Shown here piece by piece: positions 1-64,000 of a DNA stretch of 64,000 nt (positions are counted from its first letter, which is position 1; each line of letters begins with the position of its first letter). The stretch lies in NCBI GenBank assembly GCA_051362555.1, contig CM120647.1:12624651-12688650 (forward strand), given 5' to 3'. Position numbers and translations under genes: made by a program. Source of the stretch: Lingula anatina. Taxonomy: Eukaryota; Animalia; Brachiopoda. Below the pieces are notes generated by a model. That model did not search any database, had not been told where the DNA came from, and worked only from the letters and a program-made list of their open reading frames with translations.

Positions 1-1010
1 TAGAAAGTTTGATTGTAAAATATTGGGTGAAAAAAATGAAAAAAAAATCCTGAAAAATCTCCATTTTCATATCCATGGTATTTGGACTCCCATGAAGACA
101 AAACCCCATTTTATATTTAGTCACCATACCATTATTTTCCACATAGTTTGCATTGTGACAAATATTTTGTTAGTATTTGAAAGTATGGTGGCAAAAAATT
201 GGTGAAATTGAAATGATCACCGAATATCAAGTAAACAACTTTTCCATAGGGGATTCATTGTTTGGTAGAATAAACATTTTTAATTTTCTTCTATTCTCAT
301 GAAAACATTTACCTGCAAACTAGCAAAAAGTGCCAATGTATCCTCTATTATGTATACTACAAGATAAAAGTCATATACTCAAATAAAATAAGATTTATAA
401 AGTTTTGTAGGGGGAGTCAAAATGTCATGGGGGGGGGGGGGTCACATACGCTAGAGACACATCCCTAACACTGCCAAAATGTAGTCCTGTGATATTCAAT
501 ATTAATGGAGGGAAGAGAAGGATGTTAACTCCAGAACAGTTTAGAATGAACCTGAAAAAGTTGTTGGGAAAAAGAAAGAAAGATCCACCATAAAGCCGAC
601 TTAGGCTTCCAAAAAGCATTGAATTCTTAGTGAATTGAATTCGTATTGGTCTTTTTGAACTTATTATGAATCATTATCTAGGTGTTAGAACCCTTAGTTT
701 AGTTTTCATATGCATTTAGTCTGTCAGAATTGTTAGTCACAATGAAATTTGTGTTAAATTGTAAGCACAAACATTGATATGAAAAACCATCATATCTTAC
801 AAAATACAGAGTTTAAGTATTTTTAGCGATTTTTCTCCAAAATACTTAAACTCAAGTAGCAGCTCTGATAATAGAGATAGACTAATTTGTTTTTTTGTAG
901 TTTGCTTTTAAGATGTATAAGCATCTTTTTAGGTGGTTTTGGCACTGTTTTGGGGAAAAAAGTTATCTAAGGACACCCCCCTAGAGTAAGGGACCATTCC
1001 CACAGATAAT

Positions 1011-1164
1011 TAGATTGATCTATCTCCCTGGGGAGTCTCACTTAATTGCTATCAAACTAACAGGCTTACTAGTAAACATCTGTCACGCCTAGTAAAACTG
1101 TTAGGGGGTAATTAGCTTTACCCCTAGCTGATTCGGTAGGCGTGATAGACATTTAAGCCCCTAG
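1011..1164. repeat. Short (~155 bp) structured interspersed repeat, related to 26823-26983
   Basis: Starts TAGATTGATCTATCTCCCTGGGGAGTCTCACT and ends CCCCTAG; the second copy starts TAGATTGATCTGTCCCCGCAGGGAGTCTCACT and ends CCCCTA. Internal hairpin TGTCACGCCTA...TAGGCGTGATA. Confidence 0.55.
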
Positions 1165-1376
1165 AGCTTCATACTCTCAACTACATGTAGGCCATAGGTA
1201 TCTTTCACTTCCTAGAATGCAATCAGATTAACAGACAACTGCATCTCTTCCTGGCAATGAGTAGAGGAGCTGGTGATTATTAATACCGTATAATGCAAGT
1301 ATGATGGAAACAAACAGAGGCGTGTTCATCTGATTGGACTCAGCGACAGTCCCCTTGGAGTTAGTGTGCAGTAGCT

Positions 1377-1544
1377 CAGGGGCGGATTTAGGCCGTCTTC
1401 TGGGTCTTCTGGCAGACGGTCAGATTTTTAAGTTAACATTGACGGGTATCTAATTTTTTCTGTCGGAAGACGGTCAAAAATGGAGGACGGATCAACAAAG
1501 ATAATTTGGAAGACTGTCAGAAAATATCTCTGGATCCGCCCCTG
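1377..1544. mobile_element. MITE with CAGGGGCGGAT terminal inverted repeats (hAT-like ends) and 6-bp TSD
   Basis: CAGGGGCGGAT at 1377 and ATCCGCCCCTG ending 1544; direct repeat GTAGCT at 1371-1376 and 1545-1550. Confidence 0.85.
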
Positions 1545-1790
1545 GTAGCTAATGCAGTTTAACAAATTATGAATGAACTCTTAGGCCCTTTTCATATCAG
1601 ATGGTATACTTGAAGCTACTGCCACACTTTCAGAGGTCCTAACTTGTACATGTAGTAATGCTATAGGTTTTACTCGCTTGCACAAGTTTGACAAGACAAG
1701 ACCAGAATGGATGGCCATATCGAGTCACAGTAGTTATCGTCTCATTTCTCTTTTTGCCAGAATTAATTTTTGAAAATTGCGATTGATTAC

Positions 1791-1796
1791 TATAAG
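1791..1796 (+). promoter_or_regulatory. TATA-like box ~30 bp upstream of the Pol III-type cassette (unit 1 shown)
   Basis: TATAAG 30 nt before GGGCGG at 1821; mutated to TATCAG or TATGAG in subsets of units. Confidence 0.4.
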
Positions 1797-1820
1797 AGGA
1801 AACTCGCACGTACGGAGGGT

Positions 1821-2027
1821 GGGCGGGTCTGTCACGGAGCAGTCGGTAGCGTGCATGGATACAAATGAGACATCAAAAGCGTCATCAACCATGGTAACTC
1901 AAAGTCACGGGTTCGAGTCCCGGATGAGGCACGTCAGTCCATCACTACAACGACCTTCCCCCTGAATCGGGATGTCACGAGACGGGAACGAATGAGGGAT
2001 CTCGTGGGACTTAGCAAATTACCTTTT
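1821..2027 (+). ncRNA. tRNA-derived Pol III-type transcription unit of ~205 nt (unit 1 shown; one per repeat unit)
   Basis: A-box-like CGGAGCAGTCGGTAGC (1835-1850); CATGG/CCATG stem at the anticodon-arm position around a 30-nt loop; B-box GGTTCGAGTCC (1910-1920) in a CGGG/CCCG T-stem; 3' hairpin TCACGAGA/TCTCGTGG; TTTT at 2024-2027. The acceptor stem is poor, so this is not a canonical tRNA. Confidence 0.6.
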
Positions 2028-2783
2028 GCATAAAAATACGGTATACTTTAGAAAGTTTACATCTGCGTCGACAATTCTATTTCCTTTCTCTTCAGTTAAA
2101 AGGCCTTATATTGGTGCCACAGATCTTGAACTTAAATTGAGCTATAACGAACTCCGTATGGCTTGCATTTCATCAAAATGTGCTATCTTCTTGGTGGGAT
2201 TATCAGAGAGAAAACTTTTCATTTTTTACTAAAGTTGCGTCACCTCTACTCCTTTTATCAGGCACGCATTTTGTTTGTTTGTTTGTTTGTTTCTTTTTTT
2301 AATGCCCTTCCTTTCCTATCTTGGGCCCTTGCTTCTCAAGATGTTCATATGTTCATACAGTACCAGGGGCAAGTAAGCAGTCGACATTTGAAAGAGTAAA
2401 GACTACTCAATACTTAAACTGCCGAGGTGTGAACAGCTGTGGACGTCATCGTGCTCCACAACGTCAAAGGTGAAACCAAACGTTATCTCAATGCAAAACC
2501 AAATGAAAATAAAAGCATCCGAAGTCAGCTTACTAGGAACGTACTAAGCAGGCCTATCAGTGGATACGATCCAAATTGTTTTGATTCTGTAGCTTTTCTG
2601 GTATTAAAGAACGTCATACCACCTGTTAACCAAACGATATCTCCTCGGCGGAATTATTTGCCAAATTTGTTTTACTAAAAATTTCCGTGGCTGCAATCGA
2701 ACCAGTAATTAAACACTTGAATGTATTTTTTTTTTATTCTCTCCTCTTATGGTCTCGCTAAAATTAAAACCCTCCTGTTGTGA
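2008..2783 (+). pseudogene. Decayed GIY-YIG endonuclease of Penelope-like retroelement type (unit 1 shown; best preserved e.g. 17331-18088)
   Basis: Colinear motifs across frameshifts: LLHKNTVY, RPYIGATDLELKLSYNEL, SQLTKNVLS, VLKHAIP, CQICLTE, PVIKHLN, K..LLL-stop. These resemble the invertebrate PLE EN pattern VVY..YIG.T...FK.RYN.H..ELSKHVW..ILKHA.PY..CxLCLTEK..LN. The catalytic Arg/His and the terminal CxH are not preserved. Confidence 0.5.
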
Positions 2784-3055
2784 ACTGCCTTTGATCTCAA
2801 GGTACTCTTTAATATCATGGGTAAAGCCAAAACCAATCTTAGTATAAAACCAACTCCGAGCTCCGAGTCGGGTTGTCAAACACGACTTCGTGTACATCAT
2901 GAAGTTCACCGTTCATTTCGGGGACTGGGGTTGCGTGGGCTGAAATGCGTCACCCGGATTATCGATTGCGATAGCAGGTCTCCACATGCACACCCAATCT
3001 GACGCTCTCTGTGACGAGGTTGAAAGTTTCCATCTGATCCATTAGAATCAACGGA

Positions 3056-3152
3056 GCTGTCGTGGCTGCGAGGTAACGCTGCTGGCTTACATACAGGCAG
3101 ACTCTCGGTCAATAGTTCGAGTCACAGTAGTTATCGTCTCATTTCTCTTTTT
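3056..3152 (+). pseudogene. Degenerate tRNA-like cloverleaf with T5 terminator (first complete copy shown; spans unit junctions)
   Basis: GCTGTCG/TCACAGT acceptor-like stem; A-box-like TGGCTGCGTGG (TGGCCGCGTGGTTA in some units); CTCGG/TCGAG stem with GTTCGAGTC; TTTTT at 3148-3152. The isotype cannot be assigned. Confidence 0.45.
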
Positions 3153-6100
3153 GCCAGAATTAATTTTTGAAAATTGCGATTGATTACTATAAGAGGAAAC
3201 TCGCACGTACGGAGGGTGGGCGGGTCTGTCACGGAGCAGTCGGTAGCGTGCATGGATACAAATGAGACATCAAAAGCGTCATCAACCATGGTAACTCAAA
3301 GTCACGGGTTCGAGTCCCGGATGAGGCACGTCAGTCCATCACTACAACGACCTTCCCCCTGAATCGGGATGTCACGAGACGGGAACGAATGAGGGATCTC
3401 GTGGGACTTAGCAAATTACCTTTTGCATAAAAATACGGTATACTTTAGAAAGTTTACATCTGCGTCGACAATTCTATTTCCTTTCTCTTCAGTTAAAAGG
3501 CCTTATATTGGTGCCACAGATCTTGAACTTAAATTGAGCTATAACGAACTCCGTATGGCTTGCATTTCATCAAAATGTGCTATCTTCTTGGTGGGATTAT
3601 CAGAGAGAAAACTTTTCATTTTTTACTAAAGTTGCGTCACCTCTACTCCTTTTATCAGGCACGCATTTTGTTTGTTTGTTTGTTTGTTTCTTTTTTTAAT
3701 GCCCTTCCTTTCCTATCTTGGGCCCTTGCTTCTCAAGATGTTCATATGTTCATACAGTACCAGGGGCAAGTAAGCAGTCGACATTTGAAAGAGTAAAGAC
3801 TACTCAATACTTAAACTGCCGAGGTGTGAACAGCTGTGGACGTCATCGTGCTCCACAACGTCAAAGGTGAAACCAAACGTTATCTCAATGCAAAACCAAA
3901 TGAAAATAAAAGCATCCGAAGTCAGCTTACTAGGAACGTACTAAGCAGGCCTATCAGTGGATACGATCCAAATTGTTTTGATTCTGTAGCTTTTCTGGTA
4001 TTAAAGAACGTCATACCACCTGTTAACCAAACGATATCTCCTCGGCGGAATTATTTGCCAAATTTGTTTTACTAAAAATTTCCGTGGCTGCAATCGAACC
4101 AGTAATTAAACACTTGAATGTATTTTTTTTTATTCTCTCCTCTTATGGTCTCGCTAAAATTAAAACCCCCCTGTTGTGAACCGCCTTTGATCGCAAGGTA
4201 CTCTTTAATATCATGGGTAAAGCCAAAACCAATCTTAGTATAAAACCAACTCCGAGCTCCGAGTCGGGTTGTCAAACACGACTTCGTGTACATCATGAAG
4301 TTCACCGTTCATTTCGGGGACTGGGGTTGCGTGGGCTGAAATGCGTCACCCGGATTATCGATTGCGACAGCAGGTCTCAACATGCACACCTAATCTGGCG
4401 CTCTCCGTGACGAGGTTGAAAGTTTCCATCTGATCCATCAGAATCAACGGAGCTGTCGTGGCTACGTGGTAACGCTGCTGGCTTACATACAGGCAGACTC
4501 TCGGTCGCTAGTTCGAGTCACAGTAGTTATCGTCTCATTTCTCTTTTTGCCAGAATCAATTTTTGAAAATTGCGATTGATTACTATAAGAGGAAACTCGC
4601 ACGTACGGAGGGTGGGCGGGTCTGTCACGGAGCAGTCGGTAGCGTGCATGGATACAAATGAGACATCAAAAGCGTCATCATCCATGGTTACTCAAAGTCA
4701 CGGGTTCGAGTCCCGGATGAGGCACGTCAGTCCATCACTACAACGACCTTCCCCCTGAATCGGGATGTCACGAGACGGGAACGAATGAGGGATCTCGTGG
4801 GACTTAGCAAATTACCTTTTGCATAAAAATACGGTATACTTTAGAAAGTTTACATCTGCGTCGACAATTCTATTTCCTTTCTCTTCAGTTAAAAGGCCTT
4901 ATATTGGTGCCACAGATCTTGAACTTAAATTGAGCTATAACGAACTCCGTATGGCTTGCATTTCATCAAAATGTGCTATCTTCTTGGTGGGATTATCAGA
5001 GGGAAAACTTTTCATTTTTTACTTAAGTTGCGTCACCTCTACTCCTTTTATCAGGCAATCATTTTGTTTGTGTGTTTGTTTCTTTTTTTTAATGCCCTTC
5101 CTTTCCTATCTTGGGCCCTTGCTTCTCAAGATGTTCATATGTTCATACAGTACCAGGGGCAAGTAAGCAGTCGACATTTGAAAGAGTAAAGACTACTCAA
5201 TACTTAAACTGCCGAGGTGTGAACAGCTGTGGACGTCATCGTGCTCCACAACGTCAAAGGTGAAACCAAACGTTATCTCAATGCAAAACCAAATGAAAAT
5301 AAAAGCATCCGAAGTCAGCTTACTAGGAACGTACTAAGCAGGCCTATCAGTGGATACGATCCAAATTGTTTTGATTCTGTAGCTTTTCTGGTATTAAAGA
5401 ACGTCATACCACCTGTTAACCAAACGATATCTCCTCGGCGGAATTATTTGCCAAATTTGTTTTACTAAAAATTTCCGTGGCTGCAATCGAACCAGTAATT
5501 AAACACTTGAATGTATTTTTTTTTATTCTCTCCTCTTATGGTCTCGCTAAAATTAAAACCCTCCTGTTGTGAACTGCCTTTGATCTCAAGGTACTCTTTA
5601 ATATCATGGGTAAAGCCAAAACCAATCTTAGTATAAAACCAACTCCGAGCTCCGAGTCGGGTTGTCAAACACGACTTCGTGTACATCATGAAGTTCACCG
5701 TTCATTTCGGGGACTGGGGTTGCGTGGGCTGAAATGCGTCACCCGGATTATCGATTGCGATAGCAGGTCTCCACATGCACACCCAATCTGACGCTCTCTG
5801 TGACGAGGTTGAAAGTTTCCATCTGATCCATTAGAATCAACGGAGCTGTCGTGGCTGCGAGGTAACGCTGCTGGCTTACATACAGGCAGACTCTCGGTCA
5901 ATAGTTCGAGTCACAGTAGTTATCGTCTCATTTCTCTTTTTGCCAGAATTAATTTTTGAAAATTGCGATTGATTACTATCAGAGGAAACTCGCACGTACG
6001 GAGAGTGGGCGGGTCTGTCACGGAGCAGTCGGTAGCGTGCATGGATACAAATGAGACATCAAAAGCGTCATCAACCATGGTAACTCAAAGTCACGGGTTC

Positions 6101-9100
6101 GAGTCCCGGATGAGGCACGTCAGTCCATCACTACAACGACCTTCCCCCTGAATCGGGATGTCACGAGACGGGAACGAATGAGGAATCTCGTGGGACTTAG
6201 CAAATTACCTTTTGCATAAAAATACGGTATACTTAAGAAAGTTTACATCTGCGTCGACAATTCTATTTCCTTTCTCTTCAGTTAAAAGGCCTTATATTGG
6301 TGCCACAGATCTTGAACTTAAATTGAGCTATAACGAACTCCGTATGGCTTGCATTTCATCAAAATGTGCTATCTTCTTGGTGGGATTATCAGAGGGAAAA
6401 CTTTTCATTTTTTACTAAAGTTGCGTCACCTCTTCTCCTTTTATCAGGCACGCATTTTGTTTGTTTGTTTGTTTCTTTTTTTTAATGCCCTTCCTTTCCT
6501 ATGTTGGACCCTTGCTTCTCAAGATGTTCATATGTTCATACAGTACCCGGGGCAAGTTAGCAGTCGACATTTGAAAGAGTAAAGACTACTCAATACTTAA
6601 ACTGCCGAGGTGTGAACAGCTGTGGACATCATCGTGCTCCACAACGTTAAAGGTGAAACCAAACGTTATCTCAATGCAAAACCAAATGAAAATAAAAGCA
6701 TCCGAAGTCAGCTTACTAGGAACGTACATGTACTAAGCAGGCCTATCAGTGGATACGATCCAAATTGTTTTGATTCTGTAGCTTTTCTGGTATTAAAGAA
6801 CGTCATACCACCTGTTAACCAAACGATATCTCCTCGGCGGAATTATTTGCCAAATTTGTTTTACTGAAAATTTCCGTGGCGGCAATCGCACCAGTAATTA
6901 AACACTTGAATGTATTTTTTTTTATTCTCTCCTCTTATGGTCTCGCTAAAATTAAAACCCTCCTGTTGTGAACCGCCTTTGATCGCAAGGTACTCTTTAA
7001 TATCATGGGTAAAGCCAAAACCAATCTTAGTATAAAACCAACTCCGAGCTCCGAGTCGGGTTGTCAAACACGACTTCGTGTACATCATGAAGTTCACCGT
7101 TCATTTCGGGGACTGGGGTTGCGTGGGCTGAAATGCGTCACCCGGATTATCGATTGCGACAGCAGGTCTCAACATGCACACCTAATCTGGCGCTCTCCGT
7201 GACGAGGTTGAAAGTTTCCATCTGATCCATCAGAATCAACGGAGCTGTCGTGGCTACGTGGTAACGCTGCTGGCTTACATACAGGCAGACTCTCGGTCGC
7301 TAGTTCGAGTCACAGTAGTTATCGTCTCATTTCTCTTTTTGCCAGAATCAATTTTTGAAAATTGCGATTGATTACTATAAGAGGAAACTCGCACGTACGG
7401 AGGGTGGGCGGGTCTGTCACGGAGCAGTCGGTAGCGTGCATGGATACAAATGAGACATCAAAAGCGTCATCATCCATGGTTACTCAAAGTCACGGGTTCG
7501 AGTCCCGGATGAGGCACGTCAGTCCATCACTACAACGACCTTCCCCCTGAATCGGGATGTCACGAGACGGGAACGAATGAGGGATCTCGTGGGACTTAGC
7601 AAATTACCTTTTGCATAAAAATACGGTATACTTTAGAAAGTTTACATCTGCGTCGACAATTCTATTTCCTTTCTCTTCAGTTAAAAGGCCTTATATTGGT
7701 GCCACAGATCTTGAACTTAAATTGAGCTATAACGAACTCCGTATGGCTTGCATTTCATCAAAATGTGCTATCTTCTTGGTGGGATTATCAGAGGGAAAAC
7801 TTTTCATTTTTTACTTAAGTTGCGTCACCTCTACTCCTTTTATCAGGCAATCATTTTGTTTGTTTGTTTGTTTCTTTTTTTTAATGCCCTTCCTTTCCTA
7901 TCTTGGGCCCTTGCTTCTCAAGATGTTCATATGTTCATACAGTACCAGGGGCAAGTAAGCAGTCGACATTTGAAAGAGTAAAGATTACTCAATACTTAAA
8001 CTGCCGAGGTGTGAACAGCTGTGGACGTCATCGTGCTCCACAACGTCAAAGGTGAAACCAAACGTTATCTCAATGCAAAACCAAATGAAAATAAAAGCAT
8101 CCGAAGTCAGCTTACTAGGAACGTACTAAGCAGGCCTATCAGTGGATACGATCCAAATTGTTTTGATTCTGTAGCTTTTCTGGTATTAAAGAACGTCATA
8201 CCACCTGTTAACCAAACGATATCTCCTCGGCGGAATTATTTGCCAAATTTGTTTTACTAAAAATTTCCGTGGCTGCAATCGAACCAGTAATTAAACACTT
8301 GAATGTATTTTTTTTTTTATTCTCTCCTCTTATGGTCTCGCTTAAATTAAAACCCTCCTGTTGTGAACTGCCTTTGATCTCAAGGTACTCTTTAATATCA
8401 TGGGTAAAGCCAAAACCAATCTTAGTATAAAACCAACTCCGAGCTCCGAGTCGGGTTGTCAAACACGATTTCGTGTACATCATGAAGTTCACCGTTCATT
8501 TCGGGGACTGGGGTTGCGTGGGCTGAAATGCGTCACCCGGATTATCGATTGCGATAGCAGGTCTCCACATGCACACCCAATCTGACGCTCTCTGTGACGA
8601 GGTTGAAAGTTTCCATCTGATCCATTAGAATCAACGGAGCTGTCGTGGCTGCGAGGTAACGCTGCTGGCTTACATACAGGCAGACTCTCGGTCAATAGTT
8701 CGAGTCACAGAAGTTATCGTCTCATTTCTCTTTTTGCCAGAATTAATTTTTGAAAATTGCGATTGATTACTATCAGAGGAAACTCGCACGTACGGAGAGT
8801 GGGCGGGTCTGTCACGGAGCAGTCGGTAGCGTGCATGGATACAAATGAGACATCAAAAGCGTCATCATCCATGGTTACTCAAAGTCACGGGTTCGAGTCC
8901 CGGATGAGGCACGTCAGTCCATCACTACAACGACCTTCCCCCTGAATCGGGATGTCACGAGACGGGAACGAATGAGGGATCTCGTGGGACTTAGCAAATT
9001 ACCTTTTGCATAAAAATACGGTATACTTTAGAAAGTTTACATCTGCGTCGACAATTCTATTTCCTTTCTCTTCAGTTAAAAGGCCTTATATTGGTGCCAC

Positions 9101-12100
9101 AGATCTTGAACTTAAATTGAGCTATAACGAACTCCGTATGGCTTGCATTTCATCAAAATGTGCTATCTTCTTGGTGGGATTATCAGAGGGAAAACTTTTC
9201 ATTTTTTACTAAAGTTGCGTCACCTCTTCTCCTTTTATCAGGCACGCATTTTGTTTGTTTGTTTGTTTCTTTTTTTTAATGCCCTTCCTTTCCTATGTTG
9301 GACCCTTGCTTCTCAAGATGTTCATATGTTCATACAGTACCCGGGGCAAGTTAGCAGTCGACATTTGAAAGAGTAAAGACTACTCAATACTTAAACTGCC
9401 GAGGTGTGAACAGCTGTGGACGTCATCGTGCTCCACAACGTTAAAGGTGAAACCAAACGTTATCTCAATGCAAAACCAAATGAAAATAAAAGCATCCGAA
9501 GTCAGCTTACTAGGAACGTACATGTACTAAGCAGGCCTATCAGTGGATACGATCCAAATTGTTTTGATTCTGTAGCTTTTCTGGTATTAAAGAACGTCAT
9601 ACCACCTGTTAACCAAACGATATCTCCTCGGCGGAATTATTTGCCAAATTTGTTTTACTGAAAATTTCCGTGGCGGCAATCGCACCAGTAATTAAACACT
9701 TGAATGTATTTTTTTTTATTCTCTCCTCTTATGGTCTCGCTAAAATTAAAACCCTCCTGTTGTGAACCGCCTTTGATCGCAAGGTACTCTTTAATATCAT
9801 GGGTAAAGCCAAAACCAATCTTAGTATAAAACCAACTCCGAGCTCCGAGTCGGGTTGTCAAACACGACTTCGTGTACATCATGAAGTTCACCGTTCATTT
9901 CGGGGACTGGGGTTGCGTGGGCTGAAATGCGTCACCCGGATTATCGATTGCGACAGCAGGTCTCAACATGCACACCTAATCTGGCGCTCTCCGTGACGAG
10001 GTTGAAAGTTTCCATCTGATCCATCAGAATCAACGGAGCTGTCGTGGCTACGTGGTAACGCTGCTGGCTTACATACAGGCAGACTCTCGGTCGCTAGTTC
10101 GAGTCACAGTAGTTATCGTCTCATTTCTCTTTTTGCCAGAATCAATTTTTGAAAATTGCGATTGATTACTATAAGAGGAAACTCGCACGTACGGAGGGTG
10201 GGCGGGTCTGTCACGGAGCAGTCGGTAGCGTGCATGGATACAAATGAGACATCAAAAGCGTCATCATCCATGGTTACTCAAAGTCACGGGTTCGACTCCC
10301 GGATGAGGCACGTCAGTCCATCACTACAACGACCTTCCCCCTGAATCGGGATGTCACGAGACGGGAACGAATGAGGGATCTCGTGGGACTTAGCAAATTA
10401 CCTTTTGCATAAAAATACGGTATACTTTAGAAAGTTTACATCTGCGTCGACAATTCTATTTCCTTTCTCTTCAGTTAAAAGGCCTTATATTGGTGCCACA
10501 GATCTTGAACTTAAATTGAGCTATAACGAACTCCGTATGGCTTGCATTTCATCAAAATGTGCTATCTTCTTGGTGGGATTATCAGAGGGAAAACTTTTCA
10601 TTTTTTACTTAAGTTGCGTCACCTCTACTCCTTTTATCAGGCAATCATTTTGTTTGTTTGTTTGTTTCTTTTTTTTAATGCCCTTCCTTTCCTATCTTGG
10701 GCCCTTGCTTCTCAAGATGTTCATATGTTCATACAGTACCAGGGGCAAGTAAGCAGTCGACATTTGAAAGAGTAAAGATTACTCAATACTTAAACTGCCG
10801 AGGTGTGAACAGCTGTGGACGTCATCGTGCTCCACAACGTCAAAGGTGAAACCAAACGTTATCTCAATGCAAAACCAAATGAAAATAAAAGCATCCGAAG
10901 TCAGCTTACTAGGAACGTACTAAGCAGGCCTATCAGTGGATACGATCCAAATTGTTTTGATTCTGTAGCTTTTCTGGTATTAAAGAACGTCATACCACCT
11001 GTTAACCAAACGATATCTCCTCGGCGGAATTATTTGCCAAATTTGTTTTACTAAAAATTTCCGTGGCTGCAATCGAACCAGTAATTAAACACTTGAATGT
11101 ATTTTTTTTTTTTATTCTCTCCTCTTATGGTCTCGCTTAAATTAAAACCCTCCTGTTGTGAACTGCCTTTGATCTCAAGGTACTCTTTAATATCATGGGT
11201 AAAGCCAAAACCAATCTTAGTATAAAACCAACTCCGAGCTCCGAGTCGGGTTGTCAAACACGATTTCGTGTACATCATGAAGTTCACCGTTCATTTCGGG
11301 GACTGGGGTTGCGTGGGCTGAAATGCGTCACCCGGATTATCGATTGCGATAGCAGGTCTCCACATGCACACCCAATCTGACGCTCTCTGTGACGAGGTTG
11401 AAAGTTTCCATCTGATCCATTAGAATCAACGGAGCTGTCGTGGCTGCGAGGTAACGCTGCTGGCTTACATACAGGCAGACTCTCGGTCAATAGTTCGAGT
11501 CACAGAAGTTATCGTCTCATTTCTCTTTTTGCCAGAATTAATTTTTGAAAATTGCGATTGATTACTATCAGAGGAAACTCGCACGTACGGAGAGTGGGCG
11601 GGTCTGTCACGGAGCAGTCGGTAGCGTGCATGGATACAAATGAGACATCAAAAGCGTCATCATCCATGGTTACTCAAAGTCACGGGTTCGAGTCCCGGAT
11701 GAGGCACGTCAGTCCATCACTACAACGACCTTCCCCCTGAATCGGGATGTCACGAGACGGGAACGAATGAGGGATCTCGTGGGACTTAGCAAATTACCTT
11801 TTGCATAAAAATACGGTATACTTTAGAAAGTTTACATCTGCGTCGACAATTCTATTTCCTTTCTCTTCAGTTAAAAGGCCTTATATTGGTGCCACAGATC
11901 TTGAACTTAAATTGAGCTATAACGAACTCCGTATGGCTTGCATTTCATCAAAATGTGCTATCTTCTTGGTGGGATTATCAGAGGGAAAACTTTTCATTTT
12001 TTACTAAAGTTGCGTCACCTCTTCTCCTTTTATCAGGCACGCATTTTGTTTGTTTGTTTGTTTCTTTTTTTTAATGCCCTTCCTTTCCTATGTTGGACCC

Positions 12101-15100
12101 TTGCTTCTCAAGATGTTCATATGTTCATACAGTACCCGGGGCAAGTTAGCAGTCGACATTTGAAAGAGTAAAGACTACTCAATACTTAAACTGCCGAGGT
12201 GTGAACAGCTGTGGACGTCATCGTGCTCCACAACGTTAAAGGTGAAACCAAACGTTATCTCAATGCAAAACCAAATGAAAATAAAAGCATCCGAAGTCAG
12301 CTTACTAGGAACGTACATGTACTAAGCAGGCCTATCAGGCCTATCAGTGGATACGATCCAAATTGTTTTGATAAACGATATCTCCTCGGCGAAATTATTT
12401 GCCAAATTTGTCTTACTGAAAATTTCCGTGGCTGCAATCGAACCAGTAATTAACACTTGAAAGTATTTTTTTTATTCTCTCCTCTTATGGTCTCGCTAAA
12501 ATTAAAACCCTCCTGTTGTGAACCGCCTCTGATCCCAAGGTACTCTTTAATATCATGGGTAAAGCCAAAACCAATCTTAGTATAAAACCAACTCCGAGCT
12601 CCGAGTCGGGTTGTCAAACACGACTTCGTGTACATCATGAAGTTCACCGTTCATTTCGGGGACTGGGGTTGCGTGGGCTGAAATGCGTCACCCGGATTAT
12701 CGATTGCGATAGCAGGTCTCCACATGTACACCCAATCTGGCGCTCTCCGTGACGAGGTTGAAAGTTTCCATCTGATTCATTACAATAAACGGAGCTGTCG
12801 TGGCTGCGTGGTAACGCTGCTGGCTTACATACAGGCAGACTCTCGGTCGCTAGTTCAAGTCACAGTAGTTATCGCCTCATTTCTCTTTTTGCCAGTAATT
12901 TTTGAAAATTGCGATTGATTACTATGAGAGGAAACTCGCACGTACGGAGGGTGGGCGGGTCTGTCACGGAGCAGTCGGTAGCGTGCATGGGTACAAATGA
13001 GACATCAAAAGCATCATCAACCATAGTAACTCAAAGTCACGGGTTCGAGTCCCGGATGAGGCACGTCAGTCCAACACTACAACGACCTTCCCCCTGAATC
13101 GGGATGTCACGAGACGGGAACGAATGAGGGATCTCGTGGGACTTAGCAAATAACCTTTTGCATAAAAATACGGTATACTTTAGAAAGTTTACATCTGCGT
13201 CGATAATTCTATTTCCTTTCTCTTCAGTTAAAAGGCCTTATATTGGTGCCACAGATCTTGAACTTAAATTGAGCTATAACGAACTCCGTATGGCTTGCAT
13301 TTCATCAAAATGTGCTATCTTCTTGGTGGGATAATCAGAGAGAAAACTTTTCATTTTTTACTAAAGTTGCGTCACCTCTACTCCTTTTATCAGGCACGCA
13401 TTTTGTTTGTTTGTTTGTTTCTTTTTTTTAATGCCCTTCCTTTCCTATGTTGGACCCTTGCTTCTCAAGATGTTCATATGTTCATACAGTACCCGGGGCA
13501 AGTTAGCAGTCGACATTTGAAAGAGTAAGGACAACTCAATACTTAAACTGCCGAGGTGTGAACAGCTGTGGACGTCATCGTGCTCCACAACGTCAAAGGT
13601 GAAACCAAACGTTATCTCAATGCAAAACCAAATGAAAATAAAAGCATCCGAAGTCAGCTTACTAGGAACGTACTAAGCAGGCCTATCAGTGGATACGATC
13701 CAAATTGTTTTGATTCTGTAGCTTTTCTGGTATTAAAGAACGTCATACCACCTGTTAACCAAACGATATCTCCTCGGCGGAATTATTTGCCAAATTTGTT
13801 TTACTGAAAATTTCCGTGGCGGCAATCGCACCAGTAATTAAACACTTGAATGTATTTTTTTTTATTCTCTCCTCTTATGGTCTCGCTAAAATTAAAACCC
13901 TCCTGTTGTGAACCGCCTTTGATCGCAAGGTACTCTTTAATATCATGGGTAAAGCCAAAACCAATCTTGGTATAAAACCAACTCCGAGCTCTGAGTCGGG
14001 TTGTCAAACACGACTTCGTGTACATCATGAAGTTCACCGTTCATTTCGGGGACTGGGGTTGCGTGGGCTGAAATGCGTCACCCGGATTATCGATTGCGAT
14101 AGCAGGTCTCCACATGTACACCCAATCTGGCGCTCTCCGTGACGAGGTTGAAAGTTTCCATCTGATTCATTACAATAAACGGAGCTGTCGTGGCTGCGTG
14201 GTAACGCTGCTGGCTTACATACAGGCAGACTCTCGGTCGCTAGTTCAAGTCACAGTAGTTATCGCCTCATTTCTCTTTTTGCCAGTAATTTTTGAAAATT
14301 GCGATTGATTACTATGAGAGGAAACTCGCACGTACGGAGGGTGGGCGGGTCTGTCACGGAGCAGTCGGTAGCGTGCATGGGTACAAATGAGACATCAAAA
14401 GCATCATCAACCATGGTAACTCAAAGTCACGGGTTCGAGTCCCGGATGAGGCACGTCAGTCCAACACTACAACGACCTTCCCCCTGAATCGGGATGTCAC
14501 GAGACGGGAACGAATGAGGGATCTCGTGGGACTTAGCAAATAACCTTTTGCATAAAAATACGGTATACTTTAGAAAGTTTACATCTGCGTCGATAATTCT
14601 ATTTCCTTTCTCTTCAGTTAAAAGGCCTTATATTGGTGCCACAGATCTTGAACTTAAATTGAGCTATAACGAACTCCGTATGGCTTGCATTTCATCAAAA
14701 TGTGCTATCTTCTTGGTGGGATAATCAGAGAGAAAACTTTTCATTTTTTACTAAAGTTGCGTCACCTCTACTCCTTTTATCAGGCACGCATTTTGTTTGT
14801 TTGTTTGTTTCTTTTTTTTAATGCCCTTCCTTTCCTATGTTGGACCCTTGCTTCTCAAGATGTTCATATGTTCATACAGTACCCGGGGCAAGTTAGCAGT
14901 CGACATTTGAAAGAGTAAGGACAACTCAATACTTAAACTGCCGAGGTGTGAACAGCTGTGGACGTCATCGTGCTCCACAACGTCAAAGGTGAAACCAAAC
15001 GTTATCTCAATGCAAAACCAAATGAAAATAAAAGCATCCGAAGTCAGCTTACTAGGAACGTACTAAGCAGGCCTATCAGTGGATACGATCCAAATTGTTT

Positions 15101-18100
15101 TGATTCTGTAGCTTTTCTGGTATTAAAGAACGTCATACCACCTGTTAACCAAACGATATCTCCTCGGCGGAATTATTTGCCAAATTTGTTTTACTGAAAA
15201 TTTCCGTGGCGGCAATCGCACCAGTAATTAAACACTTGAATGTATTTTTTTTTATTCTCTCCTCTTATGGTCTCGCTAAAATTAAAACCCTCCTGTTGTG
15301 AACCGCCTTTGATCGCAAGGTACTCTTTAATATCATGGGTAAAGCCAAAACCAATCTTGGTATAAAACCAACTCCGAGCTCTGAGTCGGGTTGTCAAACA
15401 CGACTTCGTGTACATCATGAAGTTCACCGTTCATTTCGGGGACTGGGGTTGCGTGGGCTGAAATGCGTCACCCGGATTATCGATTGCGATAGCAGGTCTC
15501 CACATGTACACCCAATCTGGCGCTCTCCGTGACGAGGTTGAAAGTTTCCATCTGATTCATTACAATAAACGGAGCTGTCGTGGCTGCGTGGTAACGCTGC
15601 TGGCTTACATACAGGCAGACTCTCGGTCGCTAGTTCAAGTCACAGTAGTTATCGCCTCATTTCTCTTTTTGCCAGTAATTTTTGAAAATTGCGATTGATT
15701 ACTATGAGAGGAAACTCGCACGTACGGAGGGTGGGCGGGTCTGTCACGGAGCAGTCGGTAGCGTGCATGGGTACAAATGAGACATCAAAAGCATCATCAA
15801 CCATGGTAACTCAAAGTCACGGGTTCGAGTCCCGGATGAGGCACGTCAGTCCAACACTACAACGACCTTCCCCCTGAATCGGGATGTCACGAGACGGGAA
15901 CGAATGAGGGATCTCGTGGGACTTAGCAAATAACCTTTTGCATAAAAATACGGTATACTTTAGAAAGTTTACATCTGCGTCGATAATTCTATTTCCTTTC
16001 TCTTCAGTTAAAAGGCCTTATATTGGTGCCACAGATCTTGAACTTAAATTGAGCTATAACGAACTCCGTATGGCTTGCATTTCATCAAAATGTGCTATCT
16101 TCTTGGTGGGATAATCAGAGAGAAAACTTTTCATTTTTTACTAAAGTTGCGTCACCTCTACTCCTTTTATCAGGCACGCATTTTGTTTGTTTGTTTGTTT
16201 CTTTTTTTTAATGCCCTTCCTTTCCTATGTTGGACCCTTGCTTCTCAAGATGTTCATATGTTCATACAGTACCCGGGGCAAGTTAGCAGTCGACATTTGA
16301 AAGAGTAAGGACAACTCAATACTTAAACTGCCGAGGTGTGAACAGCTGTGGACGTCATCGTGCTCCACAACGTCAAAGGTGAAACCAAACGTTATCTCAA
16401 TGCAAAACCAAATGAAAATAAAAGCATCCGAAGTCAGCTTACTAGGAACGTACTAAGCAGGCCTATCAGTGGATACGATCCAAATTGTTTTGATTCTGTA
16501 GCTTTTCTGGTATTAAAGAACGTCATACCACCTGTTAACCAAACGATATCTCCTCGGCGGAATTATTTGCCAAATTTGTTTTACTGAAAATTTCCGTGGC
16601 GGCAATCGCACCAGTAATTAAACACTTGAATGTATTTTTTTTTATTCTCTCCTCTTATGGTCTCGCTAAAATTAAAACCCTCCTGTTGTGAACCGCCTTT
16701 GATCGCAAGGTACTCTTTAATATCATGGGTAAAGCCAAAACCAATCTTAGTATAAAACCAACTCCGAGCTCCGAGTCGGGTTGTCAAACACGACTTCGTG
16801 TACATCATGAAGTTCACCGTTCATTTCGGGGACTGGGGTTGCGTGGGCTGAAATGCGTCACCCGGATTATCGATTGCGACAGCAGGTCTCAACATGCACA
16901 CCTAATCTGGCGCTCTCCGTGACGAGGTTGAAAGTTTCCATCTGATCCATCAGAATCAACGGAGCTGTCGTGGCTACGTGGTAACGCTGCTGGCTTACAT
17001 ACAGGCAGACTCTCGGTCGCTAGTTCGAGTCACAGTAGTTATCTTCTCATTTCTCTTTTTGCCAGAATTAATTTTTGAAAATTGCGATTGATTACTATAA
17101 GAGGAAACTCGCACGTACGGAGGGTGGGCGGGTCTGTCACGGAGCAGTCGGTAGCGTGCATGGATACAAATGAGACATCAAAAGCGTCATCAACAATGGT
17201 AACTCAAAGTCACGGGTTCGAGTCCCGGAAGAGGCACGTCAGTCCATCACTACAACGACCTTGCCCCTGAATCGGGATGTCACGAGACGGGAACGAATAA
17301 GGGATCTCGTGGGACTTAGCAAATTACCTTTTGCATAAAAATACGGTATACTTTAGAAAGTGTACATCTGCGTCGACAATTCTATTTCCTTTCTCTTCAG
17401 TTAAAAGGCCTTATATTGGTGCCACAGATCTTGAACTTAAATTGAGCTATAACGAACTCCGTATGGCTTGCATTTCATCAAAATGTGCTATCTTCTTGGT
17501 GGGATTATCAGAGAGAAAACTTTTCATTTTTTACTAAAGTTGCGTCACCTCTACTCCTTTTATCAGGCACGCATTTTGTTTGTTTGTTTGTTTGTTTGTT
17601 TGTTTGTTTTTATGCCCTTCCTTTCCTATCTTGGGCCCTTGCTTCTCAAGATGTTCATATGTTCATACAGTACCCGGGGCAAGTTAGCAGTCGACATTTG
17701 AAAGAGTAAAGACTACTCAATACTTAAACTGCCGAGGTGTGAACAGCTGTGGACGTCATCGTGCTCCACAATGTCAAAGGTGAAACCAAACGTTATCTCA
17801 ATGCAAAACCAAATGAAAATAAAAGCATCCGAAGTCAGCTTACTAAGAACGTACTGAGCAGGCCTATCAGTGAATACGATCCAAATTGTTTTGATTCTGT
17901 AGCTTTTCCGGTATTAAAGCACGCCATACCACCAGTAGATAAACGATATCTCCTCGGCGAAATTATTTGCCAAATTTGTCTTACTGAAAATTTCCGTGGC
18001 TGCAATCGAACCAGTAATTAAACACTTGAATGTATTTTTTTTTATTCTCTCCTACGGTCTCGCTAAAATTAAAACCCTCCTGTTGTGAACCGCCTCTGAT

Positions 18101-21100
18101 CCCAAGGTACTCTTTAATATCATGGGTAAAGCCAAAACCAATCTTAGTATAAAACCAACTCCGAGCTCCGAGTCGGGTTGTCAAACACGACTTCGTGTAC
18201 ATCATGAAGTTCACCGTTCATTTCGGGGACTGGGGTTGCGTGGGCTGAAATGCGTCACCCGGATTATCGATTGCGATAGCAGGTCTCCACATGCACACCC
18301 AATCTGGCGCTCTCCGTGACGAGGTTGAAAGTTTCCATCTGATCCATTAGAATCAACGGAGCTGTCGTGGCCGCGTGGTTACGCTGCTGGCTTACATACA
18401 GGCAGACTCTCGGTCGCTATTTCGAGTCACAGTAGTTATCGTCTCATTTCTCTTTTTGCCAGAATTAATTTTTGAAAATTGCGATTGATTACTATGAGAG
18501 GAAACTCGCACGTACGGAGGGTGGGCGGGTCTGTCACGGAGCAGTCGGTAGCGTGCATGGGTACAAATGAGACATCAAAAGCATCATCAACCATAGTAAC
18601 TCAAAGTCACGGGTTCGAGTCCCGGATGAGGCACGTCAGTCCAACACTACAACGACCTTCCCCCTGAATCGGGATGTCACGAGACGGGAACGAATGAGGG
18701 ATCTCGTGGGACTTAGCAAATAACCTTTTGCATAAAAATACGGTATACTTTAGAAAGTTTACATCTGCGTCGATAATTCTATTTCCTTTCTCTTCAGTTA
18801 AAAGGCCTTATATTGGTGCCACAGATCTTGAACTTAAATTGAGCTATAACGAACTCCGTATGGCTTGCATTTCATCAAAATGTGCTATCTTCTTGGTGGG
18901 ATAATCAGAGAGAAAACTTTTCATTTTTTACTAAAGTTGCGTCACCTCTACTCCTTTTATCAGGCACGCATTTTGTTTGTTTGTTTGTTTCTTTTTTTTA
19001 ATGCCCTTCCTTTCCTATGTTGGACCCTTGCTTCTCAAGATGTTCATATGTTCATACAGTACCCGGGGCAAGTTAGCAGTCGACATTTGAAAGAGTAAGG
19101 ACAACTCAATACTTAAACTGCCGAGGTGTGAACAGCTGTGGACGTCATCGTGCTCCACAACGTCAAAGGTGAAACCAAACGTTATCTCAATGCAAAACCA
19201 AATGAAAATAAAAGCATCCGAAGTCAGCTTACTAGGAACGTACTAAGCAGGCCTATCAGTGGATACGATCCAAATTGTTTTGATTCTGTAGCTTTTCTGG
19301 TATTAAAGAACGTCATACCACCTGTTAACCAAACGATATCTCCTCGGCGGAATTATTTGCCAAATTTGTTTTACTGAAAATTTCCGTGGCGGCAATCGCA
19401 CCAGTAATTAAACACTTGAATGTATTTTTTTTTATTCTCTCCTCTTATGGTCTCGCTAAAATTAAAACCCTCCTGTTGTGAACCGCCTTTGATCGCAAGG
19501 TACTCTTTAATATCATGGGTAAAGCCAAAACCAATCTTGGTATAAAACCAACTCCGAGCTCTGAGTCGGGTTGTCAAACACGACTTCGTGTACATCATGA
19601 AGTTCACCGTTCATTTCGGGGACTGGGGTTGCGTGGGCTGAAATGCGTCACCCGGATTATCGATTGCGATAGCAGGTCTCCACATGTACACCCAATCTGG
19701 CGCTCTCCGTGACGAGGTTGAAAGTTTCCATCTGATTCATTACAATAAACGGAGCTGTCGTGGCTGCGTGGTAACGCTGCTGGCTTACATACAGGCAGAC
19801 TCTCGGTCGCTAGTTCAAGTCACAGTAGTTATCGCCTCATTTCTCTTTTTGCCAGTAATTTTTGAAAATTGCGATTGATTACTATGAGAGGAAACTCGCA
19901 CGTACGGAGGGTGGGCGGGTCTGTCACGGAGCAGTCGGTAGCGTGCATGGGTACAAATGAGACATCAAAAGCATCATCAACCATGGTAACTCAAAGTCAC
20001 GGGTTCGAGTCCCGGATGAGGCACGTCAGTCCAACACTACAACGACCTTCCCCCTGAATCGGGATGTCACGAGACGGGAACGAATGAGGGATCTCGTGGG
20101 ACTTAGCAAATAACCTTTTGCATAAAAATACGGTATACTTTAGAAAGTTTACATCTGCGTCGATAATTCTATTTCCTTTCTCTTCAGTTAAAAGGCCTTA
20201 TATTGGTGCCACAGATCTTGAACTTAAATTGAGCTATAACGAACTCCGTATGGCTTGCATTTCATCAAAATGTGCTATCTTCTTGGTGGGATAATCAGAG
20301 AGAAAACTTTTCATTTTTTACTAAAGTTGCGTCACCTCTACTCCTTTTATCAGGCACGCATTTTGTTTGTTTGTTTGTTTCTTTTTTTTAATGCCCTTCC
20401 TTTCCTATGTTGGACCCTTGCTTCTCAAGATGTTCATATGTTCATACAGTACCCGGGGCAAGTTAGCAGTCGACATTTGAAAGAGTAAGGACAACTCAAT
20501 ACTTAAACTGCCGAGGTGTGAACAGCTGTGGACGTCATCGTGCTCCACAACGTCAAAGGTGAAACCAAACGTTATCTCAATGCAAAACCAAATGAAAATA
20601 AAAGCATCCGAAGTCAGCTTACTAGGAACGTACTAAGCAGGCCTATCAGTGGATACGATCCAAATTGTTTTGATTCTGTAGCTTTTCTGGTATTAAAGAA
20701 CGTCATACCACCTGTTAACCAAACGATATCTCCTCGGCGGAATTATTTGCCAAATTTGTTTTACTGAAAATTTCCGTGGCGGCAATCGCACCAGTAATTA
20801 AACACTTGAATGTATTTTTTTTTATTCTCTCCTCTTATGGTCTCGCTAAAATTAAAACCCTCCTGTTGTGAACCGCCTTTGATCGCAAGGTACTCTTTAA
20901 TATCATGGGTAAAGCCAAAACCAATCTTGGTATAAAACCAACTCCGAGCTCTGAGTCGGGTTGTCAAACACGACTTCGTGTACATCATGAAGTTCACCGT
21001 TCATTTCGGGGACTGGGGTTGCGTGGGCTGAAATGCGTCACCCGGATTATCGATTGCGATAGCAGGTCTCCACATGTACACCCAATCTGGCGCTCTCCGT

Positions 21101-24100
21101 GACGAGGTTGAAAGTTTCCATCTGATTCATTACAATAAACGGAGCTGTCGTGGCTGCGTGGTAACGCTGCTGGCTTACATACAGGCAGACTCTCGGTCGC
21201 TAGTTCAAGTCACAGTAGTTATCGCCTCATTTCTCTTTTTGCCAGTAATTTTTGAAAATTGCGATTGATTACTATGAGAGGAAACTCGCACGTACGGAGG
21301 GTGGGCGGGTCTGTCACGGAGCAGTCGGTAGCGTGCATGGGTACAAATGAGACATCAAAAGCATCATCAACCATGGTAACTCAAAGTCACGGGTTCGAGT
21401 CCCGGATGAGGCACGTCAGTCCAACACTACAACGACCTTCCCCCTGAATCGGGATGTCACGAGACGGGAACGAATGAGGGATCTCGTGGGACTTAGCAAA
21501 TAACCTTTTGCATAAAAATACGGTATACTTTAGAAAGTTTACATCTGCGTCGATAATTCTATTTCCTTTCTCTTCAGTTAAAAGGCCTTATATTGGTGCC
21601 ACAGATCTTGAACTTAAATTGAGCTATAACGAACTCCGTATGGCTTGCATTTCATCAAAATGTGCTATCTTCTTGGTGGGATAATCAGAGAGAAAACTTT
21701 TCATTTTTTACTAAAGTTGCGTCACCTCTACTCCTTTTATCAGGCACGCATTTTGTTTGTTTGTTTGTTTCTTTTTTTTAATGCCCTTCCTTTCCTATGT
21801 TGGACCCTTGCTTCTCAAGATGTTCATATGTTCATACAGTACCCGGGGCAAGTTAGCAGTCGACATTTGAAAGAGTAAGGACAACTCAATACTTAAACTG
21901 CCGAGGTGTGAACAGCTGTGGACGTCATCGTGCTCCACAACGTCAAAGGTGAAACCAAACGTTATCTCAATGCAAAACCAAATGAAAATAAAAGCATCCG
22001 AAGTCAGCTTACTAGGAACGTACTAAGCAGGCCTATCAGTGGATACGATCCAAATTGTTTTGATTCTGTAGCTTTTCTGGTATTAAAGAACGTCATACCA
22101 CCTGTTAACCAAACGATATCTCCTCGGCGGAATTATTTGCCAAATTTGTTTTACTGAAAATTTCCGTGGCGGCAATCGCACCAGTAATTAAACACTTGAA
22201 TGTATTTTTTTTTATTCTCTCCTCTTATGGTCTCGCTAAAATTAAAACCCTCCTGTTGTGAACCGCCTTTGATCGCAAGGTACTCTTTAATATCATGGGT
22301 AAAGCCAAAACCAATCTTAGTATAAAACCAACTCCGAGCTCCGAGTCGGGTTGTCAAACACGACTTCGTGTACATCATGAAGTTCACCGTTCATTTCGGG
22401 GACTGGGGTTGCGTGGGCTGAAATGCGTCACCCGGATTATCGATTGCGACAGCAGGTCTCAACATGCACACCTAATCTGGCGCTCTCCGTGACGAGGTTG
22501 AAAGTTTCCATCTGATCCATCAGAATCAACGGAGCTGTCGTGGCTACGTGGTAACGCTGCTGGCTTACATACAGGCAGACTCTCGGTCGCTAGTTCGAGT
22601 CACAGTAGTTATCTTCTCATTTCTCTTTTTGCCAGAATTAATTTTTGAAAATTGCGATTGATTACTATAAGAGGAAACTCGCACGTACGGAGGGTGGGCG
22701 GGTCTGTCACGGAGCAGTCGGTAGCGTGCATGGATACAAATGAGACATCAAAAGCGTCATCAACAATGGTAACTCAAAGTCACGGGTTCGAGTCCCGGAA
22801 GAGGCACGTCAGTCCATCACTACAACGACCTTGCCCCTGAATCGGGATGTCACGAGACGGGAACGAATAAGGGATCTCGTGGGACTTAGCAAATTACCTT
22901 TTGCATAAAAATACGGTATACTTTAGAAAGTGTACATCTGCGTCGACAATTCTATTTCCTTTCTCTTCAGTTAAAAGGCCTTATATTGGTGCCACAGATC
23001 TTGAACTTAAATTGAGCTATAACGAACTCCGTATGGCTTGCATTTCATCAAAATGTGCTATCTTCTTGGTGGGATTATCAGAGAGAAAACTTTTCATTTT
23101 TTACTAAAGTTGCGTCACCTCTACTCCTTTTATCAGGCACGCATTTTGTTTGTTTGTTTGTTTGTTTGTTTGTTTTTATGCCCTTCCTTTCCTATCTTGG
23201 GCCCTTGCTTCTCAAGATGTTCATATGTTCATACAGTACCCGGGGCAAGTTAGCAGTCGACATTTGAAAGAGTAAAGACTACTCAATACTTAAACTGCCG
23301 AGGTGTGAACAGCTGTGGACGTCATCGTGCTCCACAACGTCAAAGGTGAAACCAAACGTTATCTCAATGCAAAACCAAATGAAAATAAAAGCATCCGAAG
23401 TCAGCTTACTAGGAACGTACTAAGCAGGCCTATCAGTGGATACGATCCAAATTGTTTTGATTCTGTAGCTTTTCTGGTATTAAAGAACGTCATACCACCT
23501 GTTAACCAAACGATATCTCCTCGGCGAAATTATTTGCCAAATTTGTCTTACTGAAAATTTCCGTGGCTGCAATCGCACCAGTAATTAAACACTTGAATGT
23601 ATTTTTTTTTATTCTCTCCTCTTATGGTCTCGCTAAAATTAAAACCCTCCTGTTGTGGACCGCCTCTGATCCCAAGGTACTCTTTAATATCATGGGTAAA
23701 GCCAAAACCAATCTTGGTATAAAACCAACTCCGAGCTCTGAGTCGGGTTGTCAAACACGGCTTCGTGTACATCATGAAGTTCACCGTTCATTTCGGGGAC
23801 TGGGGTTGCGTGGGCTGAAATGCAGCACCCGGATTATCGATTGCGATAGCAGGTCTCAACATGCACACCTAATCTGGCGCTCTCCGTGACGAGGTTGAAA
23901 GTTTCCATCTGATTCATTACAATAAACGGAGCTGTCGTGGCTGCTAGTCCCTTACCTACACTGGTCTATCGTTTCATTGTGTGAAAAGCTCCAGTGGCCA
24001 GACAATTTTCACGGTGCCATGAAGATAAACAGTTAAAAAATATCCACAATAAATTCGGCAACCGTAGGATGCGCCAACATATAGATAATTGCGATAGTAT

Positions 24101-25020
24101 TTATGCCAAAACATCAAAATGAATAGCCCTGCCGTTCCAATCGGCAATCCTCGACTGTCGAGTGCGGAGACATCCGAGTAGTTCCAAGTGCTGCCGTTCT
24201 ACCCTTTAAACCAATCAAAGCAACGGAAAGGGGTCACGTGATCACTTGACCTACATCTGATCGATGTAAACAATGAATTTCCATGCGAAGCTTGCACATT
24301 TAATAGATGATTCCCATGCGTTGTTTCAATAAAAAAAATACGTCCTAGGTTTTTAAAATCGATGTCAATATCGAGAGAAAGATTTAAATAGTTGGAAAAT
24401 ACGTGTATTTTAGGTGTATTTATATAATTGGCTAAATGATGACGTGAATTCACGGCAAAAAGGTATGTAGTATAGCCCGTAGACTGTGCACTGTACCACT
24501 TCTACAATCGCACACAGGTCACACTATTACCCAATATAGTGATCATATAATCACTTGCATGTATGTTCAGTAATGTTACATTGAATGCATTTTAAATTCT
24601 CAGGTGTGTTAAAGCGCATATAATCACTTAAAATTATTTGACTCAATATTTTACACTGATAAATAGTATAAATGCATGTGTAGAGTTACAAACTAGGTAT
24701 CATGCGGACTGTCTGTTTATGAAGCTGGCAAGTGCTCAAAAAATTATTTCAAAAATATATAAGTGCTTCACTAGGTAGAATAATTGAGTTTTTTATGTTC
24801 AAGTTTATCTTTAAATTGCAGAGGTACAATTTTTAAAGAAGTTTAATTGTTGCAATTAATTGCAGCATTGTCTAGTAATAACAGCATATTAAAAGAAATA
24901 ACAGCTCACATTTAACAAGGCTTTTATGATATATATAATATATTTTTCCAACTTAATTATTTCAACTGTGAAATTATAACTTTCTACATTTCTTGTGCAT
25001 ATCTGAAAAAGATTAATAAA

Positions 25021-25485
25021 ATGCCATTCGAACAGGTACACTTAAAGTTTTGCAAATGGATTTTAGGTCTAAGAAAGCAGGCTAGCAATACCATTTTTAG
25101 AGCTAAGCTTGGCAGTTACCCCATTATTTCAACTATAACTAAACCTGTCTAAAGATTAGTCTTAGACTGGAACAACTACTAGTACATAATAGAACTGTAA
25201 ATCAGGTGCACAGTCTTGAGCAAGATACAAAAGGAAACACATGGACAGAATCTATCCGAAGATAACAACCCACCAAAGAAATTATATCAAATAGAAAACC
25301 TTTTAGAAATATTGAACATAAAAATCGAAAAACACTTCTGGCAGGAATTAAATAGCTCAATCTCAAACAAATTAAGGGCATACAAAACAATAAAAAAATA
25401 TTATGAATGTGAAAATTACATCAAAATGAGTGTCTCCCCATTAAATATCAAAACACTTGCAAAAATTAGACTAAGTGACCACAAC
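25021..25485 (+). mobile_element. Non-LTR retrotransposon (L2/Crack/CR1-group-like) ORF2 C-terminal fragment inside the transposon
   Basis: Translates to FEQVHLKFCKWILGLRKQASN..RAKLGSYP and NKLRAYKTIKKYYECENYI...LAKIRLSDHN, the typical post-RT motifs of invertebrate LINEs; contains stops and frameshifts. Confidence 0.8.
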
Positions 25486-25489
25486 TTTT

Positions 25490-25621
25490 TTTTTTTTTTT
25501 TTACAAATAATGCAGATAGCTGGCAGCACTGGTGACTTTGATATACCAAACCCTGAGACTGATCTCAATTTCTTGGGAGATGGACCTTGTATTTTGGGAA
25601 GAGTACAACTGGTTGATGGTT
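25490..25621 (-). pseudogene. Truncated exon 2 of the Academ-type transposase
   Basis: Minus-strand acceptor ttttgcttcttttacAG, then (E)PSTSCTLPKIQGPSPKKLRSVSGFGISKSPVLPAICIICKKK. The phase matches the exon-1 donor; the exon is broken at the A17 run abutting the LINE fragment. Confidence 0.65.
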
Positions 25622-26822
25622 CTGTAAAAGAAGCAAAATAACATTTTACTTTTCATACCATATATATTAGTGCATTATAATGTGCAGATACTGACTACTA
25701 CAAAAACAACTTTAACATTGGATAAATATCCAAGTGGGTGTAACAAAGATATGTAAAAATAGTAATGTGCTCAAAATTCAGTTATAAAAACAGTTGCCCT
25801 GTATAAATAAAAAGACAACATAGAATACATATTTCAAATAAAAACATCTGGATACCTGGATACACAAATGATTTAGCAAATACAGAGCAGACCGCAAATC
25901 CTTGATTGTTGCAAGTGCAATTGTATATACAATCACTATGATTTAACTATAAAATAAATAAATAATAATGAAATAAGATAAGACAGTCGCATGTGAGTTT
26001 ATCACATGATTGACACCAAGTGATATTAACAACTATAATTACATATATCCTCATGATTCAAAGGGCATAGGGTAGGTATAGGATTCAATGTATTAGTGGC
26101 TCAACATGTTCCTTTTATGAGGAACTAAGCTGTAACAAACTATAGGCAAATGAGACCCACTGTTTAATATTTGTTGCAACTAAGACAAATAAATCAAGTT
26201 TAAAGATCTAATAATTAATAGGGAGCCCACTAGCATTCTGCTGCCCAGATTAATATCAGATGCCTTGAATAAAAGTGACTCTTCTCTTTAAACTGAACTA
26301 CATCTACCAGTCACCCTACTCATTATAATTATTCCTTAATTGATACTGTTTGTCAACGTATTTCTTTATTGATACTATTTATGTATACCTTTACTGATTT
26401 TATTCATAAGGGAAAGTTACAAGGATTATTCCTAACAGTCCTAATTAAATTAATCACATTGCAGCTTGTTCTGTGAAAAGCTATCCTACTTTTTCTGGCT
26501 CACAATATACAGTAAATATTCCCTCAAATACATTCTCATTGAAGTTGGGCTTAGCCTATACATATTTATATTCACTAATGGTTGCACATGTGCAACAATG
26601 TAACTGGGGGGGAGGAACACTCCACAAATAACATAAAAGATTCTACCATGATACTTAAGCCTCTGTCTCATAAAGTCCCACCATAACATTTGTTTGTATA
26701 TCTTGTTGTGTGAAGCCTTACATTATTTTGTGTAAATGCAATGCTAATATGGATGAACTAATAATGAGATGTTAATCATGGCAAGAACATACAGCTAGCT
26801 TAGGCTGTATTCCCAGAGCTTT

Positions 26823-26983
26823 TAGATTGATCTGTCCCCGCAGGGAGTCTCACTAGATTACTGGATTACTAGATTTCTCACTAGATTATCCGCCTTAAAT
26901 GTCCGTCCCGCCTACTACAAGCTGTAAGGGGGTATTTGACTTTCGTGTCCGCCCCACTGACAGCTGTTTAGCGTGAACCCCTA
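26823..26983. repeat. Second copy of the short structured repeat seen at 1011-1164, within the transposase intron
   Basis: Shared 5' 32-mer pattern, shared CGCCTA..TAAGGGGGGTA core and shared CCCCTA end. Confidence 0.55.
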
Positions 26984-27236
26984 AAGTAGATATATCTAAT
27001 CTCTGGAAATGGGGTCTTATTCAACAGAGAATGAGTTGTTTCATATCTTAAAACCTCTAAGTATTTACAAATAAAATAATAATAACACTAATAAACTTTT
27101 TTATCATTGTCTTTTTTTTTCTTTCTTTCATATCACTTTTATCAGTCACATATTGTTATGTAACATCAGCCACGTACAATGTAAACATCACACGATCAGG
27201 GCTGATTTAAAAACAAATTACAATATGTTGACATAC

Positions 27237-27597
27237 CTTCTTCAGCAGGACTGCCTTGTTTCTCAGCTTTCTCATACTTCTTTGCCGCCTGAGATAGCCC
27301 CTTCTTGTTAGTTAGCTTTCTGTAGCAAGAAAAGTGACATCGTGGTTTGGCTTCCAAATCGTCGAATCCTTTATCTAAATCCGTACTTTACGGATCCACT
27401 GAACAGCAGCGGCTTCTCTGCTGCCAAATTTCCGCCATTGTTTCGCTGCGACTCTAAAATTTTCCCAGCGAACACGTGTGATGGTATCTAGAGTCTCTTA
27501 ATTAGCTACCTTCTTCTATGTGCATGCAACACGAAAGATGAGAATTTGGCGAAGATTTCGCGTCTCCCTCCTCAGACTCTTCATTACAGCCGACCAT
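27237..27597 (-). pseudogene. Frameshifted exon 1 of the Academ-type transposase
   Basis: ATG at 27597 just inside the inverted repeat. Reads MVGCNEES..CCMH / RWENFRVAAKQWRKF / PRCHFSCYRKLTNKKGLSQAAKK over two frameshifts and ends at a phase-1 donor G|GTATGT. Confidence 0.65.
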
Positions 27598-30500
27598 GCT
27601 GCTTTGTTTACATGGCATGGCCTGGTGGGAAGGTGACGTGACCCCCTTTCCGTTGCTTTGATTGGTTAATCTGATCTGAATCTGATTAAAAGGCTCGAAC
27701 GGCGGGGCTATTTATTTTGATGTTTCGGCATAAATACTACCGCAATTATCTATATGTTGCCGCACCTCTCGGTTGCCGAATTTATTGTGGATATTCTTTT
27801 ACTGTTTATCTTAATGCACCGTGAAAATTGTTTGGCCACATCACATATTGAAGGAAAGAGCTTTTCTAAACGCTTTTATGCATATCAGGTAGGGGACTAT
27901 GCGTGGTAACGCTGCTGGCTTACATACAGGCAGACTCTCGGTCGCTAGTTCAAGTCACAGTAGTTATCGCCTCATTTCTCTTTTTGCCAGTAATTTTTGA
28001 AAATTGCGATTGATTACTATGAGAGGAAACTCGCACGTACGGAGGGTGGGCGGGTCTGTCACGGAGCAGTCGGTAGCGTGCATGGGTACAAATGAGACAT
28101 CAAAAGCGTCATCAACCATGGTAACTCAAAGTCACGGGTTCGAGTCCCGGATGAGGCACGTCAGTCCAACACTACAACGACCTTCCCCCTGAATCGGGAT
28201 GTCACGAGACGGGAACGAATGAGGGATCTCGTGGGACTTAGCAAATAACCTTTTGCATAAAAATACGGTATACTTTAGAAAGTTTACATCTGCGTCGATA
28301 ATTCTATTTCCTTTCTCTTCAGTTAAAAGGCCTTATATTGGTGCCACAGATCTTGAACTTAAATTGAGCTATAACGAACTCCGTATGGCTTGCATTTCAT
28401 CAAAATGTGCTATCTTCTTGGTGGGATTATCAGAGAGAAAACTTTTCATTTTTTACTAAAGTTGCGTCACCTCTACTCCTTTTATCAGGCACGCATTTTG
28501 TTTGTTTGTTTGTTTCTTTTTTTTAATGCCCTTCCTTTCCTATGTTGGACCCTTGCTTCTCAAGATGTTCATATGTTCATACAGTACCCGGGGCAAGTTA
28601 GCAGTCGACATTTGAAAGAGTAAGGACAACTCAATACTTAAACTGCCGAGGTGTGAACAGCTGTGGACGTCATCGTGCTCCACAACGTCAAAGGTGAAAC
28701 CAAACGTTATCTCAATGCAAAACCAAATGAAAATAAAAGCATCCGAAGTCAGCTTACTAGGAACGTACTAAGCAGGCCTATCAGTGGATACGATCCAAAT
28801 TGTTTTGATTCTGTAGCTTTTCTGGTATTAAAGAACGTCATACCACCTGTTAACCAAACGATATCTCCTCGGCGGAATTATTTGCCAAATTTGTTTTACT
28901 GAAAATTTCCGTGGCGGCAATCGCACCAGTAATTAAACACTTGAATGTATTTTTTTTTATTCTCTCCTCTTATGGTCTCGCTAAAATTAAAACCCTCCTG
29001 TTGTGAACCGCCTTTGATCGCAAGGTACTCTTTAATATCATGGGTAAAGCCAAAACCAATCTTAGTATAAAACCAACTCCGAGCTCCGAGTCGGGTTGTC
29101 AAACACGACTTCGTGTACATCATGAAGTTCACCGTTCATTTCGGGGACTGGGGTTGCGTGGGCTGAAATGCGTCACCCGGATTATCGATTGCGACAGCAG
29201 GTCTCAACATGCACACCTAATCTGGCGCTCTCCGTGACGAGGTTGAAAGTTTCCATCTGATCCATCAGAATCAACGGAGCTGTCGTGGCTACGTGGTAAC
29301 GCTGCTGGCTTACATACAGGCAGACTCTCGGTCGCTAGTTCGAGTCACAGTAGTTATCTTCTCATTTCTCTTTTTGCCAGAATTAATTTTTGAAAATTGC
29401 GATTGATTACTATAAGAGGAAACTCGCACGTACGGAGGGTGGGCGGGTCTGTCACGGAGCAGTCGGTAGCGTGCATGGATACAAATGAGACATCAAAAGC
29501 GTCATCAACAATGGTAACTCAAAGTCACGGGTTCGAGTCCCGGAAGAGGCACGTCAGTCCATCACTACAACGACCTTGCCCCTGAATCGGGATGTCACGA
29601 GACGGGAACGAATAAGGGATCTCGTGGGACTTAGCAAATTACCTTTTGCATAAAAATACGGTATACTTTAGAAAGTTTACATCTGCGTCGACAATTCTAT
29701 TTCCTTTCTCTTCAGTTAAAAGGCCTTATATTGGTGCCACAGATCTTGAACTTAAATTGAGCTATAACGAACTCCGTATGGCTTGCATTTCATCAAAATG
29801 TGCTATCTTCTTGGTGGGATTATCAGAGAGAAAACTTTTCATTTTTTACTAAAGTTGCGTCACCTCTACTCCTTTTATCAGGCACGCATTTTGTTTGTTT
29901 GTTTGTTTGTTTGTTTGTTTTTATGCCCTTCCTTTCCTATCTTGGGCCCTTGCTTCTCAAGATGTTCATATGTTCATACAGTACCCGGGGCAAGTTAGCA
30001 GTCGACATTTGAAAGAGTAAAGACTACTCAATACTTAAACTGCCGAGGTGTGAACAGCTGTGGACGTCATCGTGCTCCACAATGTCAAAGGTGAAACCAA
30101 ACGTTATCTCAATGCAAAACCAAATGAAAATAAAAGCATCCGAAGTCAGCTTACTAAGAACGTACTAAGCAGGCCTATCAGTGAATACGATCCAAATTGT
30201 TTTGATTCTGTAGCTTTTCCGGTATTAAAGCACGCCATACCACCAGTAGATAAACGATATCTCCTCGGCGAAATTATTTGCCAAATTTGTCTTACTGAAA
30301 ATTTCCGTGGCTGCAATCGAACCAGTAATTAAACACTTGAATGTATTTTTTTTTAATTCTCTCCTCTTACGGTCTCGCTAAAATTAAAACCCTCCTGTTG
30401 TGAACCGCCTCTGATCCCAAGGTACTCTTTAATATCATGGGTAAAGCCAAAACCAATCTTAGTATAAAACCAACTCCGAGCTCCGAGTCGGGTTGTCAAA

Positions 30501-33500
30501 CACGACTTCGTGTACATCATGAAGTTCACCGTTCATTTCGGGGACTGGGGTTGCGTGGGCTGAAATGCGTCACCCGGATTATCGATTGCGATAGCAGGTC
30601 TCCACATGCACACCCAATCTGGCGCTCTCCGTGACGAGGTTGAAAGTTTCCATCTGATTCATTAGAATCAACGGAGCTGTCGTGGCTGCGTGGTAACGCT
30701 GCTGGCTTACATACAGGCAGACTCTCGGTCGCTAGTTCAAGTCACAGTAGTTATCGCCTCATTTCTCTTTTTGCCAGAATTAATTTTTGAAAATTGCGAT
30801 TGATTACTATAAGAGGACACTCGCACGTACGGAGGGTGGGCGGGTCTGTCACGGAGCAGTCGGTAGCGTGCATGGGTACAAATGAGACATCAAAAGCGTC
30901 ATCAACCATGGTAACTCAAAGTCACGGGTTCGAGTCCCGGATGAGGCAAGTCAGTCCAACACTACAACGACCTTCCCCCTGAATCGGGATGTCACGAGAC
31001 GGGAACGAATGAGGGATCTCGTGGGACTTAGCAAATTACCTTTTGCATAAAAATACGGTATACTTTAGAAAGTTTACATCTGCGTCGACAATTCTATTTC
31101 CTTTCTCTTCAGTTAAAAGGCCTTATATTGGTGCCACAGATCATGAACTTAAATTGAGCTATGACGAACTCCGTATGGCTTGCATTTCATCAAAATGTGC
31201 TATCTTCTTGGTGGGATTATCAGAGAGAAAACTTTTCATTTTTTACTAAAGTTGCGTCACCTCTACTCCTTTTATCAGGCACGCATTTTGTTTGTTTGTT
31301 TGTTTGTTTCTTTTTTTAATGCCCTTCCTTTCCTATGTTGGACCCTTGCTTCTCAAGATGTTCATATGTTCATACAGTACCCGGGGCAAGTTAGCAGTGG
31401 ACATTTGAAAGAGTAAAGACTACTCAATACTTAAACTGCCGAGGTGTGAACAGCTGTGGACGTCATCGTGCTCCACAACGTCAAAGGTGAAACCAAACGT
31501 TATCTCAATGCAAAACCAAATGAAAATAAAAGCATCCGAAGTCAGCTTACTAGGAACGTACTAAGCAGGCCTATCAGTGGATACGATCCAAATTGTTTTG
31601 ATTCTGTAGCTTTTCTGGTATTAAAGAACGTCATACCACCTGTTAACCAAACGATATCTCCTCGGCGAAATTATTTGCCAAATTTGTCTTACTGAAAATT
31701 TCCGTGGCTGCAATCGCACCAGTAATTAAACACTTGAATGTATTTTTTTTTATTCTCTCCTCTTATGGTCTCGCTAAAATTAAAACCCTCCTGTTGTGGA
31801 CCGCCTCTGATCCCAAGGTACTCTTTAATATCATGGGTAAAGCCAAAACCAATCTTGGTATAAAACCAACTCCGAGCTCTGAGTCGGGTTGTCAAACACG
31901 GCTTCGTGTACATCATGAAGTTCACCGTTCATTTCGGGGACTGGGGTTGCGTGGGCTGAAATGCAGCACCCGGATTATCGATTGCGATAGCAGGTCTCAA
32001 CATGCACACCTAATCTGGCGCTCTCCGTGACGAGGTTGAAAGTTTCCATCTGATCCATTAGAATCAACGGAGCTGTCGTGGCCGCGTGGTTACGCTGCTG
32101 GCTTACATACAGGCAGACTCTCGGTCGCTATTTCGAGTCACAGTAGTTATCGTCTCATTTCTCTTTTTGCCAGAATTAATTTTTGAAAATTGCGATTGAT
32201 TACTATAAGAGGAAACTCGCACGTACGGAGGGTGGGCGGGTTTGTCACGGAGCGTCGGTAGCGTGCATGGATACAAATGAGACATCAAAAGCGTCATCAA
32301 CCATGGTTACTCAAAGTCACGGGTTCGAGTCCCGGATGAGGCAAGTCAGTCCAACACTACAACGACCTTCCCCCTGAATCGGGATGTCACGAGACGGGAA
32401 CGAATGAGGGATCTCGTGGGACTTAGCAAATTACCTTTTGCATAAAAATACGGTATACTTTAGAAAGTTTACATCTGCGTCGACAATTCTATTTCCTTTC
32501 TCTTCAGTTAAAAGGCCTTATATTGGTGCCACAGATCATGAACTTAAATTGAGCTATAACGAACTCCGTATGGCTTGCATTTCATCAAAATGTGCTATCT
32601 TCTTGGTGGGATTATCAGAGAGAAAACTTTTCATTTTTTACTAAAGTTGCGTCACCTCTACTCCTTTTATCAGGCACGCATTTTGTTTGTTTGTTTGTTT
32701 GTTTCTTTTTTTTTAATGCCCTTCCTTTCCTATGTTGGACCCTTGCTTCTCAAGATGTTCATATGTTCATACAGTACCCGGGGCAAGTTAGCAGTCGACA
32801 TTTGAAAGAGTAAAGACTACTCAATACTTAAACTGCCGAGGTGTGAACAGCTGTGGACGTCATCGTGCTCCACAACGTCAAAGGTGAAACCAAACGTTAT
32901 CTCAATGCAAAACCAAATGAAAATAAAAGCATCCGAAGTCAGCTTACTAGGAACGTACTAAGCAGGCCTATCAGTGGATACGATCCAAATTGTTTTGATT
33001 CTGTAGCTTTTCTGGTATTAAAGAACGTCATACCACCTGTTAACCAAACGATATCTCCTCGGCGAAATTATTTGCCAAATTTGTCTTACTGAAAATTTCC
33101 GTGGCTGCAATCGCACCAGTAATTAAACACTTGAATGTATTTTTTTTTATTCTCTCCTCTTATGGTCTCGCTAAAATTAAAACCCTCCTGTTGTGGACCG
33201 CCTCTGATCCCAAGGTACTCTTTAATATCATGGGTAAAGCCAAAACCAATCTTGGTATAAAACCAACTCCGAGCTCTGAGTCGGGTTGTCAAACACGGCT
33301 TCGTGTACATCATGAAGTTCACCGTTCATTTCGGGGACTGGGGTTGCGTGGGCTGAAATGCAGCACCCGGATTATCGATTGCGATAGCAGGTCTCAACAT
33401 GCACACCTAATCTGGCGCTCTCCGTGACGAGGTTGAAAGTTTCCATCTGATCCTTTAGAATCAACGGAGCTGTCGTGGCCGCGTGGTTACGCTGCTGGCT

Positions 33501-36500
33501 TACATACAGGCAGACTCTCTGTCGCTAGTTCGAGTCACAGTAGTTATCGTCTCATTTCTCTTTTTGCCAGAATTAATTTTTGAAAATTGCGATTGATTAC
33601 TATAAGAGGAAACTCGCACGTACGGAGGGTGGGCGGGTCTGTCACGGAGCAGTCGGTAGCGTGCATGGATACAAATGAGACATCAAAAGCGTCATCAACC
33701 ATGGTAACTCAAAGTCACGGGTTCGAGTCCCGGAAGAGGCACGTCAGTCCATCACTACAACGACCTTGCCCCTGAATCGGGATGTCACGAGACGGGAACG
33801 AATGAGGGATCTCGTGGGACTTAGCAAATTACCTTTTGCATAAAATACGGTATACTTTAGAAAGTTTACATCTGCGTCGACAATTCTATTTCCTTTCTCT
33901 TCAGTTAAAAGGCCTGATATTGGTGCCACAGATCTTGAACTTAAATTGAGCTATAACGAACTCCGTATGGCTAGCATTTCATCAAAATGTGGTATCTTCT
34001 TGGTGGGATTATCAGAGAGAAAACTTTTCATTTTTTACTAAAGTTGCGTCACCTCTACTCCTTTTATCAGGCACGCATTTTGTTTGTTTGTTTGTTTGTT
34101 TGTTTGTTTTTATGCCCTTCCTTTCCTATCTTGGGCCCTTGCTTCTCAAGATGTTCATATGTTCATACAGTACCCGGGGCAAGTTAGCAGTCGACATTTG
34201 AAAGAGTAAAGACTACTCAATACTTAAACTGCCGAGGTGTGAACAGCTGTGGACGTCATCGTGCTCCACAATGTCAAAGGTGAAACCAAACGTTATCTCA
34301 ATGCAAAACCAAATGAAAATAAAAGCATCCGAAGTCAGCTTACTAGGAACGTACTGAGCAGGCCTATCAGTGAATACGATCCAAATTGTTTTGATTCTGT
34401 AGCTTTTCCGGTATTAAAGCACGCCATACCACCAGTAGATAAACGATATCTCCTCGGCGAAATTATTTGCCAAATTTGTCTTACTGAAAATTTCCGTGGC
34501 TGCAATCGAACCAGTAATTAAACACTTGAATGTATTTTTTTTTATTCTCTCCTCTTACGGTCTCGCTAAAATTAAAACCCTCCTGTTGTGAACCGCCTCT
34601 GATCCCAAGGTACTCTTTAATATCATGGGTAAAGCCAAAACCAATCTTAGTATAAAACCAACTCCGAGCTCCGAGTCGGGTTGTCAAACACGACTTCGTG
34701 TACATCATGAAGTTTACCGTTCATTTCGGGGACTGGGGTTGCGTGGGCTGAAATGCGTCACCCGGATTATCGATTGCGACAGCAGGTCTCAACATGCACA
34801 CCCAATCTGGCGCTCTCCGTGACGAGGTTGAAAGTTTCCATCTGATCCATGAGAATCAACGGAGCTGTCGTGGCTGCGTGGTAACGCTGCTGGCTTACAT
34901 ACAGGCAGACTCTCGGTCGCTAGTTCAAGTCACAGTAGTTATCGCCTCATTTCTCTTTTTGCCAGAATCAATTTTTGAAAATTGCGATTGATTACTATAA
35001 GAGGAAACTCGCACGTACGGAGGGTGGGCGGGTCTATCACGGAGCAGTCGGTAGCGTGCATGGATACAAATGAGACATCAAAAGCGTCATCAACCATGGT
35101 AACTCAAAGTCACGGGTTCGAGTCCCGGATGAGGCACGTCAGTCCATCACTTCAACGACCTTGCCCCTGAATCGGGATGTCACGAGACGGGAACGAATGA
35201 GGGATCTCGTGGGACTTAGCAAATTACCTTTTGCATAAAAATACGGTATACTTTAGAAAGTTTACATCTGCGTCGACAATTCTATTTCCTTTCTCTTCAG
35301 TTAAAAGGCCTTATATTGGTGCCACAGATCATGAACTTAAATTGAGCTATGACGAACTCCGTATGGCTTGCATTTCATCAAAATGTGCTATCTTCTTGGT
35401 GGGATTATCAGAGAGAAAACTTTTCATTTTTTACTAAAGTTGCGTCACCTCTACTCCTTTTATCAGGCACGCATTTTGTTTGTTTGTTTGTTTGTTTCTT
35501 TTTTTAATGCCCTTCCTTTCCTATGTTGGACCCTTGCTTCTCAAGATGTTCATATGTTCATACAGTACCCGGGGCAAGTTAGCAGTGGACATTTGAAAGA
35601 GTAAAGACTACTCAATACTTAAACTGCCGAGGTGTGAACAGCTGTGGACGTCATCGTGCTCCACAACGTCAAAGGTGAAACCAAACGTTATCTCAATGCA
35701 AAACCAAATGAAAATAAAAGCATCCGAAGTCAGCTTACTAGGAACGTACTAAGCAGGCCTATCAGTGGATACGATCCAAATTGTTTTGATTCTGTAGCTT
35801 TTCTGGTATTAAAGAACGTCATACCACCTGTTAACCAAACGATATCTCCTCGGCGAAATTATTTGCCAAATTTGTCTTACTGAAAATTTCCGTGGCTGCA
35901 ATCGCACCAGTAATTAAACACTTGAATGTATTTTTTTTTATTCTCTCCTCTTATGGTCTCGCTAAAATTAAAACCCTCCTGTTGTGGACCGCCTCTGATC
36001 CCAAGGTACTCTTTAATATCATGGGTAAAGCCAAAACCAATCTTGGTATAAAACCAACTCCGAGCTCTGAGTCGGGTTGTCAAACACGGCTTCGTGTACA
36101 TCATGAAGTTCACCGTTCATTTCGGGGACTGGGGTTGCGTGGGCTGAAATGCAGCACCCGGATTATCGATTGCGATAGCAGGTCTCAACATGCACACCTA
36201 ATCTGGCGCTCTCCGTGACGAGGTTGAAAGTTTCCATCTGATCCATTAGAATCAACGGAGCTGTCGTGGCCGCGTGGTTACGCTGCTGGCTTACATACAG
36301 GCAGACTCTCGGTCGCTATTTCGAGTCACAGTAGTTATCGTCTCATTTCTCTTTTTGCCAGAATTAATTTTTGAAAATTGCGATTGATTACTATAAGAGG
36401 AAACTCGCACGTACGGAGGGTGGGCGGGTTTGTCACGGAGCGTCGGTAGCGTGCATGGATACAAATGAGACATCAAAAGCGTCATCAACCATGGTTACTC

Positions 36501-39500
36501 AAAGTCACGGGTTCGAGTCCCGGATGAGGCAAGTCAGTCCAACACTACAACGACCTTCCCCCTGAATCGGGATGTCACGAGACGGGAACGAATGAGGGAT
36601 CTCGTGGGACTTAGCAAATTACCTTTTGCATAAAAATACGGTATACTTTAGAAAGTTTACATCTGCGTCGACAATTCTATTTCCTTTCTCTTCAGTTAAA
36701 AGGCCTTATATTGGTGCCACAGATCATGAACTTAAATTGAGCTATAACGAACTCCGTATGGCTTGCATTTCATCAAAATGTGCTATCTTCTTGGTGGGAT
36801 TATCAGAGAGAAAACTTTTCATTTTTTACTAAAGTTGCGTCACCTCTACTCCTTTTATCAGGCACGCATTTTGTTTGTTTGTTTGTTTGTTTCTTTTTTT
36901 TTAATGCCCTTCCTTTCCTATGTTGGACCCTTGCTTCTCAAGATGTTCATATGTTCATACAGTACCCGGGGCAAGTTAGCAGTCGACATTTGAAAGAGTA
37001 AAGACTACTCAATACTTAAACTGCCGAGGTGTGAACAGCTGTGGACGTCATCGTGCTCCACAACGTCAAAGGTGAAACCAAACGTTATCTCAATGCAAAA
37101 CCAAATGAAAATAAAAGCATCCGAAGTCAGCTTACTAGGAACGTACTAAGCAGGCCTATCAGTGGATACGATCCAAATTGTTTTGATTCTGTAGCTTTTC
37201 TGGTATTAAAGAACGTCATACCACCTGTTAACCAAACGATATCTCCTCGGCGAAATTATTTGCCAAATTTGTCTTACTGAAAATTTCCGTGGCTGCAATC
37301 GCACCAGTAATTAAACACTTGAATGTATTTTTTTTTATTCTCTCCTCTTATGGTCTCGCTAAAATTAAAACCCTCCTGTTGTGGACCGCCTCTGATCCCA
37401 AGGTACTCTTTAATATCATGGGTAAAGCCAAAACCAATCTTGGTATAAAACCAACTCCGAGCTCTGAGTCGGGTTGTCAAACACGGCTTCGTGTACATCA
37501 TGAAGTTCACCGTTCATTTCGGGGACTGGGGTTGCGTGGGCTGAAATGCAGCACCCGGATTATCGATTGCGATAGCAGGTCTCAACATGCACACCTAATC
37601 TGGCGCTCTCCGTGACGAGGTTGAAAGTTTCCATCTGATCCTTTAGAATCAACGGAGCTGTCGTGGCCGCGTGGTTACGCTGCTGGCTTACATACAGGCA
37701 GACTCTCTGTCGCTAGTTCGAGTCACAGTAGTTATCGTCTCATTTCTCTTTTTGCCAGAATTAATTTTTGAAAATTGCGATTGATTACTATAAGAGGAAA
37801 CTCGCACGTACGGAGGGTGGGCGGGTCTGTCACGGAGCAGTCGGTAGCGTGCATGGATACAAATGAGACATCAAAAGCGTCATCAACCATGGTAACTCAA
37901 AGTCACGGGTTCGAGTCCCGGAAGAGGCACGTCAGTCCATCACTACAACGACCTTGCCCCTGAATCGGGATGTCACGAGACGGGAACGAATGAGGGATCT
38001 CGTGGGACTTAGCAAATTACCTTTTGCATAAAATACGGTATACTTTAGAAAGTTTACATCTGCGTCGACAATTCTATTTCCTTTCTCTTCAGTTAAAAGG
38101 CCTGATATTGGTGCCACAGATCTTGAACTTAAATTGAGCTATAACGAACTCCGTATGGCTAGCATTTCATCAAAATGTGGTATCTTCTTGGTGGGATTAT
38201 CAGAGAGAAAACTTTTCATTTTTTACTAAAGTTGCGTCACCTCTACTCCTTTTATCAGGCACGCATTTTGTTTGTTTGTTTGTTTGTTTGTTTGTTTTTA
38301 TGCCCTTCCTTTCCTATCTTGGGCCCTTGCTTCTCAAGATGTTCATATGTTCATACAGTACCCGGGGCAAGTTAGCAGTCGACATTTGAAAGAGTAAAGA
38401 CTACTCAATACTTAAACTGCCGAGGTGTGAACAGCTGTGGACGTCATCGTGCTCCACAATGTCAAAGGTGAAACCAAACGTTATCTCAATGCAAAACCAA
38501 ATGAAAATAAAAGCATCCGAAGTCAGCTTACTAGGAACGTACTGAGCAGGCCTATCAGTGAATACGATCCAAATTGTTTTGATTCTGTAGCTTTTCCGGT
38601 ATTAAAGCACGCCATACCACCAGTAGATAAACGATATCTCCTCGGCGAAATTATTTGCCAAATTTGTCTTACTGAAAATTTCCGTGGCTGCAATCGAACC
38701 AGTAATTAAACACTTGAATGTATTTTTTTTTATTCTCTCCTCTTACGGTCTCGCTAAAATTAAAACCCTCCTGTTGTGAACCGCCTCTGATCCCAAGGTA
38801 CTCTTTAATATCATGGGTAAAGCCAAAACCAATCTTAGTATAAAACCAACTCCGAGCTCCGAGTCGGGTTGTCAAACACGACTTCGTGTACATCATGAAG
38901 TTTACCGTTCATTTCGGGGACTGGGGTTGCGTGGGCTGAAATGCGTCACCCGGATTATCGATTGCGACAGCAGGTCTCAACATGCACACCCAATCTGGCG
39001 CTCTCCGTGACGAGGTTGAAAGTTTCCATCTGATCCATGAGAATCAACGGAGCTGTCGTGGCTGCGTGGTAACGCTGCTGGCTTACATACAGGCAGACTC
39101 TCGGTCGCTAGTTCAAGTCACAGTAGTTATCGCCTCATTTCTCTTTTTGCCAGAATTAATTTTTGAAAATTGCGATTGATTACTATAAGAGGAAACTCGC
39201 ACGTACGGAGGGTGGGCGGGTCTGTCACGGAGCAGTCGGTAGCGTGCATGGATACAAATGAGACATCAAAAGCGTCATCAACCATGGTAACTCATAGTCA
39301 CGGGTTCGAGTCCCGGATGAGGCACGTCAGTCCATCACTTCAACGACCTTGCCCCTGAATCGGGATGTCACGAGACGGGAACGAATGAGGGATCTCGTGG
39401 GACTTAGCAAATTACCTTTTGCATAAAAATACGGTATACTTTAGAAAGTTTACATCTGCGTCGACAATTCTATTTCCTTTCTCTTCAGTTAAAAGGCCTT

Positions 39501-42500
39501 ATATTGGTGCCACAGATCTTGAACTTAAATTGAGCTATAACGAACTCCGTATGGCTTGCATTTCATCAAAATGTGCTATCTTCTTGGTGGGATTATCAGA
39601 GAGAAAACTTTTCATTTTTTACTAAAGTTGCGTCACCTCTACTCCTTTTATCAGGCACGCATTTTGTTTGTTTGTTTGTTTCTTTTTTTTTTAATGCCCT
39701 TCCTTTCCTATCTTGGGCCCTTGCTTCTCGAGATGTTCATATGTTCATACAGTACCAGGGGCAAGTAAGCAGTCGACATTTGAAAGAGTAAAGACTACTC
39801 AATACTTAAACTGCCGAGGTGTGAACAGCTGTGGACGTCATCGTGCTCCACAACGTCAAAGGTGAAACCAAACGTTATCTCAATGCAAAACCAAATGAAA
39901 ATAAAAGCATCCGAAGTCAGCTTACTAGGAACGTACTAAGCAGGCCTATCAGTGGATACGATCCAAATTGTTTTGATTCTGTAGCTTTTCTGGTATTAAA
40001 GAACGTCATACCACCTGTTAACCAAACGATATCTCCTCGGCGAAATTATTTGCCAAATTTGTCTTACTGAAAATTTCCGTGGCTGCAATCGCACCAGTAA
40101 TTAAACACTTGAATGTATTTTTTTTATTCTCTCCTCTTATGGTCTCGCTAAAATTAAAACCCTCCTGTTGTGGACCGCCTCTGATCCCAAGGTACTCTTT
40201 AATATCATGGGTAAAGCCAAAACCAATCTTGGTATAAAACCAACTCCGAGCTCTGAGTCGGGTTGTCAAACACGGCTTCGTGTACATCATGAAGTTCACC
40301 GTTCATTTCGGGGACTGGGGTTGCGTGGGCTGAAATGCGTCACCCGGATTATCGATTGCGATAGCAGGTCTCAACATGCACACCTAATCTGGCGCTCTCC
40401 GTGACGAGGTTGAAAGTTTCCATCTGATCCATTAGAATCAACGGAGCTGTCGTGGCCACGTGGTTACGCTGCTGGCTTACATACAGGCAGACTCTCGGTC
40501 GCTAGTTCGAGTCACAGTAGTTATCGTCTCATTTCTCTTTTTGCCAGAATTAATTTTTGAAAATTGCGATTGATTACTATAAGAGGAAACTCGCACGTAC
40601 GGAGGGTGGGCTTTTCTGTCACGGAGCAGTCGGTAGCGTGCATGGATACAAATGAGACATCAAAAGCGTCATCAACCATGGTTACTCAAAGTCACGGGTT
40701 CGAGTCCCGGAAGAGGCACGTCAGTCCATCACTACAACGACCTTGCCCCTGAATCGGGATGTCACGAGACGGGAACGAATAAGGGATCTCGTGGGACTTA
40801 GCAAATTACCTTTTGCATAAAAATACGGTATACTTTAGAAAGTTTACATCTGCGTCGACAATTCAATTTCCTTTCTCTTCAGTTAAAAGGCCTTATATTG
40901 GTGCCACAGATGTTGAACTTAAATTGAGCTATAACGAACTCCGTATGGCTTGCATTTCATCAAAATGTGCTATCTTCTTAGTGGGATTATCAGAGAGAAA
41001 ACTTTTCATTTTTTACTAAAGTTGCGTCACCTCTACTCCTTTTATCAGGCACGCATTTTGTTTGTTTGTTTGTTTGTTTGTTTTTATGCCCTTCCTTTCC
41101 TATCTTGGGCCCTTGCTTCTCAAGATGTTCATATGTTCATACAGTACCCGGGGCAAGTTAGCAGTCGACATTTGAAAGAGTAAAGACTACTCAATACTTA
41201 AACTGCCGAGGTGTGAACAGCTGTGGACGTCATCGTGCTCCACAATGTCAAAGGTGAAACCAAACGTTATCTCAATGCAAAACCAAATGAAAATAAAAGC
41301 ATCCGAAGTCAGCTTACTAAGAACGTACTGAGCAGGCCTATCAGTGAATACGATCCAAATTGTTTTGATTCTGTAGCTTTTCCGGTATTAAAGCACGCCA
41401 TACCACCAGTAGATAAACGATATCTCCTCGGCGAAATTATTTGCCAAATTTGTCTTACTGAAAATTTCCGTGGCTGCAATCGAACCAGTAATTAAACACT
41501 TGAATGTATTTTTTTTTATTCTCTCCTCTTACGGTCTCGCTAAAATTAAAACCCTCCTGTTGTGAACCGCCTCTGATCCCAAGGTACTCTTTAATATCAT
41601 GGGTAAAGCCAAAACCAATCTTAGTATAAAACCAACTCCGAGCTCCGAGTCGGGTTGTCAAACACGACTTCGTGTACATCATGAAGTTCACCGTTCATTT
41701 CGGGGACTGGGGTTGCGTGGGCTGAAATGCGTCACCCGGATTATCGATTGCGATAGCAGGTCTCCACATGCACACCCAATCTGGCGCTCTCCGTGACGAG
41801 GTTGAAAGTTTCCATCTGATTCATTAGAATCAACGGAGCTGTCGTGGCTGCGTGGTAACGCTGCTGGCTTACATATAGGCAGACTCTCGGTCGCTAGTTC
41901 AAGTCACAGTAGTTATCGCCTCATTTCTCTTTTTGCCAGAATTAATTTTTGAAAATTGCGATTGATTACTATAAGAGGAAACTCGCACGTACGGAGGGTG
42001 GGCGGGTCTGTCACGGAGCAGTCGGTAGCGTGCATGGATACAAATGAGACATCAAAAGCGTCATCAACCATGGTAACTCATAGTCACGGGTTCGAGTCCC
42101 GGATGAGGCACGTCAGTCCATCACTTCAACGACCTTGCCCCTGAATCGGGATGTCACGAGACGGGAACGAATGAGGGATCTCGTGGGACTTAGCAAATTA
42201 CCTTTTGCATAAAAATACGGTATACTTTAGAAAGTTTACATCTGCGTCGACAATTCTATTTCCTTTCTCTTCAGTCAAAAGGCCTTATATTGGTGCCACA
42301 GATCTTGAACTTAAATTGAGCTATAACGAACTCCGTATGGCTTGCATTTCATCAAAATGTGCTATCTTCTTGGTGGGATTATCAGAGAGAAAACTTTTCA
42401 TTTTTTACTAAAGTTGCGTCACCTCTACTCCTTTTATCAGGCACGCATTTTGTTTGTTTGTTTGTTTCTTTTTTTTAATGCCCTTCCTTTCCTATCTTGG

Positions 42501-45500
42501 GCCCTTGCTTCTCAAGATGTTCATATGTTCATACAGTACCAGGGGCAATTAAGCAGTCGACATTTGAAAGAGTAAAGACTACTCAATACTTAAACTGCCG
42601 AGGTGTGAACAGCTGTGGACGTCATCGTGCTCCACAACGTCAAAGATGAAACCAAACGTTATCTCAATGCAAAACCAAATGAAAATAAAAGCATCCGAAG
42701 TCAGCTTACTAGGAACGTACTAAGCAGGCCTATCAGTGGATACGATCCAAATTGTTTTGATTCTGTAGCTTTTCTGGTATTAAAGAACGTCATACCACCT
42801 GTTAACCAAACGATATCTCCTCGGCGAAATTATTTGCCAAATTTGTCTTACTGAAAATTTCCGTGGCTGCAATCGCACCAGTAATTAAACACTTGAATGT
42901 ATTTTTTTTTATTCTCTACTCTTATGGTCTCGCTAAAATTAAAACCCTCCTGTTGTGGACCGCCTCTGATCCCAAGGTACTCTTTAATATCATGGGTAAA
43001 GCCAAAACCAATCTTGGTATAAAACCAACTCCGAGCTCTGAGTCGGGTTGTCAAACACGGCTTCGTGTACATCATGAAGTTCACCGTTCATTTCGGGGAC
43101 TGGGGTTGCGTGGGCTGAAATGCGTCACCCGGATTATCGTTTGCGATAGCAGGTCTCAACATGCACACCTAATCTGGCGCTCTCCGTGACGAGGTTGAAA
43201 GTTTCCATCTGATCCATTAGAATCAACGGAGCTGTCGTGGCCACGTGGTTACGCTGCTGGCTTACATACGGGCAGACTCTCGGTCGCTAGTTCGAGTCAC
43301 AGTAGTTATCGTCTCATTTCTCTTTTTGCCAGAATTAATTTTTGAAAATTGCGATTGATTACTATAAGAGGAAACTCGCACGTACGGAGGGTGGGCGGGT
43401 CTGTCACGGAGCAGTCGGTAGCGTGCATGGATACAAATGAGACATCAAAAGCGTCATCAACCATGGTTACTCAAAGTCACGGGTTCGAGTCCCGGAAGAG
43501 GCACGTCAGTCCATCACTACAACGACCTTGCCCCTGAATCGGGATGTCACAAGACGGGAACGAATAAGGGATCTCGTGGGACTTAGCAAATTACCTTTTG
43601 CATAAAAATACGGTATACTTTAGAAAGTTTACATCTGCGTCGACAATTCAATTTCCTTTCTCTTCAGTTAAAAGGCCTTATATTGGTGCCACAGATCTTG
43701 AACTTAAATTGAGCTATAACGAACTCCGTATGGCTTGCATTTCATCAAAATGTGCTATCTTCTTGGTGGGATTATCAGAGAGAAAACTTTTCATTTTTTA
43801 CTAAAGTTGCGTCACCTCTACTCCTTTTATCAGGCACGCATTTTGTTTGTTTGTTTGTTTGTTTGTTTGTTTGTTTTTATGCCCTTCCTTTCCTATCTTG
43901 GGCCCTTGCTTCTCAAGATGTTCATATGTTCATACAGTACCCGGGGCAAGTTAGCAGTCGACATTTGAAAGAGTAAAGACTACTCAATACTTAAACTGCC
44001 GAGGTGTGAACAGCTGTGGACGTCATCGTGCTCCACAACGTCAAAGGTGAAACCAAACGTTATCTCAATGCAAAACCAAATGAAAATAAAAGCATCCGAA
44101 GTCAGCTTACTAGGAACGTACTAAGCAGGCCTATCAGTGGATACGATCCAAATTGTTTTGATTCTGTAGCTTTTCTGGTATTAAAGAACGTCATACCACC
44201 TGTTAACCAAACGATATCTCCTCGGCGAAATTATTTGCCAAATTTGTCTTACTGAAAATTTCCGTGGCTGCAATCGCACCAGTAATTAAACACTTGAATG
44301 TATTTTTTTTTATTCTCTCCTCTTATGGTCTCGCTAAAATTAAAACCCTCCTGTTGTGAACCGCCTCTGATCCCAAGGTACTCTTTAATATCATGGGTAA
44401 AGCCAAAACCAATCTTGGTATAAAACCAACTCCGAGCTCCGAGTCGGGTTGTCAAACACGACTTCGTGTACATCATGAAGTTTACCGTTCATTTCGGGGA
44501 CTGGGGTTGCGTGGGCTGAAATGCAGCACCCGGATTATCGATTGCGATAGCAGGTCTCCACATGCACACCCAATCTGGCGCTCTCCGTGACGAGGTTGAA
44601 AGTTTCCATCTGATCAATAAGAATCAACGGAGCTGTCGTGGCTGCGTGGTAACGCTGCTGGCTTACATACAGGCAGACTCTCGGTCGCTAGTTCAAGTCA
44701 CAGTAGTTATCGCCTCATTTCTCTTTTTGCCAGAATTAATTTTTGAAAATTGCGATTGATTACTATAAGAGGAAACTCGCACGTACGGAGGGTGGGCGGG
44801 TCTGTCACGGAGCAGTCGGTAGCGTGCATGGATACAAATGAGACATCAAAAGCGTCATCAACCATGGTAACTCAAAGTCACGGGTTCGAGTCCCGGATGA
44901 GGCAAGTCAGTCCAACACTACAACGACCTTCCCCCTGAATCGGGATGTCACGAGACGGGAACGAATGAGGGATCTCGTGGGACTTAGCAAATTATCTTTT
45001 GCATAAAAATACGGTATACTTTAGAAAGTTTACATCTGCGTCGACAATTCTATTTCCTTTCTCTTCAGTTAAAAGGCCTTATATTGGTGCCACAGATCAT
45101 GAACTTAAATTGAGCTATAACGAACTCCGTATGGCTTGCATTTCATCAAAATGTGCTATCTTCTTGGTGGGATTATCAGAGAGAAAACTTTTCATTTTTT
45201 ACTAAAGTTGCGTCACCTCTACTCCTTTTATCAGGCACGCATTTTGTTTGTTTGTTTGTTTGTTTCTTTTTTTTAATGCCCTTCCTTTCCTATGTTGGAC
45301 CCTTGCTTCTCAAGATGTTCATATGTTCATACAGTACCCGGGGCAAGTTAGCAGTCGACATTTGAAAGAGTAAAGACTACTCAATACTTAAACTGCCGAG
45401 GTGTGAACAGCTGTGGACGTCATCGTGCTCCACAACGTCAAAGGTGAAACCAAACGTTATCTCAATGCAAAACCAAATGAAAATAAAAGCATCCGAAGTC

Positions 45501-48116
45501 AGCTTACTAGGAACGTACTAAGCAGGCCTATCAGTGGATACGATCCAAATTGTTTTGATTCTGTAGCTTTTCTGGTATTAAAGAACGTCATACCACCTGT
45601 TAACCAAACGATATCTCCTCGGCGAAATTATTTGCCAAATTTGTCTTACTGAAAATTTCCGTGGCTGCAATCGCACCAGTAATTAAACACTTGAATGTAT
45701 TTTTTTTTATTCTCTCCTCTTATGGTCTCGCTAAAATTAAAACCCTCCTGTTGTGAACCGCCTCTGATCCCAAGGTACTCTTTAATATCATGGGTAAAGC
45801 CAAAACCAATCTTGGTATAAAACCAACTCCGAGCTCCGAGTCGGGTTGTCAAACACGACTTCGTGTACATCATGAAGTTTACCGTTCATTTCGGGGACTG
45901 GGGTTGCGTGGGCTGAAATGCAGCACCCGGATTATCGATTGCGATAGAAGGTCTCCACATGCACACCCAATCTGGCGCTCTCCGTGACGAGGTTGAAAGT
46001 TTCCATCTGATCAATAAGAATCAACGGAGCTGTCGTGGCTGCGTGGTAACGCTGCTGGCTTACATACAGGCAGACTCTCGGTCGCTAGGTCGAGTCACAG
46101 TAGTTATCGTCTCATTTCTCTTTTTGCCAGAATCAATTTTTGAAAATTGCGATTGATTACTATAAGAGGAAACTCGCACGTACGGAGGGTGGGCGGGTCT
46201 ATCACGGAGCAGTCGGTAGCGTGCATGGATACAAATGAGACATCAAAAGCGTCATCAACCATGGTAACTCAAAGTCACGGGTTCGAGTCCCGGATGAGGC
46301 ACGTCAGTCCATCACTTCAACGACCTTGCCCCTGAATCGGGATGTCACGAGACGGGAACGAATGAGGGATCTCGTGGGACTTAGCAAATTACCTTTTGCA
46401 TAAAATACGGTATACTTTAGAAAGTTTACATCTGCGTCGACAATTCTATTTCCTTTCTCTTCAGTTAAAAGGCCTTATATTGGTGCCACAGATCTTGAAC
46501 TTAAATTGAGCTATAACGAACTCCGTATGGCTAGCATTTCATCAAAATGTGCTATCTTCTTGGTGGGATTATCAGAGAGAAAACTTTTCATTTTTTACTA
46601 AAGTTGCGTCACCTCTACTCCTTTTATCAGGCACGCATTTTGTTTGTTTGTTTGTTTCTTTTTTTTAATGCCCTTCCTTTCCTATGTTGGACCCTTGCTT
46701 CTCAAGATGTTCATATGTTCATACAGTACCCGGGGCAAGTTAGCAGTCGACATTTGAAAGAGTAAAGACTACTCAATACTTAAACTGCCGAGGTGTGAAC
46801 AGCTGTGGACGTCATCGTGCTCCACAACGTCAAAGGTGAAACCAAACGTTATCTCAATGCAAAACCAAATGAAAATAAAAGCATCCGAAGTCAGCTTACT
46901 AGGAACGTACTAAGCAGGCCTATCAGTGGATACGATCCAAATTGTTTTGATTCTGTAGCTTTTCTGGTATTAAAGAACGTCATACCACCTGTTAACCAAA
47001 CGATATCTCCTCGGCGGAATTATTTGCCAAATTTGTTTTACTGAAAATTTCCGTGGCTGCAATCGCACCAGTAATTAAACACTTGAATGTATTTCTTTTT
47101 TATTCTCTCCTCTTATGGTCTCGCTAAAATTAAAACCCTCCTGTTGTGAACCGCCTTTGATCGCAAGGTACTCTTTAATATCATGGGTAAAGCCAAAACC
47201 AATCTTAGTATAAAACCAACTCCGAGCTCCGAGTCGGGTTGTCAAACACGACTTCGTGTACATCATGAAGTTTACCGTTCATGTCGGGGACAGGCGTTGC
47301 GTGGGCTGAAATGCAGCACCCGGATTATCGATTGCGACAGCAGGTCTGCACATGTACACCGAATCTGGCGCTCTCCGAGATGAGGTTGAAAGTTTTCATC
47401 TGATCAATTTGAATCAACGGAGCTTTCGTGGCTGCGTGGTAACGCTGCTGACTTACATACAGGCAGACTCCAAAAGAAAAATATACGGCATTCTCATCAA
47501 TGTCTATGCATTTTACTCGGATTAAGCAACTTTGCAGTCGAAATTTAACCTCACTTTACTATTGCTCATCTCTGACTTCTTCCTTAAATAAGAATGAGCT
47601 GAACAATAACTCTAACAAAAGAACAGATCAAATTACCGGCCTTAATGTGTACTTTTTATCGACAGTACGTACGAGAACCGTGAGTCTCTGCATTGCATTT
47701 TGCGCTAAGTAAGTGGAGAACAAAGGCTCCTATTTCGAGCCCATTGCAACCTTCAATAATAAACTTACTAACTTAAAAGAAGCGTAGGGAATCATTTCAT
47801 ATGTCCCTTACATAGGAGGTGATTTGGTGATTTTTTTTTTCATATTCTTAACTCAACCTGTACACCCCTTACACATGTACGTAAACACGTGAATCCGATA
47901 CAGCACGTGCGATTAATGTTTGAATAATGTTCTACAAAATACTCTTTGTCAACAAGAAATAATCATGTAATACCAGTTGTCTCTGTAGCGCAAGACGTTA
48001 GAACATAATGAATCATAATTTTATGACAAAAAGACATTTATTCAAATGATCGACTCTAACGCAGATAAACGTTTGAAAATAAGTTGCATGGAAAGCTTGT
48101 GTAAGGCCTTTTGATT

Positions 48117-49367
48117 TCATTGTCCAATTAATAGTGAAAAGTTATTCGGTCCTGAGCAGTACAAAGTATCGGGTGTAAATGGCTGCTGGAGACGGTTATC
48201 TAGTCCAAGGATTTTCTGTATCTCTGGTTTTCGCAGCCAAGCTAATTTCTTCCTAATCATGGGATGAGTATGGTCCCAGTGTTGAAGGATGAAATCCGGT
48301 GTCACAAGATACGATTGGTTGCCTTTCAGTTTTGGCTTCCCTGGAATCTTTATGTAAGGACCTGGCTGTAGAGTACCTGGACTTTGGCGCGAAGACGTTC
48401 CTTTTAATACAGCTTCAATTAATGGGTTGACTTTGGGAGGATTAGTTTTTGTTTTCTTCAGCAAAGCAGACGAGATGTAGTCTCGCGGCATTTCGTAATC
48501 AAAATTTTGCTTGTACCTGTCCTTTGAGATAATTCTATTTGAAATACTATTAGCAACATGCAACGAATTGCACTGAATGCGATACCTATGATACAGCATC
48601 GAAATCAGCTGACGAGTCATCCAGGCGCCATTAAACCACGATTCACAGTCTAGTTGCAAATCGTAAGGTACCAGAAATGACAGTGTATCCTTGTGGAAAG
48701 CATTCAAACACTCATCAAAATCCCAGTTCAAGTTCACGGGCTCTTTTGTATTGACAAACTGTCTACTCATATCTTGGTAACGTACGTGCCCCACAGCAGG
48801 TTGGTAATACATAAGAAACTCCTCGAACAGCTGAAAAGGGTCCGAGGGCATCTTGGGCCAAGGTTTCCAATTGACCTGTCCATCCGACTTAACTGAAAGC
48901 TCCAGGTCGTCGTCCATGAATATATAATAAAGATAACCGCCGTCTTTCATTTGGGACGCTAAGTTCACCGCGTGCTGCAGAAGCACATTTCTTCCAGAAG
49001 CAGCGGAGGTGTCTGGGGCGTAAATATCACCTGACCTGTCTGCAAATGTCAGCCAAATGACGTCACGTTCGTTTGTTTCTTGTAATCCTTTGATGTCCCC
49101 CTTTGAAGGGCTTTCAATGAGATACACAAATCTCTTCCCAGTCGTCTGGCTGTAATTTCTCGGTCGTACAACTGCATACCTTATTTCAAATATAAAACTT
49201 AGGGACTTAGGTAAGCCTACCCAAGCATTTGGTCTTTTCATGTTTCGTGTCTTTGTGTCCCTGTTGTCTCTGTAGTTCACCACTTTGCTTCGACTCACCC
49301 ATGAAATTAGAAACACTGAGGCAAATATGATAGTCGAAAGAAAAAGGAATCTCTTAGATATCCGCAT
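48117..49367 (-). CDS. 416-aa type II membrane protein, putative GT-A-fold glycosyltransferase-like (single coding exon)
   Basis: Long intact ORF; N-terminal signal-anchor FLFLSTIIFASVFLISWV; SGRNVLL and YLYYIFMDDD (DxD) motifs; splice acceptor at 49422-49423 upstream of the ATG; AATAAA on the minus strand at 48037-48042. Confidence 0.85.
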   Translation of the reverse strand: MRISKRFLFLSTIIFASVFLISWVSRSKVVNYRDNRDTKTRNMKRPNAWVGLPKSLSFIFEIRYAVVRPRNYSQTTGKRFVYLIESPSKGDIKGLQETNERDVIWLTFADRSGDIYAPDTSAASGRNVLLQHAVNLASQMKDGGYLYYIFMDDDLELSVKSDGQVNWKPWPKMPSDPFQLFEEFLMYYQPAVGHVRYQDMSRQFVNTKEPVNLNWDFDECLNAFHKDTLSFLVPYDLQLDCESWFNGAWMTRQLISMLYHRYRIQCNSLHVANSISNRIISKDRYKQNFDYEMPRDYISSALLKKTKTNPPKVNPLIEAVLKGTSSRQSPGTLQPGPYIKIPGKPKLKGNQSYLVTPDFILQHWDHTHPMIRKKLAWLRKPEIQKILGLDNRLQQPFTPDTLYCSGPNNFSLLIGQ

Positions 49368-49522
49368 TGTCTTCGGTAGTCGTTCCAGTATGTTGGATCA
49401 TTCATGTACGAATTCACACATCTGAAATCTAAAAACATTAATAAAATAATGTTTTCATTTCCTTATTATTATTTTTTTTTAATTTCCAAACCCATACAAT
49501 AATCATATATCGACAAAAGTAT

Positions 49523-49674
49523 CAGGGGTGGATCCAGGATTATTTGAAGGGGGGTCCGCGGATGAAAAGCCGACCCCCCCCCCCCCCAACAATTCTAATT
49601 TCATGAGGAGACCAGAAATCGAAGGGGGGGGGGGGGAGTCAGGACCCCCTGCTTCCCCTCCTAATCCGCCACTG
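49523..49674. mobile_element. MITE with CAG(G/T)GG(C/T)GGAT ends
   Basis: CAGGGGTGGATCCAGG ... CCTAATCCGCCACTG; same terminal type as 1377-1544; no TSD visible. Confidence 0.65.
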
Positions 49675-50786
49675 CGTGGATTGATACTTCGAAATGGTCT
49701 TGGTCGGTCAAATTGAATTTGTTGTAGCTTCTTTTATGTAAATTATTTATGCAGATAAAGACTCCGAACCCGCATTACGGAACGACCCCGGATTATGGAA
49801 CAAAACTTGAAGTTTGTCCTTTTTTCCCAGAATGCAGAGCGTAAACAATCCCCGTTTCCACGTAAGTTTCAGGCGTCTGCTACAATGTATCAAACATGCT
49901 ATGAAGACGCACACTATGACCTGACACAACTGGAGTGTTAGCGTTTGAAAGTTCGTTGCTCTCAAATTTGATAAAAAATAATAGTGAACTTACATTTATT
50001 CAAGTAGGTTTTAAAGTCGTTTACTGTCCTCTCTCGTCTGCATATGTTACTGTCAGTTTCCGATCACGATTTCTAACAATTTTATATCGGTTACGGGTAG
50101 TTACATTGATCGCTGTCCCTCTTTTACTTCTTTAGTATGTTGTAACTTGTCTCGTCTCTTACGTTGTTTGTGTTTATAGTTCTCTGCGAATTGAAATCAT
50201 TTTCAAAACGTCCACTTTCAAGAGTAACAAGCAAAGCTGAAGTATTCCAAGATCTCATAAAAATGGCTTGAATGTTCGGCAACGCTGTGGGTGCTTTCTG
50301 TGCCCTGTCAACTGCCGCTAGAGGACGCTACGAGCGCTATTAGGCTCATGCGTCTTGTGCCTTTGATAAATTTGTTCTCACAAAATAACACTTCATGGTG
50401 ACTTTTTATAATTGGACTTTATGAGAAAAAAAAGTTACTGACCTTGTTAATGTACGATGAATTTCAGCATACCAAAGAGAAAAATTCGCCCATAGAAGTT
50501 GCATGCTACCGTCAGTGCCGTAGGCCTAAGGGATGACTCGTTTTCAGTATTTATAAGAGGCGGCACGTAGGCTATATTTGACGTGCCAAAGACGAACATT
50601 TTTCATCATATTTAAGGTAGGCCTATACAAAAGACACATGTTTGAATTTTTTCCGATGAAAATAATAAAAAAAATCAAAATAGATACCCTTAACTTATTA
50701 ATCATTTAGCAGGTTTGCGCCTTTCATCTATCTCTATCTTGTAGGCCTATCTTCTTCTTTTTCTCTTTTTCCTAAATATACCACAG

Positions 50787-51448
50787 GTGCTCTCAAGGGA
50801 GGGGTGCATGGGAAGTTGGCCCTCAGTCACTCTGATGAGGCAGCTCTAGCCGACTACTGCCTTTTAATGACCGACTGGGGGTTTACCCTCACTAAAGACT
50901 TGGTCTGCACATTTGCCCTGGCGGTGGGAAAGAATAGGAATATGGACACGAGCTTTTCAGCGTCGAACGGCGTGGTGGGATCGGTTTAGGAATCCGAGTT
51001 GTCGCTTAGAAAACCGGGACAGATAAATAGGTGCAATATTGTAAAAAAAAATCCATGGTAAATAAATGAAAAATAATTAAAATGCATTATGAAAAATGAA
51101 TTTTGTCTTTAGATGAAGATAAACACGGATATTGGAAAATAAGAAAGCATGATTTAGGCTAAATATGAGTCAATTTTTACATTAACATGGTGAAGTTTCT
51201 TTTTTTTTTCAGAGGTCAAGCGGTAATGTCACAGAAAACATTTGCAGATTTTTTTTCTTTTTTTTTTATGCTAAAAGATACGTTTGTAAAGCATAATCTT
51301 ACGAGAGGTCGATCACTTCTTCCGGCCATATTACAGTTTTGGAATGTGCCAATGCATTGGAGGATATAAGTTCTTCTGAACTTCGGGTACGGTTGTTCTC
51401 CCTCTGCATACTTTGATACAGATAAATATCTGGATTGGTTTCAAAAGG
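50787..51448 (+). pseudogene. pogo/Tc5 (CENP-B-type HTH + DDE) transposase relic
   Basis: After a splice acceptor: LSHSDEAALADYCLLMTDWGFTLTKDLVCTFA..., then by frameshift WWDRFR..ELSLRKP. Later fragments read QKTFADFF..LKDTFVKHNL and GCSPSAYFDTDKYLDWFQK. Confidence 0.75.
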
Positions 51449-52744
51449 TTGAGTCGTTAATGTTTCCTACAAAAGAATTATTTTGGACTTTTGGTATGTT
51501 GATCAAGAGACTTCGAAAATGCACGACGATTAAATGCAGACTTGATATATAGTATTTTTTTTTCCAAATCATTTTTCATCAGTTTTTTTTTCCGATTTTG
51601 CTGACTTATAAATGAAAATAAGAATTAAAATATACGATAACTTTTAAAAATCTCTTTGTTGTCACAGCAACGGTCACTGTTACGCCTGACCTCATCTGGC
51701 TGCTTCCATGGCTCTCAAGCGGCAAGGGATTCCTTGGGATAGGGTTTTAGAGTTTAATCCGGAATAACATTCCCGGCATCGGTCAAAACTTGCCCAATTT
51801 GGTTCAGTTTTGTTGTAGGCCGTTGATTCGGCTAGTAATAGTCTATCCACATATTTTCTATATAGCTGCTCATTCCGTTGGTTCTGTAAAGTATCTGCTA
51901 AAAATTAAAAGTGCCCTTTGTGAACTGATAATCCCATCGTGCAACCTGAAATTGCTCCTAAGCCCCCCCCCCCCCCCCCCCATCAAATGATAGTCACGTG
52001 GTTCCCTGAATATTACACTTTATTTGATGTGGTTCAGGTTTTCATCGATGACTGCCATTGGTGTTTAAATTGGCATCAGTGTGATATCCACTGACGCTGT
52101 CAGTGACCCTAGTCACTTTAGACGCGGTACACGCCTCTTCAGGATGTCTGTTAACTATGTTTTGAGTAGTTGAGCGGTAAGGGTGAAATCTGACCTCAAT
52201 AAAGAAAGCCGGGCGGTTTAAGTGTTCTACCCAGAAACGGTCATGGTTCCCAATTCATTAGAGAAACAGACGAAGATGTTTTACTGTTTACAGTGTCTTC
52301 CTCAGAGGTATTCTAACCTGCTAAATCCAGTTGGTGTTTGCTAATGGCCTTGAAAAAGACGTTTTGGCGGCAACTTGTCCCTCATTCTGAACTGACTGGG
52401 TGGCTTTTGTTCAGTTGCATATATTTTGTAGCGACACACCTAACCATACAATTTTTTTTCACATATCTAATATGAGATCAGAGTTTTTAGAAAAAAAAAA
52501 GAACGCATTTTACTTAGGTATACCTTTGAAACTGAAACATTTCATATTAAATGTCAAGTCTGTATATAAATTATGTTGCACGTTTGCCCAGGGCCACTAG
52601 TGCTCTAGAAATTCACATATTATGTCAAGTAGACTAAGTGTTAAAGAGACAAAACGATTATCGATGTGCGATTATCGATGAGCCACAATCCCCCCACCCC
52701 CACCACCCCCCACCCCCCACCCTCACTGCACTTCTGCATGAACA

Positions 52745-53010
52745 CGTATCAAATAAGTGGCAAATTAATTTTGGTGAAAGTTATTCTTAATTACTGTGGA
52801 TTGTGATTTTCAAGTTTTATCAACTTCTTTGATTTCTGAATAGATGATTTCATTGCCAGCGTATCATATAAGTACTCGTATCAAATAAGTGCTAAATTAA
52901 TTTTGGTGCAAGTAGTTATTGTTAAATACTGTGAATTATGATTTTCAGGTTTTTTAAGTTTCAAGTTGTTTTCAACTTCACTGATTTGTGAATAGATGAT
53001 TTCAACGCCA
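52745..53010 (+). repeat. Diverged tandem duplication (~133-bp period) flanked by (CCCCA)n tracts
   Basis: CGTATCAAATAAGTG..AAATTAATTTTGGTG..GAATAGATGATTTCA occurs twice; C-rich tracts at ~52690-52722 and ~53021-53054. Confidence 0.8.
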
Positions 53011-53355
53011 ACTGTGGTCACTCCCCCCACCCCCACCCCCCACCCCCCACCCCCTCAATGGCATAGCATTGTTGGCCGGTATCATTTAGGACCGATTTAT
53101 TAAAAACAATCATCTAGATAACCTACATATATTTCACCAGATATATCGTTTTAATGTGTCAAACTGACGGTTTTGCTGATAAGCTTCGGAATATGAGCAA
53201 TCAAGCACTCCAGACTGACTACCAATTTAGATACGGTTGTTTGCTGATGTTTATATTGTAACAAATACAGCACCAGCTGTAGCGGCGGTTAAGCACAGTA
53301 GGCTATATCTGAAACGTTCACTCAATATATTTAGAGACCAATATGATTATATACC

Positions 53356-53382
<27 letters not shown>
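53356..53382. repeat. (GA)n microsatellite
   Basis: Direct reading. Confidence 0.95.
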
Positions 53383-53386
<4 letters not shown>

Positions 53387-53695
53387 ATTTGGCCAAAGAC
53401 GATACGTAGGCTATACATGAATTCGGGTCTGGAGGGATACAGCTTGGCCTGGGTTCCTTAACACCCCTGTCTATAGTTTAACCTGGAACAGTCTATGACC
53501 TGATGTACTCTGGCCAAGGTCAAGCAATACCCGGACTTCCTCTATTTACTCTGGGCAAGGGTTATTTGGCCTTTGCGCGACACCAGTGCCTTCGTATAAT
53601 TGTAGGTGCAATTCGCAAGATAGCAAAGAAAGTTGGGACGAGTGAAATGGGGCACGGTGTTTCTCTCTTAAAAGGTGCCGATTCAATGAAAAAAA

Positions 53696-53750
53696 ATTAT
53701 GACAGTCTTCCAAATTATCTTTGTTGATCCATCTTTTTGACCGTCTTCCA
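53696..53750 (-). mobile_element. Internal fragment of the 1377-1544 MITE family, inverted
   Basis: TGACAGTCTTCCAAATTATCTTTGTTGATCC..TTTTTGACCGTCTTCC is the reverse complement of ~1466-1519. Confidence 0.75.
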
Positions 53751-56700
53751 TTTCAGTCGATGAAAAAGGATGGGGAAAAGAAACCATGGTATAAAGTCTG
53801 ATCTTTAGAGAGAGAGGATAACTTTAACCTTAAATAATGAAAATTTAAAGACAATTTAATACTATTTTACGACTATTTGTATGGGTTCCTTGCGGCGCGT
53901 AACATACGTACCCGGTACCAGTAACTTATTATTCATCGCCGTATTAGATGTCTGAAAAAGGTCCTCGGCTTGTGTTCGAATGTACCTGTAGAATATGGAC
54001 ATGACTAATAATTTAAAAAAAATAACATTAATAAAGGTAATGATACTGTTTACTGTCACGAGCAAATTACCTGTGTGACAACGTCTCCTTGTTTCTGACC
54101 ACGCACCTGACATGAATCAACTGGTTTATTAGCTAACTACCGCGCATGCGCAAAAAGTGCGCTGTGTAAAATAAACACCTGTGTTTACTGCCTGGTTTTT
54201 ATTTAATTTGCTTTCTAGAGTCATTTTGAGAAATTGTACTGGTTATGTTCTGTCGATTGTACACACTGTATATATTGTTATAAATAAGTTGACAAGTCGA
54301 TAAGTCGCTGGTTCCTTTTTTTTAAATTTATTTTACAGTTTTACAACTCAAGTAACAATTGAAAACATCATGGTCTCACCTACATGAAAACATGGAGACC
54401 GCCACGTTCCACACAATGCAACAACTACCCTCTTGTAATTTGCTCACCAGAGGGACACGTGTCTCTCTCACAATGGCGTTGTCACCTCCAACACAATACA
54501 ATTCTTGACATATATTAAAAAGGTAAACACGTCGGACTTTCCTTAGAATAACATTTACTTTTCCTTTAGGGATTCCCTTTGTATTTATTAGTGTTATATG
54601 TGGCCCCAAAGGAATTTGCCAGCCCTCATCCACTCTTGATAAGGAGATACTCCTTGTTGGCTAGTGTGAATGTTACTAACAAAATTCATTTGAAAACGGG
54701 AAGGTTTATTTTAGGACATTCATATCAGAATACCGACTTTTTTGACATGTTGACAGATGTGCCCAAATGTAAAAATTGACTGCAACAGGGCCATTTTTAA
54801 ATCACTGGTTTTATTAATGCAGGTCTACTTATTCTGTACGTAAGTTGTATTTTGAGTACTGTCTTATACTGGCGGCGGGGGGGGGGGGGTATCATCCTCG
54901 CTTCGTACTAGATCCATGTGCGGATGGATGATAAGGTTCTCTAATACATGTAGGTCTCCATTTCAAATTTCACCGCTAGGTGTCGCAGATTGTGGTAAAT
55001 ATACCAGAGGCCTCACAGAAGTTAACAATCAGTTGATTCGGGACAGGTGTCTGGTCTGAAACAAGAAGGCGTTGTCGTACAGGTAAGGTGTTTGGGGCAT
55101 GCACAGTAAACGTGTCGTTGTTTTAAATGCTTATTAAGATTATTTCTCATGTCGATATTCCTCTTTATGATATTTTGAACCCCAGCCAATGACTATTTCA
55201 GATACATGTATCCAATACAACCTTGCATAATCAGTAGTAGCTCAGCATGTTACGCGACGTAATAAGTCCTTACGACTAGTTGCTAAAATTATTAAAGTGT
55301 CGTCAAAAAGAGATATTATTGTAGATAAGCTATTTCCTCTCTCTCGTACTTCACAGCACTGCTTCCTTTTCGCTGTTCTCCTAAACCATTCTCATTACTT
55401 ATAAACTATATAAAACCCTTAACTTCCAGCACTCAGCCCCTGTTATATTTCAAAAAAATTTTGCAACTTAGCAGCAAAATGTAATATCCGTTAACTGTTT
55501 AGAGTAGCCTTCTATTCAGGCCTATGTTGCTGGTACAGATATCAGTCCAGAGCAGTGTCATATGAGCAAGCGAACAAGTAGTTATGAAGTATATATGTTC
55601 TGTCATATTTATTTAAATAAATCCATCACAAAATGTTAAAAATATGTGTCTGTTGAGTACTTAGAGGTGTATTTTAATGGTTGAGCACTTTAACTTTATT
55701 TTAGTAAGACTGATCACTCCTGTTAATTTCAAAATAATAAGCCTTTCAGTTTTTTTTCCTAAATGTGTTGTCAGTTTTGCATATATGTTGAAATAAGCGA
55801 AAAACAGCATATCTTTTGAAAAAATGGCCCGAGCATGCTGATTTTCAAAATCGACCTTCATTTTATTAATATTCATCAGTTCTGTAAGTTTTAAAACAAA
55901 GTGTAAAACAGTTTTCCACAAATCGTGTTATCACTAAAAGTGCTTCTGAAACTAGCGTTAATAATAATAATGTCTCATTCCCAGAGTTCGTTCTAACTCG
56001 GCACTTCTCACCCGACTATATATATTGAGCAATCAACACGTCGTTGGCTGAACTCCATAGCTCACAACAGAGACCACAGCACAAGCCGATGACTGTCCTC
56101 ACCACCTTGCTTCACTGTGCCGCTATCTGTAAGCACTGCAGCCACAAAAGCGAAATACTTTTGTGTAATTACTGAAATCGGCACGAGCGAGACACTTTTT
56201 TAACGTAGTTCGTCATTGTGACCTGTCGAGCAGATACACATATACAAAGGCGAGGCACCTCTGTCAGGACGCGACCTCCTTGCCCATCAGTGCATTAATC
56301 AGGGATGTAATCAGACCTTTTTAAACTGTACGAAAAGATTTTCAAAATTCCCAGGTACAGCCAAATGTAGACTTAAGAAACAGATGAAGGGCAGATTAAA
56401 TTATATGTGCCAAATATCATAGCTTAGTTTTCACCAGTAATAAAATCATTTAAGTTAAAAATATTCTCGCGTATATTATTTCACCCAGAATCAAGGCTTC
56501 TTCTAGGATTGGGTACAGGCCGTCCAAAATTGCCATCTGTAACTTCTTTCAAAATTTCAAGGCCTCCAGCTTTTCCAAGTGCATTGGCAAAAGCAGACGC
56601 ACACTCACTAAGGCGAGACACCTTTGTTGAGGAATTCCAACAACACCAGGACTTGTTTTATTTTTTTTTCTTGTCAAGGATATGGTATAGTTTAGATTGA

Positions 56701-56903
56701 AATGATTTTATCCGATTAGGACTCAAGCTGCAAGGTGAAAACTGAACGCGACTCACATTTAGTGAATTATTACACCTTTGATGAAGAATTCCAGTAACAC
56801 CAGGGCTTGTTTTTTATTCTCTGTCCTGGGAAAACCATCACGTTGAATGCAGCACTGATCACTAACCCCCTCCCCTTCCTCCCCCCCCCCCCCCCCCCCC
56901 CCC

Positions 56904-56950
56904 AATCAGCTGATGAAGGTCACTTGTTGACCGAAAAACGCTTTCTGCAA
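56904..56950 (+). ncRNA. Minimal type I hammerhead-like motif (Penelope-type), probably degenerate
   Basis: CAG-CTGATGA-A-GGTCA-CTTGT-TGACC-GAAA-AACGCTTT-CTG: intact core boxes and a 5-bp stem II; stems I and III are only 2-3 bp. Confidence 0.55.
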
Positions 56951-58242
56951 CCAGTCCAGCCCCTCTCCCCCTACTGTTCTGTACGCCTCTTGCACAACCG
57001 GTTTCTTTAGTTCAAACTTACACAGAGGTGAGGCGCCCCTGTTTACACCCAGTGAGGTGAGACACCCCACACCACGCAAGCCAAAAATAGTACATTGTCC
57101 GCGATTAACAGTTATTTTATATCAGATCAGAACTGTAAGACCATGACACGTCAGATCATTCCCTCACACATGCGTGAAATATATAAAATACAGCACTAGG
57201 GTCACTGTCAAAACACACGTCCCCAGGGGCCCAGCCTTGTACCGTGTTTTTTTTTTTTTTGGTAAAAAGTAGTTTGACCAAGACATGAGCCGACCACCCC
57301 TAAACAGGGTTCTTACTCGACTATGGTATAGATAAAATACAATGCGCTGAGCTTTACGAGATATAGAGCAGATAATTGGCGAGGCAAAGCCGAGACAACT
57401 ATCTCTTTTATTTCTCGTACATATCAGCCCCGAGTGCTTTATCTGGCTTAAAGCACTCTTCATTAGACCTGGTAATGACTAATTAAACTAAACGGTTGGC
57501 ACTTTGTCGCAAAACGGCACGCAAAACGAGTCGGGGTCACACCAATAGCTTCGCTTATCTGTGTCATTCAGCAGGTAACATAACGCAGAAGTAACAATGG
57601 AAAACGACGTCTCTCTGTCTCAATTGATAGAAACTCCACCAAAAATCATTTTTAAGATGACATTAAAAATGAGTTGCTGGAGAGGTTCATGAAGCCGTTG
57701 GCTTGTTTTGAATTTTTTCAGGACTTGGCAGCCAGAATACCAGACAAAACGCAAGCATGTACTAATTGGGCCCTAAATCCTTTTAGTGAACGCCGTAAAT
57801 CTGTTTAGTCCCTCGCCATGAAAAAAACCCACTGGCCCATTCCATGTAAAAAGGACGGTACCATCCTAATGAAAAAAAGTTGCGCGACCATGGAGAAAAA
57901 GACCCAATTCTTACCTGGAACTCAGATTCCTTCAGAAATTGTTTAAGTTGTATCGGTCGGAAATTAAAAGAAAATCACCCTTGAGGCGAAGGAAATGTCA
58001 AATATAAAAGCCAACTTGTGTTGTAGTAACCTCTGTTAATTGCTATATCTGCAATTATCAAATAAAACCTGAAACGTTCCTTTCTTCTAATTTCTTTTCA
58101 TCTTCTTATCTGCGAGATTACTGAAGAAAACATGCTGAAAACTTGAAGATGTTTAATTCTATTTATACGTGTTCATCTTTTTCCTGCGCGATTACTGAAA
58201 CTCGTAGGTTGATTAATGCAAAAGGTCCAGTGACCGTCCTAT

Positions 58243-59234
58243 AAAACCTTCTACCAGGGTGGCAGATATTATTCTGTGGGCATTTTTGCTGAGGCGACCC
58301 TGTAACGTTTAGCCAGATGGGAGCAATTAAATCTACACGCGTGCAGATGGCATTGTACCAGTGCCCTGTAACTCGAAAGCATCGCGTATTGCGAATAGCG
58401 ATATCACATAGAGGCTACAGTGCATTATATCGGGCGAGTACGGGCGTGATATGGAGTCAAGACGATTGCGCTCGCTCGCAATGCGCGATGCTTTCGAGTT
58501 AGGGGGGTCTGGTCTGCAGGAGCTCAGTGAGAGCTAGGCTTCGCATTGATGTGATTACCGCTTGTTATGCGACATGCCTGTTGTTGTCTGTCTGTTAAAG
58601 GACTGTTTTATTGTCACGGATGAGCAATAAACTGTCTTGATTACTGTCAAGGGGACTTGGCTGGGACTTGCTAAGTGACAGTGCCTGAGAAGTTATGCAA
58701 ACAATTAGTCATGTAATCATCCTTGAGATTTCAGCGCAGGGTGACAGTACAGAGATTAGCCATCCATTTAACCAGAGACATATTTCTTAATATCTAGTGA
58801 AAAATCAATCTCTGGCCCTGGTAGAGGGTACATATATTATAGGGAAACTTGAAAAAGCCACCCCGTGACGTTTGGCCAGACGGTAGCCATGAAATCTGCA
58901 CGTGCACAGATGGCATCGTACCTGCTCTGTAGGAGCTATTACAGGAGATTCCTAATTTAACTTCAATCTGAAGTAACAAGGGGCTATTTTTTATCCGTCA
59001 CAAAAGAGCAAGTGATTAAAATCAGAGCAATTAACTGTCTTGATTGTTGTCAATGGGCTTGTCTTGGGCCTGTTAAGTAGCAGTGCCTGAGTAGTTATAA
59101 AAACAATTACCAGCCATGTAATCATCCTTGATAATTCATCAAAGGGTGGCAGAGAATGAAATGACTGTCTATTTATCTAAAGACATATATGTGAATATCT
59201 TGTAAAAAATCAGTCTGTCATCCTGGTAGAGGGT
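58243..59234. mobile_element. ~1-kb non-autonomous TIR element with 8-bp TSD and duplicated right end
   Basis: ACCTTCTACCAGG / CCTGGTAGAGGGT; CGTCCTAT at 58235-58242 and 59235-59242; internal direct repeat ~58621-58829 vs ~59024-59234; empty-site paralog at ~59557-59720. Confidence 0.75.
58364..58504. mobile_element. Nested palindromic MITE
   Basis: TAACTCGAAAGCATCGCGTATTGCGA / TCGCAATGCGCGATGCTTTCGAGTTA inverted repeats; a solo end fragment TGTAACTCGAAAGCAT lies at ~62412. Confidence 0.7.
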
Positions 59235-60561
59235 CGTCCTATTACCTCGTTAGTTCTGTGCACTAGTACGTGGGAAGCATTTGTGGAAGACGTGACTTTA
59301 CACGGAATAAAGCATGACGCGACCCATTGTCTTTTAACAGGACAGTGTTTTAATGAGTAACCAACGCGTCGTTTTCTGATCTCCATAGCTCACAATAGTG
59401 ACAACAGCACAAGCAGGTGACTATCCTCACCACCTCACTTCACTGTACCGCTATGTGGAAGCACAGCAGCCAAATAAGCGTAATACTTTTGTGTGATTAC
59501 TGAAATTGCCACGATAAAACCTTTACTAATTTTACTAATTTAATTAAGTATACTTTAAAACTTGGAAATGTTTAATTCTACTCAATTTGTTCTTGTTTTT
59601 CCTGCGATTACTGAAACTCGTAAGTTGATTTGTGCTAAAAATCGAACAACCATCCTATTACCTCGTTAGTTCTGTGCACTGGTGCATGGCATGCATTCGT
59701 TGATGACGTGACCTTACACTAATTAAAGCACGGCGAAGCCTTCCCTTTTGACAGGAATGTGCTTTAAACCAGATGAAGCAATCCGCGCAGAGTTTTACGA
59801 GAAATAGAGCAAATAATTACATTGGCTTTGCCTCGCCAATATTATCTGCACTATTTCTCGTAAAGCTCAGCGCCTCGTACTTTTATACCTTATCAACCCA
59901 CAGGACACCAAAAGGCTCTTCTGATCATATTTAGAACTACCGTGCCATCTGAAACGCATCATGTCTCTCAAAAGGACTAACCCAATTTTGCTTGTTTTCA
60001 ATGATGGCAAAACAGAAGTAGTTCACTTTATCTCTCGTTTTTCTAAAGATGTAGAAAAATTAGAACTATAGAGATCGGCAACAGCATGGTCACTGTAAAA
60101 GATGAGATTACAAAACCCAGTAGTTATTTTTGATAACCTGGTGTGATATGGCCGCCTACATCAGTAAAAAAAATGCAGAGCCATTTTCTGTAGTCTTTAA
60201 AAAATCTCCAAACTACCCCATATCCTTGACAAGGAGAAAACAGTCCTGGTGTTGTTGGAACTCCTCATCAAAGGTGTGTTGCCTTTGTGAGTGTGCGCTT
60301 GCTTGTGTAGATAACAAATGTACTGATGGGGTCGGAGGTCTCGTCCTGACAGAGGTGTCTCGCCTTTATATACAGGTAAGTGTATCTTTCTACAGGTCAC
60401 AGCGAAAACTTGACTTGTACTTGGTAAGTAAGCCTTGGCCTAGATTTCCCGTGTTAAAGTTGCAAGAGTCAGTTCACTGGCACGGTTTACAGAGGCGCTT
60501 GCAGGCAGACACAGGGTTATAATTAACTTCCTGTGATTATCTATAATATATACATACATCA

Positions 60562-60563
<2 letters not shown>

Positions 60564-60639
<76 letters not shown>
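60564..60639. repeat. (TA)n microsatellite
   Basis: Direct reading. Confidence 0.97.
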
Positions 60640-60641
<2 letters not shown>

Positions 60642-61560
60642 TTTAAGCAATTTCGTTAATGTTAAATAAATGTCCATTCCGAAACACAGGACATGCCTAA
60701 AAGGACATATTTAAAAATGTTATTACTAAATTTAAACCTGACCTTGTCAACTAACATTTTATACAGCTATGAGCTGTAACAAAAGGAAGTAGAATAGGGT
60801 ATAATGGAGTGTAGAAGATTCTATTTTATATCATGATCAAATACTAAGGGAGTAACATTTCAAAAAAGAATCAAAAACTATCCAAAATGACCAATTAATG
60901 TAATAAAAACAGTTCAGTTTTAATCTAGTTCACTCATATTTTGTCTAATGATTGCTTCACCTGTACCTTGTAAACCAACATACTATGAGATCTTAAGGCA
61001 ATTTCATAAATGTTAAACAAATGTCCATTCCGAAACAAGGACTTATTTTTTAACATGTCTTTACTGTTGGTAAATCTGACATTGTCAAATAATATTTTAT
61101 ACAGCTATGCACTGTAACAAAAGAAACTGGAATAAGGTATAATGGCGTAAAGAATACCTGGAATATATCCCAGAATCAATATTTAATAAAATTAAATTCC
61201 AGTAATGAATTACTAGTACAAAATAGACAAAACAAGCACAAAATGTAATAAAAAGACTTCAATTTTAGTTCAGCTTCCACCTATTTTGCCCATTTATTCA
61301 TAGACTTCACCTAAAACTTATAAAAACTCAAATACTACAATATATTAAAACAATATCATAAATGTTAAAAAAAATGTCCTTTCTGAAACAGGGTTGTTTC
61401 GGAAAGGACATTTATTTTAACATGACACTGCAATTAGCACACATGTCCGTGCAAAATAATATTTTACACAATCATGAAGCATAACATAAAGAATTAATGC
61501 AAGGTAAAGTTAAGTACAGAAGTCCTCAGAATATCTCAGAATCAAAAAACTTCATGGAGT
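60640..61560 (+). repeat. Three diverged ~350-bp tandem repeats, probably internal to a DNA transposon relic
   Basis: AATGTTAAA..AAATGTCC(A/T)TT..GAAACA recurs at ~60658, ~61009 and ~61361, with matching ATTTTATACAGCTATG..CTGTAACAAAAG blocks. Confidence 0.7.
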
Positions 61561-62799
61561 CACATTTAATACTGAAACAGGAAAATTACAAAATGTCATT
61601 GATTCGTCAAATTTTGGATATTTTCATCCATTTTTTTTTTTTTTTTTTTGCAAATACATAAAAGAGCAATACTCTCTGAGTAAAACTAAGTGGTTTTTTG
61701 GAGATCAATACCTTAAATTACCATAAAAGTCACACACTTCAAGGTTTAGCTAATGAAAATTAAAAAAATGATTTTCAAAATTCAAATAATCATATCTTTA
61801 TACATACACAAGGTTTTATCTCAGGATTGTCATTTCTTATACCCTTCAGGTCTATACTTTCAGAAAAAGTACACATTTCAACACAAAAATGACTTCTATT
61901 TTTGACCCTTGGTGGGAAAAAAAGGAGCCCAGGATTGTAAAAATGCCCATATTAAAAAATACAGGACTTTACAGGGAAGGTACCATTCTAAGAGGCCAAG
62001 ATATAGTGTTTGTTAGAAAGGACGTGCCACAATGAATATGTGAGCAACTGGAACTTTTAAACTATTACAAAATCTTGTGACGTCATATAATACTAGAAAA
62101 CGTGCGAGAATACGTGAAAGGTGTATTACCTTTTAGCAATAAGGATGAAACTCGTGGAAAAAAAAACAGCCAACATACAGTTTGTTCATAAAATGTTCTG
62201 ATTCAATTTAGGAAATATATTTTATTTTACATTTGTTATTTTAATGTTTTTTCATATGCATTTGCAACTTTCTTAAAAAGGTTTATCAACATTTCCAAGT
62301 AAAACAAATTTAATTCTTAATTTCTTTTTATAGAATAATAAATTATACTGATACCATACTATAAAGGCTTCTAGCAGAATTTTCTCATACGTGTAGCTCT
62401 GGGCCCGTACATGTAACTCGAAAGCATGTCTTGGTAATTACTATTCTTGAGCAGGTATTATTTTTTCAATCCAATCAATACATATAAGCTTTTGTGTTCC
62501 ACACGTGATAGAGCCCCACATGATAAAGAGTCCTGTTCCTATTAATTTGCACAGGTAAGTAAGCCTTGGCCTAGATTTTGACCCACTTACGTTAGGCTAA
62601 CCCTAACCGGCATAATGTTATGGAGGGTGGACTTTCTGTTACACGGGCCCTCAGTTTCCTCACATAGGGGTAACATAGCCTTAAAAAGCAGACCGTCAAT
62701 GCCTTATTTAATCACGATATTATCTTTCCAATCTATTTTCAGTTGACCGTAGAAATAAGGCAAAAGGCAAGGACGCCACAGATAAATTAAACAGACAAG

Positions 62800-63290
62800 A
62801 TGGCGATGAACAAATGGGCAGGTGCTGTCCTTGCTGTTATTATCCTAGTTGTTTGCATTTCAATGATTATTTTTCGTCCCGTTTGTGAAATGAAATTGGG
62901 TCTTTTATCAAAACACTTGAGTGATTCTATAAAAGAACGTCCATACAATAACAGTTTGACCTCAGAATTTATTAAACGTCTAGGCACCGGGAACATAGAC
63001 GCCGTCAATGAAGACCTTTTAGAACATTTAAGAGGGAAATGGATTCTCCCTCCTTCCAAGCTGTCCTATAATCTTTCCAAACCAAAGGCAACATACTGGG
63101 ACCAAATGGGGCAATCAAAATTAGTAGATAAGATTCTGAAGCAACGCCGAAAAGGATTCTTCGTGGAATCAGGAGCATATGATGGAGAGGGTCATTCCAA
63201 TTCTCTCTTCTTCGAGATTTCTCGAGACTGGAAAGGACTGCTTGTGGAGCCAAACCCGTGGTCCTTTGAAGTACTTTTGAACAAGAACAG
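62800..63290 (+). CDS. Star-like / FkbM-family (Methyltransf_21) type II membrane protein, coding exon 1
   Basis: N-terminal TM segment; QMGQSKLVDKIL..GFFVESGAYDGEGHSNSLFFE..WKGLLVEPNP; acceptor at 62741-62742; phase-2 donor AG|GTGAGG at 63290/63291. Confidence 0.9.
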
Positions 63291-63786
63291 GTGAGGGTAG
63301 TTTACGAGAAGAAAGGAGATAGTCATCGCCTCTTTAGTGTAGCGGTGATGCATGTGCTTTGTTGGATTTTTCGACTTCCAGTTGTCACAGTGCCTGATTC
63401 ATTTTTCTTCAGGAGCAGATTAAGCGTACAGCGTTTTTTCCCATGCACACATTCTTTTGTCTCGTAGTGTTAAGAGAAGATGGCAGTCTCTCATATTAAA
63501 AAAGTGAATAGAATGTCTCAAAGTGATTATTATTATTATTATTATTTGAAATAGATTGAACCACCAAGCTTCAAATTCGCGTCAATATGAATTTGGCATG
63601 CTGCTTTCTACGCTCATCTAAATTATATACTTAACGACGATCAAAATGTGCATTCAAGATATGGAATGAAAGTCTTTACTGATCGACATGTTCGTTTTGC
63701 TGATCTTGAATATATTACATGTGCCAAAAAAGTTCGTTTATTTCCTCGTGACCTGGCTAATATGTCTTATCTTAAATTCTTTCCAG

Positions 63787-64000
63787 GAAAACTTACGCTG
63801 TAAATTCGTGCTTAGCAACGGGAAGCAGTCCCGCAAAGGTTGATTTTACGTATGCTAAGGAGATAGGAGGAATACCGAAACACAGCCATGTAATTCCTAA
63901 AAGGGAACAAAACTTGATACAAGGAAAAAGTCGCATACAGTGTTTTCCCATTCGCTCTCTCCTGGCCGCCATCGGCCGGAATCACGTAGACTACTTTACC
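63787..64000 (+). CDS. Star-like / FkbM-family protein, coding exon 2 (runs off the window)
   Basis: Acceptor ttccAG at 63785-63786, in phase; reads RKTYAVNSCLATG...IQCFPIRSLLAAIGRNHVDYFT, matching the Star-family QCFP..LL.A....VDYF motif. Confidence 0.9.

What the first reader, a model, noticed from the sequence alone, without database searches (positions are those of the whole stretch)
1720..47470. 30-copy array of a composite unit: Pol III tRNA-derived cassette + Penelope-type endonuclease remnant + second tRNA-like module
Seen: each 1.39-kb unit carries, on one strand, an A/B-box cassette, a colinear decayed GIY-YIG reading frame and another cloverleaf-like module. Known: Penelope-like elements (PLEs) form tandem arrangements through pseudo-LTRs that include the EN 3' end, and SINEs combine a tRNA head with the tail of a partner retroelement. 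Inference: this may be a non-autonomous, Pol III-driven PLE-dependent element amplified as a tandem array, or a structured-ncRNA gene array. The mundane alternative is satellite amplification of an old decayed patch.
Basis: partly seen in the sequence, partly recalled or inferred. Interest (0 to 1): 0.85.

Follow-up and report, generated by a model that had tools for sequence, protein, structure and literature searches.

The report
Brachiopod satellite built from transposon debris
Thirty head-to-tail copies of a 1.39-kb unit in a Lingula brachiopod carry two worn tRNA-like promoter motifs and a likely scrap of a Penelope-type nuclease gene; it is most likely an ordinary satellite DNA made of old mobile-element debris and multiplied by DNA recombination, not an active RNA-copied element.

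Summary
The neighbouring gene places the window in Lingula. Two A/B-box pairs are present (0 of 2000 shuffles give two), but neither folds as a cloverleaf better than chance, and neither is less variable than the rest. The Penelope-type endonuclease remnant has weak support: two colinear islands about 350 nt too far apart. It sits at chance level on one copy (7 settings) and above decoy profiles across copies (0 of 437). No hammerhead ribozyme was found. Four RNA runs show only trace reads, mostly antisense. Contigs from four DNA runs show the whole unit as an old, high-copy, mostly tandem family. Copies are mosaic and duplicated in blocks of 2-4 units, which points to DNA-level turnover. Best reading (0.65): a complex satellite made of tRNA/SINE-like and PLE debris, seeded here as a whole-number concatemer. 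The left end (A|TC) and a CTAG-T-TC junction leave a Helitron-like reading open (0.15).

The parts
1720..47470 (+). Tandem array of 30 units of about 1.39 kb; the two outer ends together lack only 12 nt of a whole number of units
1719..1721 (+). Left boundary: flank A followed by TC, falling inside the B-like box of module 2; the first unit has no private changes
3119..4514 (+). Reference unit used for most tests (second copy)
3148..3152 (+). T5 run after module 2; diverged copies elsewhere in the genome repeatedly begin here (46121 in the last unit)
   Evidence: tables 7 and 8
3224..3424 (+). Module 1: tRNA-like head (A-like box 3232-3243, B box 3307-3317), about 95-nt tail, T4 at 3421; SINE-like or tRNA-pseudogene remnant (inferred)
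3504..3548 (+). First endonuclease-like island (YIG motif)
   Evidence: at chance level on its own
3666..3697 (+). (TTTG)n microsatellite and T run of variable length, inside the gap between the two islands
3878..4082 (+). Second endonuclease-like island ending in a CxxCL motif; one open frame in the subfamily of copies 17027, 29342, 33532, 37720 and 40509
4452..4548 (+). Module 2: A-like box 4459-4469, B-like box 4510-4520, T5 at 4544; spans the unit junction, which reads weak hairpin, 11 nt, CTAG, T, TC
23945..27899 (.). Inserted non-autonomous DNA transposon (inferred): about 300-nt imperfect terminal inverted repeats, 3-bp target duplication TGC, inside the A-like box of module 2 in one copy
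47240..47470 (+). Right border: 12 private changes in the last two alignment blocks; the junction to flank is also seen in contigs of two runs
   Evidence: table 8 (X2 record 21, X4 record 28)
48117..49397 (-). Neighbouring single-exon gene pointing toward the array; 94% identical to a Lingula anatina protein; likely source of antisense read-through

Best explanation
The 30 units are shown to be a tandem, mosaic, high-copy repeat of a Lingula genome, and are most likely a complex satellite whose monomer is an old patch of debris (two decayed tRNA-type heads and a likely Penelope-endonuclease scrap) that no longer works as a gene or retroelement. Inferred history: (1) tRNA/SINE-like and PLE fragments piled up and decayed; (2) the 1.39-kb patch became tandem long ago; (3) a circle or concatemer of whole units, opened inside module 2, was inserted at this locus; (4) unequal exchange and gene conversion expanded and shuffled the copies; (5) one copy later took a DNA-transposon insertion. 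Shown: array anatomy, mosaic copies, block duplications, the insertion, and family-wide presence in contigs. Inferred: the origin of the parts, seeding by a circle, and lack of function.
For: DNA-level turnover: 808 of 3160 informative site pairs fail the four-gamete test, rising from 0.14 under 200 columns to 0.54 beyond 1200. Near-identical pairs cluster at lags of 1-6 units (2, 5, 3, 4, 1, 2 pairs) with none at 7-8. Family-wide and old: in 4 of 4 DNA runs laid, 855-1634 contigs cover every bin of the unit and only 2-5% run on into unlike sequence. Single contigs reach depths of 1100-3700, where long pieces lie at 19-230. A contig about 15% diverged keeps the same head-to-tail junction. Variants carried by deep contigs are absent from this window. 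No constraint on the modules: diversity is 0.025, 0.023 and 0.041 against 0.023 for the whole unit. No excess structure, no hammerhead, and trace, mostly antisense RNA continuous with the neighbouring gene. The two array ends are 12 nt apart on the circular unit while the two boxes of module 2 run across the junction, so the junction is older than this locus. Precedents: SINE-derived satellites (PMC10702118) and TE tandems expanded by unequal exchange or circle reinsertion (PMC5932611).
Against: No whole genome was held, so the number and ends of other arrays were not seen. Summed contig depth is no copy number. The RNA libraries (polyA, oligo-dT, or unspecified selection; 133-151-nt reads; 6-25% of each run read) can lose a 200-nt Pol III RNA. 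The B box of module 1 is intact in 29 of 30 copies, and a TATA-like word lies about 30 nt upstream (by eye). The YIG island is among the least variable windows (0.008, 6th percentile). The left end is a precise A|TC and has 0 private changes against 12 at the right end; plain unequal exchange does not explain this asymmetry. Diverged copies repeatedly start at one T run with varied flanks, which hints at a mobile element.
Confidence: 0.65

Rival explanations
1. The unit is a non-autonomous Helitron-like element that captured tRNA-like and PLE fragments, and the array began as a rolling-circle concatemer. The B-like box of module 2 would be the joined ends.
For: The left end is flank A then TC. 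22 of 29 internal junctions keep CTAG one base before that TC, with a hairpin ending 11 nt before CTAG. Such sites number 2.8 per shuffled unit (500 shuffles), about 0.002 per breakpoint. Helitrons form head-to-tail arrays and capture fragments (PMC5876387, PMC2267711, passages).
Against: Described junctions join CTAG directly to TC (PMC5876387); this one has an extra T. The hairpin is weak (-3.2 kcal/mol, 10th percentile of chance sites). The right end stops 11 nt before the end of CTAG and is followed by C, not T. A tRNA T-arm can carry such a word anyway (recalled). The recurrent boundary in other contigs is 31 nt further in, and no boundary at the TC is among the 24 of 917 loose-end rows shown. 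It rests on one breakpoint, noticed after the fact.
Confidence: 0.15
2. One reading: a non-autonomous element transcribed by Pol III from module 1 and copied by a Penelope-like reverse transcriptase into tandem arrays.
For: The endonuclease remnant scores above decoy profiles across copies: best 27.2 bits, 0 of 437 and 0 of 379 decoys; median 22.9, 0 of 437 and 1 of 379. An earlier profile gave 2 of 315 and 0 of 340 for the best and 7 of 315 and 9 of 340 for the median. Non-autonomous PLEs with multicopy head-to-tail insertions exist (MRC1), and PLE insertions can carry a 30-40-bp tail (PMC8557442, passages). The left end lies 31 nt outside the boundary seen in other contigs.
Against: No hammerhead in the array, although 29 of 64 fetched PLE loci carry the core within 400 nt of the stop. 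The C-terminal part of the endonuclease is not matched. T runs at 3421 and later would stop Pol III before the remnant. There are no partial tandems, inverted copies or 5' truncations in the array, and only trace sense RNA. On copy 3119, seven settings gave chance-level scores.
Confidence: 0.07
3. A functional array of Pol III non-coding RNA genes (module 1, about 205 nt) kept at high copy for a stage such as oogenesis.
For: Intact B box in 29 of 30 copies, a T4 terminator, an upstream TATA-like word, and CpG observed/expected of 1.02. The bin holding the upstream region and A-like box is the deepest in 4 of 4 DNA runs, and some diverged copies keep about 100 nt of upstream sequence with the head.
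Against: The A-like box deviates at two positions in all 30 copies and has a deletion in 2. There is no Rfam family, the fold is no better than shuffles, diversity is not reduced, and there is almost no sense RNA in 4 of 4 runs laid.
Confidence: 0.08

Closest known systems
SINE-derived satellites of squamates (PMC10702118; abstract and Discussion read)
   Same: Tandem arrays built from tRNA-derived SINE sequence, homogenised within long arrays, with di- and trimeric alternation of monomers.
   Different: Those units are parts of a recognisable SINE with a SINE terminus at the array edge. Here the unit is 1.39 kb, composite, and its heads do not behave like an abundant dispersed SINE at 80-90% identity.
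TE-derived tandem arrays formed by circle reinsertion and unequal exchange (PMC5932611; passages)
   Same: Whole-unit head-to-tail array, higher-order blocks, later TE insertion inside the array.
   Different: No autonomous or intact parent element was identified, and there is no target duplication at the junctions or ends.
Helitron and Helentron non-autonomous elements (PMC5876387, PMC2267711, PMC4067079 passages; PMC7492417 abstract)
   Same: A|TC left end, CTAG near the junction, an internal microsatellite, captured fragments, no target duplication.
   Different: Extra T at the junction, weak hairpin, right end not at CTAG, and no 11-15-bp subterminal inverted repeats (self-BLAST).
Non-autonomous PLEs (MRC1/Chlamys) and metazoan retrozymes (PMC8557442, PMC7229834; passages)
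   Same: Multicopy head-to-tail arrangement; probable PLE-derived sequence in the unit.
   Different: Retrozyme units are 150-450 bp, carry a hammerhead and are highly transcribed. This unit is 1.39 kb, lacks a hammerhead and shows only trace RNA.
Lophotrochozoan tRNA-derived SINEs, including LinSINE1 of Lingula (PMC4824008; section 9 and supplement file 2 read)
   Same: tRNA-type head with widened A-B spacing and a tail of about 100 nt; by-eye likeness of two short stretches to bivalve SINE tails.
   Different: No Meta, V or CORE domain recognised by eye. LinSINE1 stands in a figure that is not held, so it could not be compared.

Membership tests
Complex (long-monomer) satellite DNA | Long head-to-tail array of a non-coding monomer | tested here: met
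   30 units; no ORF under selection
Complex (long-monomer) satellite DNA | Homogenisation and higher-order blocks by recombination | tested here: met
   97.6% identity; four-gamete failures rise with distance; near-identical pairs at lags 1-6
Complex (long-monomer) satellite DNA | High copy number across individuals, mostly tandem | tested here: met
   4 of 4 DNA runs laid, 2-5% of contigs run on unlike, single contigs of depth 1100-3700; the exact copy number is not given by this tool
Complex (long-monomer) satellite DNA | Heterochromatic or clustered chromosomal location | not testable with these tools
   no genome held
PLE-derived non-autonomous element or retrozyme | Sequence derived from a PLE GIY-YIG endonuclease | tested here: inconclusive
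   chance level on copy 3119 (HMMER E 0.14; 42 of 150; 11-63 of 100; 82 of 300); above decoys across copies; best blastx E 0.055 among 269 proteins; only one C-terminal-EN clade was tested
PLE-derived non-autonomous element or retrozyme | Hammerhead ribozyme in the repeat | tested here: not met
   a covariance model from 25 PLE hammerheads has no hit in any unit at E<=10; it hits 8 of 12 held-out loci, five at 50-62 bits
PLE-derived non-autonomous element or retrozyme | Partial tandems, variable 5' truncation, inverted copies | tested here: not met
   all units full length and direct in this array; other loci not seen
PLE-derived non-autonomous element or retrozyme | 3' end shared with an autonomous partner in the same genome | not testable with these tools
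   no genome held
PLE-derived non-autonomous element or retrozyme | Abundant unit-length or circular RNA | tested here: inconclusive
   depth at most 7, mostly antisense, in 4 of 9 listed RNA runs laid; libraries are ill-suited to short or circular RNA
tRNA-derived SINE | A and B boxes at tRNA-like spacing | tested here: met
tRNA-derived SINE | Many dispersed copies with ends at the head and tail | tested here: not met
   no pile of loose ends at module 1 in RNA or DNA lays, unlike the repeat at 49522-49640; relatives under 80% identity would be missed
tRNA-derived SINE | LINE-derived 3' tail, target duplication | tested here: inconclusive
   by-eye likeness to bivalve SINE tails only; an 18-nt motif had 0 matches and an 11-nt core matched 19 copies, which chance can give over so much compared sequence
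tRNA gene | Cloverleaf fold recognised by tRNA models | tested here: not met
Helitron (canonical) | 5' TC preceded by host A | tested here: met
   1719-1721; one end only
Helitron (canonical) | 3' CTRR followed by host T at the outer end | tested here: not met
   right end stops short of CTAG and is followed by C
Helitron (canonical) | Precise CTAG-TC tandem junction | tested here: not met
   one extra base at all 22 junctions that keep CTAG
Helitron (canonical) | 16-20-nt palindrome 10-15 nt from the 3' end | tested here: inconclusive
   weak 22-nt hairpin, -3.2 kcal/mol, at about the right distance

The most novel reading that the evidence does not exclude
The unit is a Pol III-driven parasite of a Penelope-like element, a SINE of a PLE, that is copied as multimers without a hammerhead and has become a species-wide satellite in Lingula, with a 31-nt PLE-type tail at the array end.
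Probability: 0.07. Interest if true: 0.8.

Novelty: new member of a known kind. Interest (0 to 1): 0.3.

Why it matters
As read here it is a modest find. It is a long-monomer satellite family in a brachiopod for which ten literature searches (listings only) showed no description. The array is fully resolved and shows block duplication, conversion, an old right border, a fresh-looking left border and one later insertion, so it is a clean case for studying how satellites move between loci. It would matter more if the left end proved a true rolling-circle origin made from a tRNA T-arm, or if a Pol III RNA were found that a Penelope-type enzyme copies; no such SINE-PLE pair turned up in the searches.

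Tried and rejected
No RNA holder was listed in the run index; this is no evidence on expression. Pfam and PHROGs scans of the unit frames gave nothing useful, but two full-length PLE proteins also got no RT or GIY-YIG family in Pfam, so the blank says nothing. A homology search with the 58-aa YIG peptide found 6 candidates and none at E<=10; the Atlas gave low-recognition hits of 0.86. DNA-level profile of 90 PLE 3' regions: no hit in the array at E<=10. A frame of up to 379 codons (429 in other copies) stopped only by TGA suggested a selenoprotein or mitochondrial ORF. It reached 8 of 3000 dinucleotide and 56 of 3000 trinucleotide nulls. It was rejected because N:S is 71:27, the neutral expectation (synonymous share 0.28 against 0.26), several copies have frameshifts, Pfam is blank and RNA depth is minimal. 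Rfam near-hits (U12 E 0.37, snoRNAs, Plastid-ycf2) are far below the gathering scores. A possible decayed hammerhead near 4260-4300, seen by eye, was not scored by the model. The B-box pattern in prokaryote genomes gave 4 unrelated loci that were not used. Earlier-findings look-ups were empty. Penelope/Poseidon, Neptune and Naiad endonucleases were not tested for want of seed sequences. MetaSINE supplement file 1 and figure 2 (LinSINE1) could not be read and may bear on the identity of module 1.
Full report
Source. No genome is held for the window. The gene next to the array (48117-49397, minus strand) is 94% identical to Lingula anatina LOC106175460, and all 11 hits are from that species. The window is therefore from a Lingula brachiopod, L. 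anatina or a close relative.

The array. Thirty anchors lie between 1722 and 46092, spaced 1360-1401 nt, with one gap of 5355. The array runs from 1720 to 47470. Copies differ by 33 substitutions on average (range 0-55). The gap is a 3,955-bp element with about 300-nt imperfect terminal inverted repeats and a 3-bp target duplication, sitting in the A-like box of module 2 of the 16th copy. No part of the unit occurs elsewhere in the window.

The tRNA-like modules. Two B-like boxes each have an A-like box upstream, at 76 and 52 nt. Two such pairs on one strand arose in 0 of 2000 shuffles and one pair in 33. Neither module is a tRNA: default ARAGORN found none, relaxed scores of 86.3 and 76.5 fall within the range of shuffles (median 82.2, 90th percentile 86.9, n=300), and Rfam gave no tRNA at E<=10 in four scans. 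The predicted 210-nt RNA folds no better than shuffles (z +1.0; 169 of 200 fold as well). Module 1 keeps its B box in 29 of 30 copies, while its A-like box deviates at two positions in all. Module 2's B-like box is altered at core positions in 4 of 29 junction copies. Diversity is 0.025 and 0.023 in module 1, 0.041 in module 2 and 0.023 overall.

The endonuclease remnant. I fetched real C-terminal PLE endonucleases with a motif scan (120 loci, 36 distinct intact domains) and widened the set twice (120 and 149 proteins). Their assignment to the Nematis-like clade rests on my recall of the motifs and on the upstream Zn-finger-like motif described in PMC8557442. On copy 3119, HMMER gave E 0.14. 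A frameshift-aware alignment was at chance in all settings: 42 of 150, 11-63 of 100 in six settings, 82 of 300. Other copies scored higher. Across 7 of the 30 copies the best score (26.6 bits) was reached by 1 of 674 DNA nulls and by 2 of 315 and 0 of 340 decoy profiles; the median by 17 of 674, 7 of 315 and 9 of 340. With settings fixed and a new profile from the 149 proteins, the best (27.2) was reached by 0 of 437 and 0 of 379 decoys and the median (22.9) by 0 of 437 and 1 of 379. Without a long insertion allowed, scores fell to 16.5-18.9. The alignment joins a YIG island (3504-3548) to a second island ending in CxxCL (to 4082) across about 350 nt that hold the microsatellite. The best single protein gave 32% identity over 71 residues, E 0.055. 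Held-out endonuclease DNA decayed by 20% was detected 40 of 40 times, by 30% 24 of 40, and by 40% 3 of 40. If real, the remnant is about 30% or more decayed. I put it at about 60% real. Only this clade was tested.

Hammerhead. 29 of 64 fetched PLE loci carry the core within 400 nt of the stop. A model from 25 of them hits 8 of 12 held-out loci (five at 50-62 bits) and no array unit at E<=10.

RNA. Four of nine listed RNA runs were laid on the last unit plus flank, reading 6-25% of each. In X17 the neighbouring gene has a depth of 23-83. The unit has 0.6-7.0 in the same orientation, that is antisense to the modules and continuous with the gene's downstream region, and at most 1.1 in the sense orientation. 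The other three runs give at most 4.4. These libraries can miss short non-polyadenylated RNA, so this is weak evidence.

DNA in other samples. Four of eleven listed DNA runs were laid at 80% likeness. Each gave 855-1634 contigs over all bins of the unit, and 2-5% ran on into unlike sequence. Summed depth is no copy number, but single contigs reach 2739 (X1), 2148 (X2), 1100 (X4) and 3700 (X10), where long pieces lie at 19-230. Two variant motifs from these contigs are absent from the window. Pieces 10-20% diverged cover most of the unit, and one keeps the head-to-tail junction. The right junction is bridged in X2 and X4; either could be the source sample. Diverged copies repeatedly begin at the T run at 46121 with varied flanks (10 contigs in X10, two pieces in X1, one in X4). 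Only 32 of 4841 pieces, 24 of 917 loose ends and 15 of 101 joints were shown.

How it changes. 808 of 3160 site pairs fail the four-gamete test, more with distance (0.14 to 0.54), and near-identical copies recur at lags of 1-6 units. This is what unequal exchange and conversion give (established theory; PMC5932611, passages).

How it came here. Both outer ends fall inside module 2, 12 nt apart on the circular unit, with no target duplication. A local duplication would also give adjacent ends, but here the two boxes of module 2 run across the junction and an old diverged contig shares it. I infer insertion of a circle or concatemer from another locus. The left end is A|TC and the junction reads hairpin, 11 nt, CTAG, T, TC. 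This resembles Helitron ends (PMC2267711, PMC4067079, PMC5876387; passages) and has a chance of about 0.002 per breakpoint, but three of four membership features fail or are unclear. The right border has 12 private changes and the left none; this is unexplained.

Verdict. The unit works like, and is filed as, a complex satellite made of mobile-element debris (0.65). It is not filed as a PLE-dependent element, retrozyme, SINE family, tRNA gene or Helitron, since each failed at least one defining test.

Papers seen: PMC8557442 abstract and passages; PMC11481361 passages; PMC7229834 passages; PMC10702118 abstract and Discussion; PMC4824008 passages, section 9 and supplement file 2; PMC5876387, PMC2267711, PMC4067079, PMC5932611 passages; PMC7492417 abstract; PMC4595640 passages and supplement rows. 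The last lists Penelope at 0.339% and Helitron at 0.004% of the draft Lingula genome, which favours PLE debris as a source and weighs a little against a Helitron. No description of this repeat appeared in the listings of ten searches.

Noticed in passing
window 23945-27899: Non-autonomous inverted-repeat DNA transposon with a 3-bp target duplication and no transposase ORF; holds a stretch at 25201-25641 that looks by eye like the C-terminal end of a LINE reverse transcriptase.
   Followed up: partly
window 48117-49397 (-): Single-exon 426-codon frame of a family expanded in Lingula (11 hits, all L. anatina); no Pfam family; expressed in one of four RNA runs, with many fixed differences from the window.
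   Followed up: partly
window 49522-49640: Short GC-rich repeat with inverted ends and many loose-ended RNA reads in all four runs; a typical dispersed MITE-like element.
   Followed up: no
window 62791-63294 (+): First exon of a gene with a weak FkbM methyltransferase match (Pfam E 0.058).
   Followed up: no
window 4027-5166 (+) and equivalents: Frame of 180-430 codons interrupted only by TGA across the unit junction; evolves neutrally and is frameshifted in several copies.
   Followed up: yes
window 46189-46417 (run X10): A contig of depth 3700 joins the two sides of module 1, letters between not known; may be a subfamily that lacks or replaces module 1.
   Followed up: no
window 46078/47470 to 46559: A variant in two DNA runs and one RNA run leaves the unit at the same place where the array ends on the right and rejoins after the YIG island.
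   Followed up: partly
window 4174-4210 and 3372-3415: By-eye likeness to the 3' tails of BivaCORE-SINE2 (L2-type) and BivaMD-SINE1 in the supplement of PMC4824008; not significant as tested.
   Followed up: partly
window 56023-61545: Several older direct and inverted repeats at 67-88% identity, unrelated to the array.
   Followed up: no
window 3868-3883 and 4025-4040 (approximate): A 16-nt direct repeat (15 of 16 alike) about 157 nt apart inside the second endonuclease-like island, hinting at an old internal duplication.
   Followed up: no
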